Shown: in pieces, positions 1-64,000 of the stretch
Numbering within the stretch: the first letter of the stretch is position 1
Layout of the letters: each line of letters starts with the position of its first letter
Sequence record: PX393110.1
Source of the DNA: a phage
Direction: 5' to 3' (one strand)
Length of the DNA: 64,000 nucleotides
Notes under the pieces: generated by a model
What the model saw: only the letters and a program-made list of their open reading frames with translations
What the model was told of the DNA's origin: nothing
Database searches by the model: none
Position numbers and translations under genes: made by a program

Positions 1-231
1 ATTATCTGTACGGCATTCATAACCACCATTCTCTACAGCGGTATGCAGGATCTTGGTTCTGTCCATTAATTTAAAAGCCATCAGTGAACCTATAGATTCC
101 GATTTCAGATTTATCCTGGTCAGATAAGTGACCCTGACGGTACATAACCAATCCATCACGAGTCCGGATTATGTCATCTGGGCAGATAGGCTTTAGCCTA
201 CTCATGACCATCAATGCTCTTACCCATTCCA

Positions 232-504
232 TTAGCGGACCTTAGTTAAGTTGCCTCCGCTCACGTAAGGATGTTGCGAGCGGTAGACTGTTGAACTGAA
301 TTCCTGGGTAATAGACTTACACCCACTTCTATACCCAGGATCGTCAGGACTGCGAGGAGTATTCATGGCGGAGCCTTCCCGAATCATCTTCAGGAAGCGC
401 TCCTCCTGCTCCTTAGTTTCAAAGAGCTTATATCCCATAATTACCTCAGAAGGAAATATGGACGTCGACAGGATGCTTCGTAGCAGGAGTAGACTGCTCC
501 ACAT
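232..504 (-). CDS. hypothetical protein
   Basis: 90 aa ORF in the minus-strand gene tiling; true start probably internal (MGYKLF...); no recognisable motif. Confidence 0.3.
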   Translation of the reverse strand: MWSSLLLLRSILSTSIFPSEVIMGYKLFETKEQEERFLKMIREGSAMNTPRSPDDPGYRSGCKSITQEFSSTVYRSQHPYVSGGNLTKVR

Positions 505-754
505 CTGACAGTTTAGAGAACAGATCCTGGAGAGGGATGATCTCGCCTTCGACGAAGAGGTTATCCACGCTCTTGATTACTTTCGCCTTATCTTTATCCA
601 GCACGATAAACGTCGTGGAGATAAAGTAGTCATGGTAGCGAGTATTCGGATGGAGATCGATATTAGTGATCTCCGTCAGATTCTTGGACTGAGCCGCACG
701 CAGCAGGGCTCGGTGCTTAGACTTAATGATTACGGAAGGCATGGTTAGCTCCAC
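446..754 (-). CDS. hypothetical protein
   Basis: 102 aa ORF; true start probably internal (MPSVII...); no recognisable motif. Confidence 0.3.
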   Translation of the reverse strand: MELTMPSVIIKSKHRALLRAAQSKNLTEITNIDLHPNTRYHDYFISTTFIVLDKDKAKVIKSVDNLFVEGEIIPLQDLFSKLSDVEQSTPATKHPVDVHISF

Positions 755-1125
755 ATTAGATTTGTTGTTATCAGTGTATAGGTATGACTGATTGCAGCTA
801 AGGCAGTAAGCATCTTCGATAATTTGACCAGGAACTTAATTTGATCCACAGTCATATTCTCATGTTGCTCATCAAGAAGAGCTGAGGTCCTTAAGGACAG
901 ACCCAGCAGATCTATAGGTTGAGCAACTCGCTCCGCTAAGCTTCCGCATAGACCATCTTCGGTTTCCACCTGAATTAATTGGTCTACAATAGTGTTGTAG
1001 TGAATCGGGAGGAGGTCATCCTTGTTAATAGTGTCCCGTAACCCAACAAGACTCGTCGTTACGATCTTGACGTTATCTTCATCGACTACGTGACCACCAA
1101 CTACGGCTCTGAAGTATACAGACAT
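745..1125 (-). CDS. hypothetical protein
   Basis: 126 aa ORF in minus-strand tiling. Confidence 0.35.
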   Translation of the reverse strand: MSVYFRAVVGGHVVDEDNVKIVTTSLVGLRDTINKDDLLPIHYNTIVDQLIQVETEDGLCGSLAERVAQPIDLLGLSLRTSALLDEQHENMTVDQIKFLVKLSKMLTALAAISHTYTLITTNLMWS

Positions 1126-1134
1126 AGCGGCACC

Positions 1135-1446
1135 TTACTTATTCAGGTCGAGGAAGAAACGAGCACGATGGCTCAGAGAGTATAAATTGCACGGACGACC
1201 ACCCTCTTCCGAGGCAGTGGTCGTTTTGATCAACCAGCCATCCTTCTCCAACTTATTACATACATAATAGATGGACGTACGAGGGATTTGACCCAGTGAT
1301 GCTTTGCTATCAGCAAAGACAGTTAACTCGTTGATCGTGGCTCCCGAAGCGGTTCCGGAGATATACCACAGAATCATCGAGGAAGAATTAGACAGACGAT
1401 ACAGACGAGATATAAGGAACAGTTTAGCGATATCGATGTTTTTCAT
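1135..1446 (-). CDS. PadR-like winged-helix transcriptional regulator (putative)
   Basis: 103 aa; ...YYVCNKLEKDGWLI... resembles the PadR recognition helix/wing (YplLkrLEeeGli). Confidence 0.4.
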   Translation of the reverse strand: MKNIDIAKLFLISRLYRLSNSSSMILWYISGTASGATINELTVFADSKASLGQIPRTSIYYVCNKLEKDGWLIKTTTASEEGGRPCNLYSLSHRARFFLDLNK

Positions 1447-1477
1447 AATAACTCCTAACAGATTAGATTATACTATA

Positions 1478-1891
1478 TTAACGGAAAGATTCGTTCGCAG
1501 CTACGGTGCATAGGGATGGAAGGATCAGATCATTAGCGTCACTGAGATCTTCCTTAGTCGCACCAGTTTTCTCTACGGATAAAGTTGTAACTACTTCTAC
1601 CGGATCCAGATGAATCAGGGAGCGGATCACTGCTGGCTTACCATCAGACCCTATGCCATTAAACTGGACGATTGCTGACTTATGCCCATGATCCATAACA
1701 GGCAGGACCATCGCTTCTTTAGCAGAGTACAACACTTCAGCAAGACTGTACTCTGGGCACTCTTCAACATACGACTTAGCCAACAGTGCAGTAATGACAT
1801 CAGCTTCCATAGCAGAAGCTACACGAGGATCTTTACCAGCATGGGCTGTGACTGATGCCAGAATCAAAGAAGCAGCAATTAATTTCTTCAT
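1478..1891 (-). CDS. secreted/periplasmic protein with N-terminal signal peptide
   Basis: MKKLIAASLILASVTAHA-G: basic N-terminus, hydrophobic core, AxA-like cleavage site. Confidence 0.4.
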   Translation of the reverse strand: MKKLIAASLILASVTAHAGKDPRVASAMEADVITALLAKSYVEECPEYSLAEVLYSAKEAMVLPVMDHGHKSAIVQFNGIGSDGKPAVIRSLIHLDPVEVVTTLSVEKTGATKEDLSDANDLILPSLCTVAANESFR

Positions 1892-1903
1892 TTTATCACC
1901 AAG

Positions 1904-2182
1904 TTATGCAATACGAGTTACGGAAAGTTCGGTTTTAACGTCGCGTGTGTCAGCACGCATCGGTAGATACTCTATCTCCTGATAAGCAAGCTCCGGCTCC
2001 ATAAATTTGTACCACGTCTGGAATTGCTCTATCAGCTTACGAGCACTCGGAGCATTACCCTGGATGGTGAAGGAGTGGACACCATTGACCTGGACAGCAA
2101 GACGGTAGCGGAGCTTGTTCATGAGGATCCCCTTATTTTGCTTCTTTAGTGAAAGTCGGACGACGAACCGTGATTTCGCCAC
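1904..2182 (-). CDS. hypothetical protein
   Basis: 92 aa ORF; start likely internal (MNKLRY...). Confidence 0.3.
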   Translation of the reverse strand: MAKSRFVVRLSLKKQNKGILMNKLRYRLAVQVNGVHSFTIQGNAPSARKLIEQFQTWYKFMEPELAYQEIEYLPMRADTRDVKTELSVTRIA

Positions 2183-2519
2183 TCATATCAACCACGAACT
2201 GGGCAATACGGTGGCCATTCGAACCACCATCGTGGTGCTCGTAGCGGTAACCAACTTCGAACCATGCACCAGTCTTGTCATCCAGAGGGCCTCCGGAGAT
2301 ATGGATCCACATGGATTTGAACATCGGGATGTTCATCTGGCACATAACGTCCTCGGTAGAACCACTCACGTAAACCTGACCACGTACTTCGCGGACTTCT
2401 GGAGTAGCCACCAAATCGGACATATTGATCATTGATTCTACTTCTGCCAGCATGTTCTCGAAAGCAGTTTTAGCGTCGAACTTTTGAATGAATTCTTGGT
2501 TAGTCATAATTAGCTCCAA
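2133..2519 (-). CDS. hypothetical protein
   Basis: ORF preceded by the conserved leader AATTTGGAGCTAATTATG (strong Shine-Dalgarno). Confidence 0.35.
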   Translation of the reverse strand: MELIMTNQEFIQKFDAKTAFENMLAEVESMINMSDLVATPEVREVRGQVYVSGSTEDVMCQMNIPMFKSMWIHISGGPLDDKTGAWFEVGYRYEHHDGGSNGHRIAQFVVDMSGEITVRRPTFTKEAK

Positions 2520-2566
2520 ATTATAAAGGGGAAGAATTAGGAGGACCGAAGTCCTCCAGATTGGAA

Positions 2567-2851
2567 TCAGAACTGGACGTCTACTTCTTCGAAGATCGCT
2601 TCGAACAGACCATCCTCACACTTAGCCACCACTGCACCGGTACCTGGGTCCAGCATCTCGACTGTATCAGAACCATCGGAAGCGAAGTGACTTTCTTCAG
2701 GAAACACTTCTGGACCAGTGTAAGCTTTGAAACCGATGATCTTTTCACCAACCGCACTTACCCAGTTGGAATTGTAGTTTACTGAAACACCCATGTAGTC
2801 AGTTACCAGAGTGTCATTTGCCAGAGCAGCGAGCAGTTGAGCGATTTTCAT
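2567..2851 (-). CDS. hypothetical small protein
   Basis: start refined to MKIAQ (ATG at 2849-2851); class-2 conserved element lies upstream. Confidence 0.4.
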   Translation of the reverse strand: MKIAQLLAALANDTLVTDYMGVSVNYNSNWVSAVGEKIIGFKAYTGPEVFPEESHFASDGSDTVEMLDPGTGAVVAKCEDGLFEAIFEEVDVQF

Positions 2852-2897
2852 AGTTTTATCCCAAATTAGACGATTTGATGAACCGGGAAGCGCCTTG

Positions 2898-2975
2898 ACG
2901 CCCCCGCCCACAAGAACGGGCTTTAGGACGGTTCAAAAATCGTTTATTTGAAAAATAAAACGTTTTATTTTTCGT
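2898..2975 (-). promoter_or_regulatory. class-2 conserved intergenic element (GCCC-N8-GGGC hairpin plus AT-rich TCGTTTTATTTTT block), copy A
   Basis: near-identical elements at ~8005, ~11470, ~11855 and ~34268, each just upstream of a small minus-strand gene. Confidence 0.4.
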
Positions 2976-3315
2976 GTCGAACGATGGTATCAATACAGTC
3001 CATATCCATGATAACGAAGATTACAGACTCCCCATTATCTTCCACTACCTTAAGCACCTGCCATCCTTGCTCCATAAAGACTTCTCTCATAGCGGCAAGA
3101 TCTCGCACATGCTTAAGCTCGGTAACTGTAATCACTCTGGGACGAATGAACTTCTTCAGAGTTATCTCGTAAAGATAGGTCCCATGGCTATTGTAGAGAT
3201 TATCTACATTACAGGTATATAGGCCTAACTCCGGACCCCATCCCTGCGATAAGGTCTGGATGAGCTCATAACTAGGCCAATCCCATTTATGCTTACTACG
3301 ATGATACAGAATCAT
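2965..3315 (-). CDS. hypothetical protein
   Basis: 116 aa ORF. Confidence 0.35.
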   Translation of the reverse strand: MILYHRSKHKWDWPSYELIQTLSQGWGPELGLYTCNVDNLYNSHGTYLYEITLKKFIRPRVITVTELKHVRDLAAMREVFMEQGWQVLKVVEDNGESVIFVIMDMDCIDTIVRHEK

Positions 3316-3601
3316 TAGCTACCACCTTATGATAAAATCTTCCGGTAGTGTGGATTACAGTAGCTATGTACTTAGCGTCCACTTCAGTGCCTAGCAGATT
3401 AGATACCGCCTTAATTACAGTTGCTGCTGGGTGTTTATGGTTAATTACCACATCCAGCATCTTACGATCAGCAGATGGGAAGAACTTCTTATTCCGACGA
3501 GCAATATTCTTAACCACCATGTTGGGATCATCGGATGTATAACCAGCTATTGCCATGGTGGTCAATAAGTCGAAGAATTCGATGGGCTTAGTAGACTTCA
3601 T
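3296..3601 (-). CDS. hypothetical protein
   Basis: 101 aa ORF. Confidence 0.35.
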   Translation of the reverse strand: MKSTKPIEFFDLLTTMAIAGYTSDDPNMVVKNIARRNKKFFPSADRKMLDVVINHKHPAATVIKAVSNLLGTEVDAKYIATVIHTTGRFYHKVVANDSVSS

Positions 3602-3676
3602 ATCGTACCTTAACGAGTAAATAAAAATAGGCTGTTAACCGAGGGCGTTCCCCAAGTTAACAGCCTTTGGACCGTA

Positions 3677-4021
3677 TTAAACGGCGGCAGTCAGAAAGTT
3701 ACTGGAGATCAGGAAATCATCCAGAGCTACTTCTGTATTCTTAGGAGTATTGTCTAACTCCCACTCACCCACTCCCAGACGGATCTTAGCCACACCAGGA
3801 GCTATCTCTTCAATAGACAGCTTAGAGCCACCGATGATCTGGAGGCGAAGAGCATTTACAGCTACTGCATACCCAGAGAACGCAGTCTCTACCTGGTGAC
3901 GGAACTCCTGGTCTGAATTAACCTTAGCAGCGTAAGCAGCAGGTTCCATACCCAGTTGCTTAGCATACATCAGATGAAACATGTCCAGGTTAATCTTGTT
4001 ACCAGTAGTCTTCTTAGTCAT
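3677..4021 (-). CDS. hypothetical protein
   Basis: 114 aa ORF. Confidence 0.35.
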   Translation of the reverse strand: MTKKTTGNKINLDMFHLMYAKQLGMEPAAYAAKVNSDQEFRHQVETAFSGYAVAVNALRLQIIGGSKLSIEEIAPGVAKIRLGVGEWELDNTPKNTEVALDDFLISSNFLTAAV

Positions 4022-4538
4022 TTTCGATTTCCTCGGCAGTTACGCCAGTGATGTTTAAATACAGATCGGTCGGTAATTCTGGCAGGGTAGAGACATCCAG
4101 ATTCTCTACGTCCTTGGCCAGAGTTATGTGAGGAGAGTATTCCGCACTGATCTCAGACGGTACCTCCCCAGATGCACGGAGTCGATAGTTAAACGATTGT
4201 AGCAGATCGCTATCGAACGCCAGCACCAGGTAGTTAGCATTCTCACCGAAGATCTCATAGCGAGGATTCTTCAGATGAAGTTTGCTACCTACCAGATCAG
4301 CAATAGTTCCCTCATCCGGAGCACCAGTCCCCGGAGCATACATAAGGGTGCAGTGGTTATCGTGACCGGTATCGAAGTTAAGCTTATCATAATCAGCTAC
4401 TTCAGAGATAACCTGCTTAAGATTATCTATCCAGGCATCAGAGTCTGGACAGAATTTTACCGAGGAGTAACCCTCGTCCACGGACTGTACAAGTCCTAAC
4501 ACTACTTCAGCTTTATTCATTTTTATCACCATGGCCAT
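4014..4538 (-). CDS. 2H-family phosphoesterase (LigT / cyclic-nucleotide phosphodiesterase-like)
   Basis: two H-x-T-x motifs (GHDNHCTLMY and SPHITLAK) about 75 aa apart, the 2H superfamily hallmark. Confidence 0.45.
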   Translation of the reverse strand: MAMVIKMNKAEVVLGLVQSVDEGYSSVKFCPDSDAWIDNLKQVISEVADYDKLNFDTGHDNHCTLMYAPGTGAPDEGTIADLVGSKLHLKNPRYEIFGENANYLVLAFDSDLLQSFNYRLRASGEVPSEISAEYSPHITLAKDVENLDVSTLPELPTDLYLNITGVTAEEIEND

Positions 4539-4825
4539 GGTAGTTTATTTTCGGGCTCCTGCCTATAGTAGGAGCATTTGATACCCAACGATTCCACAAT
4601 ACTTACAGGAATCTTATCAGTTACTTCAGAGTCTTGATAGATTGGTCCGAATACTGATACGTTTGGATCTTGCAACAGTTCAGATATTAATCCAGCCTCT
4701 TCATAAGTCTCGAAGAATGCTGCGGTGGTATCTGGATTACAGCCGAGACCGGTCCATGAGGTGTAAAACTCGTTTACTCCACAGAGAGCACCGTGCTCCT
4801 TATGCACCACTAAAAATCCCAGCAT
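4526..4825 (-). CDS. hypothetical protein
   Basis: 99 aa ORF. Confidence 0.3.
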   Translation of the reverse strand: MLGFLVVHKEHGALCGVNEFYTSWTGLGCNPDTTAAFFETYEEAGLISELLQDPNVSVFGPIYQDSEVTDKIPVSIVESLGIKCSYYRQEPENKLPWPW

Positions 4826-5330
4826 CTGTGTATCCTTTAAGTTTATTTCTATACTTAACCATTTCCTGCTTAGCTATCTCATCACAGAGATTATTTACTT
4901 TGTAGCGAGGATTATTGAACTTCTGATGACCTTTGACATGCTTAACCTTAATGGACTTAGGGTTAAGATCGCGAAGCATTTCCATATGCTTATCTATGAA
5001 TTCCTTTAATGCCCATTCGCAATCGCATTGGACGACTACCCTAACACCATCGAATGCTGTCTTAGTCATGGCAAACCATAGGGTCTTCATGATCCCTTCT
5101 AGCTCTGCCCAGTTATTATCTACAGCAGTAAATCCTCCGCGAGTTATATGAGCTCGCTGCTCACCAGGAAGACGAATCCATCCTCCGAAACCAGCAGCCT
5201 TACTCTTATGACAGTACGATGCATCTGAGAAGATTGTTATATAGCCCGCAGGGTCCAGACCGCGTTCGGGAGTACCCTCGAAGTGGATAACTCTACCAAC
5301 ATCTTTCTCACCGATAGCATGTTTCTTCAT
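4800..5330 (-). CDS. ribonuclease HI-like
   Basis: RNase HI catalytic residues in order: IFSDAS (Asp), NWAELEG (Glu), QCDCEW (Asp), VKGHQKFNNPRYKVNNLCDEIA (His/Asp). Confidence 0.6.
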   Translation of the reverse strand: MKKHAIGEKDVGRVIHFEGTPERGLDPAGYITIFSDASYCHKSKAAGFGGWIRLPGEQRAHITRGGFTAVDNNWAELEGIMKTLWFAMTKTAFDGVRVVVQCDCEWALKEFIDKHMEMLRDLNPKSIKVKHVKGHQKFNNPRYKVNNLCDEIAKQEMVKYRNKLKGYTDAGIFSGA

Positions 5331-6898
5331 TACATATCCACCGTAGTTGCCTGGAACAGACCTACCACCATTTCGTGGGACGGCTTCACGACCGGACTAT
5401 CGAAGTCAATAGAGCTGTTGATGTTCTGGTTAACCATCATCAGGCTACGTACTTCCCAGCAAGCACGATCAGTCAGTACACGGTGAATTGCTGCGGTATC
5501 ACCATCCACGTCCATGTTCTGACCACCCATCGCCATCGGAGGAACCTGAATCTCCTTACCCATGTGAGGTCTGACCTTAAATCCCCATACTGAGTAACGG
5601 TGTAGGGATGGCGCACGGTTCATGAATACCGTAGCATTTTCACACAGTCTCCAGCATACTTCCAGAGCTACTCTGGACTTATTCTTGTACATACGCTGTA
5701 CTTTATTGCTGATGTCGTACATGTTGTACCCTTCGTTAGTCGGGCCACCATATAAGTTCTCCAGCTCACCCAGGATGTCTGGCTGAAGTAATTCGTACAT
5801 CATCTTGAACGGTACACCAAGAGTATCCAGAGGAAGATGCGGAGCCGAAGTAACTACAGAACGACCAGAGTAATCAACACGCTTACCTAACAGGTTACCA
5901 CGAATGCGACCACCCTTGCCTTTAAGGTTATTGATCATCGGCTTAATCAAATTACCGCGATAGTCCTTAGTACCTTCCAGGATTAGTCCGTTAACCATCT
6001 TCTGCATTACAATAGATTCACGAGGAATCAGAGATAACAATGCTTCGCTGGCTTCAGCAGTATCACGAATACTTCTGATACGGATTGCATGGCGCAGGAT
6101 TCGCAGGTAGAGTAAGTTAGTCGGATGATACGACATTACCCCATTACTGATACCGACATCACGGTAGCTCGGAGGATTCACCAGTACTGTAGTGTTATAG
6201 AAGTCGCTGAACTCCGTATAACCACTATTGACTACTGTAGGATCTTCACACTCTTCGATATAGGCTTTCATATCGGCGTGGTTAGCTACCAATGCCTGGA
6301 TAAGACTCAGGAGACCTAATTCCGATGACTCATGCTCGGACATACGACGGATCTTAATCATTACTACTGCGAGGCGCTTCGTGCTATCCTGAACTGGGAT
6401 AGTATTAGAGTAGAACATCGCATACTTCTCACGATCTTCATATTCCGGAAGAGCTGCATTAGACTCACGAACCCGCTCCCGATCATCACCAACCATCTTA
6501 GCTGCCAAACCAGCTTCCTGAACTACGAAGCGGTATCTACCGATAAGGAACTGACCGAACTCTCTCTCTGGAAACCCGAATAACGCAGCCATACGTTTGA
6601 TAGCTAATGGATTCACATAAGGAACGATCGTCTCGATGTGACCCATACGGCGGCGACGGGATTCACGATGCATCGCTACCATACCGCATACATTACACGG
6701 AGGAGCTCCCATAACCAGCTGGTTACCACACTCACACTTACCAGTTACCAGAGGTCCGAATATTCGCTGGCAGAATAGCCCACCAGTGAATGGCTTAGGA
6801 TCATGGAACTTAAGATTATACATGCCCATGTTGGTTACTTCACCACTGGACTCGGCACGGATTACAGCATCAGTTGCAATAGATAACTTTAATTTCAT
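5330..6898 (-). CDS. multisubunit RNA polymerase beta-prime subunit, N-terminal fragment
   Basis: Cys cluster then RRRRMGHIETIVPYVNP (cf. RFGHIELAAPVAHIWF); LLGKRVDYSGRSVVTSAP; NRAPSLHRYS; catalytic NMDVDGD (cf. NADFDGD). Confidence 0.75.
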   Translation of the reverse strand: MKLKLSIATDAVIRAESSGEVTNMGMYNLKFHDPKPFTGGLFCQRIFGPLVTGKCECGNQLVMGAPPCNVCGMVAMHRESRRRRMGHIETIVPYVNPLAIKRMAALFGFPEREFGQFLIGRYRFVVQEAGLAAKMVGDDRERVRESNAALPEYEDREKYAMFYSNTIPVQDSTKRLAVVMIKIRRMSEHESSELGLLSLIQALVANHADMKAYIEECEDPTVVNSGYTEFSDFYNTTVLVNPPSYRDVGISNGVMSYHPTNLLYLRILRHAIRIRSIRDTAEASEALLSLIPRESIVMQKMVNGLILEGTKDYRGNLIKPMINNLKGKGGRIRGNLLGKRVDYSGRSVVTSAPHLPLDTLGVPFKMMYELLQPDILGELENLYGGPTNEGYNMYDISNKVQRMYKNKSRVALEVCWRLCENATVFMNRAPSLHRYSVWGFKVRPHMGKEIQVPPMAMGGQNMDVDGDTAAIHRVLTDRACWEVRSLMMVNQNINSSIDFDSPVVKPSHEMVVGLFQATTVDM

Positions 6899-6913
6899 TT
6901 TAATTTCTCCTAA

Positions 6914-7633
6914 TCAAGGCTTAGCGACGACAGTATAGGCTTCACGAACGATTTCACGAGCTACTTTAGCCGCATGCTGAGTACCACAATACTGATGCAT
7001 GTATTTGAACTGCACAGGTTGCTGCTGGCGAAGATGATTGATATAGCGACGAAGAGTAGGATGGGTGACACTCTGGTCAGCACCACTCACTACCATCATA
7101 AACGCAAACATCTTCAAACTAGCTTCGCGTTTAGCAGGATATTTCTGCATGATGTAATCGATTACACCGTTCACCAGGAGCTTCAGATCACGAGAACGCG
7201 CTATGGGTGATTTCTGGTCTGGGCTAATGGAAGCAGGATCGATTAATTCCACACGACTTTCGCCATCATCGTCCGTTACGAGAGTAGACTCGTTAAAGGA
7301 CATTATGTGACGACGATCCATCGTTTCTTTATCTTCGTGACGAGTATCACCAGTTTTAGCCATATAACCAGTTGGGTTAACTACCCGAAGATACTCATGC
7401 GACACGATAGAGTCGGCAACGTATGGATTATTATTAACACGAGCAATGTTACGGTCTAGCGAACGTAAATCTCCTGAATCTAATGCGCTATCATAGAAGG
7501 ATAAGTCGATGTACTCGTCCCCAGTGTTAGCAATGTTGAATGTTTCATGGAACTTATAGTTAGCGGTCATTGGTCTATCCCAATTAGAGAATTCAAAGAG
7601 CGACCGCGAGGCCGCTCGGTTACCTGCTATCAA
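6914..7633 (-). CDS. hypothetical protein
   Basis: 239 aa ORF between the two beta-prime fragments. Confidence 0.4.
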   Translation of the reverse strand: MIAGNRAASRSLFEFSNWDRPMTANYKFHETFNIANTGDEYIDLSFYDSALDSGDLRSLDRNIARVNNNPYVADSIVSHEYLRVVNPTGYMAKTGDTRHEDKETMDRRHIMSFNESTLVTDDDGESRVELIDPASISPDQKSPIARSRDLKLLVNGVIDYIMQKYPAKREASLKMFAFMMVVSGADQSVTHPTLRRYINHLRQQQPVQFKYMHQYCGTQHAAKVAREIVREAYTVVAKP

Positions 7634-7968
7634 AGCGCGAAGTAATACCAGTCACCATAAACGCGAATCAGCACTTCCTGACTTTCTGCATCCACATTAG
7701 TGAAGTAGAAGCTACCAAATCCGAACTCCAGAGACTCACCAGTCTGCATGAGATCTGCCATTTCATCCATGAACTTATCGAAGTCCGGATCACGGTCCTG
7801 AACTACAGCGACTTCCACCTCCTTGGTGTACAATTCAGAACGACCAATATGAGGAGCAACCTGGCGGAACTCCATTACAGCACCACGAGCCAGATTTTCC
7901 TCAGCAGCATCCCGAACAGAGGCAGTATCGATTGTAGCGAAAGACTTAATTGCATTTAAACGTGACAT
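7630..7968 (-). CDS. hypothetical protein
   Basis: 112 aa; 4-nt stop/start overlap with upstream gene; conserved leader AATTTGGAGCTAATACTATG. Confidence 0.4.
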   Translation of the reverse strand: MSRLNAIKSFATIDTASVRDAAEENLARGAVMEFRQVAPHIGRSELYTKEVEVAVVQDRDPDFDKFMDEMADLMQTGESLEFGFGSFYFTNVDAESQEVLIRVYGDWYYFAL

Positions 7969-8004
7969 AGTATTAGCTCCAAATTAGATTATCCAGTGAA
8001 GCGC

Positions 8005-8075
8005 TACCGCGCCCCACCCAAAAGAACGGGCTTTATGAGCTCCCAAAAATCGGTTATTTGAAAAATAAATTTCAA
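8005..8075 (-). promoter_or_regulatory. class-2 conserved intergenic element, copy B
   Basis: CGCGCCCCACCCAAAAGAACGGGCTTTATGAGC...TCGGTTATTTGAAAAATAAA; same architecture as copy A. Confidence 0.4.
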
Positions 8076-8768
8076 TTATTTTTGGTTAGGAGGCATCTTG
8101 CGAGAACGACGATAGTTGATCATCGTACATGCACAGTTACGCTTATCCTGAGTCTCATAGATAATTGCGCTGGATAATTCCACATTAGACAATAGCAGAG
8201 TCATTACCCGACCTTGGGAAGACAGATCCTGGATGCGCTGCTTATTGATGCACTCTCTTACGGTTTCCTTAGAGTACAGCTTACGATCTCTACGTCCGCA
8301 AGTAATCACGTCTTCTATGGGGACCACCATATCCCCTAGTTCCTTGATTATGAAACGATCATCTGTTATGATAGTAGGGAACGACTTCAATAGTTCTTCC
8401 ACAATCCGTAGAATACCATTGCCCATTCCGTAATACCGCCGATTACTAATATCGTCAATAAGATTATGTCGATATTTTTCATTAATGTAGGTCTTGTGAG
8501 TAGCCAGCAGATAGTACAGTTGCATACCACCGAACCCTTCACATGCCAGATTTCTCCGGAGTACCGCCTTACTTCCTGCGATAGTGAAGTTTCTGATAGG
8601 ATACCAATCAGTAGTCCAAAAGTCGTCTATGTCGTCTATATGCGACTCTATTCCATTATACCAGACTGGTTGTAGGGCATCTGTACCTATGAATTTACGA
8701 CCCTCGTAGCATATACTGTCCCCTACCGTATGGATCAGCAGGGGATTATAGATCTTGCCCACATCCAT
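8076..8768 (-). CDS. hypothetical protein
   Basis: 230 aa ORF. Confidence 0.4.
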   Translation of the reverse strand: MDVGKIYNPLLIHTVGDSICYEGRKFIGTDALQPVWYNGIESHIDDIDDFWTTDWYPIRNFTIAGSKAVLRRNLACEGFGGMQLYYLLATHKTYINEKYRHNLIDDISNRRYYGMGNGILRIVEELLKSFPTIITDDRFIIKELGDMVVPIEDVITCGRRDRKLYSKETVRECINKQRIQDLSSQGRVMTLLLSNVELSSAIIYETQDKRNCACTMINYRRSRKMPPNQK

Positions 8769-8776
8769 CTCCCAAG

Positions 8777-10291
8777 TTATTTGTTATTCAGATTTAACCC
8801 AGCAATGATCATCTCGGAACGGGTTCCGAAGCTAACATCACCATTAAGCACTGCCGAGGTAAGACGCTGCTTAACGTTACCGTGGCCAATAGACTTCAAC
8901 CAGCTAGGGTGCTTCGTAGGGATAGCATCAGCTTTAATCGCCAGTACCTCACCCTTATCACCCATGCTGCGAACACCGATTCGTCCGTTATTCATCTTAA
9001 CCAGATCAGTACAACCACGAGCAATGATCTCATGGTGAATCGATGCGATACCGATACCGATGTCGTCGAAGATGTGCTTAAGCTGGATTGATGCTAGCTC
9101 TGCACCCTTAATAGCCGACCCAGCTTCGTGAGCAAGATCCGTGATGCACTTATACTTAGACTCGGATACCTGAGCTACCGCAGTACCTCTACCACCTACC
9201 GTCTTCAGGATGTCAGCCAAGGTATTACTTACCGAAGTACCGAATTCCTTAAGAGTAGTCGAGCCAGATGTATGCTTACCACGAAGACCAGCCTGGGTAG
9301 ATGGTTCGGAGATATGCTGCGCCGACGCCGTTCCAATACCGAAGTTAATCGGGAAGAAGTTAGCTGGTTTAGCCGGATCCATACCGCAGCAATGCTGACA
9401 TACCCCACCCTTAGTCGATTCACAGGTAATCGGGCTAAGGACTTTAACGTTACCCTCTTCATCAGCTAACTGATCAACATTCTCCTTAGTGATCAGTACT
9501 CGATCATTAGTGAATCGATACAGTGCCGATTTCTTAGGTAGGGTAATCACTTCCTTAGTTCCGCAATCTTCTTCCACAATAGACAGCTCACGAGAGCAGT
9601 TAACCAGCTGACGAGCGAACCAGCCAGTCGCAGGTACCAGGAAGAAGTTACCAGCCAGACCCTTACGAGCAGGTCCGCAGGTGTTGAAGTAGTTGATAGG
9701 AGACAACCCGGAGCTTAAGTTCTCCATAATCGGCATCGGCATGATCTTACCAGTCATACCTACCAGAAGACCCTTAGCTACTACCATCGAGCGAACCTGG
9801 GGAGGAGATACACGAGCGCCAGATACACCCATCGCATACAGAGGATTATGACGGTCTACCTCTTTGAACCAGCGATCAGTACATTCGTTGATCACCTTAT
9901 CAGCAGCCACCAGACGATCCTCGTACTTCATCTTACCGAGTTCCTGGGTCATTGATGGGAAGTCGATACCGAAGTCAAACTTAGTGTCGTCATAGCACAA
10001 GCTAAGTCCAGACATAGTTGCTTTATGGAACCCGAACTGCTGCAACTTATGGAGTCTACGCCCAGCTACTTCCGGAGTGTAGTTATTATTGATGTGAGAG
10101 ACGATCTTCGCAGATTCCTTCTTATCGATTTCTTTTTCTGGAAGATAGCCACTGATTTCCCAAATAAACAGTCGACCGATAGTAGTTTCTTTAGGACCAT
10201 CAGAGAAGTAAAAACGCACCGGAGTGGTGTAGGTTGCTTCTTTCATATCAATAAGACGGTGTAATTCATTCAAGGACTTTGATACGATCAT
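8777..10291 (-). CDS. multisubunit RNA polymerase beta-prime subunit, C-terminal fragment
   Basis: GIGTASAQHISEPSTQAGLRGKHTSG matches the beta-prime region GxxAAQSIGEPGTQLTMRTFHxGG. Confidence 0.65.
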   Translation of the reverse strand: MIVSKSLNELHRLIDMKEATYTTPVRFYFSDGPKETTIGRLFIWEISGYLPEKEIDKKESAKIVSHINNNYTPEVAGRRLHKLQQFGFHKATMSGLSLCYDDTKFDFGIDFPSMTQELGKMKYEDRLVAADKVINECTDRWFKEVDRHNPLYAMGVSGARVSPPQVRSMVVAKGLLVGMTGKIMPMPIMENLSSGLSPINYFNTCGPARKGLAGNFFLVPATGWFARQLVNCSRELSIVEEDCGTKEVITLPKKSALYRFTNDRVLITKENVDQLADEEGNVKVLSPITCESTKGGVCQHCCGMDPAKPANFFPINFGIGTASAQHISEPSTQAGLRGKHTSGSTTLKEFGTSVSNTLADILKTVGGRGTAVAQVSESKYKCITDLAHEAGSAIKGAELASIQLKHIFDDIGIGIASIHHEIIARGCTDLVKMNNGRIGVRSMGDKGEVLAIKADAIPTKHPSWLKSIGHGNVKQRLTSAVLNGDVSFGTRSEMIIAGLNLNNK

Positions 10292-10310
10292 TACTTAATT
10301 CTCCAAATTA

Positions 10311-10626
10311 TTATGCAGCTACGGATAAGTTTTCAAGGTAACTAACCACTCGGTCGGAATGGCGGAAGATCTTCGGATCCTGAGGTAAGTCAGTCGCGAA
10401 GTTGTGGAAGATCTTGTAGTAGATCTCCCGACGCTGCTCGTCGTTCTTATGAGGAACTCGAACAGTTATGGAAATAGTCTGATCTCCCTTATCCACCAGG
10501 ATGTACGGGAAACCTGTAGAGGAAGCAAATACCCCACGGTAGTTAACACGGTCGAACAGATTACTGAGCATCTGATACGATTTACGCTGGCGGAAAGTAG
10601 CCTTAGACGGATCAAAGTACTGCATT
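10311..10626 (-). CDS. hypothetical protein
   Basis: start refined to MQYFD (ATG 10624-10626) preceded by GGAG. Confidence 0.3.
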
Positions 10627-10956
10627 GATAATCTCCTCAGCCTGATGATCAACCAGGAATACTCCACACTGACCATCATAACCAATACGTTGTGCATTAA
10701 AGCCATACACAGTAATAACTTCAGATATGCCGTCGATAGGATCAGTTTCACCAGTACGAATCACTGGGTAGCGACCAGACAGGATATACTGCTCAATCAC
10801 CATGGCCCAGTGATCGTTATGAGACGACCCAGCCACAATCTTATCAGGCTCGGTGAGGATCAGGTCAGCGAACTTACGCAGAGCGGCCTCCTCGAAGCCA
10901 TCAACATCTGCCAAGGTCACCAGACCATGTTCCTTCTTGAACTCGTCACTAATCAT
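10612..10956 (-). CDS. hypothetical protein
   Basis: 114 aa ORF. Confidence 0.35.
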   Translation of the reverse strand: MISDEFKKEHGLVTLADVDGFEEAALRKFADLILTEPDKIVAGSSHNDHWAMVIEQYILSGRYPVIRTGETDPIDGISEVITVYGFNAQRIGYDGQCGVFLVDHQAEEIINAVL

Positions 10957-11419
10957 AAAGCCTCCAGAACTAAGTGGACGTTATTCCCTACGCTGTCATT
11001 TACAACGATATGGGATTTAAACTTATACATTTCGTTGATCACATCGGTCATGTGAATCACCGGAATATACACTCGGTCAGAACCAACTACTGCAACTTCA
11101 TTAAGCCAGTCGTAGTCGATTTCATGGGTCTTCAGAAGATTTATGAGATCACGGTACATGAAGCTTACAGACTTGATTCCGCCACTCATACGAGCAGCCC
11201 AGTCTGTAGCAGGGACGGATTCGATTTCCTTCCTACCTTTCATCTTACGGCGAAAGATGGCGGACTGAACGTTCCATAACTCTGAGAATTCTTGATCGGG
11301 GATTTCTCGACCATGCTTGGTCCGGGAGACCAGTCGAGCTTGAGGATCGGCATTAGGACGGAACTGCTCAGCAATAGAAGGAGCAGCTTGTTGGAAGGCA
11401 GCGAAAAGGGATGTAGACA
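10953..11419 (-). CDS. hypothetical protein
   Basis: start refined to MSTSLF (ATG 11417-11419) with GGAGAAAG upstream. Confidence 0.4.
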
Positions 11420-11469
11420 TGACTTTCTCCAGTCTTTCAAGGTCGCAGGCAACGCGACGGATCATTCGG

Positions 11470-11535
11470 CGGGGAACGCCCCGCGCCCAAGTTAACGGGC
11501 TGCAGAGCGCTCCAGACTTCGTTTTATTTTTGGTT
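11470..11535 (-). promoter_or_regulatory. class-2 conserved intergenic element, copy E (divergent)
   Basis: GGCGGGGAACGCCCCGCGCCCAAGTTAACGGGC...TTCGTTTTATTTTTGG. Confidence 0.35.
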
Positions 11536-11817
11536 TTGAGCTTGCTGGAACATCTTGGTGATTTCCAGCATCAGGTCACGGTAGTCAGAAGTCTGAACTC
11601 CTTCCAAACCGTAGTCGGCAATGATTGACTTGAAGTAGTTCATACCGTCCTGGAGGTTATTGAACTCCAGAGGATCTTCAGCCATCGCCAGGTAGACTTC
11701 GGACATAACCACTGGACGGCCATCTTTCTCATCAACGAAAGCAACCAGAACAGCCAGCTCATCTTTGTCAGCAACTGTAGGATTGGAAGAGAAACCGAAG
11801 TTTTTAGCAGTAAACAT
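11524..11817 (-). CDS. hypothetical protein
   Basis: start refined to MFTAKNF (ATG 11815-11817); leader AATTTGGAGCTAATTATG. Confidence 0.4.
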   Translation of the reverse strand: MFTAKNFGFSSNPTVADKDELAVLVAFVDEKDGRPVVMSEVYLAMAEDPLEFNNLQDGMNYFKSIIADYGLEGVQTSDYRDLMLEITKMFQQAQNQK

Positions 11818-11854
11818 AATTAGCTCCAAATTATAACGAACCGTGAAGCGGCCA

Positions 11855-11940
11855 ACCCGCCCCACCCAAAAGAACGGGCTTTAGGACCTCTCAGAGTTCG
11901 TTTTATTTTTCAAAAACATTTCAATAATGAAAAATATTTT
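11855..11940 (-). promoter_or_regulatory. class-2 conserved intergenic element, copy C
   Basis: CCCGCCCCACCCAAAAGAACGGGCTTTAGGAC...TTCGTTTTATTTTTCAAAAA. Confidence 0.4.
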
Positions 11941-11964
11941 TGAAAAATAGGCCATCCTTGGCCT
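11941..11964 (-). terminator. intrinsic terminator-like hairpin
   Basis: minus-strand RNA: AGGCCA-AGGA-TGGCCT followed by AUUUUUCA, directly after the stop of the 487-aa gene. Confidence 0.45.
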
Positions 11965-11970
11965 AATGAA

Positions 11971-13434
11971 TCAGCGAGCTTTGCTGATTGCCTGGGTAAT
12001 ACGTTGGGACTGTTTACGCCAGGATTGCTGCAGACGAGGATTAAGCTTCATGATTACAGACATAATCATGGCCAGTACTCCACGCTTAGCCTTAGGACTA
12101 CCAGACTTAGCATCCTTCAGGTATTTACGAGCCACAGTTTTAATATCCTGGGATGGCCAGGTCTTAACGACTGGTGACTTAACCTGCTTAGCCAGCGCTA
12201 CGAAGATGACCAGAGTGCTGATAAGGTCGGAGGTACGTACAGAACCTTTACCGCCCATCAGTACTTCGATAACCTTGTTAACGCGACGGAGCACTTCCGA
12301 CGGAGCCGCTTCGTCTACTCCCTCAGGCATAGCCGTACTCTCAGCAGCAGATAGCTTCCAGGAGTTAGCAGTAGCCATATCGGTAGTGTAGCATGCGGAC
12401 AGATCATCGTCGGATGCTTCGGACAGATTCATGAACTCGTTCTTAGTCGGGTTCCAAACCATGTCCTTGTACTTAATGTACCAGCGACCACCATCGTCTT
12501 TGATCATATCAGGGACTTCTCCCTTAGACAGATCTTCGTTGACAGATCGTCCCATCAACCAGCGGTAAACAGGTTTCAGATCCCAGCGACCGTCAGGAGT
12601 AACCTTCACATCCTGGCCAGTCAGATCCTTAATTACCTGAGTTACGTTATCGCCAGTCTGGTTGATCTTATGGTTAGTCACCAGCTGCGCTACGGACTTC
12701 TTATTACCCTGATCGTCGGTACGTTCTGCACCACGTAAGATCATGGTGGAGTTAATCTGGTCCATAGTGAATCCAGCATCGATAAGACGCTTGATCTGAG
12801 CCATGACCTGATCATACTCCTTCGGTAGATCGTCCACAAACTCGTTGAGCTGCAGACCAGCACCACTCGTCATGCTACCACGACCTGCCGCATCACCAGT
12901 AATCAATCGGGCAATTACCACTAGCTTAGAGCTGGAAGATAGTTTAGGATGGTTGATAAACTTATCTAAAAAATCGTTTATCGTAGTGATCTCTTCAGGG
13001 TTATTATTTCTGTTGCTGGCAGCCAACTCTGTGAACATACCCATAGCAGAACCATCCGGAGTCTCATAAGCATCCATCATGTTCAGCTGGGTAGAGCCAC
13101 CTTCGCCATCTTCCGCAAAGAATGCATCAGCAGAGAACGTACCAGAACGAACTTCTTTCTGTACGAACTCTCGTAGCAAATTCTTAGCCATCTGCTGGGG
13201 CATCATCATAAGATAAGAATAGTAGTCACGCAGGTTAGCATCACTGGTATTCTGCATCTTGCGGAACATAGTATACCATTGACTGCTCTTACCATTCTTC
13301 TCGATGTCAGCGACAGCGTGATCAATCATACGCTGGTCGATGAAACGCTCTACCGAGGCTAGATCCTCGTCCACTATTTGTTCACTCATCAACAGAGTGA
13401 GTAAATTTTGGGCCTTAGTCATTATTTTCTCCAA
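11971..13434 (-). CDS. hypothetical protein (487 aa)
   Basis: long uninterrupted ORF; no recognisable catalytic motif. Confidence 0.45.
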   Translation of the reverse strand: MEKIMTKAQNLLTLLMSEQIVDEDLASVERFIDQRMIDHAVADIEKNGKSSQWYTMFRKMQNTSDANLRDYYSYLMMMPQQMAKNLLREFVQKEVRSGTFSADAFFAEDGEGGSTQLNMMDAYETPDGSAMGMFTELAASNRNNNPEEITTINDFLDKFINHPKLSSSSKLVVIARLITGDAAGRGSMTSGAGLQLNEFVDDLPKEYDQVMAQIKRLIDAGFTMDQINSTMILRGAERTDDQGNKKSVAQLVTNHKINQTGDNVTQVIKDLTGQDVKVTPDGRWDLKPVYRWLMGRSVNEDLSKGEVPDMIKDDGGRWYIKYKDMVWNPTKNEFMNLSEASDDDLSACYTTDMATANSWKLSAAESTAMPEGVDEAAPSEVLRRVNKVIEVLMGGKGSVRTSDLISTLVIFVALAKQVKSPVVKTWPSQDIKTVARKYLKDAKSGSPKAKRGVLAMIMSVIMKLNPRLQQSWRKQSQRITQAISKAR

Positions 13435-13458
13435 TATGTCGACATAAAAGGATGATGA

Positions 13459-14184
13459 TCAGTCATCCTGGGTAGAAGCTCCTTCCTTAAGTTTAGCTTC
13501 TAATTTCTCCCGTATTAACGGAAGGAATTCTATTCTCCTAACTTCTGTATGGCCACTCTGGATAATATGCTTGACTAGGTCGTAGTCGACTCTAGGAGTA
13601 GATACTTTAATATCATACTCTAAGTCAGTGGCATCTAATTTATTCATCTTAAAGAATTCGGGAATAACATTACGTATCCTGGAGTGTGGATCGTTAGTCA
13701 CTCCTATTTTCACGAACGAGTCGTCCACTACCCAAATATAAAAATAGCACTCTTCATTAAGAGAGGCTAGAGCTATCTGCCTATCACAGCTAGCTCGTTT
13801 CTCTGGATCAGAGTAAGTTTTACGTATAGATTCTGCATTCTTTAATCTAAAATTTGGATCCTTCTGATTCTCTACAAATATTTTCCTAACGACATCTCTA
13901 TGTTTAGGATAATTATTACTGCATGTGGTGCTGCAGAAGTTAGAGTGACCTTGAACTAATCCACGGAAAGTAGACTCTCCTCCACAGTTTAGACATACGC
14001 CATACCCAGGATCAGTTATAATATCCTTAGGTATGTCTAGCGCAGTTTTATTGTGGCACTTCCGGAGATGGACACCAAATGATCTCTTATAATTATAAGA
14101 GGTATCTGGATCGTCGCAATACGGACAAATCCATCTTTGCGTGGTAAAGTTGTAATACTTACTCAGAAACTCTTCATGTGTCAT
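13459..14184 (-). CDS. zinc-finger protein with T5orf172/MUG113-like (GIY-YIG superfamily) C-terminal domain
   Basis: N-terminal CxxC...H...CH and CLNCGG...C clusters; C-terminal YFYIWVVDDSFVKIGVTNDPHSRIRN. Confidence 0.35.
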   Translation of the reverse strand: MTHEEFLSKYYNFTTQRWICPYCDDPDTSYNYKRSFGVHLRKCHNKTALDIPKDIITDPGYGVCLNCGGESTFRGLVQGHSNFCSTTCSNNYPKHRDVVRKIFVENQKDPNFRLKNAESIRKTYSDPEKRASCDRQIALASLNEECYFYIWVVDDSFVKIGVTNDPHSRIRNVIPEFFKMNKLDATDLEYDIKVSTPRVDYDLVKHIIQSGHTEVRRIEFLPLIREKLEAKLKEGASTQDD

Positions 14185-14263
14185 AATATTCTCCGCTTAG
14201 AATAAAATGGGCTAGATGGTGAAGCGGCACCATCAGGGGAGCTACCCTTTTCGCCCAAACACT

Positions 14264-14294
14264 TTAACAGCCTTTCGAGTCATCAAAAGAGCGG
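14264..14294 (-). promoter_or_regulatory. class-1 conserved motif TTAACAGCCTTT-N9-CAAAAGAGCGG (plus-strand reading), copy 1
   Basis: one of 18 same-orientation copies, each in the short spacer upstream of a minus-strand gene start. Confidence 0.45.
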
Positions 14295-14296
14295 TT

Positions 14297-14566
14297 TTAT
14301 CGAATTAGCCCATACTTCCATGCCATTACATGCGCAGGTTCGTTATGAGCGAAGAATGCGGTACCCTTCTTGGTAGTAAGCACCAAACACGGCTTATTTC
14401 CCATCATATCAGCCATGCTAGCTACCACAGTCTTCTCAGACCCAGGCTTAGCCGGATCAATGCCCATAGCTATTTTATGAGCAGTTGTCTTACCAGGACG
14501 TCTCGGATTAGATACCAAGACTTTAGGGGAGGTCTTTCGGCCACCCTTACGCTGCTTTCTCGCCAT
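14297..14566 (-). CDS. hypothetical basic protein
   Basis: 89 aa ORF with Lys/Arg-rich N-terminus. Confidence 0.3.
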   Translation of the reverse strand: MARKQRKGGRKTSPKVLVSNPRRPGKTTAHKIAMGIDPAKPGSEKTVVASMADMMGNKPCLVLTTKKGTAFFAHNEPAHVMAWKYGLIR

Positions 14567-17500
14567 GTTTAGGCTCCAGAGTTATTTTAGCCTTAAGCTC
14601 GATATACTTACATCCCCAGCCTGTACCGTCGGAACGAATACCGGATTTGGAGTTGAAGCTGTTAGCTATAGAGTTTAACTTCTCCTTCTCCTTAAGGATC
14701 TCTACGTATGGAGTCCACTGGCTATACTGATCGAGAGCTTCCAGTAGTTTCTCCAATGCAGACTCACGACCCTCAACGATCAGCCATCCGGAACCATCTT
14801 CGTTAACTCCATAGTCATCCAGACCCATCAAGGAACCGCCCCGAGCACCGAATTCGATATCAGTGCGCATAGGCATATCCCAGAGTTCACGAATAGCCCC
14901 CTCCATATTCTCACGAGTCTTCTGGAACACCTTGAACATCTCGTTGATTCCGGATGTGGTATCCAAGGAGTCGTGGACCATGATGTGAGTCTCGGCCTCC
15001 ATATTGGACTGCTTAAAGTCCTCATCCAGGAAGTACATACCTGCGCCAGCAACCATCGACGAAGTATTCTGGATAGGATAGTTCACCGAAGTAGAGTTAA
15101 CGTTGGTACCTTCCAGGTTGATACGGTTACCGAAGTAACCATAAGCATACCCAGTCTCGAAGCCATTTTTCTTGGTAGCATCAATCCATGCCTTAAGACC
15201 GGTAAACTTACCGAATACCGTGTCCATCAGATTCTGAGCACGCTCCATATCACCACCAGTAGCAACCATCGCTACCGATTCAAGGCTAGACTGGTATACT
15301 AATGCGAAGTTAATCGCCTTACCACCCTTACGCTCAACATCAGTTACTTCAGGTTCAGACTTCTGGTATGCAATCGAGCTAACGAATCGGTGCATGTCGC
15401 CACCAGATAAGAATACGTTCTTCATATCCGAGTCATCGGCGAACACGCTAACCATCACCAGCTCAGCCTGGCTAAAGTCCTGGTGGTACCACAGGCCACC
15501 CTCCGGCTTAGATACCCAGATGTTACGCAGAGTACTGTCGCCAGGAACGTTATGAATACCTGCCTGCCAACGAGATGTAATCGCAGCCAACGAGTTAAAG
15601 TCCGGAGTCATGATGTAGCAATCTTCACCATCCTGCAACTTCGGATTATCCCAGTCGTACTTACGAACTCGCAGCGGAGGTAAACCATCACGTAGTTTAG
15701 CTGCCCATACCGTCTGGCGTCCTACCTTACCATCAATGTATGTAGCAATCTGTTTGTAGTGACGCTTATACATCTTCAGGTCAACCATCATACGGAACGA
15801 TGTATTCCAGGTAGACTCGTCATCCGGATTAACTCCCAACATCAACTGGTGAATAGCCAATTGGGCATCGAGAACATCCGCTTTAAACTTATTCGTGAAT
15901 CGCTCTTCATAAGCTTCCAGACCGTCCTGGACGCACATGGCAATTAACTCCCGAACATGCTTAGACTCAGCAGTATCCCCGAATTGGATGATCCTGGTTA
16001 AGATCTCATCTACCGGAAACTCCCGGAAGAATTCCCTCTCCAGCTTCTCCGAATCCTTAGGCACGAACCCCTTAGAGATCGCCAGCAGGGTTTTATCCCA
16101 GTAGTCATGCACCTTAAGCTGGTCCATTACAGACCATAGCATGGTACACATCTCTACTTCATCAGTAAGATAGGCTTTCCAGAACTTCTCCTTATTAGCC
16201 TTATCGTTACTGTTAGGGTTGAAGAATCCTGACAGATCAGCAATCTTCCCAGCCAGAGTAGTAACCATCTTACGGCGCTCTTGTCCACCAGGAGTGTACC
16301 ATACGTTCTCGTACGGCAACTCTCGATAGATAAAGTCGCGAGCTGTAAGCATCTGGTCAGGAGGTAACTTAAGGTTAGGGATTAGGCTAACCAAGTGCTC
16401 CGACATTTTGCTCATGCAATAGTCGTACTCTTTAGTCGCCTCTTCGTCATCCCAACGAATACCGTTAGCTTCGAAGATAGATGCCAGGTATGGATGTAAC
16501 ATATATACGTTATACCCATCCTTATACTTATCGTAAAACATCTCGTGGATGAACACACCGTACGCGGAGTCATAGCAGCAGTACTCCCCAAGAATCTCAC
16601 GAGGAATCGCACCCCACTCATATGGGTAGAACGATGCCAAGTAAATAATCTCGGATTCTTCGAGCTCCTCCGATAGTTCGGCTATCTTATCCAGCATAAA
16701 CTGGTTGAAGTTAACAGGAATACGATTCTTAGCCGCCTTAGTCGGAGCCGCTTCCACGAGTTTCTCGTACTCAGCTTTAAGAGCTAGGTGATGCTCAATA
16801 TTGAACTCGCCAGACTGAATCTCTGCAATCTGCTCAGGAGTACAACGCTTCTTCATATCCTTGAAGATAGCTGCCCAACGATCCTTCCATTCGTGTACCG
16901 ACCCTTCCCAGAAGTCTGCATGTAAATAACGACGAGCAGCATCTTTCAACGAGCTCCGTTCGCCATGCATAGTCAGAGTTACAATCGCATCGATAAACTT
17001 GCAGAATACGTCTAACCAATGCCACGTAGTCTTAATCTCGTACGGACAGTTAAACGCCACGATCTGCTCCTGGAACTTAACCAGGAAGTCACGCAAGAAT
17101 CCTAGCTGTTCCGGAGTCTCTTTACCGGTAACATTGTACCATACGGACTTGGCATCCTTATCACCAATCTTCTTAGCGATACTGAATCCAGTGATCCGGA
17201 AGTCTACCGAGAATAAATCAGCTGCGTTAGACTCATAGTCGAGGCCGAGATAGCCTTTGTACCCAGACCACATAATGTCGTTAAGGAACTCCTGGAGGCC
17301 GTTCCAGTCGACGAATTCCCACTCTACATTATATTCGGATTCTTTCTGGCCGAATACCAGAAACTTAAAACGATCAATCCACGAATCAAGTATACCAGGA
17401 TCAGAATCCAGATTACGTTCAACCTGGGCATGGTGCATGACTACAGCTAGCTTAAAGTTATACTCCGGTATGTTACCCAGAGGGAACTTCAGTAGCTTAT

Positions 17501-17834
17501 CCAGAGTCTTCTTATGCGTATAGCCTGGGGATATAGTCGCAGCTAATTGGCGACCCAAAGTCATTACATGCTTAACGCCATGCTTTTCACACAGCTCGTA
17601 AAAGTTGAGACCATCCTTATCACGGATTTCGTCTATGTTAGACAGCTCTTCGAAAGTACCATCTCTGTTGATCTCTATCAGACCAACTTTGTTATGTACC
17701 CCAGCTGTAATTAGCGCTACATCAAGAGTTTGGCCAGCATTCGATGCAGCAAACGGAGGAGCATCATTATTCTCGCGCTCGTCCCCGATAATGACATAGT
17801 CTACTTCGCCAACTAAATTGTGATTCAGAAACAT
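14547..17834 (-). CDS. family A DNA polymerase
   Basis: motif A DFSQAEL (cf. DYSQIELR), motif B KGGKAINFALVYQ (cf. RRxAKxxNFGxxYG), motif C VHDS (cf. VHDE); start refined to MFLNH at 17834. Confidence 0.8.
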   Translation of the reverse strand: MFLNHNLVGEVDYVIIGDERENNDAPPFAASNAGQTLDVALITAGVHNKVGLIEINRDGTFEELSNIDEIRDKDGLNFYELCEKHGVKHVMTLGRQLAATISPGYTHKKTLDKLLKFPLGNIPEYNFKLAVVMHHAQVERNLDSDPGILDSWIDRFKFLVFGQKESEYNVEWEFVDWNGLQEFLNDIMWSGYKGYLGLDYESNAADLFSVDFRITGFSIAKKIGDKDAKSVWYNVTGKETPEQLGFLRDFLVKFQEQIVAFNCPYEIKTTWHWLDVFCKFIDAIVTLTMHGERSSLKDAARRYLHADFWEGSVHEWKDRWAAIFKDMKKRCTPEQIAEIQSGEFNIEHHLALKAEYEKLVEAAPTKAAKNRIPVNFNQFMLDKIAELSEELEESEIIYLASFYPYEWGAIPREILGEYCCYDSAYGVFIHEMFYDKYKDGYNVYMLHPYLASIFEANGIRWDDEEATKEYDYCMSKMSEHLVSLIPNLKLPPDQMLTARDFIYRELPYENVWYTPGGQERRKMVTTLAGKIADLSGFFNPNSNDKANKEKFWKAYLTDEVEMCTMLWSVMDQLKVHDYWDKTLLAISKGFVPKDSEKLEREFFREFPVDEILTRIIQFGDTAESKHVRELIAMCVQDGLEAYEERFTNKFKADVLDAQLAIHQLMLGVNPDDESTWNTSFRMMVDLKMYKRHYKQIATYIDGKVGRQTVWAAKLRDGLPPLRVRKYDWDNPKLQDGEDCYIMTPDFNSLAAITSRWQAGIHNVPGDSTLRNIWVSKPEGGLWYHQDFSQAELVMVSVFADDSDMKNVFLSGGDMHRFVSSIAYQKSEPEVTDVERKGGKAINFALVYQSSLESVAMVATGGDMERAQNLMDTVFGKFTGLKAWIDATKKNGFETGYAYGYFGNRINLEGTNVNSTSVNYPIQNTSSMVAGAGMYFLDEDFKQSNMEAETHIMVHDSLDTTSGINEMFKVFQKTRENMEGAIRELWDMPMRTDIEFGARGGSLMGLDDYGVNEDGSGWLIVEGRESALEKLLEALDQYSQWTPYVEILKEKEKLNSIANSFNSKSGIRSDGTGWGCKYIELKAKITLEPKHGEKAA

Positions 17835-17864
17835 GTTTAACTCCAAAAATAAACCTCCGCCAAT

Positions 17865-17895
17865 TTAACAGCCTTTTAGGCCGCTAAAAAGGCGG
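17865..17895 (-). promoter_or_regulatory. class-1 conserved motif, copy 2
   Basis: TTAACAGCCTTTTAGGCCGCTAAAAAGGCGG; flanked by inverted repeat CCTCCGCC/GGCGGAGG. Confidence 0.45.
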
Positions 17896-17903
17896 AGGTA
17901 TCT

Positions 17904-19541
17904 TTAGATGAGGGTCTGTAGGAACCACTCGGGCACTTGTCCCTTAAGGTTATCCAGCAGTCTCTGGAAGGATGGGTCCATCATGTAGGTTACTGCGAAA
18001 TCGTCATGGCTACGTACAGCACGACCACTACCCTGGATGATGGCTATCATAGGCTGGATATTATACCACTCCGGATCACGCACTTTCTTGCGCTCTACCC
18101 AGAGATCACCCAGGTTAGGATAGGAGATCTTGAAGAATACCTGGAATCTGGCAAGATCGCCATGTAAGTCCACGCCCTCCAGAATAGACGGAGACACGAT
18201 AATGCGACCAGGAGTCATCAGCTTAGTGATGTCTCGCACTTCCCTAGAGGTGGGAATGTACATACGGTCGGCATACTTACTTAACTTCTTGATCTCCTCA
18301 GCATTAGCATACGATGCAGAGTGAACCAGTCCGCAAGCAGTGTCATCTCCCAGTCCCTCCAGGAAGTTATCCAGAGCTTCTACATATTCCGGGAACACAT
18401 CCGCCTTAGTCTTGAAGTTCATGCTAGGAAGAGAACGTTCCACAATAAACGGACGATTCTCCAGAGGCCATGCATAATCAGTAGTGATTACTTCCGTATC
18501 ATCCATGCTCAGTTTCAGATCATAGATAAGATTAAACGGAGTAGCAGTCATCAGCAGACGATACTCTGGATGCATAATCAAGCTAGCTGAAGAGTCCAGT
18601 ACTTCCAGTGGCTTGAACTTAAACATCAGATCTCGCTCACCAGTATCTTCGTACAGTACCCACTGATCTGGATCCGTAGCGATGATTGTATTAATCCCGG
18701 ACACGGTCTCTGAAGCCAGGCTAGCTCGAGATTCCAGAGGTCCCAGTTTACTCGCGATCAGCGACTCTACCTGAGCCTTGTTACCGATAGCATCGAACTT
18801 CTCGATAGCCTTCTCCAGATCACGAATCTGAGCGTATAGAACAGATTTAGCCTGGGTAAGATATGGTAGCAGGTCGAAGATGTAGTTGATCTTGAAGTGC
18901 TTAGTCCTCTGAATCTCAGCAACCGGAATGTAATCCCCCATGTCGAATTCTGGAGTTAGGTCCATAAGACGACTGATGTTGATAGTAACTTCGGAGCGAT
19001 CAATAAGAGATCCTGGCAGAGTATGGGCTTCGTCCGCCACCAGCAGTCCTTCTGCAGTGTACTTACCATCCGCAGTAAAGAAGAATGCATAGTTAAGGTT
19101 CTTAAGTGGTGAATCTTTCCACGCATTACGAGCTGCCGCATACTCACAGCACCCGTCCGTCTTACGATAGCGACAGGTAGGGTGATGTTTCTTCTTCGGA
19201 GGAATGGGCAGAGTCAGGTCTGTGTGGCAGCTATAGTTCGTAGCACCCATCAACTGCTTCATATCCTTAAAGTCGCGAAGATACTGCTGCTGGAGAGCAA
19301 TCGTCTTGGTAATGAATAGAGAATCGGTCTCGAACAGCTGATTAATTACTTCGGCTACGATTCGAGAGATCCACGATTTACCAGCACCGGTAGGAGCATT
19401 CAGCAGCACCGTCTTCTTATTCTTATTAATGAACGCATCCAGAATCTTGATGATAGTTTCGCGCTGATTAGCTCGATAGCTAAAGTCCGGGAACGTCTCC
19501 TCCACTACGCTATCGAGGATTCCTTCGACATCATATTGCAT
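17904..19541 (-). CDS. DEAH-type helicase (SF2-like)
   Basis: Walker A LLNAPTGAGKSWIS; DEAH box LLVADEAHTL. Confidence 0.6.
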   Translation of the reverse strand: MQYDVEGILDSVVEETFPDFSYRANQRETIIKILDAFINKNKKTVLLNAPTGAGKSWISRIVAEVINQLFETDSLFITKTIALQQQYLRDFKDMKQLMGATNYSCHTDLTLPIPPKKKHHPTCRYRKTDGCCEYAAARNAWKDSPLKNLNYAFFFTADGKYTAEGLLVADEAHTLPGSLIDRSEVTINISRLMDLTPEFDMGDYIPVAEIQRTKHFKINYIFDLLPYLTQAKSVLYAQIRDLEKAIEKFDAIGNKAQVESLIASKLGPLESRASLASETVSGINTIIATDPDQWVLYEDTGERDLMFKFKPLEVLDSSASLIMHPEYRLLMTATPFNLIYDLKLSMDDTEVITTDYAWPLENRPFIVERSLPSMNFKTKADVFPEYVEALDNFLEGLGDDTACGLVHSASYANAEEIKKLSKYADRMYIPTSREVRDITKLMTPGRIIVSPSILEGVDLHGDLARFQVFFKISYPNLGDLWVERKKVRDPEWYNIQPMIAIIQGSGRAVRSHDDFAVTYMMDPSFQRLLDNLKGQVPEWFLQTLI

Positions 19542-20497
19542 ATTAAGTTCTCTCTTCTGTCTAATACGGACTGGATGAACTCATCAGTACCATTCTGCAG
19601 TTTCCGTATTAGTAATTCCTCAGGATCCTCACCATCGCTGTAGACTACTCGCAGTTGACGAATACTCTTCACCTTCTGTCTTACGCTATTGCGCAGTTCA
19701 AAAGATAAATCCGTACTGTCAAGAAATATCTGACCTTCTTCCGGGAAGAACTGACTCATCATCCTGGCCTGGGTATCGGTGAGGAAAGATCCCTGGACAG
19801 CTAATGGGTTATCGTAGCCTAACAGCAACATTGCGAAAGCATCAAACATACCCTCGCATAAGCTGAACTTAGTCATACCTCCGTATAGACTAGTCTTCAG
19901 AGCACGATTCGGACTATAGATATACTTATCCCCAGGAGGAATATGGTATTTCCTTTTACCTATCGGCTCGTACAGACGCATCGTATAAGATATGATCTTA
20001 CCCTTAAAATACATCGGAGCTGCCACACCTACTCCCTTAAGTTCGCGGATCTGGAAATAATCTTCCATACCCTGTAGGAGCGGGTTGCGGTTAGCCAAAT
20101 ACTCTTTACAGAAATCAGAAGGAGGATCAAACATCCTCTCATACTGAATCTCTGGCACCGAAGATAAACTCCGGACTACCTGCTTATCAGAATGAGCTAT
20201 CCACCCACGGATAGTTAGCTCTAATTCTAACTCTTCCTTACTCTTATTCGAGAAAGGTATGAACTTACAATGGCAACGATGGCATATTCCAGTCTGCTTA
20301 TTGTAGTTCCAGTAAAATGTCCACTTAGAGTTCGGTTCCCCCATAAGTTCACAGGTGGGACACAGTCGGAGCTCCTCCCCCTTATGTTCGTTAGCTATCT
20401 GGACATTACCAGGATACTTATCTGCTTCGAACATGTAAACTCTGGGAGTAACCCTAACCAAGTATTCATTTATACGAGTTAGAGACTCAATTTCCAT
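19505..20497 (-). CDS. DNA primase (zinc-ribbon plus TOPRIM)
   Basis: CPTCE...CHRCHC zinc ribbon; TOPRIM-like LCEGMFDAF. Confidence 0.6.
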   Translation of the reverse strand: MEIESLTRINEYLVRVTPRVYMFEADKYPGNVQIANEHKGEELRLCPTCELMGEPNSKWTFYWNYNKQTGICHRCHCKFIPFSNKSKEELELELTIRGWIAHSDKQVVRSLSSVPEIQYERMFDPPSDFCKEYLANRNPLLQGMEDYFQIRELKGVGVAAPMYFKGKIISYTMRLYEPIGKRKYHIPPGDKYIYSPNRALKTSLYGGMTKFSLCEGMFDAFAMLLLGYDNPLAVQGSFLTDTQARMMSQFFPEEGQIFLDSTDLSFELRNSVRQKVKSIRQLRVVYSDGEDPEELLIRKLQNGTDEFIQSVLDRRENLICNMMSKESSIA

Positions 20498-20813
20498 AGA
20501 CTAAACTCTGACCCGCATGGATGCGTACTGCATGGTTCTTGTTAGAGTTAGTCAGACGAATCCACTTACCTTCGTCTGTAGAGAATACCTGAGCAGTTAA
20601 GCCCAGGTAAGATACAGAAAGATTAGAGATAGAGTCGACAGTTACCGTACTATCTACCGGAAACTCTACCGATGAGCCAGCTCCAACAATGTAGCCACTC
20701 TTACGCAGCTTCATTGGAGCAATACGACTACTGTGCTGATCGTCAGCACCAATTGTCCGAGCGAACGAGCTCTCAACGTAAACAGTTTCAGGAATATTAA
20801 TCTGCATTGCCAA
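20487..20813 (-). CDS. hypothetical protein
   Basis: 108 aa ORF. Confidence 0.3.
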   Translation of the reverse strand: MAMQINIPETVYVESSFARTIGADDQHSSRIAPMKLRKSGYIVGAGSSVEFPVDSTVTVDSISNLSVSYLGLTAQVFSTDEGKWIRLTNSNKNHAVRIHAGQSLVYGN

Positions 20814-21396
20814 TAGTCTCTTTAACCAGGTGCTCTATTGAACTACCATGTGCCATATGGAGAAGAGACTGGAGAGTACCCATCCATACATCATCACTCA
20901 CTTCGTCTTTGTACTTATTGAAGCAGGTACTGAAGATGTTGCGGCAGTTCTCCAGCTCGCTTTCGCCAAAGAAGATGTTACCCATGCTGAACTCAGTCAT
21001 GATCTCACGAGATACCGCAATAGCATCTGCAACTTTACAGATGAACTTAGCTTCGGCAGATGCAGGAGTGCGGAAAGTAGGAAGTACCTCTTCCCAGATT
21101 TCCTGCTCAACTTTATTCAGAGTCTCTTTTAACTCTGGGAAGCGAGCCTTAGCAGTGTAGGGGACATCACCTGTAAAGATCTCTGGAATGTCGTGAACCA
21201 ACGAGTACTGATTTACTTCCAGACCCTGCTCAGCAGTTAAAAATCCATCCATCACCAGTTTCTGAACAATCAGAGTAGAGTAGTAAGTAACTTCGAAGCT
21301 ATGCTCCGAGATAGTAGAGCGATGAGACAGTACTTGCTTACCTGCGAAACGATTCACGTTATTGGTACACACTGGTACCTTAAAAAGATCTTTCAT
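20797..21396 (-). CDS. HD-domain phosphohydrolase, YfbR-like 5'-deoxynucleotidase (putative)
   Basis: H...HD...D pattern: EHSFEVTYYS ... LVHDIPEIFTGDVP. Confidence 0.55.
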   Translation of the reverse strand: MKDLFKVPVCTNNVNRFAGKQVLSHRSTISEHSFEVTYYSTLIVQKLVMDGFLTAEQGLEVNQYSLVHDIPEIFTGDVPYTAKARFPELKETLNKVEQEIWEEVLPTFRTPASAEAKFICKVADAIAVSREIMTEFSMGNIFFGESELENCRNIFSTCFNKYKDEVSDDVWMGTLQSLLHMAHGSSIEHLVKETIGNAD

Positions 21397-21448
21397 GTAA
21401 TTTCTCCTAAGTTACAAAAATAAAGGTATGGAAGTTGCCTCCCACACC

Positions 21449-21479
21449 TTAACAGCCTTTCGAGCCCTAAAAAGAGCGG
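21449..21479 (-). promoter_or_regulatory. class-1 conserved motif, copy 3
   Basis: TTAACAGCCTTTCGAGCCCTAAAAAGAGCGG. Confidence 0.45.
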
Positions 21480-22553
21480 TTATTCCAGAATAAACGGAGA
21501 CTTATCCCCGAGGCGGTTCGCGACCCATTTCACGAATGGTGAATTAACCAGATGCTCGCACTGGATAGACATGTGAGCTCCAGTAGTCTTACATAGATAA
21601 TGAGCGCCTGCTAACCACATCATCACATCCAGAGTTGATCCTGGTTGGAACTCTCGACCAACATCTTCCATTACGTATTCTAGAATACTGTGATCGCTAT
21701 TATAACGAGAAGCAGCATCTTCAAGAGTAGCGATGTAATGCTGGAAGTAGGTACGGATCTTATACCAGGAATTAAGTGATCCGAGATCAATCGTAGTTAC
21801 CGGAGCTTCATTAATGTCGTCAACATAAGCTCGGATATTACTTACCTGCTTCTTGATGTTCGACACTTCCGGATACCAGTGGAGATCATCCGTCATCACC
21901 ACATAGTTGCCCATATCTACTTTGAGCATAGTTGCGATGATTTCCTGGATGATCGTGAACTCCACCAGATTAACGTTAGTCAATCCCCAGATTAGATCAT
22001 TACTACGGTTGAATACCGTGCAGTCCAGACCACCATTACGGTACTTAAACGATAGAGCAATGTTGCAGATCATATCTGCGGTATTGATGCTGCCAATGCT
22101 GTTTACCAGACCTACATCAGAATCACGGCTGGGATCGTGAATAGTAGCCACGCACTTACGGTTACCCAGGTCAGAACGGAGGCGGTCTGTTACAGTCTGG
22201 AGTTGATCGTAGTTATACAGACGCTCACCGTAAGCACCACGCCAGGTAACCATATCATCGCTAAACATCTTAGCGCGAGGAACCATAATCGACATCCAGT
22301 TATCGATTGCATAGCCACCAGACAGTACCCACAATACTTCCCCCATAATTCCGAGGATATTGTCTTTACGTTCTGGATGAGCCATCCAACGATTAATCGG
22401 ATTACTTAACTCAACTACAGCATGACCGATGGATACTACCGCCGAAGAGTTAACAGAAGTTCTGGACTTCTGCAACTCACCAGCCTTATCCATAGTATTG
22501 ATGCTGTTAACCAGGATTTCAGTATTACTGTTACCGCGAATTACCGAGATCAT
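21480..22553 (-). CDS. thymidylate synthase-family enzyme (ThyA homolog; possible pyrimidine C5 hydroxymethyltransferase)
   Basis: ILGIMGEVLWVLSGG (cf. ELLWFLxGxTN), WRGAYGERLY (cf. PVYGxQWR), ADMICNIALSFKY (catalytic Cys region, cf. ALPPCH..QFYV), LDCTVFNRSNDLIWGLTNVNLVEF (cf. LSCQLYQRSxDxxLGxPFNIASYALL). Confidence 0.6.
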   Translation of the reverse strand: MISVIRGNSNTEILVNSINTMDKAGELQKSRTSVNSSAVVSIGHAVVELSNPINRWMAHPERKDNILGIMGEVLWVLSGGYAIDNWMSIMVPRAKMFSDDMVTWRGAYGERLYNYDQLQTVTDRLRSDLGNRKCVATIHDPSRDSDVGLVNSIGSINTADMICNIALSFKYRNGGLDCTVFNRSNDLIWGLTNVNLVEFTIIQEIIATMLKVDMGNYVVMTDDLHWYPEVSNIKKQVSNIRAYVDDINEAPVTTIDLGSLNSWYKIRTYFQHYIATLEDAASRYNSDHSILEYVMEDVGREFQPGSTLDVMMWLAGAHYLCKTTGAHMSIQCEHLVNSPFVKWVANRLGDKSPFILE

Positions 22554-23272
22554 TTAGAGTCCTTACGCACTGAATCAATAGACTTAACTGCAGAGGACAG
22601 TAACTCCAGACGGGCCTCCTGAGGGATCATACCAGATGGCTCGTTCAGGATCATAATACCTTTACCAGTATTAGTAAAACGAGCTGTGATTGATCCAGGA
22701 TACACCGGATGATTCAGAGTTACAGAATTACACAACGCAGCACCGAATCGCTCCTCGTAGGCACGCATAGTTACCTTAAGGAGAGTAGAACTGACTGCTA
22801 CAGAGTATTCAGGATCAACAACACGGAAGTTATTGTCCTCAATACTCTTATCCTTCGTATTGAAGAACAGAGTCATGTTATAATAATCAATAGACTCGTT
22901 ACTGAGACGTAATGCCTCATCACGAGCTTCCTGGCTGGCAAACATACTGTTATGCAGCAGGAAGTAAACGTACGAATCGAATACCGCACGATCACTGACG
23001 ATCAACTCGCCACGATTGTAGGCATCCTTGAACATCTGAGTTCGCTGACGAATAAGACGCAGCTGGAACTCTACCGCTTCCATAGGATCTTCTACAGCTA
23101 AGCGCAGAATATCCATATGGGATGTTACTCCCAGAGGAAGATGGTCACGAGTCTGTACTGCACGGAAGGTACATTCGGTTGATTCTTCCCAACCTTTAGC
23201 CAGGGTAGATTTACCGGTACCCTGCGCACCAGACATAATTACACTGTAGCCTGGGATACTATAGTCTCTCAT
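22550..23272 (-). CDS. P-loop nucleotide/nucleoside kinase
   Basis: Walker A MSGAQGTGKSTLA; start refined to MRDYS (ATG at 23272) with GGAGAGAA upstream. Confidence 0.55.
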   Translation of the reverse strand: MRDYSIPGYSVIMSGAQGTGKSTLAKGWEESTECTFRAVQTRDHLPLGVTSHMDILRLAVEDPMEAVEFQLRLIRQRTQMFKDAYNRGELIVSDRAVFDSYVYFLLHNSMFASQEARDEALRLSNESIDYYNMTLFFNTKDKSIEDNNFRVVDPEYSVAVSSTLLKVTMRAYEERFGAALCNSVTLNHPVYPGSITARFTNTGKGIMILNEPSGMIPQEARLELLSSAVKSIDSVRKDSK

Positions 23273-23304
23273 TATTCTCTCCAATTAAGAATCTTTCCCA
23301 CATT

Positions 23305-23335
23305 TTAACAGCCTTTCAAGACCCTAAAAGAGCGG
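23305..23335 (-). promoter_or_regulatory. class-1 conserved motif, copy 4
   Basis: TTAACAGCCTTTCAAGACCCTAAAAGAGCGG. Confidence 0.45.
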
Positions 23336-23361
23336 ACTAAAAAGGCTGGTGTAAATGTGAA

Positions 23362-24333
23362 CTAGCTAAACTTATACCAGCGAGGTCTCATACGGATCTC
23401 GTGATTCAGTTTATGTAGTTTCGAGAATTCGCAGAATGAGTTGGTGAACATCTGGCGAGTATAGAATCGCTCATCCTCTGGCATGAAGTGGAACCATTTC
23501 TCCGGTTCCCATGAATACCCGAAATGTGCACATATCTCTTTGATGTTCTGATACCACCATTCCACGAATACCTGATAACCACAGGGAGGATTCTGGTCAT
23601 TAATCATGTACCATACCCCATCCTGAGTCCCAGGTCCACATACGATAGCGTCATTATCTGTATACGCAGTCTCTTTAGAGTAGGACATAGTTGCCCAGCA
23701 TTGATATGCCATGAACGGACCTAATCCAGATACCTGTAACAGATGCTCGATAGCCTCGGTAGCGAACGGAGACTTCCATGCCCATAAGATAGGATCACTG
23801 TAGGTCTTCACCAGATAGGCTCTGGCAGCTACACTGTACTTAATATCCTCTGGACATACTTCATTAGCCATCTTAACTGCTGTGCTAAGGAAGTAGGCAT
23901 TTGATTGCTGTGGAGCGGTGAACGGAGGACCATCCTCATAACGACGTAGCTCTTCGCGACCCATGTTATGTATGTCGTCATAGCTCATCTCATAAAGAGG
24001 AAGGACTCTGCGGAAGCGATCCATATATGAATCACCACGGTTTATCATCTGGAAGAGTACTACATTAAGTGCTTTACTCTCCCAGCTTAAAGAATCGTTC
24101 TCCAGAATGTTCTTAATAGCCCACACTGTTTCACGATCGTGCTTACGGAACACGTTAGTGAATTTGAACTTACTAATCCACTTATGTTCCGTCCACGGAG
24201 GAGGCAGCTTAAGCACCTCCTTCTTATAATAAACCTCTGTACGTTCACGGTTATACTCCACATACTCCCGTAACTCCTCAGGATTTATCATCCCAAGGAG
24301 TCCTTCGTAATGCAGACCTAACGGTGTTGACAT
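23362..24333 (-). CDS. hypothetical protein (323 aa), translationally coupled to upstream GT
   Basis: start ATG overlaps upstream stop (TAATG at 24331-24335); Trp/aromatic-rich, no recognisable motif. Confidence 0.45.
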   Translation of the reverse strand: MSTPLGLHYEGLLGMINPEELREYVEYNRERTEVYYKKEVLKLPPPWTEHKWISKFKFTNVFRKHDRETVWAIKNILENDSLSWESKALNVVLFQMINRGDSYMDRFRRVLPLYEMSYDDIHNMGREELRRYEDGPPFTAPQQSNAYFLSTAVKMANEVCPEDIKYSVAARAYLVKTYSDPILWAWKSPFATEAIEHLLQVSGLGPFMAYQCWATMSYSKETAYTDNDAIVCGPGTQDGVWYMINDQNPPCGYQVFVEWWYQNIKEICAHFGYSWEPEKWFHFMPEDERFYTRQMFTNSFCEFSKLHKLNHEIRMRPRWYKFS

Positions 24334-25412
24334 TAAAGAATACCTTCTTTGGTAAAGTAGTCGATTACTTCATCCTGAAGTTCTTGTGCGTAATCCTTGC
24401 GCAGATACAGATTCTCATACTGATGTTTCAGCAGAGCATCACGATCTTTCAGTTTCTCTGCAATCTCCGCATTACTGGAGACGATCAGAGGAGCCAGCAG
24501 CTCTTCGGGGACGCCGCTCCGGATTATTGTTCCGGCAGCATCTTTATCCACCAACATCAGAGTACCAGAGCTCAGGTATTCATAATAACGGTTAGGTGGG
24601 CTGGTATAGAACGAGTTACTAGAGTTCCAGTCTTCAATAAGCAGTACCGCTGCGTATTTAGCCACTTCATCCAGCATCTCTGACAGCTTAAACTTAGGCA
24701 GCCAGTTAATAGGAGCAGCAGGCCCCAGCCACTTACGTTCTTTAGGATCCAGCTCTTCCCAGTTTTCCTGCTCGTAGCCGTCAAATCCAGCAAGACCACC
24801 AGTATGTTTAGCGATAGACATCTGAGCTTTGTAGCTAGGCACCGACATAAACAGTTCCAGACCATCCTGCTGGGAGAAGTACTGAGTGAACTTATGGAAG
24901 CGACCTTCACGAGCAGCACCGTAATACAGCAGGCTATTGTCTGGTTTATCAGATGAGCCGTAGCGAGGCTTACGACCAGGAACGTAGGTAAGACGGTTCC
25001 AGTTAATGTGGTGATAGTTCTCTTCGCTAGGGGAGTACTGATTACCCCAGGAAGTACGCTCGAATGCTGCTACTACTTTAAATGTCGTAGCTGCTGTGAT
25101 GTGTCGCCACTGCGGACCCTGGATACGCATACGTGATGAATAATCTTGACCAATCCAGTAAAACTTAGCTCCGAGGTCCGCCTGGTCTACCCAGAATTTA
25201 TACATCTCATCGCGGAACTTACAGAAGGTAGGAACACCATTGACGGCGATGATCACGTCATATTTGGTGCCATCTTCCATAGCCTTAACAAACTTAGGAG
25301 TATCATCCAGCAAGTCCGCCTGAAGTCCGTAGGCTAACCAGGATGCCAGAGTGTTACTGGCGATGATGGATTTATCGCTGCATGGCGAAAAGTTAGTTAC
25401 TGCAATTTTCAT
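24333..25412 (-). CDS. GT-B fold glycosyltransferase, phage DNA beta-glucosyltransferase-like (putative)
   Basis: MKIAVTNF... N-terminus, LLYYGAAREGRFHKFTQYFSQQDG and NRYYEYLSSGTLMLVD segments resemble T4 beta-glucosyltransferase as recalled from memory; not searched. Confidence 0.4.
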   Translation of the reverse strand: MKIAVTNFSPCSDKSIIASNTLASWLAYGLQADLLDDTPKFVKAMEDGTKYDVIIAVNGVPTFCKFRDEMYKFWVDQADLGAKFYWIGQDYSSRMRIQGPQWRHITAATTFKVVAAFERTSWGNQYSPSEENYHHINWNRLTYVPGRKPRYGSSDKPDNSLLYYGAAREGRFHKFTQYFSQQDGLELFMSVPSYKAQMSIAKHTGGLAGFDGYEQENWEELDPKERKWLGPAAPINWLPKFKLSEMLDEVAKYAAVLLIEDWNSSNSFYTSPPNRYYEYLSSGTLMLVDKDAAGTIIRSGVPEELLAPLIVSSNAEIAEKLKDRDALLKHQYENLYLRKDYAQELQDEVIDYFTKEGIL

Positions 25413-25440
25413 ATTTAATTTCTCCGTAGGCTGTCACAAT

Positions 25441-25470
25441 GTAACAGCCTTTTAGCTCATCAAAGAAGCG
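25441..25470 (-). promoter_or_regulatory. class-1 conserved motif, copy 5 (variant)
   Basis: GTAACAGCCTTTTAGCTCATCAAAGAAGCG. Confidence 0.35.
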
Positions 25471-26494
25471 AATTAGCTGATGCCCAACTCAGCCACTTAT
25501 CATTGAGATCAGTTAAGTAGGAATAGTCTTTGTTTAATCCGAATACCGTACGGTTAGTTCCATCGAACTTCATTACCCCAGCACCAGGAGCTCGGATAAT
25601 TGCATCTTCGGTAGCCGTACAATACTCTTTCAAGTATTCCTGGATGTTGGGACGAATACGACGGAACGAGCTATCTGCAGAGTCATAGTGGAACATATCT
25701 GCACAATGCCACTGTACGTAGGACTTATCTGGACGGCTAAGCAGCTCATTACGAGTTACCATATCTTTCGGAGAGTAGCCTAGCTTAGCTACGGTGACTT
25801 CGTGAATACCACCGCCATTAGAAGAGGTGTCCATTAACCAGTTCTCATCCCAGTAGAACGAGCTACCAGTACCGGTTACCTGGCCCACTTTCCATCCCAT
25901 CGCCATACCTTTAAACAACAGGTAGCAATCCTCACCTACAGTGAGTTGCTGGAAGGTCTTATCGAACAGCCAGAACATCTTCTCGCTAGTCTTGACCATA
26001 ATACCCAGGTCAGTAGCCGGAGCAGTGTTATTATGGGACTGACGATCGCAGAGTTCAACAATCTTGTAGTTACGGTTCTTGAAGCTACGGACGAACGCCA
26101 TCTCAAACTCAGATCCCTCGAAGTCGATAATGGACCGATCCAGATGGAAGATATCGTCGGCGAACCAGACATCATCATCCACGAAGTAGCAGATGTCTGG
26201 GCACCAGTCCTGCTTCTCCATTACAATCCATGCTTTATCCAGAGCATGGGCACGGATTTCTCCGATTACCGGATTTTCGTACTTAGGGCTATGACAGAAA
26301 TTAAATTGCTCATCCCCACCAAACTGCTCTTCCAGAATTGCCTTATCTTCTTCGGAGGCATCCTGAATAAAGTAGAAGAAGCGATACTCAATAGAGTCGT
26401 CAGTCTTTTTAGCATCTTTGAACGACTGAATCTGACGGAGTACCGACTTCAGACGATGATAGGTTGGGATGATAAAAGCTACTTTGGTGGTCAT
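25460..26494 (-). CDS. family-2-like (GT-A fold) glycosyltransferase
   Basis: VAFIIPTYHR N-terminus and DxD motif YFVDDDVWF. Confidence 0.5.
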   Translation of the reverse strand: MTTKVAFIIPTYHRLKSVLRQIQSFKDAKKTDDSIEYRFFYFIQDASEEDKAILEEQFGGDEQFNFCHSPKYENPVIGEIRAHALDKAWIVMEKQDWCPDICYFVDDDVWFADDIFHLDRSIIDFEGSEFEMAFVRSFKNRNYKIVELCDRQSHNNTAPATDLGIMVKTSEKMFWLFDKTFQQLTVGEDCYLLFKGMAMGWKVGQVTGTGSSFYWDENWLMDTSSNGGGIHEVTVAKLGYSPKDMVTRNELLSRPDKSYVQWHCADMFHYDSADSSFRRIRPNIQEYLKEYCTATEDAIIRAPGAGVMKFDGTNRTVFGLNKDYSYLTDLNDKWLSWASANSLL

Positions 26495-26500
26495 AATTAT

Positions 26501-27112
26501 TTATCCAATTTGACGAACTAAGCGAAACCCTTCGGCGTACGGCCACTGGGCGGAATATCCACGTAAGGTGGCTAGGGCTAAGATACTCTGGGTATCTCGG
26601 TCTGACTTAATCTGGGAGTCGAATCGTCCCATAGCCTGGCACTTACACTCAATATCGTCCTTATTCAGACGCTCGAAGTAATTAGGTTCCATCTGACCGA
26701 ACTGGGTCAGGGACTCGGCATACTCATATTCCAGGATAAGCCAGTTATACGCTCGGAGAGCTACACGAGCAGCATGATTAACTAGTTGATGGTCCTGGTG
26801 TAGGCTACTGAACGGAATATAGACTACATCCGGCCTGATTTTAGCAACATAGTCCGCAATATCCTTAGCCAATTGCGGAATATCCTTCTGAGTCATACCA
26901 TCGCCTGTGGAGGCATCGTTACGCTCCAGGCAATGTACTTCTTTGATATTCGGATAGACACCGAATGCTGCTTCGGCTTCGCCACGACGGGTCTCGTCCG
27001 GAGCAGTTACTTCGAGGATGAAGAATTGGTCATCGCGGAATTTGCTCATAATACCTCCGCAACCCAGAATCTCATCATCGTGATGTGGGCTGATAATCAG
27101 TCGTGACTTCAT
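26501..27112 (-). CDS. PIG-L/LmbE-family N-acetylglucosaminyl deacetylase
   Basis: LIISPHHDDEILGCGG (family hallmark AHPDDE) and second His-rich motif SSLHQDHQLVNH. Confidence 0.6.
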   Translation of the reverse strand: MKSRLIISPHHDDEILGCGGIMSKFRDDQFFILEVTAPDETRRGEAEAAFGVYPNIKEVHCLERNDASTGDGMTQKDIPQLAKDIADYVAKIRPDVVYIPFSSLHQDHQLVNHAARVALRAYNWLILEYEYAESLTQFGQMEPNYFERLNKDDIECKCQAMGRFDSQIKSDRDTQSILALATLRGYSAQWPYAEGFRLVRQIG

Positions 27113-27127
27113 TATTAATCCTCGCTA

Positions 27128-27163
27128 CACAAAAATGGGGTTAGGCCGTAGAGACCTAACCCC
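27128..27163 (-). terminator. intrinsic terminator-like hairpin
   Basis: minus-strand RNA: GGGGUUAGG-loop-CCUAACCCC followed by AUUUUUGUG; sits between class-1 copy 6 and the LmbE start. Confidence 0.45.
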
Positions 27164-27179
27164 GTACGCCTCTGACACC

Positions 27180-27210
27180 TTAACAGCCTTTTAGGTCATC
27201 AAACAGGCGG
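27180..27210 (-). promoter_or_regulatory. class-1 conserved motif, copy 6
   Basis: TTAACAGCCTTTTAGGTCATCAAACAGGCGG; overlaps the 3' end of the transporter gene. Confidence 0.4.
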
Positions 27211-28581
27211 AGTTTCCTTAGCCAAGAATACTTTAGGTACAAAGATCTTGAGGAACCCGAATAGAATACACAATACCCCAATCAGTACCGGAACAGCCGA
27301 TACAGCTACCAGAGTCTTCGTTACAGTTACTACGTCGCCACCTGCCCAGTTAAGTGCAGCAGCAACTACACCCATGCTTACAATCCAGAATACACGAGTT
27401 CTAGGAGCGGTCATGGACTCTACCGTAATACCTGCTGAGTCATGACCTGTAATAAAGAACAGGATCACAGACACGAGGGTAATTACCGAGAATATCCATC
27501 CGCCTGGGAAATTAGCCAGAAGCTGGAAGATATCCTGAGCACCATGTTGTAGACCAGCTACACCGAATACGGTAAACCAGACGTTACTGATGATGGTAGG
27601 GAACAGTACACATCCGAGGATCAGTTCGCGAATAGTACGGCCGTAAGAGATACGTGCCACAAACGCTCCGACGAATAATGCCCAACCTACCCAGGCTGCA
27701 TAGTAAGCATAAGGCCAGCTAGCCAGCCATTGCTTCTCTTCAGCAGTACTGCCGATGTTTACTGACATAGGAATAATCTGGAGCAGATAGCTACCAGAAT
27801 AGGTGATGGTCTTCCAGAGGTATTCGAAGAATGTACCACTTACAGCAACGAATGCCATAATAGATAGAGCTACGATTACATTATATCTGGATAACCACTT
27901 AACCCCACGATCGACACCAGTTACGGCACTAAGTACAGTACCCAGAGTCAGGAGCGCGATAATGGTGTAAGGACCAACATCCACTCCCAGGAACTCTTTA
28001 AATCCGGAACTGATCGGGCCTACTGCGTAGACGAACGACAGGGTTAAGCCTATGATGGTAGAGAAGAGTAAGCTTATCGTATTAAGGTTATTCAGAGCTC
28101 GGGACTTGAATAACTGATTAAGCGGACGGTCTTCACCACGTACATGCAGTAAGTACCCGAATGCCACCCCTACGACTGCATAAACTGCCCATGCGTTAAG
28201 TCCCCAGTCAAAGAAGGTAGTTACCATATTCTGACGTTCGGACATACCCTCCTGCTGATGGTACATAGGTTCGAGTACACCATAATAAATCATGGATACA
28301 CCCATACCGGTACTAAACATCATGGAGTAATAGGTAAAGCGATTATATTTCGGAGCACCTTTACCCAGCTTAATGTTACCATGCTTGCTGAATACAAAGA
28401 ATGCCAGGAACGCTAGGAAGATCAGCGAAGACCAGGTAAATATGAATCCATACTGAGATATGAATACAGACTTACTCCAGTCCATTACAGCACCAAACTG
28501 GGTGGGAGCTAACATAATGGCGAGTATGATACCCACCGTTACTAGCACCGTCCCCCAGGTAACTACCTTTGAATCTGACAT
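27199..28581 (-). CDS. BCCT-family (betaine/carnitine/choline-type) secondary transporter
   Basis: multi-TM protein; FSKHGNIKLGKGAPKYNRFTYYSMMFSTGMGVSMIYYGVLEP (cf. FSRYGNIRLG...WFAMLFxAGMGIGLxFxGVxEP) and VGAFVARISYGRTIREL (cf. GMFLARISRGRTIREF). Confidence 0.7.
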   Translation of the reverse strand: MSDSKVVTWGTVLVTVGIILAIMLAPTQFGAVMDWSKSVFISQYGFIFTWSSLIFLAFLAFFVFSKHGNIKLGKGAPKYNRFTYYSMMFSTGMGVSMIYYGVLEPMYHQQEGMSERQNMVTTFFDWGLNAWAVYAVVGVAFGYLLHVRGEDRPLNQLFKSRALNNLNTISLLFSTIIGLTLSFVYAVGPISSGFKEFLGVDVGPYTIIALLTLGTVLSAVTGVDRGVKWLSRYNVIVALSIMAFVAVSGTFFEYLWKTITYSGSYLLQIIPMSVNIGSTAEEKQWLASWPYAYYAAWVGWALFVGAFVARISYGRTIRELILGCVLFPTIISNVWFTVFGVAGLQHGAQDIFQLLANFPGGWIFSVITLVSVILFFITGHDSAGITVESMTAPRTRVFWIVSMGVVAAALNWAGGDVVTVTKTLVAVSAVPVLIGVLCILFGFLKIFVPKVFLAKETPPV

Positions 28582-28584
28582 TGA

Positions 28585-29493
28585 TTATTCCTCAATTACG
28601 CCCTTAGCGATTAACTGGCGACGGACGTATGCGTAGCCAGCAGGTGAAGTAGCGAGGACGATGTCCGCACTACGGAAGTTGGTTTCGATATAGAAGCACT
28701 CCTGAAGATCCCGCGTACAGAAGAGCTCAGTGCTCATCATACCCTCGCGTACGTTACATGCGTCTGCAACGAATTGCGCAACATCTTCGAAGTGGTCTAC
28801 CGAATGACTATAGCCGAATCCACGGGCATCAGTAGATATAACGTAGTTATGGCAGTACGGAGTGAAGTCAGTATCTTCGTAGGATTTACCCTGGATAGTG
28901 AAAATATCTGCATAATCCTTGAACCCGCTCGGGCTAACCAGAAGATCCCAGGCAACTACCATACCGTCGATAACATCTGCTTGAAGTACCAGAGAAGTAG
29001 TATATTCGTCCGGCGCCTTATCACAGACCAAAATTGGGGAGTCCCCCAGAAGGTCCGACATAGTGCCTGCACCCTTGCCCCCGTGAACACGATCACGGCG
29101 TACAAACGCCTCCTGAGGCTTCTGGTACAGTCTAAACGACGGTACAATCAGCGAATCAGGCATAGTTCCCAGATTAGCTTCGGAGCGAAGGCAGGATAAT
29201 TGGTCAGCTTTAGACCACGTACTTTCGATAGCGTGCAGATCGTTACCGATTTTGGTATAGATGTAGCTTTCCGGATTGCGGTACTTACCCTGATTCAGCT
29301 CTTCGATAACCGAGTCGAAATAAGGAAGTCGTACTGATCCCTCACGAGGAGCAGTTAACGCTACTGAACCATGCTTGGTATGATCCTGATCAACTACCAT
29401 AACCTGGTCCAGACTTACACCCATCTTAAGAATCTGGGATAGTGTAGCTGCTGTGTGGTTAGTGCAGCCAATCATCAAATCTAACTTCTTCAT
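28585..29493 (-). CDS. hypothetical enzyme, possibly ATP-grasp-like ligase
   Basis: glycine-rich HGGKGAG and C-terminal FYIETNFRSAD resembling the ATP-grasp E-x-N-x-R motif; weak. Confidence 0.3.
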   Translation of the reverse strand: MKKLDLMIGCTNHTAATLSQILKMGVSLDQVMVVDQDHTKHGSVALTAPREGSVRLPYFDSVIEELNQGKYRNPESYIYTKIGNDLHAIESTWSKADQLSCLRSEANLGTMPDSLIVPSFRLYQKPQEAFVRRDRVHGGKGAGTMSDLLGDSPILVCDKAPDEYTTSLVLQADVIDGMVVAWDLLVSPSGFKDYADIFTIQGKSYEDTDFTPYCHNYVISTDARGFGYSHSVDHFEDVAQFVADACNVREGMMSTELFCTRDLQECFYIETNFRSADIVLATSPAGYAYVRRQLIAKGVIEE

Positions 29494-29520
29494 TTTAATT
29501 CCTCAGTTAACTTGTACAAC

Positions 29521-29550
29521 CTAACAGCCTTTCGAACCCTAAAAAGAGCG
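29521..29550 (-). promoter_or_regulatory. class-1 conserved motif, copy 7 (variant)
   Basis: CTAACAGCCTTTCGAACCCTAAAAAGAGCG; about 27 nt upstream of ATG with GAGGA in between. Confidence 0.4.
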
Positions 29551-29594
29551 AAATAATAGATATCTAGCCACCTCGTAAGATGGCTATGTATATA

Positions 29595-30335
29595 TTACTT
29601 TAATTCGGAGAGATCTGCTATCTTCACCTTAGCTGTTACATCCCAGATTCCTTCACCAAATCCGGTATCTTCCAGCAGCTTAGGCACTTCACGTTTCTGT
29701 ACCTTAGACTGCTCGTACTTAAGCAGAGGAATATTACCGGTCTTATCCGATTGATCCCACAGATAAGTAGCAGCACCAATGTTATCGAACAGTGCGAGAT
29801 CTGGATTAAACTGGGTAAGGAGTCGGCAGTCCCAGTGAGATTTATGTTCCTCGAAAGGATTAGTCTCCGTACCACGCTGACGATACTCGTAGTTAGGAGT
29901 ACCGATCACGATTTTAGCCTTAGACTGGAATAGCTTAGACAACACCATAAGCCCATCTTCGCTATCCAGATGCTCCAACACATCTAGCCAGATAATAGTG
30001 CCGAATTTATCCAGCTCTTCAATAGGAAGATCTTTCAGCAGTTCAACGATATTGCAGATGTAGATATCGCTATATACATTTACACTGCCTTTGATGTAGT
30101 CTTCGCAGATGTCCAGACCTGTGATCTGACCTTCGAATCCTGCGTTACGGAGAGCTAGACCGATCTCTCCACGACCTAATCCCATATCCAGGATTGGCCC
30201 GGAGATAATTTCGTTACGGAGCATCCATTGGAGAAAGTGCTTCTGGACTAAGTAGGAGGTACCTCCGTTGCCCAGTGAAGCCTTCGTGACCTTAGTACCA
30301 GGAACGAAGTTACACTCGATATGTTTACCAAACAT
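29595..30335 (-). CDS. class I SAM-dependent methyltransferase (small-molecule type)
   Basis: motif I ILDMGLGRGEIG; post-I acidic GLDICEDY; TIIWLDVLEHL. Confidence 0.55.
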   Translation of the reverse strand: MFGKHIECNFVPGTKVTKASLGNGGTSYLVQKHFLQWMLRNEIISGPILDMGLGRGEIGLALRNAGFEGQITGLDICEDYIKGSVNVYSDIYICNIVELLKDLPIEELDKFGTIIWLDVLEHLDSEDGLMVLSKLFQSKAKIVIGTPNYEYRQRGTETNPFEEHKSHWDCRLLTQFNPDLALFDNIGAATYLWDQSDKTGNIPLLKYEQSKVQKREVPKLLEDTGFGEGIWDVTAKVKIADLSELK

Positions 30336-30361
30336 GTTCTGTCCTCATTAGTTTCGACACC

Positions 30362-30392
30362 TTAACAGCCTTTGGAGCCGTAAAAGAAGCGG
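30362..30392 (-). promoter_or_regulatory. class-1 conserved motif, copy 8
   Basis: TTAACAGCCTTTGGAGCCGTAAAAGAAGCGG; lies between a terminator hairpin and the SD/ATG of the methyltransferase. Confidence 0.5.
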
Positions 30393-30404
30393 TATTGTAC
30401 ATAT

Positions 30405-30434
30405 CCAAAAATTAGGGTGACCGAAGTCACCCTA
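30405..30434 (-). terminator. intrinsic terminator
   Basis: minus-strand RNA: AGGGUGAC-UUCG-GUCACCCU followed by AAUUUUUGG, directly after the topoisomerase stop. Confidence 0.55.
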
Positions 30435-30439
30435 GTTAG

Positions 30440-31687
30440 TTACAGTTTACCGATCATCTTCTGAATCATCTCATCAGAAGTCTGATTCTCTACCTTAGCA
30501 CGACGCTCTTGCAGATTAGCAATGCGGTCGTCGTGATCTTTCTTACGCAACATGCTAATGCTACGGCTAAGGCAGGAATTCAACACTTCCTGGGTAATAC
30601 CGAGAGCTTTGATGATCTGAGCATCAGACTTATCCTGCATAACCAGCTCGCCCACTTTAGGAAGAATCTGGTAAATCTCGATGTCTCGGTCAATCTTCTT
30701 AAGCGACTCAGTCTTATGGACGGAGAATGCCTGATTGTAGAGAGCCATCGTGACTGCAATCCAGTCGCGAATACCCATCGTCACCAATTGGCCATTATAA
30801 GCTACCTGGATACGATGCGAGCGGTTCATGTAAGCAATATTCATGCATGCTTCGTGAACCTCGTCCATATCGATGGTTCTGATACGTGGAGCCTTCATTA
30901 CTCGGATATAGATCTTATCCTTGGACATGTTCTTGACCAGGATCTTACCTTCGGACAGCCACTTATTCAGGAAGCCGATGCGAGGAGTAATCACCTCACC
31001 AGACCCGATGATGTCGATGGTATCGGTATTGACACGAGTCACCTTAAGGCTAAGACCGAGGCGACCTACACCAGTTTCCCACAGCTGCTTAAGGTCAGAC
31101 TTAGCAGGCACGATATCGTAACCGTACTGAGCCTTAAGCAGATTGTAGTCATCATGCTCATAAGCATCCAGCAGTGACTCATAGGTGAACGCTGGAATAC
31201 GAGACTGAATCCCCGTAGCCCATGAGAAGGTACCGTACATCAGAGCATACGGAATCGGCACCGGAAGGTACGCATATTCCATCTTCTCTTCACCTTCCAC
31301 CTGCGGAACATAGTCCGCTAAGCCGAAGTAGTACTCTGCACGATCTTCGTTCAGGCCAACCTTCGTGTAACGAGGAGCCGCACCAGGTACTTCTTCCAAC
31401 AGTTTCACACCGAAGGAACCCTGACCATCAATAGCTCCGATACGAGCCAGACGAGAGATAGTTCCATCGATAGACTGGTCGCCGAATGGGTGGAGCGACT
31501 GAGTCTCGGAGATAGCACTCAGAGTCCCAACCAGCTTCCCGCGAGCAATGCTATTCAGCGCCATGTAGATACGACGCTGAGCAGGAATCAGGCCATCGAT
31601 ACCAGGAACTACACGATGAAGAGCACAGTACACACTGTAGTCAGTGTAGTTCTTGGTGATGAATTCAGAAATCTTTACCTGTTCCAT
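30440..31687 (-). CDS. type II DNA topoisomerase, DNA-cleavage subunit (GyrA/gp52-like)
   Basis: IDGLIPAQRRIYMAL matches the GyrA-type RDGLKPVQRRILY segment. Confidence 0.6.
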   Translation of the reverse strand: MEQVKISEFITKNYTDYSVYCALHRVVPGIDGLIPAQRRIYMALNSIARGKLVGTLSAISETQSLHPFGDQSIDGTISRLARIGAIDGQGSFGVKLLEEVPGAAPRYTKVGLNEDRAEYYFGLADYVPQVEGEEKMEYAYLPVPIPYALMYGTFSWATGIQSRIPAFTYESLLDAYEHDDYNLLKAQYGYDIVPAKSDLKQLWETGVGRLGLSLKVTRVNTDTIDIIGSGEVITPRIGFLNKWLSEGKILVKNMSKDKIYIRVMKAPRIRTIDMDEVHEACMNIAYMNRSHRIQVAYNGQLVTMGIRDWIAVTMALYNQAFSVHKTESLKKIDRDIEIYQILPKVGELVMQDKSDAQIIKALGITQEVLNSCLSRSISMLRKKDHDDRIANLQERRAKVENQTSDEMIQKMIGKL

Positions 31688-31689
31688 AA

Positions 31690-33675
31690 TTACTCCTTAA
31701 ACAGACCGTAGTCTTCTAACAGTTGGCGACGAGCACGAGATGAGTACAACAATTTACGAGCGGCATCGAGATGCTCTTCGTTATCATCGTAGGTGACCTG
31801 GATAAGACGGCGAGTCTTCGCATTCACGATGAACTGCTCAGTCTCTTCCTCTGTGTAGGAACCGAGACCCTTACGACGTTCGACATAGGACTTATCGAAG
31901 TCGATCTTATCCTTCTCATCGGCGTAGTAGAACTCGGTCTTCTTACCGTTCTTGACCACATAGAACGGAGCTTCGAGTTTATACAGACGACCATCCTTAA
32001 CCAGCTCAGGAGCATGGATGAGGAAGATTGAACTGATGAGATTACTGATGTGCTGACCATCCACATCCAGGTCAGTCATAATGATGACCTTACCGTAGCG
32101 TGCTTTATCCAGGTCGAACATAGAACCCATGCCGCAGCCGATAGTGTTAATGATCGCCAGCAGTTCTGGGTTATTCACGAACTCCATAATATCCATGGAA
32201 GCCGAGTTACGCATCTTACCACGGAGCGGAAGCACCGACTGATACTCGTTACGCAGTTTGATGATGTTACCCGAAGCAGACGGACCCTCTGTGATGAACA
32301 GTTCACGAAGATCCCAGCGGTCAGACGGAGATTCGTAGATCTTCGCCATGTCTCCGTCCATAGCGGCCTTACGATGATCGTCACCCATCACCAGCTTGGA
32401 TTTAATGAAGTCCATGTTGGAGAGTTTATTCAGGCTGGCTTTGTAAGCCAGGATCTTGGCAATCAGAGCATCGAAGAACTGCTTATTCTGCTCATAAACC
32501 AGGCTGAAGTAGAATGTGAGCTGACTAAGGCATTCTTTCTCATAGAAGAAGTACTCGCCATAATAGTCGTAATCATTGATCTGCTCATCATCCAGCATCA
32601 GCTGATTCTTGGCATAGATTTCCCAGTCGCTCCAGGACATACCGAGACCAGTCAGCTTCTCCTTAGTCTGGGAGGAGAATGCAGTACGGTAGCTGGAGAA
32701 GACGTTAGTGAACACGATCAGACCCAGCTTAGCATCACCAACAGTGATGGCCGAGTTGATTTTATTCAGCATGCCGCCGAGCGCTCTCGTGACCAATTTC
32801 TCATGCAGACCACCATGCGGGTTATTGATCAAGTTGATCATGTCCACGTGGGAGTAAGACATATTCTTATCAGAATAGCCCAGCTCTCCGGAGAATGTCA
32901 GACGATCGTTGAACGAGAACTCATACTTAACAGTAGAGTCCAGGAACAGCTTCTCATTTTCGGCAACATCCGCACGGAAGTCCCAGGTAGCCAGAGCTTC
33001 ACCATTTACGGTGATAGTGGCATCTCGACCAATCAGGGAGATCTTCAGAGGAACCGTGTCCACATCAGACCAGATGCTGCGGTACAGAGTAGCATCAGGA
33101 ACCAGGAAGACTGCTGTAGAGAAGTCAGTAGCCTTTAAGGTCTCCAGCACTTCATCCGGAATACCGTCATCGTGAAGATCGTTCAGATCATTGATTACGG
33201 CATCAATCTGCATGATACCACGACGGAAGCCAAGCACGTAGAACTGACCAGGCTCCATAGGGATGTGTGCCTTATCACCCTGCATAACACGGCGAATCAC
33301 GATAAAGCGCTCAGACACTGCGTTAACAGCAGAGCTACCTACACCGTGAGTACCGGAAGTGATTTCGCGGTTATCACCCAGCTTGGAACCTGCGTGAAGA
33401 TCTGTTACAGTAGAGAACAGGATTGACTTAGTCGGATCTTCCGGATCAGCGTAGATAGGAATGCCGCGACCGTTGTCGGTAACCAATTTATAGGATTCAC
33501 GGTTAATGATCTGCACCAGGTTGGCATGACCATTAAGCAGCTCATCCTCCGCGTTATTGATTATTTCCTGGAGAGGATGAGTGTAGTTAATCGGGTCGCC
33601 CAGATACATCGACACGTTCTGACGAACGTTATCAGGGTAACGCAATCTTGTGATTTCAATAGCATGTTCTGACAT
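31690..33675 (-). CDS. type II DNA topoisomerase, ATPase/TOPRIM subunit (GyrB/gp39-like)
   Basis: GHKL ATPase N-terminus VSMYLGDPINYTHPLQEIINNAEDELLNGH; start refined to MSEHAIE (ATG at 33675). Confidence 0.7.
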   Translation of the reverse strand: MSEHAIEITRLRYPDNVRQNVSMYLGDPINYTHPLQEIINNAEDELLNGHANLVQIINRESYKLVTDNGRGIPIYADPEDPTKSILFSTVTDLHAGSKLGDNREITSGTHGVGSSAVNAVSERFIVIRRVMQGDKAHIPMEPGQFYVLGFRRGIMQIDAVINDLNDLHDDGIPDEVLETLKATDFSTAVFLVPDATLYRSIWSDVDTVPLKISLIGRDATITVNGEALATWDFRADVAENEKLFLDSTVKYEFSFNDRLTFSGELGYSDKNMSYSHVDMINLINNPHGGLHEKLVTRALGGMLNKINSAITVGDAKLGLIVFTNVFSSYRTAFSSQTKEKLTGLGMSWSDWEIYAKNQLMLDDEQINDYDYYGEYFFYEKECLSQLTFYFSLVYEQNKQFFDALIAKILAYKASLNKLSNMDFIKSKLVMGDDHRKAAMDGDMAKIYESPSDRWDLRELFITEGPSASGNIIKLRNEYQSVLPLRGKMRNSASMDIMEFVNNPELLAIINTIGCGMGSMFDLDKARYGKVIIMTDLDVDGQHISNLISSIFLIHAPELVKDGRLYKLEAPFYVVKNGKKTEFYYADEKDKIDFDKSYVERRKGLGSYTEEETEQFIVNAKTRRLIQVTYDDNEEHLDAARKLLYSSRARRQLLEDYGLFKE

Positions 33676-33711
33676 AGTTTCTCCGGTCAGGTTTAAATAA
33701 GCTCGCACAGT

Positions 33712-33742
33712 TTAACAGCCTTTGGAGGGCTCAAAGGAGCGG
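33712..33742 (-). promoter_or_regulatory. class-1 conserved motif, copy 9
   Basis: TTAACAGCCTTTGGAGGGCTCAAAGGAGCGG. Confidence 0.45.
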
Positions 33743-33994
33743 TTCTGGAAGAGCGTACCAACCAGACAGCTCAAAGAACTCATCCAGAGTTCCATTAAAG
33801 AAGGAGTCCAACTCCTTAGCCATTTCCCTGGCGAAGCGACCAGATTCGGTCGACATAACCACACGAGCTTCCTTCATGGGCTCCTTAACCACTTCGTACT
33901 GATCCTGGTTAGGGTAATATACAATGGCGCATTTCAGGTTTACCGACATAACCACCACCGTATTGAATTTAGTGACTTCGAGAAGCTTAACCAT
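33731..33994 (-). CDS. hypothetical protein
   Basis: 87 aa ORF. Confidence 0.3.
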   Translation of the reverse strand: MVKLLEVTKFNTVVVMSVNLKCAIVYYPNQDQYEVVKEPMKEARVVMSTESGRFAREMAKELDSFFNGTLDEFFELSGWYALPEPLL

Positions 33995-34236
33995 TATGCA
34001 GCTTCCCCTGTGACTTTCAGGAACTCGGCCACTTCTTCTGCATCAAATTTGCAGGAAAACTTAGCGCATTCCATAACCGCTTCGAACAGGGTATTGAAGC
34101 TGGAGTCATAACCACCGATTTGGCTAGAGAAGTGAACATTGAACTTTGTATCGAGGCCTGGGGTGTGCTGAATTTCAGCAGAGTTAGCGATTGCAACCAG
34201 AACAGCACCACCACGTGAACTTTTGATTATAGCCAT
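33994..34236 (-). CDS. hypothetical protein
   Basis: 80 aa ORF downstream of class-2 element D. Confidence 0.35.
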   Translation of the reverse strand: MAIIKSSRGGAVLVAIANSAEIQHTPGLDTKFNVHFSSQIGGYDSSFNTLFEAVMECAKFSCKFDAEEVAEFLKVTGEAA

Positions 34237-34267
34237 GATTTTATCCCAAATTAGAAGAGCCGCAGCG

Positions 34268-34350
34268 GGAACGCCCCGCCACCCAAAAGAACGGGCTTAA
34301 AGACGGCTCATAAATCGTTTTATTTTTCATTATTTGAAAAATAAAATAAT
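34268..34350 (-). promoter_or_regulatory. class-2 conserved intergenic element, copy D
   Basis: GCGGGAACGCCCCGCCACCCAAAAGAACGGGCTTAAAGAC...AATCGTTTTATTTTTC. Confidence 0.4.
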
Positions 34351-34352
34351 CT

Positions 34353-34378
34353 ACACAAAAATGGGGTCCGAAGACCCC
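34353..34378 (-). terminator. intrinsic terminator
   Basis: minus-strand RNA: GGGGUC-UUCG-GACCCC followed by AUUUUUGUG, directly after the Mre11-Rad50 stop. Confidence 0.55.
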
Positions 34379-34384
34379 ATCTAA

Positions 34385-37150
34385 CTACTCTTCCATAAAC
34401 GTAGTTACGTTATTGGAAAGGTAGGCACCGATTTTAGTATTATATCTCTGGAACGTAGGTACATGAGTAACCAGGATGATGTGATTAACCGGAATGTCCT
34501 GGAGAGCATCGATAGCTATGTCCAGAGTATTCACATCCAGATTCTTCAACGACTCATCCAGAATCAGGCATCCAGCACCTTTACTAAGGCTAATCAGCTT
34601 ACCGATGAACAGTACGTCCACCAGGTTCTGCTGACCACCAGAGAGATCAGAATACGGAATCAGGAACTCACCGACTTTGTATTGAACATCAAAGTCAATC
34701 TTGATATTTCCATTAGCCTGTTCACGAACGGTAGAGATGACCATATCACCACCAGTCATCATCGCAGCCACTTCCTTAAAGATAGAAGCAGTTACGTCAC
34801 CGCTATTAGTGAACAGATTCTGATACTCCACCAGCTTCTGATACTTAGGCTGAAGAGTAGCCAGCTCAGAGTTAGCCTTATCCAGCTTCGTCTGAGCATC
34901 GTCCATACGAGACTTAAGACTACGAAGAGTAGCCATAGCTCCGATAGTGGAGTTAATCTCGATAAGCTCTTGTTCCAGCTTAGCGACTTCCTCTTCCAGA
35001 ACTTGCACGGAGGAATAGGACTTAGTCTTATTCTTAAGCACTTCCACATCGCTATTGACGGTATGAATCTTCTGGCGAAGAGTGGCCACATCGTTTAGCA
35101 GACCGGACTTACGACGGAGTTCGACTAATTCGTTATTCTTAAGAGCCAGCTTCTGTCGGATTTCATCAGACTTAGGAGCCTTACTTATCTCAGCTTCCAC
35201 AGCATCCAACTTAGACACAGATACAGATCCCTGTGTCTCGAGCTCATCCATCTTACTTCTGATAGAGCTCTGTACCTGCTTAATGTCCTCTTCCTTAAGA
35301 GACTGTTTACAGGTAGGACAGGTAGTGGGAATATTCCGCATTTCTGTCTCTAACTTAGTCAACTCCTGTTCCAGACGAGTCAACTCCTTAGTTAGAGATT
35401 CGCTCTGGTTATGGAGCGAACGAATATTCCCTTCTACTTCCGACACTTCGGCATCTAGCAGAGTAATTTCGCCACGGACATTAGCGAGTGCGGAGTTAAC
35501 CTCTTCTTCGCTAAAGTCTATATTGAACGCAGCCAGCGAGTCTTCCAACATCTGAAGACTCTGTAGCTTACTATCCAAATTACCCAGCTCCCGGATCTTC
35601 TGACGAATATCATCAATCTGAGGAAGGATTCGGGATTTAGCCTCTTCCAGATCACTTACGTCCTTGAGTCTGGAGAAATCGTGATCCTCCATCGTCTTAA
35701 GGACTTCTTCCTGAGCAGTAACCTGAGTCTGGAGATTACCGATCTCTACCTTACAGTTCTTAGCCGAGGCCTTTGCGACAGCTTCGTACTGGTTAATTAC
35801 GGTAAGACCAAGCATCTTCGTTATCAGGTTGATACGCTCGTTGAATCCGAACTGGCTAAGGAACGGAGGACTGTTCTGGGAGCGGTACAGAAGATCGAAG
35901 TGTTCGAGGAATGGCAGCATCTCCCAGAGCTTAGCTTCACGCTCACGAATACTTCCGCCATCCATCTCATCGCCATCAATCCAGACTCGGAACGTCTGAC
36001 CACCAGCCCAATGGCGACTGATCAGGAATTCACGACCACCATACTCCAGCATCACTTCTACCAGAAGATGGTCCTGACCGAGTCTCACCACGTTACGAGG
36101 ACTGTCGCTACCAGTTAAGCAGTAGTTCAGAGCTCGTAACAGCGAGGATTTACCATTACCGGTTTCGCCGTAGAGATAAGTCAGACCTTTCTTAAAGTCC
36201 AGCTCCAACTTATCGATGCTACGGAAGTTCTCTACCTTAATGCTATTTAAGGTAAAGTTGAGGTCGAATACCGACTCGGAACGATCAACGTGGGTAGACA
36301 TCTCATCATGGATATCTTTAAGACCTTTAGCCCGAACGACTTTATCGATAACTTCTTCGACATCAATAGACTTAACCGAGATGCGTGAAGCATCCATCAT
36401 CTGAGCTCGTTCACGAACTACCAGATGTGGGTAATTGTCCAATCCGACAGGAACCTCATCTTCCCAGTACATCTTTAAGTACTTAAAGGAATCAGACTCT
36501 ACCGGAACCCGCTGCCAGGAAAGATCTTTGAGATCCAGCAGTACCAGACTGCCTTCCTGACTATCACCCATCCCATGAGGAATAGGCACGTTCACCGAGT
36601 GAGTATGACCGATGCTGATAGGACGGTGGATGTCACCCGCAAATCCCAGATCGTACTTAGTATCGTCGAACTCCTGACCGAACATCGAGGACAGGGTAAT
36701 ATGGCCGATTAGGACATCTACTTTATCCTGGATGAAGCTAAAGTCCTGAGTCGGACGCCAGTCGCTGAAGGCGACCTTACGGCCACCTAAGTTCAGGATC
36801 TTACCATCGACATACTCCGCCTTACCAGCCAGGATCGGCACCAGCGAGTTCTGATAGTGATCAGCATCTACCGATTTGGAGTTAATGTCGTGGTTACCCA
36901 GAATGTAGTAAATCTCGGAGAACTGCTCACCGAGGATGTCCATAAACTGGGAAGTAGCATGTGCAATCTTAGGCTCGTGCTGAGCCTTATGCACCAAGTC
37001 GCCAGCGATAGATAGGCAAGTAACTTTATGTTCCTTACCCATCTCCACCATACGATGAGCCAATCTGATAAACTGCTTTAGCCGAAACCCTTCCGAGTTA
37101 TGTTGCTGAAACTCATGAATATGAATATCAGCAGCAATTAACATTTTCAT
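34385..37150 (-). CDS. fused Mre11-Rad50 (SbcD-SbcC) recombination nuclease/ATPase
   Basis: N-terminal phosphoesterase motifs (ADIHIH, GDLVH, GNHD, GHTH); then Rad50 Walker A YGETGNGKSS, long coiled coil, ABC signature LSGGQQ; one uninterrupted 921-aa ORF. Confidence 0.65.
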   Translation of the reverse strand: MKMLIAADIHIHEFQQHNSEGFRLKQFIRLAHRMVEMGKEHKVTCLSIAGDLVHKAQHEPKIAHATSQFMDILGEQFSEIYYILGNHDINSKSVDADHYQNSLVPILAGKAEYVDGKILNLGGRKVAFSDWRPTQDFSFIQDKVDVLIGHITLSSMFGQEFDDTKYDLGFAGDIHRPISIGHTHSVNVPIPHGMGDSQEGSLVLLDLKDLSWQRVPVESDSFKYLKMYWEDEVPVGLDNYPHLVVRERAQMMDASRISVKSIDVEEVIDKVVRAKGLKDIHDEMSTHVDRSESVFDLNFTLNSIKVENFRSIDKLELDFKKGLTYLYGETGNGKSSLLRALNYCLTGSDSPRNVVRLGQDHLLVEVMLEYGGREFLISRHWAGGQTFRVWIDGDEMDGGSIREREAKLWEMLPFLEHFDLLYRSQNSPPFLSQFGFNERINLITKMLGLTVINQYEAVAKASAKNCKVEIGNLQTQVTAQEEVLKTMEDHDFSRLKDVSDLEEAKSRILPQIDDIRQKIRELGNLDSKLQSLQMLEDSLAAFNIDFSEEEVNSALANVRGEITLLDAEVSEVEGNIRSLHNQSESLTKELTRLEQELTKLETEMRNIPTTCPTCKQSLKEEDIKQVQSSIRSKMDELETQGSVSVSKLDAVEAEISKAPKSDEIRQKLALKNNELVELRRKSGLLNDVATLRQKIHTVNSDVEVLKNKTKSYSSVQVLEEEVAKLEQELIEINSTIGAMATLRSLKSRMDDAQTKLDKANSELATLQPKYQKLVEYQNLFTNSGDVTASIFKEVAAMMTGGDMVISTVREQANGNIKIDFDVQYKVGEFLIPYSDLSGGQQNLVDVLFIGKLISLSKGAGCLILDESLKNLDVNTLDIAIDALQDIPVNHIILVTHVPTFQRYNTKIGAYLSNNVTTFMEE

Positions 37151-38004
37151 GCCGACTCCAGTATCTTAGCCGTAACGCATCTGTTGTACTTACCCAGTAC
37201 ACCATGGAAATACGGAGGAAATCTGTGACCTGGACAGAACTCTTCCAGAGTCGGTAAGATACGCTGTTGCATCTGTACCTTAGACTCCTGCTCCTTAATG
37301 ATGTTGTGGACTTCGGTATCAGTCAGAATCCTGTCGAGTCGCATTAGCTCCATATTGGAACGAACACGGAACTCTACCGATTGGCTTAGCGAACCATCTT
37401 TGTAAGCGTTAATCGCTTCCTTAACAGTCTTCAAGCCAGTAGCCACTCCTGGAATGTTGTCGGAGCCGTCCCCGACGATGGCTTTGTAGATGAGGTAATC
37501 CTTATGATCATCCAGATCGTAGGTCTTCATCAACCAGGGAAGATCTACTAAACCATCATCCGGATTCAGGACACAAGTATTCTCATTAATGGATAAGTAC
37601 CAGTCTCGGTCTCGTGAGTGTAACATGACCGGACGACCAGAATGAGCATAGTAGTAGCCTAAATCATCGGCTTCCACACCAGACACCTGGATACATTTAA
37701 TACCCAGCGACGGGAAGATCTGCTCGTGAAGAACATTCATAGCAGCCCACAATGCTTCGAAACTCTCGTCGTACTCACGATTGGCCTTATACTCTGGATT
37801 CTTATCCTTAGGTCTGTATCGCCACTTACCCCGATCGTACAGCATGATTAGTTCGGAGCTATATCCGTCTTCCTTAATCAACTTCGCTACACTACCGATA
37901 GTAGAGGCGACTGTAGGACCTAAATCCTGAGACTTACCGGCTGCGAACCAGTTACGAAGCGTCAACCACTGACAATCGACTGGTATTAACGGTATATCAT
38001 TCAT
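37147..38004 (-). CDS. 5'-3' exonuclease / flap endonuclease (phage RNase H-like)
   Basis: H3TH motif GDGSDNIPGV. Confidence 0.6.
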   Translation of the reverse strand: MNDIPLIPVDCQWLTLRNWFAAGKSQDLGPTVASTIGSVAKLIKEDGYSSELIMLYDRGKWRYRPKDKNPEYKANREYDESFEALWAAMNVLHEQIFPSLGIKCIQVSGVEADDLGYYYAHSGRPVMLHSRDRDWYLSINENTCVLNPDDGLVDLPWLMKTYDLDDHKDYLIYKAIVGDGSDNIPGVATGLKTVKEAINAYKDGSLSQSVEFRVRSNMELMRLDRILTDTEVHNIIKEQESKVQMQQRILPTLEEFCPGHRFPPYFHGVLGKYNRCVTAKILESA

Positions 38005-38020
38005 AGTCTACCTAGAGCGT

Positions 38021-38047
38021 CAAAAATAAAGGGACCGAAGTCCCTTT
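38021..38047 (-). terminator. intrinsic terminator
   Basis: minus-strand RNA: AAAGGGAC-UUCG-GUCCCUUU followed by AUUUUUGA. Confidence 0.5.
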
Positions 38048-38060
38048 ATTAGTTAATTAA

Positions 38061-39095
38061 TTATTTACGGAATTTGGCGAAGCGAGAGGCAGCACCACCT
38101 TCTTCTTTGTCTTCGTCAGACTTATCGTCGCCGGCATCTTCAGTTTTATCTTCAGATTTGGCGTCAGATTTGTCGTCAGCAGCGTCTTCTTTAGACTCGC
38201 CTTTATCTTCAGACTTATCTTCGGCAGAGCTCGCGTCGGACTTAACATCAGACTTAGCGTCAGATTTGTCGTCGGCTTTCTGATCACCGGACTCTTCCTT
38301 AGATTCTTCGGCCTTAGCCTCTTCTTCAGCTTTAAGCTCTTCGAAGCCATCTTCGCCAACCAGCGGCAGACCTTTAGCCTTACGCTGGGAACGAATTTCG
38401 TCCAGATCTTTACGGACACGCTTGACCAGACCTACGTATTTGTCTTTGTCGAAGCCTTCACGGATGTACGCCTGAGCCAGCGGCTGGTAGGTCTGATCTG
38501 CAACTACCGGATCAGCTTTGCTGAACAGCGGAGTGAAGGTTACAGAACCCTGATTACCACGTACTACGGTAATCTTAACCGGAGAGCCTTTGATGTCTTT
38601 ATCCAGCATACCTTCCAGAACTTCCGGAGAGTCTTCCGCCAGCGCCGTAATGAAGTCGGTCAGTGCGTTAGCCACCTTACCGTTACCGATCACCGCATAC
38701 AGAGTATTCGGCTTCCAGTTATCAGACGGAGTGTCGGTTTTCTGCAGGAAGAAGTAGAACAGGATGTTGTACTTCAGACCGTATTTCCAGTGATTGTATT
38801 CGTTCAGCTCGTCGAGCATGTCATCCAGCTCGGCATAGTTGAAGTTTTCCGGCAGATCTTCACAGTCGGACGGAGTCTGAATACCATAGCTGAAGTAACC
38901 GTGAGTACGGACTTCACGATACAGGTTACCGACGGGGTCAGTTATGATACGACCCTGATGGCTACCTTCCGGAAGGAAAGTCGCGTTAGGGAAGTTACCG
39001 GTACCACCGGATTTCTCTTTACGCTCTTTCATTTTACCTGCGAGGGCTTTGATACCAGCTACGTCTAACTTCTTAACTTGAACTTGTTCAGTCAT
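38061..39095 (-). CDS. acidic low-complexity protein (possible DNA-binding or replisome accessory)
   Basis: 344 aa; C-terminal third is a D/K/S/E repeat (DDKSDAKSDVKSD...) ending in basic RFAKFRK. Confidence 0.35.
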   Translation of the reverse strand: MTEQVQVKKLDVAGIKALAGKMKERKEKSGGTGNFPNATFLPEGSHQGRIITDPVGNLYREVRTHGYFSYGIQTPSDCEDLPENFNYAELDDMLDELNEYNHWKYGLKYNILFYFFLQKTDTPSDNWKPNTLYAVIGNGKVANALTDFITALAEDSPEVLEGMLDKDIKGSPVKITVVRGNQGSVTFTPLFSKADPVVADQTYQPLAQAYIREGFDKDKYVGLVKRVRKDLDEIRSQRKAKGLPLVGEDGFEELKAEEEAKAEESKEESGDQKADDKSDAKSDVKSDASSAEDKSEDKGESKEDAADDKSDAKSEDKTEDAGDDKSDEDKEEGGAASRFAKFRK

Positions 39096-39156
39096 CTTTG
39101 TGATCTCTATTTAAACAATGTTTTAACAATCTTAATCAGAGTTGCCCTCTGACACC

Positions 39157-39187
39157 TTAACAGCCTTTCGACCCTCCAAAAGAGCGG
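39157..39187 (-). promoter_or_regulatory. class-1 conserved motif, copy 10
   Basis: TTAACAGCCTTTCGACCCTCCAAAAGAGCGG. Confidence 0.45.
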
Positions 39188-39191
39188 CGGA

Positions 39192-40232
39192 CTACACCTT
39201 ACGCAGTCGGTCTATCATTTTAGCCCGATGCTGCTCTTCTGTATTGATGATCGAGTACATACGAACCAATACTGACGGATCATTATCTACTCGGTTGGCT
39301 AACTTATCCAGAGCACCTAAGTAGATACTGGTCTCTTCCTTGATTACCTTACGAACTGAGTCAGCAAAGGTAAATCCAATACTGTCTGGGTTGAACGTAA
39401 TACCGTCCAGCATCACAGCCAGCATCACATTGTCCTGGAAGATGTCCGATTTAATAGAATCCAGTACACTATTCTTGCGGACTGTTTCCAATATCGAGAC
39501 GACCTTAGACACCTTCGGGAACCCTTTCCGGCCATTCAGTAGTTCCAGGAAGGTAAAGAATTTGCCTATGTCTTTGATAGATGTAAGCAGCAGGAATAGT
39601 TCAGGATGGTGCTCTGCCAGAATCGACAGGAACATCATCTTCTCTGTATTCGTCTTAGGAATCAGATCCTGTATCGCTTTAATATCTACGTCGGTCACGA
39701 TTGCTCCCATATGTTCGAGTATACGAGTCACGATGATCCTGTCTGTCAGATCAAGATGCTCGACCATAACCACTCCCCAGTCTAAATATAGCTGGATGAT
39801 AGGTTTGAATCGGTTAGGGAGGAACTGATTCCAAAGATTAACATAGCGATGGACAGCCACTTCCTGTCTAACGCTGTAACTATTGCCTAACTCCAGAGCC
39901 TTGTAAAAATCTGAGTTCTCGGCTAATTCGGGTTCTAGCATGTCGATCGATACTTGCTTTACTTCTTTCTTAATTATCGACTCGAGATGATCCCGTGTAA
40001 CTTCTTCTGTGGTAGTGAGCAGCATGTAGGTTAAGCTGGTCACTGCAGAAGATAATGCCTCTTCGGTCTGTCCTCTGAATTTATAATAGGTACACACCCG
40101 TCGGACTATGGCTAGTGATAAGGTGAATAGGGTACGAGAATCCCTCTTCACAGAATTGATCTCCCTATTCACCAATTCAACTAGCTTTTCGACGGTAGCG
40201 TTCTCGAGGATCTCTACCATCTCTTTTATCAT
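39192..40232 (-). CDS. hypothetical protein (346 aa)
   Basis: long ORF, predicted helical; no recognisable motif. Confidence 0.4.
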   Translation of the reverse strand: MIKEMVEILENATVEKLVELVNREINSVKRDSRTLFTLSLAIVRRVCTYYKFRGQTEEALSSAVTSLTYMLLTTTEEVTRDHLESIIKKEVKQVSIDMLEPELAENSDFYKALELGNSYSVRQEVAVHRYVNLWNQFLPNRFKPIIQLYLDWGVVMVEHLDLTDRIIVTRILEHMGAIVTDVDIKAIQDLIPKTNTEKMMFLSILAEHHPELFLLLTSIKDIGKFFTFLELLNGRKGFPKVSKVVSILETVRKNSVLDSIKSDIFQDNVMLAVMLDGITFNPDSIGFTFADSVRKVIKEETSIYLGALDKLANRVDNDPSVLVRMYSIINTEEQHRAKMIDRLRKV

Positions 40233-40456
40233 TTAAATATCTTCCTCAGACCAGCATCCGGATCACCCTCATCCACGAAATCCTGCTTAATGCTAACTGC
40301 ATCGTTGATAGATATTTTGAACTCCTCGTCGGAAACACGAGTAATAGTTCCGTATTTACTCTCTATGGAGTTGCCTGGACTTATGGAACTCAGCACCATA
40401 AATACCATGGCTTCGTTGGGTAGGGTACCTACGATATCGGACAGCTTTACACTCAT
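40229..40456 (-). CDS. hypothetical protein
   Basis: 75 aa; 4-nt overlap with upstream gene. Confidence 0.3.
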   Translation of the reverse strand: MSVKLSDIVGTLPNEAMVFMVLSSISPGNSIESKYGTITRVSDEEFKISINDAVSIKQDFVDEGDPDAGLRKIFK

Positions 40457-40459
40457 ACA

Positions 40460-40909
40460 TTACCCCATACTTGATAAAGAGATAGACTTTTCGTCTAGTT
40501 CGCATACCTCCGTGATTAAAATCAGGTATTCGTAATTATCTTTATCATTGATTAGTTTATCCATATTCAAGGTGATCGTGAATCGATCATCTATGCTAAT
40601 AGCTTCCTTGACCGCATCTTCCACTGCTTTAATCAGGTTAGATACATCGCGAGTCCAGAATGATTGGCTGAACGAGAATATCATGCGGATATTCAACATC
40701 ACGGACTTACCTTTATATGGCAGAAATGCTTCTCTAGCTCCCTGCATATCTAAGGAGGATTTCACCCACTCCTTAAAGTCCTTGATGCTAGGGTCGAGAT
40801 AGACCCACGATCTTCCTCCACGAGCCCTCCCGACTTTATACATTTCGTTCACGGAGGGGAAATTCCCTCCGTATTGCAGAATGTAGTTATGAGTTCCTAA
40901 TACTTCCAT
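40460..40909 (-). CDS. hypothetical protein
   Basis: 149 aa ORF immediately upstream of the DnaB-like helicase. Confidence 0.35.
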   Translation of the reverse strand: MEVLGTHNYILQYGGNFPSVNEMYKVGRARGGRSWVYLDPSIKDFKEWVKSSLDMQGAREAFLPYKGKSVMLNIRMIFSFSQSFWTRDVSNLIKAVEDAVKEAISIDDRFTITLNMDKLINDKDNYEYLILITEVCELDEKSISLSSMG

Positions 40910-42168
40910 TAGTTCCTCCGACCACCTCTGCCACCATAAGTCTGTAGGCGAGAATACACATCACGAGTAATCTGTTCGATTTCACCATGAGCTCTCATGA
41001 TCCAAGGTGAGCTAATTCCGTCCTTACCACGACGGCACTTAGCCACTTTAAGAATACCGCAGTGCTTCTCACTACGAGGACTCAGACCGACCGTAACCAT
41101 CATATCTACGTTCTGCTGCTTACGAGCAGATTCACCAGCAGAATCGATATTCAGTTCTTCCTCTCCCCAGTATTGAATCTTAGGCTGAGAGGCAACGAAC
41201 ACCAGGCGAGCAGGTTCGTAGATAGGTTTAGCTATGGAAGTCAGGATGTCATAGATATGACCACCATCGTCATACATACTTCCTGTTTCCGGACGCTTAA
41301 GGTTGGAGTCATAGTCCACTACCAGACAGTCGTAGCGCTTCTTACCTCGACAACTATCCAGGTATTCTTCCAGATCTTCAGCACCGAGACTACGAGAAGG
41401 CACTGTAATCAGGTCGATATAGTTCAGGATCTCACGAACGTCGTCGGTAAGGTGTTTATTCAGTTCGGCGACAACCTTAGCATAAGGAGTACCGGTGATC
41501 ACCGCCGTAGCACGAGATAAGAAGTCGTAGCGAGTTAAGTCGCCAAGAGCTACCCATAAAGTGCGACGACCCTGTGTAGCGAATCCGAGGACTTCCTGTA
41601 GCATGATAGCAGATTTACCACCACCAGGACGACCTACGAACTGAATTACCTGACCAGGAATATAGCCATTAAATACCGAGGCTTCAGTAACCACATCCAG
41701 AGTAGACTGGAATACGCCATCTAAGCCACCGATGTCATGTTCCATTACAGTATCTACATCCAGACCACCCAGAGTATGTACCGGAATAGTCGAAGTCAGA
41801 CTACGTGGAATATCACGAATCAGATCAATCAACATACCGGTATCTTCGGAGTTAGCTTTCATGATCTCTGTCAGTTTACGCTCCTGATAGAATCGGAAGA
41901 AGTTATTCACAATCTTCTCAATTTCTTTAGGATCGTTAACCAGACGGAAATTCTCGGCCAACTCAACAAAGTTAGATATGTCCTCTGCAGGACATACCTC
42001 ACCAAGTATCGAGTGAATTACAGCTGGGGTGGCATCCTGTAACTTAATACCGGACTCCACGAGGGTTCTTGCAATCTCAGTAGACCAGGGAAGATCATTA
42101 ATCGTGAGTCCCATAGACTCTTTGATCTTAGGGTTAAACAAACTTGCTACGTGTGTGATCTCTGACAT
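40909..42168 (-). CDS. DnaB-like replicative helicase
   Basis: Walker A VIQFVGRPGGGKSA (cf. DnaB ARPxMGKT) in a RecA-fold C-terminal domain. Confidence 0.55.
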   Translation of the reverse strand: MSEITHVASLFNPKIKESMGLTINDLPWSTEIARTLVESGIKLQDATPAVIHSILGEVCPAEDISNFVELAENFRLVNDPKEIEKIVNNFFRFYQERKLTEIMKANSEDTGMLIDLIRDIPRSLTSTIPVHTLGGLDVDTVMEHDIGGLDGVFQSTLDVVTEASVFNGYIPGQVIQFVGRPGGGKSAIMLQEVLGFATQGRRTLWVALGDLTRYDFLSRATAVITGTPYAKVVAELNKHLTDDVREILNYIDLITVPSRSLGAEDLEEYLDSCRGKKRYDCLVVDYDSNLKRPETGSMYDDGGHIYDILTSIAKPIYEPARLVFVASQPKIQYWGEEELNIDSAGESARKQQNVDMMVTVGLSPRSEKHCGILKVAKCRRGKDGISSPWIMRAHGEIEQITRDVYSRLQTYGGRGGRRN

Positions 42169-42177
42169 TTCTATGTC

Positions 42178-43818
42178 CTATTTGCGAAATGATACCTTAG
42201 TGTGACTGATTACTTTCAGTCTACTTTTAATAGTTTCCATCTTGGACTTCATCTGCTTATTCAGCATATAATTATGCTTATCGAAGAAGAGTCCTACCTT
42301 AACCGCATCACCACGAGCCGAACGACCGATAGTCTGGATTACGCTCTTGTATGACTTGCCAGTTAAGGGTATAATAGAATCTAAGTTAGGGATGTCGATC
42401 CCTTCGGTACCAACGGAAGTAGTGATCAGCACTTTGAATGCTAAATCCTCAGCCAGTTCCTTGAGCTCGTCAAGTCCTAACCCTTCCGCTTCGCCTACAG
42501 GTGTCCAAACTACCGAACTCGAGAAGAATACAGTATCGATACCGATAGCATTCAGATTTCTAGCCATCTGAACACCATCTTCGACCTGAACCATCGGGAT
42601 ATAGGTTATACCTTTACCACCGAATACTTCATTATAAGTTCGTTTAATAGCCTCAGCAGTCATCATGCTACCCATATGCAGGTACAAACTACCTAACATA
42701 TACTCGGGTCGCTCTTTCTGATACTTGGCAATAACAGATCTGTCTTCTGACATCTCAACTAATATTTCGGTTAACTCTACCGGAACAGGTAGGTCATGCT
42801 CGATAATAGATGGTCCACAGTATGCTAATACCGCCATCCCCTTACTCGAAGCACCAAACTTAAATCCCTCGACGAGTAAACTGACGCCCTCCAGAGAATC
42901 CCCAGTGGCCGTAGTTCCCCAGATATACTCGGGATCGATAAGTTCTGTAAGTCTCTGCCAACCAGATGCAGAGAAGTGGTGAGCCTCGTCGGCTATAATA
43001 CAGTTAACCTGATTAAAGAACTCGGAGTACTCACCTTTCTTGTACTTATTGGTTCTCTGGAGTCCCGCCGGATTAATAACGTTAATCGGACTATTTACAT
43101 CCAGATCCCACGGAATAGTTACCCCGTACTTAGCAGCACGTAGAATAATCTCTTCCTTAACTCGGTTAGCGAAAGTATAGATCAACACTTTCTCTGTCAG
43201 ACCCGCTTCCAGTACAGACTCAGCAGTACCGATCAGCAGTTCTGTTTTACCAGCACCCGTATATAACCCGATGATCCCGAACTTAGAGTGACAGATAGCA
43301 TCTGCCGCACTCATCTGAATCTTACCCTTTTCAGGCTTAGGGTGATTTTCGAATACATCCAGCCATTTACGACTGAACTCGAATGCTGGCTCTTCCAGAC
43401 TATTATCGAACTGGGTAGGATCATCAGACGTAGCTATCGCAGTAGCACCAGGAATTACCTGAGCTCCTGAGTTGATCAGCTGATATAACATCTGACCTAC
43501 ACCGAGCTGGCAATTAACTTCACCAGCAAATAGACTCGTATATTTAATCTCTTTACGAGTCGGGAACATCCGTTTCATTCTCCAGTTATATTCCATCACA
43601 TCTTCGATGGCTGTGGAGAACATATGAATCTGTTTCAGTGCTTCCTGATCGTCAGCTGTGATCTTGCACAACATCCGAGACTCACGAGTAAAGTGTATAG
43701 TATACTCTTTACCAGCCGACTCGTTCTGAATCTTGGCTAATTCCATACGAATGGCTTTAGACACATCCGGATTTACCTTAGCCTTCTTCCCTACAAGATC
43801 CTCTAGCTTTACAGACAT
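42178..43818 (-). CDS. SF2 DNA helicase (UvsW / DEAH-like)
   Basis: Walker A GLYTGAGKTELL; DEAH box IIADEAHHF. Confidence 0.55.
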   Translation of the reverse strand: MSVKLEDLVGKKAKVNPDVSKAIRMELAKIQNESAGKEYTIHFTRESRMLCKITADDQEALKQIHMFSTAIEDVMEYNWRMKRMFPTRKEIKYTSLFAGEVNCQLGVGQMLYQLINSGAQVIPGATAIATSDDPTQFDNSLEEPAFEFSRKWLDVFENHPKPEKGKIQMSAADAICHSKFGIIGLYTGAGKTELLIGTAESVLEAGLTEKVLIYTFANRVKEEIILRAAKYGVTIPWDLDVNSPINVINPAGLQRTNKYKKGEYSEFFNQVNCIIADEAHHFSASGWQRLTELIDPEYIWGTTATGDSLEGVSLLVEGFKFGASSKGMAVLAYCGPSIIEHDLPVPVELTEILVEMSEDRSVIAKYQKERPEYMLGSLYLHMGSMMTAEAIKRTYNEVFGGKGITYIPMVQVEDGVQMARNLNAIGIDTVFFSSSVVWTPVGEAEGLGLDELKELAEDLAFKVLITTSVGTEGIDIPNLDSIIPLTGKSYKSVIQTIGRSARGDAVKVGLFFDKHNYMLNKQMKSKMETIKSRLKVISHTKVSFRK

Positions 43819-43820
43819 AA

Positions 43821-44339
43821 TTACTCCTCTTTACTCTGGTAAAGTAACTGGACATCTGCCGCATTCTCGACATATTCCTGAGCTATACGAATAGCCCTAA
43901 CGACCATAGCCTTCTCTCCCCAGCTTAAGAACTCAGGAGTAGCGGCCATCTTAACGATCAACTCACGAGACAGATCTTCGATACACTTAATCTTGTTCGA
44001 GACCTTAGGAAACGCGAGTCTGTTATTGATGGTGATACGATCAGCAGGAATCTGGGTGAAGGTCTCGCCGAACAGTCTATCGAAATCTCCGATGTCGAGT
44101 TCAGTGAAGTAACCCTTACCTTCTTCCGTATCAAATATCCCATGAACTACTACGTTCTGTCGGATAGACACATTTAGTAAGTACTTAGAGTTCAGTAAGA
44201 TAACGTAGATACTCGAATAGCTTCGGAGATCACGTTTCCATGCTGATAACGACTCAGTAGGTGAGCCTTTGTATTCTACTCCCGAATTAAGAAGCATCTT
44301 AGCAAATGGGTCTAGGCTGTTAATTACTACAGTACTCAT
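43821..44339 (-). CDS. hypothetical protein
   Basis: start refined to MSTVV (ATG at 44339) with AAGGAG upstream. Confidence 0.4.
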   Translation of the reverse strand: MSTVVINSLDPFAKMLLNSGVEYKGSPTESLSAWKRDLRSYSSIYVILLNSKYLLNVSIRQNVVVHGIFDTEEGKGYFTELDIGDFDRLFGETFTQIPADRITINNRLAFPKVSNKIKCIEDLSRELIVKMAATPEFLSWGEKAMVVRAIRIAQEYVENAADVQLLYQSKEE

Positions 44340-44363
44340 TGTATTCTCCTTGGGTGCCACAGT

Positions 44364-44394
44364 TTAACAGCCTTTCGACGCTAATTAAAGGTGG
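44364..44394 (-). promoter_or_regulatory. class-1 conserved motif, copy 11 (variant 3' half)
   Basis: TTAACAGCCTTTCGACGCTAATTAAAGGTGG; about 25 nt upstream of ATG. Confidence 0.4.
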
Positions 44395-44696
44395 TCTTTA
44401 ACAGTTCCCAGAATATTATCTCTGGTATGGATTACGCCACTACGATTGGCTTCAATACGTGTGGTAGCTACTATTTCAAATACTTCTAATTGGATAGTAG
44501 GATGAATCATGCAAGTACGGATCAACATAGACAGAGCATCTTCGTAGCTCTGATAACCAGTCGCGTTCTTGTGATTATCCTGCCAAAGTCTATCTGTCGC
44601 CTGAGCTCGCTCCGAGATGTAAGAGATCTTACCATCTTTCATCTGACCAACACAATACTTAGCTTCAGAACTATCTGAAATATGTAACGTTTCCAT
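44385..44696 (-). CDS. hypothetical protein
   Basis: 103 aa ORF. Confidence 0.3.
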   Translation of the reverse strand: METLHISDSSEAKYCVGQMKDGKISYISERAQATDRLWQDNHKNATGYQSYEDALSMLIRTCMIHPTIQLEVFEIVATTRIEANRSGVIHTRDNILGTVKDHL

Positions 44697-44739
44697 AATT
44701 TCTCCTAATGGGGAGTTTTACCTCCCCTGAGTAAACATA

Positions 44740-52724: not shown

Positions 52725-54302
52725 ATGGCAGAAAACGAAGTGGTCTCTAAGCAAGACTTAGATGACAAACCTGGTTCTCGCCAGGAGGTCTTAGCAAAGT
52801 TGCTAGACGATACCATCACTATGAAGCATAGCGATGGATTGTTGGGCACGGTACAGGCTTACCTTACCGATCGCCTTACCAATATGGTAACCACTCGTGA
52901 AAAGTATTTCAACGAGCTGGCGAGATTTCGCTATAACTATATCACAGCTGGTATCTATGATATCATCTGTAATGACGTGCTCACCAATACGGATGATGGT
53001 GGATTCGTCATAGAAATTGAAGGTGATGAAGAACTGACTCGGGAGGCAAATGAGCTAATTAAAGCTCTAGCTATCCCAGACTTCCTCACTTCCATTTTGC
53101 CGGAGTTACTGCATTATGGATCATACCCCTTAAGACCGTCACTGGAAGATGGCGAGGGATTGATTGGGTTGGTGGATGATTTTGATCCTCGTGATGTTAT
53201 CGCAGTAACTGATTCATCCGGCCTTCCTATTTTCTTCTTCGTAAACTATACGACGAAGGATGCTGGGTATATAGACTATGAGTCTCGTCAGAAAATGGAG
53301 TATCTAGGCCCTCAAGAGGTATCTTACCTCTCTCTGGATCAGAACTTCATTAAGCTGCCGATTCCCGATAAAGTCACTGCCCAGATGAAGCGTAAAATCA
53401 CGGAAGAGCTGGGTGAAGATGAACCCATGGTTAAGCTCATGGGTAAGTCGATTAAAATTCGTTCGTCCTTATCATTCTTATGGGGATCTCTGGATAAGCT
53501 CAAGAATATCTTGATGCTGGATAAGGTTAACGTCTATAAGACGCTGGCTAACCTCCTAAGTCCGTCTGTAATCGGTGTTCCTCTTCCGAACAATAACGAC
53601 ATTAAGCAGATGAAGTCTATAGTCAACGACTATGACCAAATCATTAACAGTACTAACCTGTTTGCTGCTGATATGAGTAACCTCCAGTTTAATCTGCAGG
53701 ATATCGTATCAGTTAAAGTCGTTCCTATCTCTGGAGATCGGTCTGTACCTCAGATCCTGGATACTGGTAAGTCGGATAACACTATCGATCCGGAGAAGAT
53801 CAGATCCGAGTTAGAGGTTCTGTTACAGTCCTATGGTATTCCTCTGGAATTATTCCTTGGAAGCCTTTCCTCTAAGGATAACCTAAGGACGAATATTCGT
53901 TACGCTAAGAAGATCAAGCGCATCGGTAAGAGTCTGTGTAAATGGCTGCAGTATCTGCTGCTGTTACACTTCGGCTTTAAATACGAAAATCTGGATCTAG
54001 AGTTATCTGAAATTAAGGTAACCCTGAAGTCCTCGATTAACGTAGATGCTCTTGAGAATATGGAGACTCAAGATCTTCTTATCACAAGTATTAATGGTAT
54101 GACTGGAATGCTGGATTCTCTGAAGAACGAGATCGAGAACTCCAATTATACTATTGATAACGATGCTCTGCTTAAGGTAGTCGCGGATACTCTCGCAGAT
54201 ATAGGCTCTCCGTTCCATGGAGTAATTAAGCTTAAGTCTGAGGTACCAGTAACCCAGCAGACTCCTCCTGCTCCCCCAGAAGATGGTGAAGAGAATGAAT
54301 AA
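52725..54302 (+). CDS. portal protein (putative)
   Basis: 525 aa ORF in the canonical terminase-portal-scaffold-capsid order; positional call only. Confidence 0.45.
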   Translation: MAENEVVSKQDLDDKPGSRQEVLAKLLDDTITMKHSDGLLGTVQAYLTDRLTNMVTTREKYFNELARFRYNYITAGIYDIICNDVLTNTDDGGFVIEIEGDEELTREANELIKALAIPDFLTSILPELLHYGSYPLRPSLEDGEGLIGLVDDFDPRDVIAVTDSSGLPIFFFVNYTTKDAGYIDYESRQKMEYLGPQEVSYLSLDQNFIKLPIPDKVTAQMKRKITEELGEDEPMVKLMGKSIKIRSSLSFLWGSLDKLKNILMLDKVNVYKTLANLLSPSVIGVPLPNNNDIKQMKSIVNDYDQIINSTNLFAADMSNLQFNLQDIVSVKVVPISGDRSVPQILDTGKSDNTIDPEKIRSELEVLLQSYGIPLELFLGSLSSKDNLRTNIRYAKKIKRIGKSLCKWLQYLLLLHFGFKYENLDLELSEIKVTLKSSINVDALENMETQDLLITSINGMTGMLDSLKNEIENSNYTIDNDALLKVVADTLADIGSPFHGVIKLKSEVPVTQQTPPAPPEDGEENE

Positions 54303-54549
54303 ATCTGAGCTGCTTATGCAAGCTGTTGATGAGTCTGCTGCTACTACGTACACGCTGACTCGCCTTGCAAAAGATAACAGCGATACCGTAAATGGTGTGC
54401 TGGATAACTTCCTCCGTGACGTGCAGATCCACGATGCTGGCGCTACTGCATCTATCGATGACAATGGCGATCTCATAGTAACTACTCGCCTCGGCGATGG
54501 TCTGACTTATATCATGGAAAAGTACGGCTTCGGCTACACTAAGTCGTAA
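54283..54549 (+). CDS. hypothetical small protein
   Basis: 88 aa; alternative start MNKSEL at 54295. Confidence 0.3.
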   Translation: MVKRMNKSELLMQAVDESAATTYTLTRLAKDNSDTVNGVLDNFLRDVQIHDAGATASIDDNGDLIVTTRLGDGLTYIMEKYGFGYTKS

Positions 54550-54561
54550 TAAGGAACCGCT

Positions 54562-55998
54562 ATGGAAGTAGTAGACTCGGTCAATGCTGTTGACTTAGTT
54601 GAGGTATCCGAGGCAGTCCAATTCGACGTAGTTGAAAATGCATCCGAAGTTGATGGAAAATACGTCCTAGCTAAAGCCGTAGGTCCTGCGTTCTTTCCTG
54701 GTCAAACCTCTGGTAATAAAGTTTATTACCCAGAGGCGCTCTGGGAAAAAGTGCTGGCTGATGGGGACGTTAATTCCCGGCTGCAAAACCGTACCATGTT
54801 TGGTACGATTGGTCACGACATTGAAGATATCAATGACGAGGTCATCCGTCGAGGCGAACTGTCTCATATCGTAACTAAACTTTTTGTAGATGATGCTGGT
54901 GTAGGTCGAGCTGAGTATCTGGTAGTCAATACCCCGACTGGTCAGATTCTCAACACGCTACTCCGAGCAGGCTCTAAGCTGCGGGTGTCTACAAAGGCTA
55001 AGGGAGCGCTATCCCATCCAGATGAGAATGGGGTCAAAACTCTCAGAAGCTACTATCTTAAAAGGATAGACTTCGTACTTACCCCCGGATTCGAGCAGGC
55101 ACTGCCCGAAGTAGCAGAGTCTCTGAACAAAATCCGTAACCAACTACCAGATCCCGTCGAGGAGAGTAAAATGGAACAGAACGAATTCATTGAGCACCTT
55201 AAGACTGAGAATGCTCAGCTGAAGGCTCAGGTTGATGAATCTAAACAGGCCAATACGGTCCTGAAAACTCAGCTGGAAGAAGCGAAGACCCAACTGGCTA
55301 CCGCTACCACCCAGCTGGCCGAAGTTAGCGAGTCCCTGGCTAAATACCAGACTCTGGGCACCTTCGAGCAGGTAGATGAGGCATTGACTAAAGGTGCTGA
55401 AACTATCACTTCTCTGAAAGAATCTCTGAACGAGACTATTGAAGAGTCTGCTCACGACATCCACGATCTGGAAGTCGTAGAAGAAGCTCTGGAGAAATAT
55501 AAAGAGCTGGGTACTCCAGAAGAGATCTCTGAAGCTATCGCCACCCTGAATGGACTGATCGAAGAGAAAGAGACCCAGGTCTGCGAATCTCTGGCCAAGA
55601 AATTCAAACGTAGCCCTAACATGATTAAAACCATGCAGACTGCGTTGGGTGGTCTGGATAAAGTCGAAGAAGCTCTGTTAGCCGAAGCTGCTGAACTGGG
55701 CATCAAAATCGACGAATCCGACGATGGCGAAGATAAAGGCGACGGTAAAGACGATAAGGGTGATGACAAATCCGACAAGAAAGATGGTGGGGATGACAAA
55801 GGCGACGACGCTGATGAATCCAAGAAAACTCCATCTAAAGTCGAAGAGTCTCTGAATCGCGTAAATCGCCTGGGTTCTCTGATGTCTACCAGACAGATCC
55901 GTACCAATCTGATTAATACTCAGAAAGTAGACGAGTCTGCCGGTAAAACTGCCGACGCACCTCAATCTCGTGCCGGTAAACTGATGTCTCGTCGATAA
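54562..55998 (+). CDS. scaffolding protein, possibly with N-terminal prohead-protease-like domain
   Basis: 478 aa; central coiled-coil-like heptad region; acidic D/G/K repeat (DDGEDKGDGKDDKGDDKSDKKDGGDDKGDD). Confidence 0.4.
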   Translation: MEVVDSVNAVDLVEVSEAVQFDVVENASEVDGKYVLAKAVGPAFFPGQTSGNKVYYPEALWEKVLADGDVNSRLQNRTMFGTIGHDIEDINDEVIRRGELSHIVTKLFVDDAGVGRAEYLVVNTPTGQILNTLLRAGSKLRVSTKAKGALSHPDENGVKTLRSYYLKRIDFVLTPGFEQALPEVAESLNKIRNQLPDPVEESKMEQNEFIEHLKTENAQLKAQVDESKQANTVLKTQLEEAKTQLATATTQLAEVSESLAKYQTLGTFEQVDEALTKGAETITSLKESLNETIEESAHDIHDLEVVEEALEKYKELGTPEEISEAIATLNGLIEEKETQVCESLAKKFKRSPNMIKTMQTALGGLDKVEEALLAEAAELGIKIDESDDGEDKGDGKDDKGDDKSDKKDGGDDKGDDADESKKTPSKVEESLNRVNRLGSLMSTRQIRTNLINTQKVDESAGKTADAPQSRAGKLMSRR

Positions 55999-56053
55999 CA
56001 GACTCAGTATCCGTAAGTGTAATTTGACTTTCCATGATTAAGGACTAATTTTC

Positions 56054-57481
56054 ATGACTAAGCAGAATATCGTGCTGTCTAACGTCGACGAGGCTTCCGC
56101 AGATGTAATGGCTAACGCCTACTTCGACAAATACAGCGAACAAATGGATGCATACGCATCTAACTCCATCCTGGCTCGCGTTAACGAAAGCCTGTCTCCG
56201 TTCGAAATGATCGCTGTAGGTCAGACTCTGGACCAGTACCAAGGTTACCAGAAGTATGTCAACGAATCCATGAGCGGCCTGGCATCTATGGGTGCTATTC
56301 CGGCAATCGCTCTGGATGTTATCACCGCATCTGTCGGTAACTCTATCCTGCCTCTGGTCTGCTCTATCCAGCCGATCCCTGAAGAGCATGGTATTGTTTA
56401 CTATCGCCAGATTAAAGCATCCCAGACCTCCGGCGGTTACACTGCAGGCGACGTGATCCGTGATCCGCTGTCTCGTGATAATCCTGGTGAAGGTACCCTG
56501 GGTGCCCAGCGTCGTCAGCAGGTAATTGGTACCGGTAACGGCAGCGAAACTAACTTCGCCGCTACTCTGGAACTGTATCCGGTTCGTCCGAACATGGTCT
56601 TCGTCAACATCCCTGGTGTTGGTAACGGTCAGGACGACGGTAACGGTAAGATCCTGGGCTTCGGCTTCGATGGTACCATCAACTACAAAACTGGCGCGAT
56701 CACTATCGCAGCTAAAGCAGCTGTTCCTAACACTGCTCAGGTTGCTGTTCGCTTCGACGTTGATGTTGATCTGCTGGATAACCTGGATAAAATCCAGGCT
56801 GGCCTGATCTCCAAAGATATCCGTGCGGAAATCTGGACCCTGGCTGCTGATATCGGTACCTTCGCTAACTTCGCCTTCCAGAACCGCTTCGGTCGTTCTG
56901 CAGAAGATGAAGTCGCATCCGATCTGTCCAACGAAATCACTAACGTTCTGAACGTTCGTGCTATCAAACAGATCGCTGCGATGGCTATCGGCGAAACTAT
57001 CTGGGATCAGACTCCTCCTGCTGGTGTTTCCTATGCGGAACACAAACTGACTCTGGTTGATACCTTCGCTCGTGCTGAATCCGTGTTGCACAACAACGCT
57101 GGTGTAGGCTCGGTGAACCGTATCATCTGCGGTCGCTCTGCTGCTGCGGTATTCCGTGGTATGCCTGAGTTCACCCCAGCAGGTCAGTCTGTCGGTACTT
57201 CCGTATCTCTGTATGGCTTCTACGACGGCGTGCCGGTAATTCGTGCAACTGGTGTTATCGAAGATAACGCTGCTTATCTGATCTGCAACCCGGACGGTTA
57301 TTTCAACTGCCCGCTGGCATACTCTCCGTTCATGCCGCTGATCGTTACCGATACCATCCAGAACCCGAACAACCCGTTCCGCGGTACTAAAGCTGCTGGC
57401 GTTTGGGCTGGTATGACCCAGCTGAACCCGAACCTGGTAACCAAACTGACCTTCAAACTGGCTAACTTCTCTGGTAGCTAA
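56054..57481 (+). CDS. major capsid protein (putative)
   Basis: 475 aa; markedly biased codon use (CTG, CGT, GGT, AAC) typical of a very highly expressed gene; strong terminator follows. Confidence 0.5.
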   Translation: MTKQNIVLSNVDEASADVMANAYFDKYSEQMDAYASNSILARVNESLSPFEMIAVGQTLDQYQGYQKYVNESMSGLASMGAIPAIALDVITASVGNSILPLVCSIQPIPEEHGIVYYRQIKASQTSGGYTAGDVIRDPLSRDNPGEGTLGAQRRQQVIGTGNGSETNFAATLELYPVRPNMVFVNIPGVGNGQDDGNGKILGFGFDGTINYKTGAITIAAKAAVPNTAQVAVRFDVDVDLLDNLDKIQAGLISKDIRAEIWTLAADIGTFANFAFQNRFGRSAEDEVASDLSNEITNVLNVRAIKQIAAMAIGETIWDQTPPAGVSYAEHKLTLVDTFARAESVLHNNAGVGSVNRIICGRSAAAVFRGMPEFTPAGQSVGTSVSLYGFYDGVPVIRATGVIEDNAAYLICNPDGYFNCPLAYSPFMPLIVTDTIQNPNNPFRGTKAAGVWAGMTQLNPNLVTKLTFKLANFSGS

Positions 57482-57507
57482 GATTTGATGCGTTAAGTTG
57501 GCATTAG

Positions 57508-57540
57508 CTACGGCCTCTTATTGAGGCCGTAGTTTTTCTT
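57508..57540 (+). terminator. rho-independent terminator
   Basis: CTACGGCCTC-TTATT-GAGGCCGTAG followed by TTTTTCTT. Confidence 0.65.
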
Positions 57541-57630
57541 GTTTTAATTTACTTTGACATATCTCGATTAGTCAAACTAAATTTAGTCAGGACGACACAC
57601 TAGCACTAACCACCAACCAAAGAGGTAGAT

Positions 57631-58341
57631 ATGTATAAGGTAACTAATAAGTCCGAGTACACTGTTCAAGCTAACCTGTCCGCAGACGGTCCGGTAAGCA
57701 TCGCTCCTAAAGAGAGTCTGACCATTCGTAACCCGTCTCGCGATTTCGTTAAAGAGATCGGTCGCGTATCTAACCTGCTTTCCTATACGGAAGTAAGTGG
57801 TGATGCGTCTGGCGATCAGACCGATAAAGACGAAGTGGTCGCAGCTGAGCCTGAACATCCGAACTCTCTGGACAAAGAGCCAGGTACTGTTATCCAGGGT
57901 ACTGCTCTGACCAAAGAAGAAATTAACACTGCTGCTGAGCGCTCTGATCATAAGATCAATGACAAAGTGCCCGATACTGCGGTAGTTGGCGCTAACCAGG
58001 ATGCTGCTGCACCTAAAACTGGTGGCGAGTCTAACGTCGCTCCTAAAGAAGTGACCGACGCAGAATTAAATAACGCTGGCGCTGCTGCTGGTGGTGAAGA
58101 TCAGGGTGCTGGTAATGCGGAAGATGCTTCTGCAGATAAATCCGACTCTGGCATCCGTCAGTTTACCGGTGAAGAACCCACCAAATCTGAAGAAGATGGC
58201 GAAGGTGAGCAGTACACTCGCGAAGAGCTGGAATCTACTCACTGGGCCACCGTTAAGAGCATCGCGGAATCTAACGGTATTGATTACACCAACAAAGGTG
58301 AAGCGATCACCGCTATTCTGGATGCTAAAGTAACCAAGTAA
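57631..58341 (+). CDS. hypothetical acidic low-complexity protein (possible capsid decoration/structural)
   Basis: 236 aa; Asp/Glu/Ala/Gly-rich. Confidence 0.35.
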   Translation: MYKVTNKSEYTVQANLSADGPVSIAPKESLTIRNPSRDFVKEIGRVSNLLSYTEVSGDASGDQTDKDEVVAAEPEHPNSLDKEPGTVIQGTALTKEEINTAAERSDHKINDKVPDTAVVGANQDAAAPKTGGESNVAPKEVTDAELNNAGAAAGGEDQGAGNAEDASADKSDSGIRQFTGEEPTKSEEDGEGEQYTREELESTHWATVKSIAESNGIDYTNKGEAITAILDAKVTK

Positions 58342-58374
58342 TAGCTAAAATTCAACGAGCCTACGGAGCATAGT

Positions 58375-58911
58375 ATGGATATTCGCAGTTTAGTTCTCCA
58401 GGGAACAGATACTCTCAGGAAGAATCAATATCCTACTGGTAAAGTAGGCTCGTTCGATTTTAACTATGTTATGAGAAATAAACAGCTCATCGTTAAATCT
58501 CAGGCACGCCCTTCCAGTGGTGAATCGTATTCGGCATATCAGTCCCAGATTGTATTCTCTGGAGTAGGTTATTCTGATGTTCCGTCTCCTGATTTCCCTC
58601 TGACGTACAATTCTCCTAACGGGAAGATTTATCTTCAGAAGCCTACCACTCGGAATACTGTCCAGATCAGATGTTCTTGTAAGGACGATTATTTCATGTG
58701 GCAGTACCCTAATAAGTCTAAGGGTGCTCTCCTGGGTAGATTTAAGCCGTATGTACGTAAAACAACGGATCGTCCTCCTAGAAACCCAGGCAACGTACCA
58801 GGAATGTGTAAACATGCTCTGGCTCTCGTGAAGAATCTGTTTTCTATGGGAGTTCTCCAGCCTGATTCTCAGGTACAAGAGTACTTATCAAGACCAACTA
58901 GGAGTATATAA
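58375..58911 (+). CDS. hypothetical structural-module protein
   Basis: 178 aa ORF. Confidence 0.4.
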   Translation: MDIRSLVLQGTDTLRKNQYPTGKVGSFDFNYVMRNKQLIVKSQARPSSGESYSAYQSQIVFSGVGYSDVPSPDFPLTYNSPNGKIYLQKPTTRNTVQIRCSCKDDYFMWQYPNKSKGALLGRFKPYVRKTTDRPPRNPGNVPGMCKHALALVKNLFSMGVLQPDSQVQEYLSRPTRSI

Positions 58912-59198
58912 TGGTAACTGCAGCAGAAGTTCTTTCGTCTGTTGACGAAGCCACTTATACGATCAAGCGCATCAAACAGATTCGTGACGGTCGTCTGGTG
59001 ATTCGTCAGAAGCGTCAGTACGCTGGTCCGGCACCTAAGCCAGGATTTAAGCGTAATCCTCAGACTGGCAACATCGAGAAGATGACAGCTACTGAGCACC
59101 GTAAGCGTTCTAAAGCTGTCCGTAAGGTACAGCGTAAGGCCACGGTTAAGCTGAAACGCGCTAAATCAATTCGTCGCAGAGAGGCTATGGGGTTATGA
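58911..59198 (+). CDS. hypothetical protein with basic C-terminus
   Basis: 95 aa; RKRSKAVRKVQRKATVKLKRAKSIRRR. Confidence 0.35.
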   Translation: MVTAAEVLSSVDEATYTIKRIKQIRDGRLVIRQKRQYAGPAPKPGFKRNPQTGNIEKMTATEHRKRSKAVRKVQRKATVKLKRAKSIRRREAMGL

Positions 59199-59824
59199 GT
59201 CTGAGCTATGATGAACTCGTTGAATCGTTCCTGTTAGAATCAGGGCAATTTATTCTGGATAGTCTGGATGATACTGCTCTTACGCAGGACCGAGTGGAGC
59301 TTATCATAGCTAAAGAGCTGGCCACCTACTCCAGATATAAACCTAATCTGGTTACTGGAGCTTTGAATCTCTGGAATAACCGAAGATTTACTGGTAAGGA
59401 TGAGCACGGTAATCCTGAGCCCATCCCTATCGTAATTCACCGACTATTCGTTAATGGTGGTTTTACTCGCTTGATCACCAACAATAGATTCGGTACCATC
59501 TCCCAGAACTACTGGCGCTTCGATAACGGGGTGTTCAATATGTATATGGAAGATGGGCAGTACTTGTGTGAGTATGCAGTAGCGCACGCCTATAATAAAG
59601 AAACTAAGTTAATCGACTCCTTAGACTTAACAGCAACTACGTTCATGAGCATGGTTCATGGTAAGATGATGCAAGTCTTAGGCAGGTCCCGACGAGCCTT
59701 CCAGATTAGTGATAGTCCTATACTGATGGATGGTGATGCACTAATAGCGGACGGCCAACAGATGTATGATCAGGCTATGGAAGATCTTAAAACCCAGAGC
59801 GATTACATGTTGGCTTCTATGTAA
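59195..59824 (+). CDS. hypothetical structural-module protein
   Basis: 209 aa; 4-nt overlap with upstream gene. Confidence 0.4.
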   Translation: MSLSYDELVESFLLESGQFILDSLDDTALTQDRVELIIAKELATYSRYKPNLVTGALNLWNNRRFTGKDEHGNPEPIPIVIHRLFVNGGFTRLITNNRFGTISQNYWRFDNGVFNMYMEDGQYLCEYAVAHAYNKETKLIDSLDLTATTFMSMVHGKMMQVLGRSRRAFQISDSPILMDGDALIADGQQMYDQAMEDLKTQSDYMLASM

Positions 59825-59833
59825 GAGGCTTTT

Positions 59834-60397
59834 ATGGAGAAGAGAACTCACCAGGATAGACTGGAGGAGGCTTCCCGCAAGTTCGCATTAGTTCAAATAC
59901 CGTTAGCAGTGAAAACTGCTGGTATATATTGTCGGTTGTACCGTAAAGTCAACGACCTACGTGATGAGGTCTACGGCAATTACGGCGGAGTCGACGAACT
60001 AATCCCCATTACAGCGAACTCGGTGTATTCTGGCATGGATAATGCCGTTGCATCGGCATCAGGTTCGTCGCTGGACTTATCCAGCTTGGGTACTTTAGAG
60101 GACGGTGCGCTAGCTCAGAACGAAATAGACGTCTCTTCTGGCTACGAAGTAGAAGACGAGTTCCGAGTACTGCTTACCGCATCTCAATGGCGAATAGTAG
60201 CGGGCTATGAGGGAGGCTTCCTCGAGGATAGCGGATATGCTTTTGCTCTTACCTCAAAGGACTTAAAGACAGGTGATGTCGTAGAGTTCGATAGGAAAGA
60301 CGGAGCTCTCGCGAGATTCCGAGTAATTAAGCCGGTATCTCTTGGTCGTAAGGTGGATATCGTAACCAGATTTCAATTATCGAACATAGGGGATTGA
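59834..60397 (+). CDS. hypothetical structural-module protein
   Basis: 187 aa ORF. Confidence 0.4.
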   Translation: MEKRTHQDRLEEASRKFALVQIPLAVKTAGIYCRLYRKVNDLRDEVYGNYGGVDELIPITANSVYSGMDNAVASASGSSLDLSSLGTLEDGALAQNEIDVSSGYEVEDEFRVLLTASQWRIVAGYEGGFLEDSGYAFALTSKDLKTGDVVEFDRKDGALARFRVIKPVSLGRKVDIVTRFQLSNIGD

Positions 60398-60398
60398 T

Positions 60399-61064
60399 AT
60401 GTCTAGCTTGTCAATTACCCCAGCTGATGTAGTGGCTGCTCTTAATAAGTGGATAGCTTTAAACTATAAAACTGTTAGGAGTATTGTGTTCGATCCTATG
60501 GCTGGTTACGAGACTTCCATAGAGAATGTAAGGTCCACGAGTGTCCAGCTGAATAAATATCGTGAACCTAAATCCACGATGCCTATTCTGTCGTGGAACC
60601 GGACGCCCTTCCGCAGAGGAGATATGGGTAAGACCATAACTCAGAAGATGAAAGGTGCCGATGGCAAATGGTACAACGTAACTGTAGCCATGATGAAGAT
60701 GGACTACAGATTCGTATTCTTCGCCACGAATATGAAAGATGTTGAGCAGTTTGAGGTTGACTGGTTAACGCAGCGTGGGTTAAACGGGATTACGAATGCT
60801 ACAGTGAACATGGGGCAGTCGCTAGGTGAATTTACCTTCGCCTTAAACTGGGGCATGTCTCTGGAAGATATAACCTTTAATCTGGAGACTAATTACTACA
60901 AAGCCTTAACTGGCTCTGCGGAGATTAGTGGACCGGTTATATCAGCCACGGAACTGGGTGAGGATGACCTCAATAACCTTATCGAGGTGGTTGAGTTCCA
61001 ACTCCAGTCCTGTAATGGCGGAGTACTTCCGGATAAGTTTACAATTACAGATCTCGGAGATTAA
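60399..61064 (+). CDS. hypothetical structural-module protein
   Basis: 221 aa ORF. Confidence 0.4.
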   Translation: MSSLSITPADVVAALNKWIALNYKTVRSIVFDPMAGYETSIENVRSTSVQLNKYREPKSTMPILSWNRTPFRRGDMGKTITQKMKGADGKWYNVTVAMMKMDYRFVFFATNMKDVEQFEVDWLTQRGLNGITNATVNMGQSLGEFTFALNWGMSLEDITFNLETNYYKALTGSAEISGPVISATELGEDDLNNLIEVVEFQLQSCNGGVLPDKFTITDLGD

Positions 61065-61065
61065 G

Positions 61066-61257
61066 ATGTCTGAACAAAATAAAACCGACGCCCCAGTTAG
61101 CGAAAAGGTTCGCCTGTTCTCTATTGTGGATCATGACGTCGAGATCACCATTAAAGGTGGTCAAACTATCCTCGTTCCTCCGAAGGGCATCCTGAAAGAT
61201 GTTCCTAAAGAGTGGCTGGAAGATGTCAAACTTCCCGCTGGCGTTAAGATGAAATAA
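61066..61257 (+). CDS. hypothetical small protein
   Basis: start refined to MSEQNK (ATG 61066) with GGAGA upstream. Confidence 0.35.
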   Translation: MSEQNKTDAPVSEKVRLFSIVDHDVEITIKGGQTILVPPKGILKDVPKEWLEDVKLPAGVKMK

Positions 61258-61267
61258 GGAGATTTAA

Positions 61268-63067
61268 ATGTCTGCACCACGCGTAAGCTATGCGGAGCGC
61301 GATCTGAGTGCGTACGTTCCTGCTACTGAGACTATTTATGCGGCTATCGTAGTTGATGCTGTTAAAGGTCCGGTAGAGAAACCGATCGTGCCTGGCAATG
61401 CTCCCAACTTCCTGAAAATCTTTACGCCAAATGAGCAAATCGACATCGGTATGTCTACTGCGCACTTCTCTGCGCTGACCGTGTTGGAGAAATACTCCAG
61501 CGTGGTAGTAGTCCGTGCTGCCTCTGCTGATGCTCGCTATTCCGGCGCTCTGGTAAATAACGACGGTACCGTCGTTACCGCCAGTGATATTAAAGATCCG
61601 TCTGCAGTGGATATGGACGATGAGTCCTTCCTGATTGCCGCAGCTAACCAGGGTCTTTGGGGTGATGAACTCCGCTTCCAGGTACTCGGCTATAAAGCTA
61701 CTGAGACTGTCTCTGTAACTGGCGGTATTCTTAAGTCTACCCAGAAATGGGGTGCTGGTTATCCGGTTAAGTTGGCTGGGTCTAACCTGCCTGCTGAAGT
61801 AAATGATTATACCACTTACTTCGCAGTTCCGGCTACCGGTGGTATTAAACTGGCTACCAGCCGAGCTAATGCTACTGCATCTACTCCGGTCACACTGACC
61901 GTGTCCGATGCCACTGGCGTTATCGTATCTCCGGCTGTGGAGTACACCAAGACTCCTAATACCTTCAATCTGCGGGTATTTAAAGCAGACGATCTGGTTA
62001 ATCCGGTGCTGGATGTAATCGGTTCTAAGATCAATGGTCTTAAGGATCCGGACAATAAGTCTCTGTACATCGAAGATGTTACTGCCGACAATATCTATGC
62101 TCAGGTGTTTAACAACCCTCTGAATACTGATCCGGTAGCCGACATCGTTATCCCAGCAGCATTGGGTGGTGGTTCTAACGGATCTCCGGTTACCGATGGC
62201 GACTGTATTCGTGCTCTGAACAAGCTCAACAACCCTCGTGAATTCGCCATTAAAGTGATCATGAACGGTGGCCGTACTTCTCAGGCTTACGGTTCGGCAA
62301 TCATCGCTCTGGCAGAGTCCCGTGCTGACTGCGTCGGTATTACCTCGGTTCCTCTGACTGCACAGGGTGGCGTATCTCCTGCTCAGTCTATGGTTAACTA
62401 TCGTAAGCACGACACTAACTGGGATACCAGTTATGCTGCCATGTATGCGCCTCACGTTAAGATCTACGATCGTTACAACGACCGTAATCTGTGGGTATCT
62501 CCGGACGGTGTTGCGACGAAGGCTATCTTCGATACTGCGTCTAACTTCGAGATCTGGTACCCAGTTGGTGGTAACAAGCGCGGTGTGGTTAACGTGCTGG
62601 ATACGTACGTACACCTGCTCGATTCTGACCAGGATCTTCTGTATGATGCGGGTATTAACCCTATCGTATTCGAAGAAGGCGAAGGTATCAAGATCTGGGG
62701 TCAGAAGACTCTTCAGTATGCCAGCTCCATGCTGGATCGTCTGAACGTCCGACTCCTGCTGGTTACCATCGGTCCGGCTATCCGTAAACTGTTGGCGAAC
62801 TTCCTGTTCGAATTCAACGATGCGGATACTCGTGCACTGGCTAAAGGTATGGTCGATACCTATATGGATTCGATCATGGCTCGTCGTGGTGTTACTAAGT
62901 ACGTCACTATCTGTGATGATACCAACAACACTGCAAGCGATGTGGATAACCATATCCTGAGAGTAAGCCTGCTGGTTTGCCCGAATAATTCGACCGAATA
63001 CATCCCTCTGACTATTGGTATTACCAATAACAGTGTGGACTTCGATCTGGCCGCGGAAGCACTGTAA
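61268..63067 (+). CDS. tail sheath protein (putative)
   Basis: 599 aa, biased codon use, followed by a ~175-aa tube-sized gene; positional/size call. Confidence 0.45.
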   Translation: MSAPRVSYAERDLSAYVPATETIYAAIVVDAVKGPVEKPIVPGNAPNFLKIFTPNEQIDIGMSTAHFSALTVLEKYSSVVVVRAASADARYSGALVNNDGTVVTASDIKDPSAVDMDDESFLIAAANQGLWGDELRFQVLGYKATETVSVTGGILKSTQKWGAGYPVKLAGSNLPAEVNDYTTYFAVPATGGIKLATSRANATASTPVTLTVSDATGVIVSPAVEYTKTPNTFNLRVFKADDLVNPVLDVIGSKINGLKDPDNKSLYIEDVTADNIYAQVFNNPLNTDPVADIVIPAALGGGSNGSPVTDGDCIRALNKLNNPREFAIKVIMNGGRTSQAYGSAIIALAESRADCVGITSVPLTAQGGVSPAQSMVNYRKHDTNWDTSYAAMYAPHVKIYDRYNDRNLWVSPDGVATKAIFDTASNFEIWYPVGGNKRGVVNVLDTYVHLLDSDQDLLYDAGINPIVFEEGEGIKIWGQKTLQYASSMLDRLNVRLLLVTIGPAIRKLLANFLFEFNDADTRALAKGMVDTYMDSIMARRGVTKYVTICDDTNNTASDVDNHILRVSLLVCPNNSTEYIPLTIGITNNSVDFDLAAEAL

Positions 63068-63077
63068 GGAGATCAGG

Positions 63078-63602
63078 ATGCCGCCTATTACTTTGGATCA
63101 AGTCCGCAATCTGGGAGACTTCGCCACGATCGTCGACTGGGAATTACAGTTCATCACTGTACCTTCCGGCCTGAATAATCTGTCGGATGCAGTCTTCCTG
63201 CGTTGCGAATCTTCGGATATTCCGAAAAAGACTGGTACTTCCACATCTATCCAGATTCGTGGTCTGGTACCGGTTAAACAGCCTGGGATTTACGCTCCTC
63301 CGCAGACTCTTACACTCACCTGTAACGAAACTGTGGATAACGCAATCGCTCAGCAGATTGCTAACTGGCGTGAAATGTGCTATCAGACTGGTACTGGCGT
63401 TGCTGGTCGTACTCAGGATGTTAAGGCGAAACTGCGTCTTAAACGTCTGAATCGTCAGAAAGTCGGTATCTGGTATTATGATCTCGAAGGTGTATTCCTG
63501 GAAGATTATGATGCTGGTGGCCAGCTGGGCTCTACTTCGGCTGACGTACTGAAACCAGTCCTGACGTTGTCCTACGACGACTTCAAGGAAGGAGCTCTTT
63601 AA
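63078..63602 (+). CDS. tail tube protein (putative)
   Basis: 174 aa from ATG 63078 (AAGGAGA upstream), immediately after the sheath-sized gene. Confidence 0.4.
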   Translation: MPPITLDQVRNLGDFATIVDWELQFITVPSGLNNLSDAVFLRCESSDIPKKTGTSTSIQIRGLVPVKQPGIYAPPQTLTLTCNETVDNAIAQQIANWREMCYQTGTGVAGRTQDVKAKLRLKRLNRQKVGIWYYDLEGVFLEDYDAGGQLGSTSADVLKPVLTLSYDDFKEGAL

Positions 63603-63616
63603 TAGAGAGGTAGACC

Positions 63617-64000: not shown

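Follow-up and report, generated by a model that had tools for sequence, protein, structure and literature searches.

The class-2 element is an intergenic module of about 110 nt, made up of an A/T-rich block, a strictly conserved core, an RNA hairpin and a ribosome-binding site. Five minus-strand copies, mostly around the phage RNA polymerase genes, are present in the window, the whole 64,000-nt stretch analysed from an RNA-polymerase-encoding coliphage (PX393110.1). Judged from its sequence, there is about an even chance that the element is a phage-specific promoter joined to a structured leader which doubles as a recombination joint, like the promoter-early stem-loop (PeSL) cassettes of T4-type phages (Arbiol et al. 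2010, PMC2839356; Comeau et al. 2014, PMC4122927). Three features are new relative to an earlier note on this DNA: the hairpin is an integral and conserved part of the element, the association of the element with the phage beta' genes holds even in distant relatives, and the element is a site of recombination breakpoints.

The module consists of an A/T-rich dyad block followed by CGA-N5-TG-N8/9-AAAGCCCGTTCTTTTGGGYGG, a GC hairpin, TCTAATTTGGAG and the ATG. Its spacing is fixed in all five copies (W-rich block, CGA, N5, TG, N8-9, (T)AAAG, CCCGTTCTTTTGGGYGG, GC hairpin, Shine-Dalgarno region TCTAATTTGGAG, ATG). The conserved blocks of the DNA part are CGA, TG and GTTCTTTT, and the 8-9 nt spacer between TG and the core is hypervariable, differing even among orthologous copies that are identical elsewhere. 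Conserved blocks held at fixed spacing around a hypervariable spacer form a promoter-like pattern. The core is an imperfect dyad, AAAG-N6-CTTT, and dyad symmetry of the A/T block was found in 4/5 window copies, including one perfect 12+12 palindrome. The copies and their parts are as follows.

34355..34380, minus strand: intrinsic terminator ATGGGGTC-TTCG-GACCCCAT + TTTTT, recognised from sequence as an inverted repeat, directly upstream of copy 1
34234..34353, minus strand: class-2 copy 1, whole module from the A/T dyad block through the ATG; a variable 80-aa gene follows
CGA 34317-34315, TG 34310-34309, SD ~34247, ATG 34236-34234, minus strand: copy 1 landmarks
34282..34299, minus strand: copy 1 core AAGCCCGTTCTTTTGGG, with the TTTAAG variant of the AAAG word
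34262..34282, minus strand: copy 1 leader hairpin GTGGCGGG-GCGTT-CCCGCTGC, 8 pairs, 2 G.U; dG -14.1 sense vs -9.2 antisense
11948..11965, minus strand: intrinsic terminator TAGGCCAAGGATGGCCTA+TTTTT (TAGGCCA-AGGA-TGGCCTA + TTTTTC), directly upstream of copy 2
11815..11949, minus strand: class-2 copy 2, whole module; the 97-aa gene behind it is replaced in IME392 and EP_H11
CGA 11900-11898, TG 11893-11892, ATG 11817-11815, minus strand: copy 2 landmarks; homology break 11820
11865..11882, minus strand: copy 2 core AAAGCCCGTTCTTTTGGG
11843..11865, minus strand: copy 2 leader hairpin GTGGGGCGG-GTTGG-CCGCTTCAC, 9 pairs, 2 G.U
11418..11535, minus strand: class-2 copy 3, degenerate core GCCCGTTAACTTGGG, before a conserved 155-aa gene preceding the beta' C-half gene
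CGA 11521-11519, TG 11514-11513, ATG 11420-11418, minus strand: copy 3 landmarks; homology break 11521
11469..11484, minus strand: copy 3 leader hairpin GCGGGG-CGTT-CCCCGC
7966..8085, minus strand: class-2 copy 4, whole module, followed by the 112-aa, 239-aa and beta' N-half genes
CGA 8052-8050, TG 8045-8044, ATG 7968-7966, minus strand: copy 4 landmarks; homology break vs EP_H11 at 7957
8017..8034, minus strand: copy 4 core AAAGCCCGTTCTTTTGGG
7995..8018, minus strand: copy 4 leader hairpin GGTGGGGCGC-GGTA-GCGCTTCACT, 10 pairs, 3 G.U; dG -16.7 vs -9.2 antisense
2849..2973, minus strand: class-2 copy 5, whole module, followed by a 94-aa gene
CGA 2942-2940, TG 2935-2934, ATG 2851-2849, minus strand: copy 5 landmarks; homology break vs EP_H11 at 2976
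2950-2973: perfect 12+12 palindrome GAAAAATAAAAC/GTTTTATTTTTC of copy 5
2907..2924, minus strand: copy 5 core AAAGCCCGTTCTTGTGGG
2880..2909, minus strand: copy 5 leader hairpin GGGGGCGT-CAAG-GCGCTTCC, within a longer stem

All five copies listed in the earlier note are real. The 27-mer CCCACCCAAAAGAACGGGCTTTAGGAC matches at 2903, 8013, 11861 and 34278 with 0-3 mismatches (shuffles expect 0), and the fifth, copy 3 (11470-11535), is genuine but degenerate and was recovered at E=7e-11 by a 72-nt profile itself built from element copies. The A/T block described as shared by all copies is so only in part: (A)TCGTTTTATTTTT lies exactly beside the core in three copies, and the 2898 and 8005 copies carry TCG(T/G)TTATTTGAAAAATAA instead. 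The small minus-strand genes reported downstream were recovered as genes of 80-155 aa with a core-to-ATG distance of 60-80 nt, as were the two copies said to follow terminator hairpins directly (11965-11948 and 34380-34361). For CCGYTCTTTT, the half-site said to be shared with the class-1 motif, 11 occurrences were counted where 0.24 would be expected. The earlier note had regarded confinement to the window as disqualifying; a sixth copy lies just outside it in IME392 and EP_H11, and further copies occur in relatives. Each complete genome contains six class-2 copies, and the rest of the genome is without any match.

The window is ~97% identical to Escherichia phage vB_EcoM_IME392. More distant relatives were retrieved through beta' homologues, and metagenomic relatives at only 47-60% protein identity carry copies at syntenic positions beside the split beta' genes. 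The element precedes the same genes flanking beta'C and beta'N in contigs L081/L075 (74-85% identity), L076 (47-59%) and L077/L082 (48-60%). Syntenic counterparts of copy 3 were located at L076 6422, L082 452 and L081 406, and those of copy 4 at L076 9198, L077 2036 and L082 3185. The invariant part in the distant relatives is CGA-N5-TG-N8/9-AAAGC-NN-GTTCTTTTG plus the hairpin, and the A/T dyad block is kept at 47% protein identity. Genes in the operons behind the cassette include those for both halves of the RNA polymerase beta' subunit and for RNase H, along with an Acb1-like gene and small accessory genes. Class 2 is absent from the more distant Ab1-TPeters, L078, L079 and L083, in which class-1-type motifs precede the polymerase genes; a look-alike in Ab1-TPeters, one AAGCCTGTTCTTTTTACAGGGCTT upstream of the polymerase genes, gave no score with the class-2 profile. 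Exact matches to the 17-mer AAGCCCGTTCTTTTGGG (one in IMG/VR and 64 in JGI metagenomes) all lacked the flanking context and were thus dismissed as chance matches. The beta' N-half alone, used as query in IMG/VR, returned no relatives.

The phage belongs to an almost unstudied group (IME392, EP_H11, Acinetobacter Ab1-TPeters, Ralstonia RP13, YerA41 and Carin-5) whose members combine thymidine hypermodification and a phage-encoded cellular-type RNA polymerase with a genome of ~110 kb. A literature search on the transcription programme of this group found nothing. With two clear-cut motif classes, one linked to the polymerase genes and conserved to ~47% protein identity, there are templates for mapping the temporal programme of infection, for identifying the enzyme or factor that reads them, and for reporter and expression tools.

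The hairpin was surveyed over 28 distinct copies, and a position-wise consensus was taken over 16 distinct copies. A hairpin of 6-12 pairs, about two of them G.U, is present in 28/28 copies and begins 0-2 nt past TTTT. The sense fold is stronger than the antisense fold in 27/28 (mean -14.3 vs -9.7 kcal/mol); the copies are related by descent, so such counts are not independent. Among orthologous copies, six of six stem substitutions preserve pairing via G.U or A-U, and pairing in the copy 4 hairpin is likewise kept despite substitutions. Since the G.U pairs form on the sense strand only, these results indicate that the hairpin works in RNA. The lower stem, GGGGC/GCUUC, contains tandem G.U pairs and the upper stem is variable; because the upper stems are of unequal length, alifold yielded the sequence-conserved lower stem only. 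A strong, conserved ribosome-binding site follows 25-35 nt on. Only ~7/24 class-1 copies have a hairpin after the motif, which makes the hairpin specific to class 2.

Several other accounts of the secondary structure were rejected. An upstream hairpin, H1 (GCCCG/UGGGY), is not a conserved helix, as the L076, L077 and L082 lineage has GCGAG with no compensating change. The leader hairpin is not an intrinsic (Rho-independent) terminator: the T-run lies 5' of it, CAC/GG... comes after it, and the terminator scan gave a weak match in copy 2 only. Promoters of the N4 type are DNA hairpins with a 5-7 bp stem and a 3-nt loop, read by a virion single-subunit polymerase. In the class-2 hairpin the G.T stem pairs would become A.C mismatches in the template strand, and the loops measure 3-5 nt or more. 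Rfam 15 at the gathering threshold gave no match to the element in the window, where two tRNAs were the only hits, and E-value scans of three copies gave chance-level matches far under threshold.

From these features we infer that class 2 may be a clade-specific expression cassette in two halves, one acting as DNA and the other as RNA. The DNA half would be a phage-specific promoter consisting of the A/T dyad block, CGA-N5-TG, the free 8-9 nt spacer and the invariant core AAAGC-NN-GTTCTTTTG. Its putative reader is the phage transcription machinery or the host polymerase redirected by a phage factor, and transcription would probably start at or near the G run after TTTT. The transcript would then open with an obligatory GC-rich 5'-proximal hairpin, most likely protecting or marking the mRNA 5' end, followed by the strong ribosome-binding site. 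Of the roles suggested in the earlier note (promoter class, 5'-UTR class, shared factor-binding site), the first two in combination agree with the evidence, and the sharing of the half-site with class 1 is genuine. Copies 1 and 2 sit 10-40 nt past canonical terminators, so the genes downstream need a new start there. The three other window copies have no upstream terminator and could therefore act on read-through RNA. Searches of Pfam, PHROGs, NCBIfam and PDB sequences found no sigma factor, beta subunit, or second, virion or single-subunit polymerase, and the ORFs scanned, which are part of the genome's ORFs, gave no Pfam RNA-polymerase match.

The element is also associated with recombination. 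Of about 11 homology breakpoints between 1 and 36.5 kb, five are no more than 12 nt away from an element edge, and between closely related genomes those at element edges fall at 34225/34253, 11820, 11521, 7957 and 2976. The gene downstream of copy 1 is different in each of three complete genomes, and the copy in contig L084 is chimeric, with an IME392-type spacer and the window-type hairpin and gene. At about 110 nt and repeated, the cassettes may double as crossover points where small genes get swapped or lost. PeSLs combine a terminator stem-loop with a near-consensus sigma-70 (or MotA-type) promoter and are thought to drive modular gene shuffling by recombination (PMC2839356, PMC4122927). 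Like them, class-2 elements are short, presumably regulatory composite repeats between small genes, recur along the genome and lie at the edges of segments that are inserted, deleted or replaced in close relatives. As to composition, all class-2 copies join a stem-loop to a promoter-like block, in the order block then stem-loop, the promoter being putative. In contrast to PeSLs, the class-2 block matches neither the sigma-70 nor the MotA-type consensus, and the stem-loop lies downstream of the block, lacks a U-tract and is apparently in the 5' leader of the transcript. The phage is also unrelated to T4, and its repeats cluster at the phage RNA polymerase genes. The breakpoints also carry the idea of the regulatory cassette as recombination joint from T4-type phages to an unrelated lineage.

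We weighed the promoter-plus-leader reading against explanations that place the function of the element in RNA. One is a processing or stabilising site in read-through polycistronic RNA, in which the U-rich GUUCUUUUG would be cut (e.g. by RNase E), leaving a protective 5' hairpin without any promoter. A U-rich segment does lie immediately 5' of the hairpin in every copy, an upstream terminator is missing at 3/5 window copies, and the hairpin is clearly a feature of the RNA strand. RNase E-type sites are degenerate, however, and would not need ~45 nt of fixed-spacing conservation reaching 35 nt upstream of the cut; the A/T dyad block kept at 47% protein identity is left unexplained, and little read-through RNA is expected at the two copies right behind strong terminators. 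We consider a processing site unlikely. Very unlikely, in our estimate, is nut-like processive antitermination, in which CCGUUCUUUU would be a boxA-type RNA binding NusB/NusE and the hairpin boxB-like, so that a termination-resistant polymerase enters the polymerase cluster. The boxA core of lambda and rrn is GCUCUUUA/CGCUCUUA, with which the class-1 box (CGCUCUUUU; GCUCUUUU) agrees at 7/8 and the class-2 box (GUUCUUUU) at 6/8 positions; among relatives, class-1 motifs likewise contain boxA-like boxes (CTCTTTAAT in L083, CTCTTAA in Ab1). BoxA is an 8-nt recognition unit (PMC3177189), and lambda nut sites and the rrn leader boxA bind NusB-NusE (PMC3177189, PMC2800207). Class 2 resembles them in having a sense-strand CUCUUU-type box and then a hairpin, an order recalling boxA-boxB. 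It differs in that the box is off at 2/8 positions, is T-rich and of low complexity, and adjoins the hairpin without a spacer. No boxB-type loop is conserved, as the loops vary (GCGTT, GTTGG, GGTA, CAAG, CGTT), and 6 to 25 copies per genome are far above known nut systems. The class-1 box, moreover, is found upstream of that motif's promoter-like core, and no N-like protein was recognised. The wider idea that CCGYTCTTTT is a boxA-type RNA signal and class 2 a nut-like or autoregulatory RNA site, loading host Nus factors or the phage's split polymerase onto cluster transcripts, is quite doubtful. If true, a non-jumbo, thymidine-hypermodified phage would control its own multisubunit polymerase by a repeated RNA element, not by a promoter.

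Two further explanations concern the DNA. The core dyad AAAG-N6-CTTT and/or the A/T dyad could serve purely as an operator, binding a phage regulator of the polymerase cluster, with transcription starting elsewhere. The dyad symmetry of the A/T block in 4/5 copies, one of them a perfect 12+12 palindrome, the box common to class 1 and the tie to one functional gene cluster kept across lineages are all consistent with this. Nevertheless, at copies 1 and 2 the stretch from the upstream terminator to the ATG contains nothing else that is conserved and promoter-like, and no DNA-binding protein was recognised near the elements. An operator role is moreover compatible with a regulated promoter and not an alternative to it, and as the sole function it appears improbable, to about the same degree as the autoregulatory RNA site. 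We regard as highly improbable that the elements are host sigma-70 early promoters from which the phage polymerase genes are expressed while the phage enzyme is still absent. The A/T-rich block is UP-element-like, TTGRRN occurs at the conserved TG, and the elements precede phage beta' genes that some polymerase must transcribe first. Yet at 16-18 bp from TTGRRN there is TTTTGG instead of a conserved -10-like hexamer, and (C/T)AAAGC, which is CAAAGC in relatives, lacks the key T at -7. A consensus scan matched one copy only, at a position that is not conserved, and the region has fewer sigma-70-like sites than expected (15 observed vs 25.7). The consensus of the 16 distinct copies contains no conserved -35/-10 hexamer pair 16-18 bp apart, so early promoters for the host polymerase are not indicated. 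Patterns for sigma-54, sigma-28, sigma-32, sigma-E and ECF factors, compared by eye, were also rejected, as spacings or key bases misfit in some copies.

The promoter-plus-leader reading has parallels in other phages. A T7-type late promoter with a phi10-like leader consists of a conserved promoter, a G-start transcript, a 5'-terminal stem-loop and a strong ribosome-binding site. Class 2 has the same order of parts, in which a phage-specific block precedes a would-be G-start 5' hairpin and a strong ribosome-binding region; its sequence, however, is unrelated, its block is bipartite, of greater length and equipped with both a free spacer and an A/T dyad block, and no single-subunit polymerase gene was found here. 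The promoters of the phiKZ and AR9 non-virion polymerases are short, with few conserved bases near the start. Like phiKZ and AR9, the phage encodes beta' homologues of the cellular type, divided between two genes, and it has conserved non-sigma-70 intergenic motifs of its own. It differs in that class 2 spans ~45 conserved nt plus a hairpin, in not being a jumbo phage, and in that neither a second (virion) polymerase set nor a beta homologue turned up in the searches.

The distribution of the class-1 motif is nearly complementary in the window, with 18 copies between 14.3 and 50.3 kb, while the polymerase cluster (1-14 kb) has a single copy, which forms part of a terminator hairpin at 3640-3675. 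Across this cluster class 2 largely replaces the abundant class-1 motif, in line with a promoter role for class 2. The box CCGYTCTTTT is common to both classes at 9/10 positions. In the coliphage and L076 lineages the class-2 core can be placed in register with the class-1 core (AAAG-GCT-GTT-AAAG-TG vs AAAG-CCC-GTT-CTTT-TG), at 10/19 and 12/22 matching positions, which alone are not significant. The class-1 upstream box (CCGCTCTTTT) gives an equally good partial match to class 2.

An earlier note proposed a second conserved intergenic element, designated class 2, with five copies. Its 27-mer matched four sites with 0-3 mismatches (expected, 0), and the fifth copy was genuine, though degenerate. 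The copies lie near 34234-34353 (copy 1), 11815-11949 (copy 2), 11418-11535 (copy 3), 7966-8085 (copy 4) and 2849-2973 (copy 5). Each precedes the ATG of a gene of 80-155 aa, and two sit right after terminators, as had been described. The element is not confined to this window. The close coliphage genomes IME392 and EP_H11 carry six copies each, the sixth ~580 nt past the low end of the window, and a 72-nt profile search of both genomes identified no further copies.

On the minus strand, the element consists of an A/T-rich block, CGA-N5-TG, a spacer of 8-9 nt, (T)AAAG-CCCGTTCTTTTGGGYGG, a GC hairpin, 25-35 nt, TCTAATTTGGAG and the ATG. Spacing from CGA to GCCCG is fixed at 18 nt and the position of TG is constant. 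The spacer between TG and AAAG varies even among orthologous copies with identical flanks; at the 34296 copy, for instance, it reads GAGCCGTCTTT, GGGACCTCCT or GAAGCCTCCT. In four of the five copies the word GAAAAATAAAAC forms a dyad within the A/T block, and one of these dyads, at 2950-2973, is a perfect 12+12 palindrome. Class 2 is a genuine and conserved regulatory repeat that had not been described before.

The hairpin was present in each of the 28 distinct copies, which came from the window, from three other strains and from four relatives at a greater distance. It starts 0-2 nt after ...GTTCTTTT and contains 6-12 pairs, with a mean of two G.U. In 27 of the 28, folding was stronger on the sense strand than on the antisense strand (means of -14.3 vs -9.7 kcal/mol); since the copies are related, this is a consistent tendency and does not count as an independent test. 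The lower stem, GGGGC/GCUUC with tandem G.U, was conserved in sequence; the upper stem and loop varied among paralogous copies. Among orthologous copies, all six countable stem substitutions kept sense-strand pairing via G.U or A-U, where about half of random transitions would retain pairing by a first-principles estimate that was not computed. No U-tract followed the hairpin, and the Shine-Dalgarno sequence was left uncovered by it. A smaller helix upstream (GCCCG/UGGGY) was rejected as non-functional because it was not kept in relatives. In EP_H11 (OP688485, ~2300-2320), a (CTT)6 microsatellite lies behind the hairpin in the copy 1 leader.

The window shares 95-97% identity with Escherichia phage vB_EcoM_IME392 (116 kb) and ~94% with EP_H11. 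Between ~50.3 kb and position 1 the genes lie on the minus strand; the structural genes start at 50.36 kb and lie on the plus strand. A cellular-type beta' RNA polymerase subunit is encoded by the phage as two separate genes, listed here with a domain relevant to DNA modification.

8777-10291, minus strand: beta' C-half gene, separated by unrelated genes from the N-half gene downstream
5330-6898, minus strand: beta' N-half gene, carrying the NMDVDGD catalytic motif
23362-24333, minus strand: 5-hmdU DNA kinase domain (Pfam PF18723, E=5e-35), adjoining a thymidylate-synthase-like gene

The N-half is labelled 'beta subunit' in the IME392 record. Searches of Pfam, PHROGs, NCBIfam and PDB sequences detected no beta subunit homologue in the whole window and, among the scanned ORFs, no sigma factor or second polymerase as a candidate reader of the element. 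A 5-hmdU DNA kinase is a signature of thymidine hypermodification. This domain and the neighbouring thymidylate-synthase-like gene suggest that the virion DNA is probably thymidine-hypermodified, which could alter recognition of T-rich motifs. Relatives identified by beta' included Acinetobacter phage Ab1-TPeters (38%), Ralstonia RP13, Rhizobium and Vibrio phages, YerA41 and Carin-5. IME392 has been listed with phages having a YerA41-like DNA polymerase (PMC12686479).

Logan contigs from relatives were obtained by searching with both beta' halves. Three class-2 copies were found in the closest relative, L075/L081 (74-85% identity), four in L076 (47-59%) and up to four in L077/L082 (48-60%). 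Their consensus was W-rich...CGAAnTyTG-N8/9-cAAAGCGAGTTCTTTTG(G/T)GCGGGG followed by the hairpin. The copies occupy syntenic sites, in front of two genes (the 155-aa gene upstream of beta'C and the gene upstream of beta'N) and after RNase H. The L075/L081 contigs end inside the class-2 core, a typical effect of repeats. In run SRR21194222 the assembler split contigs exactly within the core (the L075 start and both L081 ends), indicating that short-read assembly is confounded by a repeat of this length and uniformity. The element was not found in the more distant relatives (37-50%) Ab1-TPeters, L078, L079 and L083. Relatives with class 2 share the order C-half before N-half, whereas Ab1-TPeters, L078 and L079, which this contrast covers with L083 left out, have N before C. 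Exact-word matches in IMG/VR and JGI metagenomes were chance only and were discarded.

Homology breaks were read from the window aligned to IME392 and EP_H11.

34225/34253: just past the copy 1 ribosome-binding site
11820 and 11521: replacement of the gene that separates copies 2 and 3
7957: just inside the first gene following copy 4
2976: 5' edge of copy 5
14264: at a class-1 site

Five of ~11 breakpoints fell within 12 nt of a class-2 edge, compared to ~0.07 expected by chance, as these edges make up <1% of the region. Copy 2 of a fourth strain, L084, was chimeric, with an IME392-type spacer and a window-type hairpin and gene, which implies a crossover inside the core. The same behaviour at recombination boundaries has been described for the promoter-early stem-loop (PeSL) cassettes of T4-type phages (PMC2839356, PMC4122927). 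Class 2 is probably a phage-specific promoter/leader cassette, a kind already known, and its recombination behaviour is PeSL-like. In EP_H11 (28842-29660 vs window 6914-7968), the 112-aa gene following copy 4 is deleted and its first four codons (MSRL) are joined in frame to the gene that follows, which then encodes 251 aa.

Class 1, the more abundant intergenic motif of this phage, is CCGCTCTTTT-N8-sGAAAGGCTGTTAAAGTGT, with 18 copies in the window and ~25 in IME392. All lie on the early/middle strand, usually 20-35 nt ahead of an ATG.

14259-50274, minus strand: class-1 range, with examples at 14259-14294, 21444-21479, 23300-23335, 39152-39187, 48228-48263, 48286-48321, 48893-48928 and 50239-50274

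Within the core lies an extended -10-like TGnTAAAGT; the core itself is kept in Ab1-TPeters, L076 and L083, with differing upstream boxes. In this phage group, class 1 probably serves as the principal early/middle promoter. Class 2 largely replaces it in the polymerase cluster, where the sole class-1 copy within 1-14 kb is 3640-3675 (minus strand). The class-1-like core of that copy, CCAAAGGCTGTTAAC, is the 5' arm of a terminator hairpin (AGGCTGTTAAC...GTTAACAGCCT + ATTTTTATTT), a predicted combined promoter/terminator arrangement inside the cluster. At 27120-27192 (minus strand), a canonical terminator (GGGGTTAGG...CCTAACCCC + ATTTTTGTG) lies within 12 nt downstream of a class-1 core, and the Shine-Dalgarno sequence and the ATG (27112) come only after it; the arrangement may represent an attenuator or a short non-coding RNA. 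Its tail, CCCCATTTTTGTGTAG, was found again upstream of class-2 copy 1.

A half-site shared by the two classes had been noted earlier. The likeness held at 9 of 10 positions (class-2 CCGTTCTTTT vs the class-1 upstream box CCGCTCTTTT), but the match is not decisive. Nor is the in-register core match of AAAG-CCC-GTT-CTTT-TG (class 2) to AAAG-GCT-GTT-AAAG-TG (class 1), at 10/19 positions, or 12/22 in L076. In lambda and rrn operons the boxA antitermination sequence reads GCUCUUUA. Upstream boxes read CGCTCTTTT in class 1 (e.g. 14285-14294 and 48919-48928), CTCTTTAAT in L083 (3948) and CTCTTAA in Ab1 (PP763253, class-1b sites), and their likeness to boxA could be a T-rich coincidence or a real Nus-factor signal.

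The simplest account of class 2, held with moderate confidence, is a second, phage-specific promoter class with a structured 5' leader and a strong ribosome-binding site. This is suggested by conservation at fixed spacing with a free spacer, the A/T block upstream, the two copies directly after terminators, the distribution complementary to class 1, the similarity of the two cores, and retention together with the polymerase genes. A transcript starting at the G run would carry a 5'-terminal hairpin, which, by analogy with known 5' stem-loops, should shield it from 5'-end-dependent decay. It is unlikely that class 2 is instead a site where read-through RNA is processed by an RNase and stabilised, and a little less likely that it is the operator of a regulator, lacking promoter activity. 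A nut-like site, which the similarity of the class-2 box to boxA favors, is more doubtful than either. The least supported rival, a host sigma-70 promoter, appears improbable; no conserved sigma-70-type hexamer pair was found across the class-2 copies, and consensus sigma-70 sites were depleted in the region. Literature searches found no published work on transcription in this phage group, and the main value of class 2 is that this unstudied transcription programme becomes directly testable.

The operon preceded by class-2 copy 4 includes an Acb1-like (anti-CBASS phosphodiesterase) domain (4014-4538, minus strand; Pfam PF23474, E=2.7e-6), which also occurs in L075 and L084. A fused SbcCD-like nuclease, in which an Mre11-type phosphoesterase domain is combined with a Rad50/SbcC ATPase domain, is encoded by a single 921-aa ORF (34385-37150, minus strand). 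The minus strand also carries two tRNA genes, for Met (CAT) at 46979-47054 and for Arg (TCT) at 47200-47276.

What the first reader, a model, noticed from the sequence alone, without database searches (positions are those of the whole stretch)
4014..4538. 2H-phosphoesterase among early genes: candidate anti-CBASS (Acb1-like) or RNA-repair enzyme
Seen in sequence: two H-x-T-x motifs (HCTL, HITL) ~75 residues apart in a ~170-aa protein. Established: the 2H superfamily includes LigT and 2',3'-cyclic phosphodiesterases, and phage Acb1 proteins that cleave cyclic-oligonucleotide immune signals. Inference: placement among small early genes fits an anti-defence role.
Basis: partly seen in the sequence, partly recalled or inferred. 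Interest (0 to 1): 0.55.

Follow-up and report, generated by a model that had tools for sequence, protein, structure and literature searches.

The report
Divergent Acb1-family phage phosphodiesterase gene
This is a real 168-residue phage gene for a two-histidine (2H) phosphodiesterase of the Acb1 family, whose tested members destroy the cyclic-nucleotide alarm signals of bacterial CBASS immunity; it is a diverged, untested member of a known kind, and its near-identical ortholog is already catalogued.

Summary
A minus-strand ORF at 4014-4538 carries HCTL and HITL 75 residues apart. Relatives show the true start is 4520, giving 168 aa.

The window is 97% identical to Escherichia phage vB_EcoM_IME392, where the gene is annotated only as hypothetical.

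Evidence for the Acb1 family:
- The protein just passes Pfam's Acb1 model (27.6 bits against a cut-off of 27).
- It shares PHROG 755 with T4 Acb1 (gp57B).
- An exhaustive profile search recovers essentially only Acb1-family proteins.
- Its subclade profile matches canonical Acb1 at 99.8% (hhalign).

The catalytic tetrad and the Tyr12, Trp74 and Glu141 equivalents are kept. The C-terminal Trp lid is missing and a conserved 15-residue N-terminal extension is present, as in PDE-9.

No RNA ligase or polynucleotide kinase partner was found.

"Early" placement is unproven. The gene sits in an apparent operon with an RNA polymerase beta' fragment and RNase H.

The IME392 ortholog is already listed, untested, among 75 phage 2H PDEs in a 2025 preprint.

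Verdict: probable immune-signal phosphodiesterase, a new member of a known kind, of low-to-moderate interest.

The parts
4014..4520 (-). Acb1-family 2H phosphodiesterase gene (168 aa; the longest ORF extends to 4538 but that start is not conserved)
4344..4355 (-). First catalytic motif H56-C-T58-L, equivalent to T4/FBB1 Acb1 H44/T46
   Evidence: Read from the sequence. Invariant H and T in 56 family representatives.
4119..4130 (-). Second catalytic motif H131-I-T133-L, equivalent to Acb1 H113/T115
   Evidence: Read from the sequence. Alignments.
4476..4520 (-). N-terminal extension (residues 1-15, MNKAEVVLGLVQSVD) preceding the G-Y18 strand; candidate N-terminal lid
   Evidence: Conserved in the subclade as MxKAxxxLxxL. 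It has the same length and position as the experimentally defined N-terminal lid of BCSR5 2H PDE-9. The model gives a low-confidence helix at residues 3-10.
4014..4034 (-). C-terminus E163-EIEND-stop. E163 is equivalent to Acb1 E141. The protein ends at the equivalent of D146, so the Trp147 lid is absent
3619..3665 (-). Hairpin (3630-3665) plus U-rich tract (3619-3629) after the next gene: terminator-like end of the apparent transcription unit. It overlaps a conserved 'AAAGGCTGTTAA' intergenic motif
   Evidence: Fold gives -25.6 kcal/mol, z = -6.1. Motif survey.
4800..5330 (-). RNase H gene two genes upstream in the same unit. A homolog is also linked to the Acb1-like gene in a distant relative
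   Evidence: Pfam RNase_H 1.8e-8 and PHROG 531. L013 linkage.
5330..6898 (-). RNA polymerase beta' N-terminal fragment gene heading the tightly packed block
   Evidence: ORF with an MDVDGD motif. Rpb1 domains 1 and 2 in the L009 homolog. IME392 annotation.

Best explanation
The gene encodes a metal-independent 2H phosphodiesterase of the Acb1 family.

Mechanism, by analogy with FBB1/T4 Acb1 and BCSR5 2H PDE-9:
- The two HxT motifs (H56/T58, H131/T133) perform acid-base catalysis.
- A ribose 2'-OH attacks the adjacent 3'-5' phosphodiester of a cyclic di- or trinucleotide immune signal, such as 3'3'-cGAMP or cA3/cAAG.
- This opens the ring through a 2',3'-cyclic phosphate intermediate that is then hydrolysed.
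- CBASS-type effectors are therefore never activated and the phage escapes abortive infection.

The bases would be held by Y18, F91 and E163, the equivalents of Acb1 Y12, W74 and E141. The canonical C-terminal Trp lid is absent, so the conserved N-terminal 15 residues probably act as the lid, as in PDE-9.

Shown here: family membership, the catalytic tetrad, the predicted fold, purifying selection and the operon context.

Inferred: the substrate, the lid role and the anti-CBASS effect.
For: Sequence-family evidence:
- Pfam Acb1 is the only family above threshold (27.6 bits against 27).
- The closer subclade members P0003, P0004 and P0006 score 47-53 bits. That is similar to the biochemically active PDE-9 at 56 bits.
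- The protein falls in the same PHROG (755) as T4 Acb1 and PDE-9.
- tblastn against 50,697 phage records finds, beyond the two orthologs, weak hits almost all to T4-like phages (Escherichia, Acinetobacter, Cronobacter and others). The one examined (GEC-3S) is the gene 57B ortholog by synteny.
- An exhaustive HMM search of 1.84 billion representatives gives 57 hits. All 56 sequences in the alignment built from them (the window protein, 53 hits or homologs, T4 Acb1 and GEC-3S 57B) match Pfam Acb1.
- A profile of the subclade alone hits PDB Acb1 7t26 (2.4e-7) and PDE-9 9q2g (1.7e-5) first.
- hhalign of the subclade against C-lid Acb1 proteins gives 99.8%, E = 7e-30, over 154 columns.

Structure evidence:
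- The AF2 model has pLDDT 86.
- Foldseek gives the same order, and BFVD hits are named Acb1.

Residues and selection:
- The catalytic tetrad and the Y12, W74 and E141 equivalents are conserved. Residue roles come from PMC9117128.
- dN/dS is 0.12.

Literature:
- All three purified structural-group-3 enzymes (T4 Acb1, PDE-8, PDE-9) cleave CBASS messengers broadly (bioRxiv 10.1101/2025.08.21.671373).
- The IME392 ortholog is in that paper's curated list of 2H PDEs.
Against: - No activity data exist for this protein or any member of its subclade.
- The Pfam score is only 0.6 bits above threshold.
- Two of the four aromatic base-stacking positions of FBB1 Acb1 are not kept. The F107 equivalent is I124 or S125, and W147 is absent because the protein ends at the equivalent of D146.
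- Deleting the lid of T4 Acb1 abolished its effect in vivo.
- The N-terminal extension contains no aromatic residue, and its lid role rests only on length and position.
- The Ser after the first motif (HxTxxYS), nearly invariant in the family, is Ala in this lineage.
- Some phage 2H PDE structural groups showed no activity on any of the 18 messengers tested, so fold does not guarantee substrate.
- The gene is persistently linked to an RNase H gene, which could point to RNA metabolism.
- The AF2 model was built on an alignment of Acb1-family sequences, so the fold ranking is not fully independent of the sequence result.
Confidence: 0.6

Rival explanations
1. It is a 2H phosphodiesterase aimed at a different or still unknown nucleotide. 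Candidates include type III CRISPR cA3/cA4, 2'-5'-linked oligoadenylate-like signals and other second messengers. In this reading it is an immune-signal or nucleotide PDE, but not an anti-CBASS enzyme in the T4 sense.
For: - Viral 2H PDEs differ strongly in substrate range, and specificity is set by the core, not the lid. Some groups cleaved nothing in an 18-compound panel.
- This subclade has changed core positions (F107 to I/S, S to A after the first HxT motif) and lid architecture.
- It is only 25-33% identical to any tested enzyme.
Against: - Its nearest tested relatives by sequence and fold are all broad CBASS-signal degraders.
- E163, the equivalent of the adenine-N6 contact E141, is kept.
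- E. coli hosts commonly carry CBASS; this last point rests on established knowledge and was not tested here.
Confidence: 0.2
2. It is an RNA end-healing or RNA-processing enzyme. It would act as a ThpR/LigT-like 2',3'-cyclic phosphodiesterase or 2'-5' ligase. Its role would be repair of host-cleaved tRNA/mRNA, or action together with the neighbouring RNase H.
For: - The PHROG 755 label is 'RNA ligase'.
- An RNase H gene is linked to it in this lineage and in a 42%-identity relative, with a different gene order.
Against: - LigT-type Pfam models are far below threshold (2_5_RNA_ligase2 at 12.8 bits against 27; LigT_PEase gives no hit).
- The 'RNA ligase' label is the legacy name of T4 gp57B, which is Acb1 itself.
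- tblastn with T4 Pnk, Rnl1 and Rnl2 against the IME392 genome and the window finds nothing below E = 1.
- No RNA ligase or kinase-phosphatase family appears among the Pfam families listed for 112 non-structural IME392 ORFs. The second list was truncated to 25 of 41 families.
- The RNase H linkage may simply be inherited synteny.
Confidence: 0.12
3. It is a catalytically weakened or non-enzymatic relic, for example a binder or sponge, that keeps the motifs by descent.
For: It has lost the Trp lid and one aromatic contact, and it scores only marginally against Pfam.
Against: - Purifying selection is strong (dN/dS 0.12).
- The tetrad is invariant across a subclade reaching down to 30% identity.
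- Thirty-five of 56 family representatives also lack the C-terminal Trp.
- PDE-9 lacks it too and is active.
Confidence: 0.04

Closest known systems
Acb1 (anti-CBASS 1) of phage T4 (gp57B) and Erwinia phage FBB1, PDB 7T26/7T27, Pfam PF23474
   Same: - Same Pfam family and same PHROG.
- HxT/HxT tetrad present.
- Equivalents of Y12, W74 (as Phe) and E141 kept.
- Single-domain phage protein of about 150-170 aa.

   Different: - Only about 21-33% identity.
- No C-terminal lid (residues 145-152 with W147).
- The F107 equivalent is not aromatic.
- There are 6 extra N-terminal residues relative to T4, forming a 15-residue extension.
- The genomic context differs: an RNAP beta'/RNase H unit rather than 57A/gene 1.

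2H PDE-9 of Burkholderia phage BCSR5 (QRE00328.1; PDB 9Q2G/9Q2Y)
   Same: - Acb1-family core.
- N-terminal extension of the same length before the G-x-Y strand, where PDE-9 has its experimentally defined lid.
- No C-terminal Trp lid.

   Different: - About 25% identity.
- The N-terminal sequences are only loosely similar (A-x-h-L pattern), and this protein has no aromatic residue there whereas PDE-9 has Y9.
- PDE-9's selectivity, cleaving 3'3'-cGAMP while sparing 2'3'-c-di-AMP and so not triggering Panoptes, cannot be transferred without a test.
Bacterial LigT/ThpR and YjcG 2',3'-cyclic phosphodiesterases / 2'-5' RNA ligases (e.g. PDB 4QAK, 5LDI, 2D4G)
   Different: - Sequence models are below threshold.
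- Superposition is poorer (rmsd 3.3-3.8 Å).
- These are cellular RNA-end enzymes, and no RNA-repair partners were found in this phage.
Eukaryotic-virus 2H PDEs (coronavirus NS2, rotavirus VP3, penguinpox cGAMP PDE 9BKQ)
   Same: They use the same fold and the same strategy of degrading host nucleotide immune messengers. The poxvirus enzyme also uses an N-terminal lid.

Membership tests
Acb1 family in the broad sense (Pfam PF23474 / PHROG 755) | Match to the family profile above the curated threshold | tested here: met
   The match is 27.6-27.7 bits against a gathering score of 27.0, which is marginal. Supporting results: PHROG 755 at 5e-10; hhalign of the subclade against canonical members at 99.8%, E = 7e-30; subclade relatives at 47-53 bits.
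Acb1 family in the broad sense (Pfam PF23474 / PHROG 755) | HxT/HxT catalytic tetrad (H44, T46, H113, T115 in T4/FBB1) | tested here: met
   H56, T58, H131 and T133 align to the tetrad. Both His and the first Thr are invariant in 56 representatives.
Acb1 family in the broad sense (Pfam PF23474 / PHROG 755) | Compact 2H fold closest to solved Acb1 structures | tested here: met
Acb1 family in the broad sense (Pfam PF23474 / PHROG 755) | Cleaves cyclic di-/trinucleotide CBASS signals 3' of adenosine and blocks CBASS | not testable with these tools
   This needs biochemistry and phage genetics. The near-identical IME392 ortholog is listed but was not purified in bioRxiv 10.1101/2025.08.21.671373.
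Canonical T4/FBB1-type Acb1 | Base contacts Y12, W74 and E141 | tested here: met
   Y18, F91 (Phe for Trp, as in most family members) and E163. Residue roles come from PMC9117128.
Canonical T4/FBB1-type Acb1 | Aromatic residue at the F107 position | tested here: not met
   The position aligns to I124 or S125, next to a 2-residue insertion. Most other family members have F, Y or W here.
Canonical T4/FBB1-type Acb1 | C-terminal lid (residues 145-152) with W147 | tested here: not met
   The protein ends at D168, equivalent to T4 D146. All nine subclade members end at ...EEIK/EEIEND. Thirty-five of 56 family representatives also lack the Trp. It is therefore not filed as T4-type.
N-terminal-lid Acb1-like PDE (BCSR5 2H PDE-9 type) | N-terminal segment of about 15 residues before the G-x-Y strand that closes over the active site, and no C-terminal lid | tested here: inconclusive
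   An extension of matching length and position is present and conserved in the subclade (MxKAxxxLxxL), and the C-lid is absent. Closure over the site cannot be shown: the first 10 residues of the model have mean pLDDT 52 and the next 10 have 72.
LigT/ThpR 2',3'-cyclic phosphodiesterase / 2'-5' RNA ligase | Match to LigT_PEase or 2_5_RNA_ligase2 profiles above threshold | tested here: not met
   2_5_RNA_ligase2 scores 12.8 bits against 27, and LigT_PEase gives no hit. No NCBIfam hit.
LigT/ThpR 2',3'-cyclic phosphodiesterase / 2'-5' RNA ligase | Works with RNA-repair partners (RNA ligase, polynucleotide kinase-phosphatase) in the same genome | tested here: not met
   tblastn with T4 Pnk, Rnl1 and Rnl2 gives no hit below E = 1. 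No such Pfam family appears among those listed for 112 IME392 ORFs. Sensitivity is limited, and one list was truncated.

The most novel reading that the evidence does not exclude
The protein founds a small, distinct subclade of Acb1-like enzymes. About nine representatives are known, from enterobacterial-type phages and metagenomic contigs.

The subclade replaced the C-terminal Trp lid with a conserved N-terminal lid. It also lost one aromatic base contact. This gives a shifted substrate range. For example, it might cleave CBASS signals while sparing the Panoptes decoy 2'3'-c-di-AMP, or it might target a signal not yet in the test panels.

It is co-expressed with the phage's own RNA polymerase subunit and RNase H.
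Probability: 0.25. Interest if true: 0.45.

Novelty: new member of a known kind. Interest (0 to 1): 0.25.

Why it matters
If it is active, it adds a diverged E. coli-phage example to the growing set of viral 2H phosphodiesterases that erase nucleotide immune signals.

It is also a second, independent case of the N-terminal-lid, no-Trp-lid architecture so far solved only for a Burkholderia phage enzyme.

That would be useful for mapping how core changes set substrate specificity, and so which of CBASS, type III CRISPR and Panoptes a phage evades or triggers. It would also improve annotation, since GenBank calls the gene 'hypothetical' and PHROGs calls the family 'RNA ligase'.

It does not open a new question. 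The family, chemistry and biological role are established, and the ortholog is already listed in a 2025 survey.

Tried and rejected
- **Single-sequence searches.** A single-sequence search against PDB gave nothing. NCBIfam gave only a spurious rpe hit. The k-mer-seeded homolog search with the single protein found only two close homologs. Profiles were needed.
- **The search for related loci.** Running it with the subclade alignment failed because no stretch was conserved enough.
- **Spurious hit.** P0007 (3,390 aa, 15 matched stretches, E = 1.7e-23) is a subtilisin plus Ig-repeat protein. Its 'DHIQLAFTSGHDNGATL' repeats mimic 'FDTGHDNHCTL'. It was rejected as spurious.
- **The 174-aa start at 4538.** Rejected, because the frame is not conserved in relatives.
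- **RNA-repair reading.** Searches for T4 Pnk, Rnl1 and Rnl2 and a Pfam scan of IME392 ORFs found no partner.
- **Sigma-70 promoter scan.** Sites are fewer than expected (11 against 20.6), so host-type early promoters cannot be used to date the gene.
- **Hobbs et al. 2022 supplements.** The held files do not mention IME392.
- **Lid position in the model.** I could not inspect model coordinates, so the position of the N-terminal helix relative to the active site is untested.

Full report
**Observation.** A minus-strand ORF spans window 4014-4538 (174 aa).
- HCTL is encoded at 4355-4344 and HITL at 4130-4119. I checked both by hand.
- These are the only HxT motifs in the protein, and their histidines are 75 residues apart.
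- Shuffling the protein 200,000 times gave two or more HxT[LIVM] motifs in 0.09% of cases.
- The longest-ORF start is probably wrong. In the relatives L010 and EP_H11 the A-run before the second ATG is one base shorter, so the upstream ATGs fall out of frame.
- L009, IME392 and EP_H11 all call a 168-aa product beginning MNKAE.
- The gene is therefore 4014-4520. Its start sits just after the stop of the upstream ORF (4526-4825), and its stop overlaps the start of the downstream ORF (3677-4021).
- dN/dS against the 92%-identical homolog is 0.12. Against the 71%-identical homolog pN is 0.19 and pS is 0.77. It is a real, constrained gene.

**Source and context.** The region is 97% identical in DNA to Escherichia phage vB_EcoM_IME392 (116 kb) and 94% identical to phage EP_H11. 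In both, the ortholog is annotated 'hypothetical protein'.
- The phage encodes split RNA polymerase beta' fragments, DNA polymerase I, Pol X and an NAD-dependent ligase.
- It also carries a thymidine-hypermodification cassette.
- All non-structural genes in the window (1 to about 50.2 kb) are on the minus strand. Structural genes follow on the plus strand.
- No intergenic gap longer than 30 nt lies between 7968 and 3677.
- The gene order there is orf112, orf239, RNAP beta' N-fragment (5330-6898), RNase H (4800-5330; Pfam 1.8e-8, PHROG 531), orf99, the 2H gene and orf114.
- The block is preceded by a conserved 'class B' intergenic motif in the gap 7969-8075.
- It is followed by a 'class A' motif merged with a -25.6 kcal/mol hairpin (z = -6.1) and a U tract at 3619-3665.
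- Sigma-70-like sites are depleted.
- The gene therefore belongs to the pre-late, non-structural arm and is apparently co-transcribed with an RNAP subunit. That it is an 'early' gene, or that it sits in a block of small early genes, is not demonstrated.

**Family assignment from sequence.**
- Pfam gives Acb1 (PF23474) as the only family above threshold, and marginally so (27.6 bits against 27.0). The general 2'-5' RNA ligase model scores 12.8 bits against 27.
- PHROGs places the protein in phrog_755, labelled 'RNA ligase' (5e-10).
- T4 gp57B, which is Acb1 itself and is still labelled 'RNA ligase' in RefSeq, scores 228 bits in the same PHROG. BCSR5 PDE-9 scores 74 bits there. The label is a legacy name, not evidence for ligase function.
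- tblastn against 50,697 phage records finds, apart from the two orthologs, only weak hits (29-33% identity), almost all to T4-like phages. The one I examined (GEC-3S) is the gene following 57A and dNMP kinase, which is the 57B/Acb1 ortholog.
- Pairwise BLASTP gives 9e-11 to GEC-3S 57B and 1e-5 to T4 Acb1.
- An exhaustive profile search of 1.84 billion cluster representatives returned 57 hits. One of them (P0007) is a spurious repeat protein.
- I built a 56-sequence alignment from the window protein, 53 of those hits or homologs, T4 Acb1 and GEC-3S 57B. All 56 sequences match Pfam Acb1.
- A profile built only from the nine closest sequences, with no T4-like sequence included, hits PDB Acb1 7t26 (2.4e-7) and PDE-9 9q2g (1.7e-5) first. 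YjcG follows at 0.009 and LigT is not hit at all.
- hhalign of that subclade against 14 canonical C-lid Acb1 proteins gives 99.8% probability and E = 7e-30 over 154 columns.

**Structure.** An AlphaFold2 model built on 58 family sequences has mean pLDDT 86 and pTM 0.81.
- Foldseek gives the same order.
- BFVD returns the IME392 ortholog and proteins named Acb1.
- The margin over generic 2H enzymes is real but moderate, and the model is not independent of the alignment.

**Residue-level comparison.** Hobbs et al. (PMC9117128) define these features for FBB1/T4 Acb1:
- a tetrad of H44, T46, H113 and T115;
- stacking residues Y12, W74, F107 and W147;
- the adenine-N6 contact E141;
- a C-terminal lid at residues 145-152.

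In this protein the tetrad is H56, T58, H131 and T133. Y12 corresponds to Y18, W74 to F91 (Phe in most family members) and E141 to E163.

Two features are missing:
- The F107 position aligns to I124 or S125, beside a 2-residue insertion.
- The protein ends at D168, which corresponds to T4 D146. W147 and the whole lid are therefore absent.

All nine subclade members end the same way (...EEIK/EEIEND). All share an N-terminal extension with the pattern MxKAxxxLxxL ahead of the invariant E-G-Y.

Doherty et al. (bioRxiv 10.1101/2025.08.21.671373) solved BCSR5 PDE-9.
- They showed that its lid is the N-terminal 15 residues, not a C-terminal tail.
- They showed that lids are exchangeable and that the core sets specificity.
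- PDE-9 cleaves 3'3'-cGAMP well but 2'3'-c-di-AMP poorly, and so does not trigger the Panoptes system.
- T4 Acb1 lacking its lid was inactive in vivo.

The present protein matches PDE-9 in architecture: 17 residues before the Tyr against 18 in PDE-9, and no C-terminal lid. The sequence similarity of the two N-termini is weak, and that part of the model has low confidence (pLDDT 52-72). The lid assignment is an inference.

Among the 56 aligned family members, 35 lack the C-terminal Trp. The Trp lid therefore defines the T4 type, not the family.

**Prior knowledge.** The IME392 ortholog (AXY86065.1, 99.4% identical) appears in Supplementary Table 1 of the Doherty preprint among 75 curated phage 2H PDEs.
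- It carries no 'PDE n' number, which means it was not purified or tested.
- The precomputed Pfam annotation of the metagenomic homologs is also PF23474.
- The identification as a phage 2H PDE is therefore not new. The lid architecture, the residue changes and the operon context described here are additions.

**RNA-repair alternative.**
- tblastn with T4 Pnk, Rnl1 and Rnl2 against the full IME392 genome and the window gave nothing below E = 1.
- Pfam scans of 112 non-structural IME392 ORFs listed no RNA ligase, RtcB or kinase-phosphatase family. The second list showed only 25 of 41 families.
- The one point in favour of an RNA role is linkage to RNase H.
- The 71%-identity relative keeps the order RNAP, RNase H, orf99, 2H.
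- A 110-kb metagenomic contig carrying a 42%-identity homolog has a homologous RNase H (30% identity, 3e-21) directly downstream of it.
- This may be inherited synteny within one phage lineage. I treat it as a caveat, not as evidence.

**Conclusion.** The protein is a genuine, selected, probably active Acb1-family 2H phosphodiesterase.
- The best-supported function is metal-independent opening of cyclic di- or trinucleotide immune signals through a 2',3'-cyclic phosphate intermediate, blunting CBASS-type defence (confidence about 0.6).
- A different nucleotide substrate has a probability of about 0.2.
- An RNA-end role has a probability of about 0.12.
- It is a diverged new member of a known kind. 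The PDE-9-like lid arrangement is its only mildly unusual feature.
- Interest is low to moderate.

Noticed in passing
window minus strand. Class A core at 3667, 14274, 17875, 21459, 23315, 25451, 27190, 29531, 30372, 33722, 39167, 44374, 45364, 46829, 48061, 48243, 48301, 48908 and 50254. Class B core at 2922, 8032, 11501, 11880 and 34297.: There are two families of conserved intergenic motifs, all on the strand of the non-structural genes. Class A reads about 'CCGCTCTTTT-N6-8-TCGAAAGGCTGTTAAGGTGT'; it has 19 copies in the window and 25 in IME392, and is often fused to a GC hairpin plus T-run. Class B is an AT-rich stretch followed by 'AAAGCCCGTTCTTTTGGGTGGGGCG', with 5-6 copies. Sigma-70-like sites are depleted. 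These are probably phage-specific promoter, terminator or regulatory signals of two temporal classes.
   Followed up: partly
window 21480-30335 (-): A thymidine-hypermodification-type cassette:
- thymidylate-synthase-like gene (21480-22553);
- AAA_28 (22550-23284);
- 5-hmdU DNA kinase (23362-24333, 4.8e-35);
- PIG-L-type deacetylase (26501-27112);
- a full-length BCCT betaine/carnitine/choline transporter (27199-28581, 4e-92), which is unusual for a phage and might import the modifying amine;
- a weak methyltransferase match (29595-30335).

   Followed up: partly
window 4800-5330 (-); L013:8501-9325; L009:2682-3218: An RNase H gene stays linked to the Acb1-like gene across relatives down to 42%/30% identity, although the gene order is inverted in L013. 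This is either inherited synteny or a functional link.
   Followed up: partly
PDB 8hds chain A residues about 472-617 (not in the window): The portal protein of cyanophage Pam3 carries a C-terminal domain that matches the Acb1 family profile (2.5e-16 with the 56-sequence alignment). In addition, the tested PDE-8 (Edwardsiella phage ZHS_4) and the BcepSauron homolog sit next to portal genes or are mis-annotated as 'prohead protease'. Some Acb1-like domains may be attached to the virion.
   Followed up: no
P0007 (one search hit list): This 3,390-aa subtilisin plus Ig-repeat protein scored E = 1.7e-23 with 15 matched stretches. The cause is its 'DHIQLAFTSGHDNGATL' repeats, which resemble the region around the first HxT motif. 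It is a false positive of the profile search.
   Followed up: yes
window 4335-4337 (-), residue A62: The Ser of the near-invariant H-x-T-x-x-Y-S signature is Ala in the window protein and its two closest homologs (YAP), but Ser in most of the rest of the subclade. Its significance for catalysis is unknown.
   Followed up: no
IME392 record 110076-110522 and elsewhere in IME392 (outside the window); L013:12019-12450: The phage lineage also carries other candidate counter-defence or nucleotide-signalling genes. These are a NADAR domain, DUF4326, a YpsA-SLOG domain, a PinA-like Lon inhibitor and an Rv2179c-like exoribonuclease.
   Followed up: no

Follow-up and report, generated by a model that had tools for sequence, protein, structure and literature searches.

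Gene content of the locus

The window, meaning the whole 64,000-nucleotide stretch of DNA analysed here (PX393110.1), comes from an Escherichia coli phage with a non-jumbo genome of 111-116 kb, of which it covers about 55%. The complete genome of IME392, which is 97% identical, served as a stand-in for the whole genome, and the complete genome of EP_H11 was also used. As the original prediction had it, the β′ subunit of RNA polymerase is encoded in two genes (5330-6898 and 8777-10291), and coordinates, Pfam domains and structure matches agree on this point; both lie on the minus strand. The block contains the following features:

4800-5330, minus strand: RNase H-like gene, 176 aa, overlapping the β′N stop codon
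5330-6898, minus strand: β′N, 522 aa, with zinc-binding domain, clamp helices, switch 2, NRAPSLHR and the catalytic loop NMDVDGD
6914-7570, minus strand: Y, about 190-220 aa, directly upstream of β′N and readable back to a TTG at 7633
7630-7968, minus strand: orphan ORF of 112 aa, flanked by Z and Y and with a class II element ahead of it
7990-8040, minus strand: class II element that follows Z and precedes the 112-aa ORF, Y and β′N
8076-8768, minus strand: Z, about 210-237 aa, directly downstream of β′C
8777-10291, minus strand: β′C, 504 aa, with F-loop, bridge helix, second zinc site and trigger loop
10311-11865, minus strand: the X-β′C interval, occupied by four small ORFs (146, 114, 170 and 113 aa)
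11840-11890, minus strand: class II element TAAAGCCCGTTCTTTTGGGTGGGGCG...GCTTCAC, ahead of the small ORFs and of β′C-Z
11971-13434, minus strand: X, 403-584 aa in its family, between the DNA polymerase gene and the β′ genes
13459-14184, minus strand: orphan ORF of 241 aa, leading the genes downstream of the class I element at 14265
14241-14295, minus strand: class I bipartite element CCGCTCTTTTGATGACTCGAAAGGCTGTTAAAGTGT, one of 19 copies

The β′ block sits among replication genes, with the DNA polymerase gene and the RNase H-like gene adjoining it; the latter is conserved 3′ of β′N in the related locus L013 and is also found in Vibrio phage 1.031.O. Three ORFs do lie between the two β′ genes (6914-7633, 7630-7968 and 8076-8768), but their description as unrelated has to be narrowed: Y and Z stand beside β′N and β′C, respectively, across the clade, so that the term fits only the 112-aa ORF, which is absent from EP_H11 and all other relatives. 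The four small ORFs are conserved among close relatives only. The 241-aa ORF matches an endonuclease family (PHROG 681, 2.5e-6), has 121 modular matches in proteins of varied length and lacks an ortholog in the relatives' loci; it is probably a mobile gene of the homing-endonuclease type that lies outside the β′ module.

Two halves of a bacterial-type β′

Profile searches assigned both products to the RNA polymerase β′ family. β′N matched the Pfam domains RNA_pol_Rpb1_1 (3e-14) and Rpb1_2 (3e-23), β′C matched Rpb1_5 (3e-12) together with Rpb1_3 and Rpb1_4, and domains 1-5 are collinear over the two products, both by Pfam and in the alignment to E. coli β′. Among solved structures, bacterial β′ was the best match of each half (E 3.6e-50 for β′N and 3.6e-29 for β′C), and the best 60 PDB matches were all bacterial. 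The 522-aa product carries GGQNMDVDGDTAAIH and, as predicted, a zinc-binding N-terminus (CxC...CxxC) and the NMDVDGD loop, whose three aspartates proved invariant on alignment; GIGTASAQHISEPSTQAG was found within the 504-aa product. β′N ends just past the segment equivalent to GLYYMT, at about residue 515 of E. coli β′. In the trigger loop of β′C the equivalents of E. coli R933 and H936 are kept by alignment, and this half is devoid of SI3 (E. coli 947-1130) and of the extreme C-terminus (the last ~65 residues). Comparison at this level confirms the two products as the N- and C-halves of a bacterial-type β′ with catalytic motifs that appear intact.

Relatives of the window β′ still keep these motifs at 28-53% identity to the window protein. 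The Asp triad, switch 2 (GRxRGNLLGKRVDYS), NRAPSLHR, the bridge helix and the trigger-loop Arg and His are all maintained. The NMDVDGD form of the DxDxD loop is confined to the lineage of the window, the relatives having the canonical NADFDGD or NADYDGD. Both zinc sites are present in the window, with Cys ligands that align with those of E. coli, and the second one has been lost in the Vibrio relatives. The dN/dS ratio is 0.032 for β′N (against EP_H11) and 0.033 for β′C, and in relatives the β′ gene has been colonised by a group I intron and by an intein. Judged by its motifs, the window β′ looks like a functional, compact and catalytically competent subunit that is made as two polypeptides.

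A clade apart from the jumbo phages

The β′ clade comprises 18 phage records, with isolates on Escherichia, Acinetobacter, Ralstonia, Vibrio and Rhizobium among them. It is separate from phiKZ/AR9, its phages range from 110 to 207 kb and several carry thymidine-hypermodification genes; a link of the β′ module to the hypermodified thymidine DNA of the group is possible but speculative. At E<=1e-20, tblastn of β′N recovered its own clade and bacterial β′ only, and no jumbo phage. Identity to E. coli β′ is 26-32% in the clade (~27% for the window) versus 23-24% in YerA41/Carin-5. Compared with bacterial RpoC (E. coli, Francisella), the phage protein aligns collinearly from its zinc-binding domain through conserved region H, but it is divided into two genes in reversed order and has no cognate rpoB, rpoA or rpoZ.

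The split itself recalls known systems. Clade members TM30, Va2 and 1.031.O have an unsplit β′. Since both window genes are on the minus strand, the C-half is upstream of the N-half in transcription order. That mobile DNA had simply inserted into a single gene was considered as the origin of the split and rejected, because the order is reversed and Y and Z travel with their own halves; a block rearrangement is needed. Cyanobacterial and plastid RpoC1/RpoC2 likewise split β′ between two genes at a point past the catalytic barrel, and cyanobacterial RpoC2 was among the good matches to β′C, but the window β′C starts about 40 residues earlier in the alignment, C precedes N here, and cyanobacteria have the full β, α and ω set. 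YerA41 and Carin-5 belong to the same supergroup, defined by a UDG-fused PolA, and their DNA polymerase is related to that of IME392; they also have a ~200-aa ORF directly upstream of β′ and a module near the DNA polymerase gene. They differ in their more diverged β′ and in a ~925-aa β immediately after it. The β′ of YerA41 is split too, at about E. coli residue 636 rather than 515, which marks an independent event.

The non-virion polymerases of phiKZ and AR9 resemble the present module in being phage-encoded, in having β′ cut into N- and C-parts after the catalytic barrel, in lacking α and ω and in being accompanied by phage-specific proteins of no known family. The jumbo-phage enzymes include two β polypeptides and, as a fifth subunit, gp68/gp226 (PMC7598289). 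Here β is undetectable, β′ is far nearer to bacterial than to jumbo-phage β′ and the genome is of 116 kb, so that the analogy with phiKZ/AR9 drawn in the original prediction did not hold.

Search for β and α

E. coli RpoB, used as a query with phmmer --max against the six frames of the window and the complete IME392 genome, gave no match, whereas RpoC in the same search gave 1e-52 and 1e-25. No match was obtained in these sequences with the β subunits of YerA41 and Carin-5, and a profile of 20 β sequences produced a chance match only (in X). Regular expressions for the β motifs RHGNKG, GEME, NxED and MQRQ found none, no strong Rpb2 match stood in the best 25 of 104 Pfam families over 125 IME392 ORFs, and the complete EP_H11 genome had no β. 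When RpoB was compared by tblastn with 50,697 phage records, β appeared in YerA41, Carin-5, Arash, D69 and jumbo phages, and in 0 of the 18 phage records with the clade β′. In other viral-contig clades β adjoins β′N or is fused to it, which indicates that β is readily detected where it is present. No relative of RpoA was detected in the complete IME392 genome, and Z is not α-like. In these searches the phage and its relatives encode no detectable β, and no α was detectable in the phage, a problem that the deposited annotations hide by naming the genes 'beta' and 'beta prime' and labelling the partner genes 'hypothetical'. The predicted lack of β in the window is borne out and extends to the complete IME392 genome, where the proposed search for β fragments turned up none; the term phage-encoded multisubunit RNA polymerase was an overstatement, one of the two catalytic subunits being present.

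Conserved partner proteins

The synteny of X, Y and Z with β′ is conserved and, together with β′N and β′C, the three are under purifying selection (dN/dS 0.015-0.066). Y has the lowest value (0.015). Its family has 13 members, is present in every β′ relative examined, with two paralogs in TM30, and has a C-terminal helical domain that closes with a conserved L..YvG[ST]R..A...R segment. No Pfam, PHROG, PDB-profile or fold match was obtained for Y, and no recognisable σ2/σ4 domain among them. A weak collinear match links it to the ORF at the same position in YerA41/Carin-5 (hhalign E 0.007), and this Carin-5 counterpart is annotated 'RNA pol sigma factor', an annotation whose basis is not stated. 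Z always follows β′C, or the unsplit β′ in TM30; its family (n=8; dN/dS 0.054) matches no known family, and its only invariant motif is I-T-D, with no conserved Lys/Arg resembling β active-site residues.

X (dN/dS 0.066) is found in the window, EP_H11, four related loci (L013-L016) and viral contig L018. X and Z were not detected in the Va2, 1.031.O and Ab1 loci, X is also absent from RP13 and TM30, and the alignment of X with the protein in the equivalent slot of the Vibrio phages is weak (E 0.027). X is predicted to be almost wholly α-helical (AF2, 5-sequence alignment, pLDDT 55, a poor model) and is not recognisable as β. An alignment of its ETPDGSAMGM segment to E. coli β 552-591 (E ~0.01-0.02) was considered as a possible β fork-loop and dropped, because the motif is unconserved in the X family and the profile-profile comparison was empty. 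The single-sequence AF2 model of Y (pLDDT 44) is likewise poor and informative on secondary-structure content at most; beyond such content the models of X and Y exclude nothing. Foldseek searches of the PDB with them returned noise only (best E 0.4 and 1.4). The enzymes of phiKZ and AR9 have PDB entries. The profiles of X, Y and Z had no match to solved structures at E<=10, and profile-profile searches were also empty, so no fifth subunit of the gp68/gp226 type, a very fast-evolving kind of protein, was recognised.

Phage-specific intergenic elements

The conserved intergenic motifs of the original prediction do exist: a phage-specific element of 40 nt has 19 copies in the window against 0.8 expected, with variants in relatives. 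The class I copy at 14241-14295 stands at the head of the block with X and, further downstream, the β′ genes. The class II element at 11840-11890 is preceded by X and by a terminator-like hairpin (11948-11965), and the L013 version of this class, GCGAGTTCTTTTGG, lies directly upstream of Y in that locus. A scan of positions 3000-15000 for σ70-type promoters gave 13 sites, fewer than the 20.7 of shuffled sequence. The 40-nt element is a real candidate for a promoter.

A proposed hybrid phage-host polymerase and its alternatives

To our knowledge, both catalytic barrels are required in every two-barrel RNA polymerase. With an intact-looking β′ and no phage β, the phage may have to borrow the β of its host. 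The most economical mechanism would be a hybrid core in which β′N and β′C assemble with β and α2 made by the host, a reading to which we assign a probability of about 40%. Y, always present and located beside β′N, would be the specificity or initiation factor that guides the enzyme to the bipartite intergenic elements, and X and Z would be accessory, assembly or host-β′-displacing factors; these roles, like the pairing with host β and the identity of the polymerase that reads the motifs, are inferred. The wider proposal, that a clade of mid-sized phages swaps only β′ and with host β/α plus X, Y and Z reads phage promoters, is likewise put forward tentatively. The hybrid is favoured by a β′ that looks functional (motifs kept, dN/dS 0.03, intron and intein in relatives), by the failure to find β or α when β is detectable in other clades, by the closer resemblance of the clade β′ to bacterial β′ than that of the β-owning YerA41/Carin-5, and by the repeated phage-specific element. 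Against it, the searchable literature gave no precedent for a phage β′ working with a host β, and whether the large β-β′ interface has survived is uncertain, with β′ at ~27% identity to the E. coli protein. Moreover, the host core enzyme is stable, so that a hybrid would need α2β that is freshly synthesised or has been released, and the conservation of X, Y and Z without a known fold leaves room for a non-canonical partner. A self-sufficient enzyme also exists nearby in phage space, since the RNA polymerase subunits of the related phage YerA41 are virion-associated (PMC7354516) and are accompanied by a β of that phage.

The main rival of the hybrid polymerase, which we regard as rather unlikely, is a self-sufficient five-polypeptide phage enzyme like the phiKZ/AR9 non-virion polymerase (β′N, β′C, two β pieces and a fifth subunit), with a cryptic β diverged and perhaps fragmented among X, Z or other ORFs. 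The synteny and strong purifying selection of X, Y and Z agree with it, as do the β next to β′ in YerA41 and Carin-5, relatives by DNA polymerase, and AF2 models of X and Y whose poor quality leaves room for unusual folds; five-subunit split enzymes without α and ω are established in jumbo phages (PMC7598289). It would, however, require extremely unequal divergence, β being invisible while β′ scores 1e-50 against bacteria, and YerA41 and Carin-5 keep both subunits detectable. The helical prediction for X and its single, unconserved β-motif match, the lack in Z of a β-type Lys/Arg, the empty profile searches and the patchy occurrence of X and Z all argue against it. An improbable alternative is that β′ modifies or decoys host transcription and does not provide the catalytic subunit for a transcriptase dedicated to the phage. 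Its two halves would then attach to host β, to σ or to nucleic acid and so shut off or re-programme the host polymerase, or would carry out another templated activity such as priming. The missing β and the location of the module among replication genes fit this reading, but a decoy has no need for the Asp triad, trigger-loop Arg/His, bridge helix and zinc sites to be kept in divergent relatives, and one that bound host β with an intact active site would in practice be the hybrid enzyme. The sigma-independent split polymerase of phiKZ/AR9 type initially proposed, with β fragments beyond the window, is very improbable. The position of the split past the catalytic barrel and the partial coverage of the genome by the window speak for it; it is already contradicted by the complete IME392 and EP_H11 genomes and further disfavoured by the bacterial relatives of β′N and the modest genome size.

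Significance

A whole phage clade thus maintains an apparently intact β′ under strong selection, yet without a β. If the hybrid polymerase is real, its logic would be that of T4 gp55/gp33, MotA/AsiA and the SPO1 sigmas, by which host machinery is redirected to phage promoters. Those factors replace or modify σ or add co-activators, and we know of none among them that replaces a catalytic core subunit. The phage would then be the first virus to swap one of the catalytic core subunits of the cell's transcriptase instead of adding a σ or encoding a whole polymerase, and this new strategy of host takeover would bear on RNA polymerase assembly, the interchangeability of the β-β′ interface and inhibitor resistance. 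If a cryptic β exists instead, the second-barrel subunit would be so diverged that it extends the known sequence space of the family. In either case, concrete handles are available in the conserved partner proteins X, Y and Z and in the promoter-like 40-nt element.

The two halves of β′

The prediction that the RNA polymerase β′ subunit of this phage is divided between two genes was confirmed by the open reading frames, the motifs and the Pfam assignments, which place Rpb1 domains 1 and 2 in the first product and domains 3, 4 and 5 in the second:

5330-6898 (− strand): β′N, 522 aa; zinc-binding N-terminus CxC...CxxC; contains ...GGQNMDVDGDTAAIH...
8777-10291 (− strand): β′C, 504 aa; contains GIGTASAQHISEPSTQAG

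Profile searches of both products upheld their assignment to RpoC, the best solved-structure matches being bacterial β′ (E. coli, Francisella) with collinear alignments and E-values of 3.6e-50 for β′N and 3.6e-29 for β′C. In an alignment with E. coli β′, to which the window β′ is 27% identical, and eleven phage relatives, the two zinc sites, switch 2 (GRIRGNLLGKRVDYS), NRAPSLHR, the F-loop and the bridge helix are all kept, as are the three Asp residues of the triad and the counterparts of the trigger-loop residues R933 and H936. The catalytic loop thus retains its triad on proper alignment; it reads NMDVDGD in this lineage only and NADFDGD in the relatives. E. coli segments 947-1130 (SI3) and ~1340-1407 are missing from the window β′. 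The β′ genes themselves are already annotated in GenBank. In the IME392 record (16457-18025), β′N is labelled 'beta subunit' and β′C 'beta prime subunit', which gives the false impression that both catalytic subunits are encoded.

Genomic context and relatives

Positions 5000-10600 are 93% identical to phage EP_H11 (111,373 bp) and 96.7% identical to Escherichia phage vB_EcoM_IME392 (MH719082, 116,460 bp), whose position 16127 corresponds to window position 5000. Because of this high identity, the complete IME392 genome stood in for the genome beyond the window. On the − strand lie genes for replication and nucleotide metabolism (PolA, helicases, topoisomerase II, fused SbcCD, thymidylate synthase, 5-hmdU DNA kinase), and terminase, capsid and tail genes occupy the + strand from ~50.3 kb. 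Individual features include:

13459-14184 (− strand): orphan ORF of 241 aa, lying between X and the DNA polymerase gene; weak endonuclease PHROG match
23362-24333 (− strand): clear 5-hmdU DNA kinase (PF18723, E 5e-35)
27199-28581 (− strand): full-length BCCT betaine/carnitine/choline-family transporter (Pfam PF02028, E 4e-92), amid nucleotide-metabolism genes
34385-37150 (− strand): apparent fused SbcCD, a single 921-aa ORF with an N-terminal calcineurin-like phosphoesterase (SbcD/Mre11-like) and an SbcC/Rad50-like ATPase with zinc hook
46982-47054 and 47203-47276 (− strand): two tRNA genes

A BCCT-family transporter is an unusual gene in a lytic myovirus. Both tRNA genes lie within a long gene-poor stretch (46185-48268) that also contains several of the class I intergenic elements described below. 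The 241-aa orphan has 121 modular matches, in proteins differing greatly in length, and is probably a mobile gene of the homing-endonuclease type. A 2025 preprint on these phages suggests, from genome analysis, hypermodified thymidine in RP13, EP_H11 and IME392 (spelt 'EcoM_IME92'); its passage on these three phages states that a 5-hmdU DNA kinase 'could not be detected', a statement that may need revisiting in view of the PF18723 gene at 23362-24333.

The likeness to phiKZ and AR9 originally proposed for the polymerase was not borne out. A tblastn search of β′N against 50,697 phage records (E<=1e-20) retrieved no jumbo phage; the matches were bacterial contaminants and a distinct set of mid-sized phages:

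IME392 and EP_H11; Acinetobacter Ab1-TPeters (110 kb); Ralstonia RP13 (171 kb)
Vibrio 1.031.O, Va2 and 150E35-1 (128-161 kb)
ten Rhizobium RHph records (154-208 kb, family Kleczkowskaviridae)

About a dozen metagenomic members came from the protein database, and the next-ranked sequences were ordinary bacterial β′ at ~30% identity. A statement in PMC12686479 has a YerA41-type DNA polymerase common to IME392, RP13 and RHph_TM30, among others. Within the clade β′ can be unsplit (TM30, 1127 aa; Va2, 1192 aa; 1.031.O, 1263 aa), and in the IME392 and RP13 lineages the split falls at about E. coli residue 515, directly past the GLYYMT segment. The split in the β′ of YerA41, at about residue 636, is an independent event. 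Two members bear insertions in the β′N gene: in Ab1-TPeters a group I intron (11293-11604; Rfam RF00028, 66 bits, E 2e-16) sits exactly at the catalytic loop, where the deposited annotation has fragmented 'hypothetical proteins', and another relative (L017) carries an intein with an HNH domain.

Gene order and partner proteins

Since both halves lie on the − strand, β′C (10291→8777) is transcribed ahead of β′N (6898→5330), whereas RP13 has the reverse order, N then C. The ORFs that lie between the halves, and a further one upstream of them, are:

6914-7570 (− strand): Y
7630-7968 (− strand): 112-aa orphan ORF, without counterpart even in EP_H11
8076-8768 (− strand): Z
11971-13434 (− strand): X

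Iterative profile searches defined three families (X, n=6; Y, n=13; Z, n=8), of which Y occurs in all relatives examined (as two paralogs in TM30), and Z includes RP13 ORF151 and TM30 gp329. Three metagenomic relatives (L014, L015 and L016; β′N 37-39% identical) have the order X (415-567 aa), Y (184-197 aa), β′N, β′C, Z (208-229 aa); the window and a closer relative (L013, 47% identical) have X ... β′C, Z, Y, β′N, RNase H-like. Z accompanies β′C and Y accompanies β′N, and from these distributions and gene orders it follows that, of the three intervening ORFs, two are conserved partners of 'their' halves. The earlier description of 'three unrelated ORFs' therefore holds for the 112-aa ORF, the sole orphan among them, and fails for Y and Z. 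The present arrangement is an exchange of the blocks Y-β′N and β′C-Z and did not arise by insertion into a gene. Between the window and EP_H11, dN/dS was lowest for Y (0.015), followed by β′N (0.032), β′C (0.033), Z (0.054) and X (0.066); all five genes are functional.

X, Y and Z have no Pfam or PHROG match, and their profiles find no solved structure. X is almost wholly α-helical by prediction (weak model, pLDDT 55), a modelled content that is unlike a β subunit, and in Z an I-T-D motif alone is invariant and conserved basic residues are absent. In YerA41 and Carin-5 the slot of Y is occupied by an ORF of ~200 aa, which the Carin-5 record labels 'RNA pol sigma factor' on a basis absent from the Carin-5 paper; Y is collinear with the Carin-5 ORF over 66 columns (hhalign E 0.007). 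The C-terminal five-helix domain of Y (poor model) ends in a conserved L..YvG[ST]R..A...R that is helix-turn-helix-like by eye, and fold searches with the poor models of X and Y returned noise only. Given this weak alignment, by-eye likeness and noise, a specificity-factor role for Y is a lead, not a result.

Search for β and α

With phmmer at maximum sensitivity, the window and the complete IME392 genome were searched across every stop-to-stop frame of 40 aa or more. E. coli RpoC recovered both halves (1e-52 and 1e-25), and in the same frames E. coli RpoB gave nothing below E = 9, nor did the closer probes YerA41 gp139 and Carin-5 gp186 (925-aa phage β subunits) find any match. A profile of 20 β sequences yielded a single borderline match, in X (E 0.01-0.02), which pairs ETPDGSAMGM with the β fork-loop-2 motif ETPEGPNIGL; this peptide is not kept in the family of X, profile-profile comparison of X, Y and Z with β gave nothing, and the match was treated as chance. 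No relative of RpoA was found. The original observation that the window lacks a β homolog thus extends to the complete IME392 genome, where no β fragments were detected.

When RpoB was compared by tblastn with all phage records, β was found in YerA41, GN1, Carin-5, Arash, the Vibrio D69 group and jumbo phages, and in none of the 18 records with a β′ of this clade. A β′N profile retrieved 66 viral-contig loci, among which β adjoins β′ in most other clades, frequently as a single β-β′N ORF followed by β′C. On IMG/VR contigs L024-L077 and L080, this ORF of ~1450-2100 aa precedes a separate β′C gene. The contigs nearest the window had no β, neither the one with X, Y and Z (L018) nor those with an unsplit β′ (L019-L023). 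Because the same searches find β in other clades, it is easily seen where present, and its absence characterises this clade.

Intergenic elements

Two classes of conserved element were distinguished:

3658-50255 (− strand): class I, 19 sites with the exact core AAAGGCTGTTA
2908, 8018, 11866 and 34283, with a variant near 11500 (− strand): class II, AAGCCCGTTCTTTTGG(GTGGGGCG...), ahead of small orphan ORFs

The conserved motifs of the original prediction are real: the class I core occurs in 19 exact copies (20 with one mismatch) against 0.8 expected and a maximum of 4 across 100 shuffles. All 19 copies are on the − strand ahead of − strand genes, and they precede most early and middle genes; none lies between 3658 and 14265. 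Aligned, they form a ~40-nt bipartite element, aaCCGCTCTTTTga.g..TCGAAAGGCTGTTAAa.TGT.ggAgg (short form CCGCTCTTTTga.g..TCGAAAGGCTGTTAAa.TGT), whose 3′ part, TGnTAAAnT, resembles an extended −10 by eye, with no −35-like hexamer at proper spacing. In IME392 the element occurs 25 times, always on the early-gene strand, and variants are present in relatives, such as CCGAACGTAAA...AAAGCCTTTTAAAAG, found five times in L014, in some cases upstream of its Y-β′N and β′C genes. The late region on the + strand has no class I site, and its genes must therefore rely on another signal.

Class II has four copies against 0.28 expected, and L013 has an analog in equivalent positions. The copy at 11866 lies past X and a terminator-like hairpin and that at 8018 between Z and the 112-aa ORF; both are followed by near-identical ribosome-binding contexts (AATTTGGAGCTAAT..ATG). 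This shared context suggests either a mobile cassette made of promoter and ORF or a second class of promoter. The elements are good promoter candidates, which a phage or a host polymerase might use. The polymerase genes themselves sit behind elements of this kind, so recognition of one class or more has to precede synthesis of the phage β′, unless the virion brings the enzyme in; in YerA41 the RNAP subunits are packaged.

A possible hybrid polymerase

A two-barrel polymerase requires the β barrel, and β supplies basic residues facing the β′ Asp triad (PMC7824862, PMC7598289). The most economical reading, to which we give a probability of about 0.4, is that β′N and β′C would join host β and α2 in a hybrid core enzyme, with Y, and perhaps also X and Z, acting in its specificity or assembly. 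It is favoured because an intact β′ is under strong selection, neither β nor α is detectable in any genome of the clade, and β′ is more bacteria-like here than in β-owning neighbours such as YerA41 and Carin-5. The main rival, a self-sufficient phage enzyme whose β has diverged past recognition, is rather unlikely, though it draws on the conserved partners X, Y and Z without recognised family and on precedents in YerA41 and jumbo phages. That β′ serves as a decoy or modifier is improbable, fitting poorly with the conserved catalytic residues, and the original phiKZ/AR9 model with β encoded beyond the window, contradicted by the whole-genome searches, is very improbable.

No paper that treats the missing β, the partner genes or the promoter-like element was found in the literature searched. 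If the hybrid core of phage β′ and host subunits is true, it would represent a new mode of host takeover.

Follow-up and report, generated by a model that had tools for sequence, protein, structure and literature searches.

A candidate thymidine hypermodification island with a sugar-tailoring and importer module in an Escherichia coli phage

The early replication array of an E. coli phage contains a ten-gene island that probably serves thymidine hypermodification, the predicted product being an O-glycosylated 5-hmdU that may also bear an imported betaine-like acid as an acyl group. The island lies in a 64,000-nucleotide stretch of sequence record PX393110.1 (the window), which is ~96% identical to the Escherichia phages IME392 and EP_H11. 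Its ten ORFs occupy positions 20797-30335 on the minus strand, with the primase gene (19505-20497) on one side and that for topoisomerase II subunit A (30440-31687) on the other. The initial annotation had proposed that this co-oriented set could build a glycosylated, possibly amino-sugar and further derivatised hydroxymethyl-pyrimidine; every ORF was found where it had been placed, and every computational test that we ran was consistent with the proposal. Thymidine modification of the IME392/EP_H11 lineage was predicted earlier from the polymerase type, ThyA and the aGPT-Pplase gene, with the other island genes undiscussed (PMC12686479; bioRxiv 10.1101/2025.03.26.645540). What is new here is thus the tailoring module and not the predicted thymidine modification itself.

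The island genes share with the neighbouring replication genes a phage promoter-like 11-mer, AAAGGCTGTTA, of which 19 exact copies occur within the window (0.01 expected), all 19 on the minus strand. The copy at 21450-21460 (minus strand) stands upstream of the HD gene, and others inside or next to the island are found at 23306, 25442, 27181, 29522, 30363, 17866, and 33713. As had been noted for most island genes, this motif is located directly 5' of six of the ten (HD, P-loop, GT-B, PIG-L, 302-aa, and methyltransferase), and the remaining four (ThyA, HMUDK_hel, GT-A, and BCCT) are the second genes in two-gene units. A conserved ORF of 108 aa with no assigned function (20487-20813, minus strand) overlaps the HD and primase genes; it has a homolog in the relative L011 (E 1.5e-37) and gave no match in family searches (Pfam, PHROG, NCBIfam).

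Three genes point to the nucleotide pool, and the family assignments of the initial annotation held for each of them. The ThyA-family enzyme (21480-22553, minus strand, 357 aa; Pfam E 4.7e-12; PHROG thymidylate synthase 7e-71) is 40% identical to the thyA homolog Vi01_060c of phage ViI (E 3e-57) and showed no significant similarity to T4 gp42. It keeps the catalytic Cys163, has Asn where the alignment places E. coli N177 / T4 D179, and extends ~110 aa past the TS fold at its C-terminus; it is thus a putative dUMP hydroxymethylase that would yield 5-hmdUMP. The T-even hm-dC route was set aside on the 40% identity to ViI and the Asn where T4 gp42 has Asp, so the proposed hydroxymethyl-pyrimidine stands as the uracil/thymidine type (5-hmdU) and not as the T-even cytosine type. 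The phage also encodes a dCTP deaminase and a dUTPase elsewhere in its genome, indicating that the modified base is U-derived. The P-loop kinase (22550-23284, minus strand, 244 aa; AAA_28 E 2e-9; PHROG thymidylate kinase 1e-11), whose stop overlaps the ThyA start, is probably a 5-hmdUMP (dNMP) kinase; a comparison with the ViI gp67 and gp243 DNA kinases found no similarity. The HD-domain protein (20797-21396, minus strand, 199 aa) is a YfbR-like 5'-deoxynucleotidase (Pfam YfbR-like E 1.7e-14, HD_3; PHROG 'dATP triphosphohydrolase' 6e-19) with an HD..E motif (VHDIPE), which may rid the pool of dTMP or of some other dNMP that competes. The backbone kinase-ThyA-HD-primase is kept in the window, L011, L021, L022, and phage Ab1-TPeters, with the kinase gene always directly upstream of ThyA and the HD gene after it.

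These genes might also be read as a plain thymidylate synthase, a dTMP kinase, and a housekeeping HD nucleotidase among miscellaneous auxiliary metabolic genes, with no DNA modification involved, as the 'thymidylate synthase' label of ThyA in GenBank and the availability of the genomes as complete assemblies would allow. However, this reading leaves the HMUDK_hel protein and the beta-GT homolog described below without a substrate, and we consider it highly improbable, given a ThyA far nearer the ViI enzyme (36-40%) than E. coli ThyA (21%), a module kept across 24-37% protein identity, and a PolA lineage linked to T-modified genomes (PMC12686479). The PolA groups with those of RP13, SP-15, and YerA41 (31% identical to that of RP13 across 90% of its length), and IME392 and EP_H11 have already been placed in the SP15-like / 'RP13-like' group (SP-15, YerA41, Carin-5, and RP13; PMC12686479), of which SP-15 and YerA41 carry sugar-hypermodified T (PMC12686479; PMC9023294). 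Besides the PolA subfamily, the island phage has ThyA, dCTP deaminase, and dUTPase in common with this group, as well as an HMUDK_hel homolog shared with RP13. In contrast, its genome is far smaller, at about 111-116 kb with standard assembly; HMUD2-like, ADDT-like, and inositol-1-phosphate synthase genes, which our own searches found in RP13, have no counterpart in it; and the BCCT/302/PIG-L module is undescribed for SP-15, YerA41, Carin-5, and RP13. The DNA of YerA41, RP13, and Carin-5 resisted sequencing (PMC12686479), whereas IME392, EP_H11, and the metagenomic relatives are all present as assembled sequence, which suggests that a modification in this lineage, if present, is less of an obstacle.

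The steps on DNA are suggested by the next two genes. The 323-aa protein (23362-24333, minus strand), previously listed as unknown, belongs to the HMUDK_hel / aGPT-Pplase clade 1 family (Pfam PF18723, E 4.8e-35), being a homolog of ViI gp160 (E 7e-28) and 33% identical to RP13 ORF120; a search for a Walker A motif in it found none. The family is described as having a DNA-glycosylase-like fold. HMUDK_hel is a marker of thymidine-hypermodifying phages (PMC5889632), but the minimal lysate reconstitutions of ViI and M6 worked without aGPT-Pplase clade 1 (PMC8989533). The start codon of this gene overlaps by 1 nt the stop of the GT-B gene (24333-25412, minus strand, 359 aa), and both are under one promoter motif. 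Pfam returned nothing for the 359-aa protein; hhalign aligned it over its full length with the T4 beta-GT family (Prob 93%, E 3.4e-7, 282 columns; negative controls 0.2% and 0.07%), in support of the suggested resemblance to phage DNA glucosyltransferases. The likeness is remote (21% identity) and the protein a near-ORFan (2 homologs among 5.8 billion proteins), and equivalents of the catalytic and UDP-binding T4 residues D100, G188, R191, G193, R269, and E272 are retained. The 359-aa protein may therefore be a DNA 5-hmdU O-glycosyltransferase, with the 323-aa protein as its 5-hmdU-recognising partner. In L022, HMUDK_hel follows an HMUD2 DNA kinase instead of GT-B, and SP10 gp186 unites a kinase and the clade 1 domain in a single protein (PMC5889632, Table 3). 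Together with the GT-B coupling, these arrangements suggest a recognition module that pairs with whatever enzyme derivatises the hydroxymethyl oxygen.

A different use of the same genes would make the P-loop kinase and HMUDK_hel a split 5-hmdU DNA kinase, the phosphate being displaced by a nucleophile, either an imported choline hydroxyl (cf. O-serinyl-T in ViI) or a sugar, and glycosylation coming later. The Pfam title of PF18723, 'helical domain of 5-hmdU DNA kinase', the SP10 fusion, the adjoining positions of the two genes, a BCCT aromatic box that suits choline-like cations, and the phosphate included in the SP-15, YerA41, and Carin-5 modifications (PMC12686479) all favor it. But the P-loop protein is unlike both characterised DNA kinase families, its translational coupling in 5/5 relatives is with ThyA rather than HMUDK_hel, and L022 has this kinase plus a separate HMUD2 kinase. 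Moreover, a whole-genome search of IME392 (96% identical) detected no 5-hmdU DNA kinase (PF18748, PF18747) and no amino-acid:DNA transferase (PF18724), the AADT family needed for the displacement. We regard such a phosphorylated intermediate as quite unlikely. These absences also agree with the earlier remark that the enzyme set matches no known pathway. Like ViI, M6, SP10, PhiW-14, and PaMx11 (Lee et al. 2018, 2021), the island phage combines a ThyA-family homolog, a nearby dNMP-type kinase, and an HMUDK_hel protein, and its modification, too, would be completed after replication; unlike them, it has no 5-hmdU DNA kinase, amino-acid:DNA transferase, PLP decarboxylase, or radical SAM enzyme, and instead carries the beta-GT-like GT-B, a GT-A, PIG-L, BCCT, a ligase-like protein, and a methyltransferase.

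The 344-aa protein (25460-26494, minus strand), with N-terminal IIPTYHR and VDDD motifs, is a probable GT-A glycosyltransferase that may attach a second sugar. Its AF2 model (pLDDT 46) is confident only over the N-terminal ~108 residues, and the best Foldseek matches were GT-A enzymes (E 1e-3 to 3e-2), so the GT-A assignment is sustained in part, for the N-terminal beta-alpha-beta half (pLDDT 60-85), the rest of the model being of low confidence. L011 has an additional paralog of this gene. The adjacent PIG-L/LmbE-family deacetylase (26501-27112, minus strand, 203 aa; Pfam PIG-L E 6.7e-14), correctly recognised before, carries PHHDDE and HQDH motifs and matches NCBIfam BshB1 below cutoff (E 1.3e-5); in the window as in L011 and L021, its gene comes after BCCT, and the enzyme would turn HexNAc into HexN. 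In mycothiol and bacillithiol biosynthesis, a GT-B GlcNAc transferase and an LmbE-family deacetylase are followed by an ATP-dependent ligase acting on the freed amine. The island has enzymes of these types in a matching order, namely a GT-B, a deacetylase with a weak BshB1 match, and a ligase-like protein, but this is an analogy only, as its GT-B is beta-GT-like rather than MshA/BshA-like, its ligase belongs to another family, and the presumed acceptor is DNA.

A conserved feature of the tailoring module is a ligase-like gene paired with a transporter. As initially annotated, the 460-aa protein (27199-28581, minus strand) is a BCCT transporter (Pfam E 4.3e-92), with BetP as its closest PDB relative (E 2.6e-48) and glycine betaine BCCT as its top NCBIfam model (243 bits vs a 650-bit cutoff). 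The residues that we take to be W189, W194, Y197, W374, and W377 of BetP have equivalents in it, and W373 is replaced by Ala; it may import a quaternary-ammonium compound. The 302-aa protein (28585-29493, minus strand), encoded in a two-gene unit with BCCT, has the family-invariant residues R132, G138, K140, E256, E270, R274, and D277, with N272 in 8/9. Foldseek on its poor AF2 model (pLDDT 39) returned mostly ATP-grasp ligases (E 7e-3 to 0.3), but no ATP-grasp match came from Pfam, from a PDB profile search, or from hhalign comparisons with DdlB and RimK, so that the proposed ATP-grasp likeness is kept as putative. Profile comparison gave the beta-GT match (93%) for the 359-aa protein, and the GT-A and ATP-grasp assignments stem from models of low pLDDT and from motifs.

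The 302-family gene adjoins BCCT in five contexts (window, L011, L010, L021, and L022); in the sixth context, L023, its neighbour is an MFS transporter of the aromatic-acid type. Across these contexts the identity drops to 24-37%. L021 and L022 hold the pair but lack the 359 and 344 genes, and L022 lacks PIG-L as well, showing that the pair is not strictly dependent on a glycan made by those glycosyltransferases. This raises the question of whether kinase-ThyA-HD makes 5-hmdU or a simple derivative in DNA, and GT-A, PIG-L, BCCT, the 302-aa protein, and the methyltransferase act elsewhere, with proteins of the virion, the envelope of the host, or a pool of small molecules (e.g. compatible solutes keeping the infected cell productive) as their targets. 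BCCT transporters are osmoprotectant importers, and DNA as the acceptor is our inference. PIG-L deacetylases also occur alongside glycosyltransferases in mycobacteriophages and Arthrobacter phages, where such sets glycosylate virion proteins. On the contrary, the island is placed in the early replication array with its promoter motif, not in the structural module; GT-B is specifically beta-GT-like and coupled to HMUDK_hel; the L022 pair is located between ThyA-HD-primase and ADDT/HMUD2/HMUDK_hel, in a cluster that also has a GT4 enzyme, a cytidylyltransferase, and an inositol-1-phosphate synthase; and the ligase-transporter pairing outlasts a change of transporter superfamily (BCCT to MFS), which points to the supply of a substrate, not to a general osmoprotective role. 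We therefore consider such a division of functions unlikely. The last gene (29595-30335, minus strand, 246 aa) probably encodes a SAM-dependent methyltransferase of class I that resembles the small-molecule type; this earlier assignment is backed by sub-threshold matches to four class I families of Pfam (Methyltransf_25/23/31/11, best E 4e-5), and NCBIfam UbiG matched at E 1.2e-5. The gene is absent from L011, where the slot holds extra glycosyltransferases together with a protein resembling phosphatidylserine decarboxylase and one more weak ATP-grasp match. It is thus probably a strain-variable tailoring gene, and such gene swapping would fit a tailoring pathway.

Under the preferred reading, thymidine hypermodification, two layers are proposed, the nucleotide pool first and the on-DNA steps second. 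dUMP from the phage dCTP deaminase and dUTPase would be converted into 5-hydroxymethyl-dUMP by the ThyA homolog and phosphorylated toward the triphosphate by the translationally coupled P-loop kinase, while the YfbR-like nucleotidase would drain competing dTMP and the SP15/RP13-type PolA would incorporate 5-hmdU in place of T. GT-B would then add a sugar to the 5-CH2OH of hmdU, HMUDK_hel recognising 5-hmdU in DNA, to give a base-J-like O-glycoside; GT-A would add a second sugar, PIG-L would remove an N-acetyl and expose the amine, and the 302-aa ligase would acylate this amine with a carboxylate imported by the adjoining BCCT, at best guess a glycine-betaine-like compound, before a strain-specific finish by the methyltransferase. 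The substrates, the step order, and above all the identity of the imported compound are conjectural. The scheme resembles the T-even one (T4 gp42, gp1, and alpha-/beta-glucosyltransferases) in running from a ThyA-family hydroxymethylase through a dNMP kinase to post-replicative O-glycosylation by a GT-B, here a remote homolog that retains the catalytic Asp and the UDP-binding Arg/Glu of T4 beta-GT; it differs in a ThyA that has Asn, not Asp, at the position for base specificity and shares no sequence relationship with gp42, a U-derived base, and the predicted extra amino-sugar and ligase steps. The predicted first product, like base J of kinetoplastids (beta-D-glucosyl-hydroxymethyluracil), is an O-glycoside on the uracil 5-hydroxymethyl in DNA; however, JBP dioxygenases make 5-hmU within DNA and JGT glucosylates it, whereas the island would supply 5-hmdU via the nucleotide pool, use a T4 beta-GT relative, and tailor further. 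Overall, the ligase-like protein and the importer, kept together as a pair, may feed an outside molecule into DNA decoration.

The ten open reading frames that the initial annotation had grouped into a DNA hypermodification island (20797-30335) were borne out by an ORF check of the window, all lying on the minus strand. Curated profiles back the HD/YfbR-like, ThyA-family, P-loop kinase, PIG-L and BCCT assignments and, weakly, that of a class I methyltransferase (MTase). Over the island region, identity is 96.5% to Escherichia phage vB_EcoM_IME392 (116 kb), an unclassified member of the Caudoviricetes, and 94.5% to Escherichia phage EP_H11; nearly all island genes are labelled 'hypothetical' in both records. 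The island is flanked by replication and recombination genes, which encode PolA, a Rad3-like helicase, primase, topoisomerase II subunits B and A, a fused Mre11/Rad50-like protein and a 5'-3' exonuclease, and the IME392 record also has annotated split RNA polymerase beta/beta' homologs, a dCTP deaminase and a dUTPase. The 921-aa protein encoded at 34385-37150 (minus strand) combines an Mre11-type calcineurin-like phosphoesterase N-terminus with SMC/Rad50 ATPase and zinc-hook matches, and looks like a single-chain Mre11-Rad50 fusion. A 108-aa ORF (20487-20813, minus strand) overlaps the end of the HD gene and the start of the primase gene; it has a conserved counterpart in the metagenomic relative contig L011 (E 1.5e-37) and matched no family.

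The window PolA (1099 aa) shows 31% identity both to that of Ralstonia phage RP13 (over 90%) and to that of Acinetobacter phage Ab1-TPeters (over 97%); SP-15, YerA41, phiLo and LIS04 gave weaker matches. The SP15-like PolA subfamily is defined by a length of >900 aa and an N-terminal UDG-like domain; a Pfam scan of the window PolA returned the polymerase domain only. The Delarue group places IME392 and EP_H11 among the 'SP15-like/RP13-like' phages, having deduced thymidine modification from the polymerase subfamily, aGPT-Pplase, ThyA, dCTP deaminase and dUTPase, while the beta-GT-like, GT-A, PIG-L, BCCT, ligase-like and MTase genes go unmentioned (PMC12686479; bioRxiv 10.1101/2025.03.26.645540). 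At the level of sequence, our PolA search agrees with this placement of the lineage. The T-hypermodified phages of this group carry thymidine with a long linker, a phosphate and an oligosaccharide. The complete assemblies suggest that any adduct here would be less obstructive than in YerA41, RP13 and Carin-5.

The ThyA homolog indicates which pyrimidine may be modified. With Vi01_060c, the thyA homolog of phage ViI, it shares 40% identity (E 3e-57); the 5-NeOmdU of ViI comes from 5-hmdU (PMC5889632). To the T4 dCMP hydroxymethylase gp42 it has no significant similarity. A five-way alignment shows that the catalytic Cys is kept and that Asn occupies the column of E. coli N177 and T4 D179. Because of the ViI-like identity, the missing gp42 similarity and the Asn at the specificity column, the comparison favours dUMP over dCMP as the substrate. 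The T-even hm-dC reading, whose dCMP hydroxymethylase carries Asp at the base-specificity position, was rejected on these grounds. Judged from its sequence, the homolog may instead be a plain thymidylate synthase, but such an enzyme would leave the other thymidine-modification markers without a substrate. The adjacent P-loop kinase belongs to the AAA_28, 'thymidylate kinase'-like group and is not similar to ViI gp67 or gp243, which rejects it as a 5-hmdU DNA kinase. Since its stop codon also overlaps the ThyA start and its gene lies upstream of ThyA in each of the four relatives compared, we read it as a 5-hmdUMP kinase.

The 323-aa protein, called unknown in the initial annotation, is a genuine ORF, but the label does not hold, since it matches the Pfam family HMUDK_hel (PF18723; E 4.8e-35). 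It also matches ViI gp160 (Vi01_130c; E 7e-28), a member of this family that corresponds, by synteny and accession, to 'aG/PT-PPlase1' of Lee et al. 2018. No Walker A motif was found in the 323-aa protein. Lacking similarity to ViI gp247, it was rejected as an amino-acid:DNA transferase. This activity belongs to the aGPT-Pplase clade 2 paralog, and clade 1 was not needed in the minimal ViI and M6 lysate reconstitutions (PMC8989533). The canonical ViI route is defined by gp67 (PF18748, HMUDK_HMUD1), gp243 (PF18747, HMUD2) and gp247 (PF18724, ADDT). These three proteins, together with the HMUD2 and ADDT-like proteins of the metagenomic contig L022, were run with phmmer (E<=1) on every ORF of >=50 aa that the window, the complete IME392 genome and L011 contain. 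No match was found in any of the three for the 5-hmdU DNA kinase, nor for the amino-acid:DNA transferase with either gp247 or the L022 ADDT-like protein; of the canonical-route genes, HMUDK_hel alone was found. As positive controls, RP13 and L022 both yielded HMUD2-like and ADDT-like genes with these queries. In RP13 these are ORF133 (20341-21597), an HMUD2 Pfam match (E 1.4e-13; 51 bits, cutoff 25), and the ADDT-like ORF118 (9870-11642); a 2025 preprint reported 5-HMUDK as undetectable in this phage. The window therefore shares the ThyA-family enzyme and HMUDK_hel with the ViI/M6-type pathway, but has neither its HMUD kinase nor its ADDT. HMUDK_hel is coupled translationally to the GT-B gene in the window; in L022 it comes after HMUD2, and in phage SP10 it is part of a kinase fusion. 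Because of these changing partners, it may serve as an interchangeable module that recognises 5-hmdU for whatever enzyme acts on the hydroxymethyl oxygen.

Three island proteins, of 359, 344 and 302 aa, are near-ORFans, with 2-4 close homologs each among 5.8 billion proteins searched and none in 50,697 phage records beyond IME392 and EP_H11, and their sequences drew no usable match directly from Pfam, PHROGs, NCBIfam or PDB. Because relatives are so few, the AlphaFold alignments were shallow and the models poor (pLDDT 39 for the 302-aa and 46 for the 344-aa protein). The claim that the 359-aa GT-B protein resembles phage DNA glucosyltransferases gained support. Pairwise BLASTP against T4 beta-GT was marginal (E 0.008), and hhalign of its family against a six-member beta-GT alignment gave, across 282 columns that extend along both proteins, a Prob of 93% (E 3.4e-7), compared with 0.2% and 0.07% for unrelated alignments used as negative controls. 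The beta-GT invariant residues D100, G188, R191, G193, R269 and E272 are all matched in the 359-aa protein, its D90, R168, R275 and E278 aligning to the T4 catalytic D100 and the UDP-binding R191, R269 and E272, respectively. By these alignments, it is a remote homolog of T4 beta-glucosyltransferase, which in the T4 system transfers glucose from UDP-glucose onto a 5-hydroxymethyl pyrimidine in duplex DNA.

For the 344-aa protein, the proposed GT-A identity is carried by the motifs IIPTYHR and VDDD and by GT-A proteins as the top Foldseek matches, but not by Pfam, where no match was found. The AF2 model is confident only in the N-terminal beta-alpha-beta half (108 residues, pLDDT 60-85, ending at VDDD), and its matches (among them PcManGT, K4CP, GnT-I, GtrB, TarP and TarS) have E values of 1e-3 to 3e-2 and a TM of about 0.26; the model is consistent with a GT-A glycosyltransferase. 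The LmbE deacetylase was confirmed by PIG-L Pfam (E 6.7e-14, above cutoff), and its sequence carries PHHDDE and HQDH motifs. PIG-L genes occur with glycosyltransferase genes in actinophages as well, which offer the rival explanation that such genes act in protein glycosylation.

The BCCT transporter is unambiguous (Pfam E 4.3e-92) and aligns end to end with BetP, keeping five of the six residues that we take to form the BetP aromatic (Trp) box, which accommodates a trimethylammonium group, with Ala at the W373 equivalent. In NCBIfam it scores best against a glycine betaine uptake model, though well short of that family's cutoff. Most BCCT matches in 'phage' GenBank records lie in records resembling bacterial contamination, such as 280-390 kb 'Staphylococcus phage' contigs and the multi-contig 'Acinetobacter phage MD-2021a'; besides IME392 and EP_H11, the sole candidate judged likely to be a real phage is Vibrio phage 1.031.O, with a weak match and a related PolA. 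No paper connecting phage DNA hypermodification with BCCT or another transporter emerged from a full-text literature search. The 302-aa protein encoded next to the transporter had been described as ATP-grasp-like. An exhaustive HMMER search gave nine family members, which share the invariant pattern F-x-R-x5-G-x-K, then E256, then E270-x-N-x-R-x2-D, resembling in sequence an ATP-grasp phosphate loop and Mg site; a scan of IMG/VR for the family gave no relative. Foldseek with the pLDDT-39 model returned mainly ATP-grasp ligases (RizA, YwfE, CPS, LysX, Ddl, PsnB and RimK; E 7e-3 or weaker). The motif and these matches speak for the description, but no match came from searching PDB with the family profile, from scanning each of the nine members against Pfam or from aligning the family to E. 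coli DdlB and RimK with hhalign; from the model, an ATP-grasp fold is plausible.

The class-1 motif reported upstream of most island genes is also real. The 11-mer AAAGGCTGTTA occurs 19 times in the window, on the minus strand only and always in intergenic positions, against 0.01 expected; its sites include 3658, 14265, 17866, 21450, 23306, 25442, 27181, 29522, 30363, 33713, 39158, 44365 and 50245. It is contained in a longer conserved stretch, roughly CGCTCTTTTTAGGGYTCGAAAGGCTGTTAAGGTG, and is probably an early or middle promoter of a phage with its own split RNA polymerase beta/beta' homologs. It sets the island units [MTase], [302-BCCT], [PIG-L-GT-A], [GT-B-HMUDK_hel], [kinase-ThyA] and [HD-108aa-primase-helicase]. 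Sigma-70-like promoters were rejected as an island feature, being not enriched (16 observed vs 18 expected). Upstream of the MTase and 302-aa genes, a hairpin precedes the promoter-like motif in the usual terminator-then-promoter order. Upstream of the PIG-L and HD genes (27137-27191 and 21423-21460, minus strand), a strong terminator-like hairpin with a T-run stands between the motif and the start codon; these hairpins may be leader/attenuator structures or misplaced terminators.

The strongest evidence comes from comparative genomics. L011 (Logan SRR21194222) carries the whole island in order at 63-75% identity, with different genes in the MTase slot (1956-5860): a paralog of the 344-aa GT-A, a DXD glycosyltransferase, a phosphatidylserine-decarboxylase-like protein, a weak ATP-grasp_3 match and a CxxCxxCC protein. 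This content suggests a different, larger adduct. Two candidate relationships in L011 were rejected: its 260-aa protein is not a homologous replacement of the window MTase, and its 286-aa weak ATP-grasp_3 protein is not a 302-family paralog. The other metagenomic contigs were compared by their 302-family member. In L021 (Logan SRR34064821; 31%), the order is FolD ... 303aa-BCCT-PIG-L, topoisomerase and kinase-ThyA-HD-primase; an intein that carries an HNH endonuclease domain splits its topoisomerase II A subunit (9312-11708). L022 (Logan SRR30869050; 29%), from an uncultured relative, holds a single joined cluster (1-14536) that runs kinase-ThyA-HD-primase-295aa-BCCT-364aa-GT4-cupin-cytidylyltransferase and continues as 305aa-ADDT-inositol-1-P synthase-140aa-HMUD2-HMUDK_hel, so that its ligase-transporter pair lies within the cluster holding ADDT, HMUD2 and HMUDK_hel. 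ADDT-like, HMUD2-like, HMUDK_hel and inositol-1-phosphate synthase genes are common to L022 and RP13. On the short contig L010 (36-37%), the 302-family gene is followed by BCCT. On another short contig, L023 (Logan SRR14039628; 204-1785), the most divergent family member (24%) is followed by an aromatic-acid/H+ symporter-type MFS transporter instead, so a transporter stays next to the ligase-like gene even when the transporter superfamily changes. Ab1-TPeters, related through PolA (31%), has a bare kinase-ThyA-HD-primase-helicase-PolA array with no tailoring genes between. The gene orders of these six contexts thus reveal two conserved modules, the kinase-ThyA-HD backbone and the ligase-like gene with its transporter, while the rest is variable.

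On this computational analysis, a two-layer pathway can be proposed. In the first layer, which homology supports, dUMP would be converted to 5-hmdUMP and then phosphorylated, dTMP being removed meanwhile. In the second, the beta-GT-like enzyme would glycosylate 5-hmdU in DNA, the GT-A would lengthen the glycan, PIG-L would expose an amine, the ligase-like 302-aa enzyme would join an imported carboxylate to it, and the MTase would tailor the adduct. Both DNA as the acceptor and the identity of the imported compound are what we infer, and the ATP-grasp and GT-A assignments of the 302- and 344-aa proteins are weak, model-based ones. The full reading, which we hold only tentatively and consider rather unlikely, is that a phage importer supplies the infected cell with an external small molecule as a DNA building block, which the 302-aa enzyme fixes on an amino sugar or other amine borne by 5-hydroxymethyluracil, with O-glycosyl-hmU made by the T4 beta-GT relative and HMUDK_hel as a 5-hmdU-recognising partner that kinases and glycosyltransferases can exchange. 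The imported molecule would then be a glycine-betaine-like quaternary-ammonium carboxylate, and relatives pairing the ligase with an MFS transporter would import other organic acids. With E. coli as the host and two closely related isolates known, the prediction lends itself to direct testing.

Which restriction, CRISPR and glycosylase defences a phage evades depends on the hypermodifications of its DNA, which also hamper genome sequencing and are a source of new DNA-modifying enzymes. The island would extend the thymidine pathways by a route in which a relative of T4 beta-GT O-glycosylates 5-hmdU directly, bypassing the kinase and the transferase, and would offer a testable role for the aGPT-Pplase clade 1 family. 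If the full reading is true, the thymine replacement in this DNA would be permanently cationic and glycosylated, and the BCCT protein would be the first transporter devoted to DNA base modification. The conserved ligase and transporter module would be a further addition to these pathways, and it implies that the chemical identity of phage DNA could depend on a compound from the environment.
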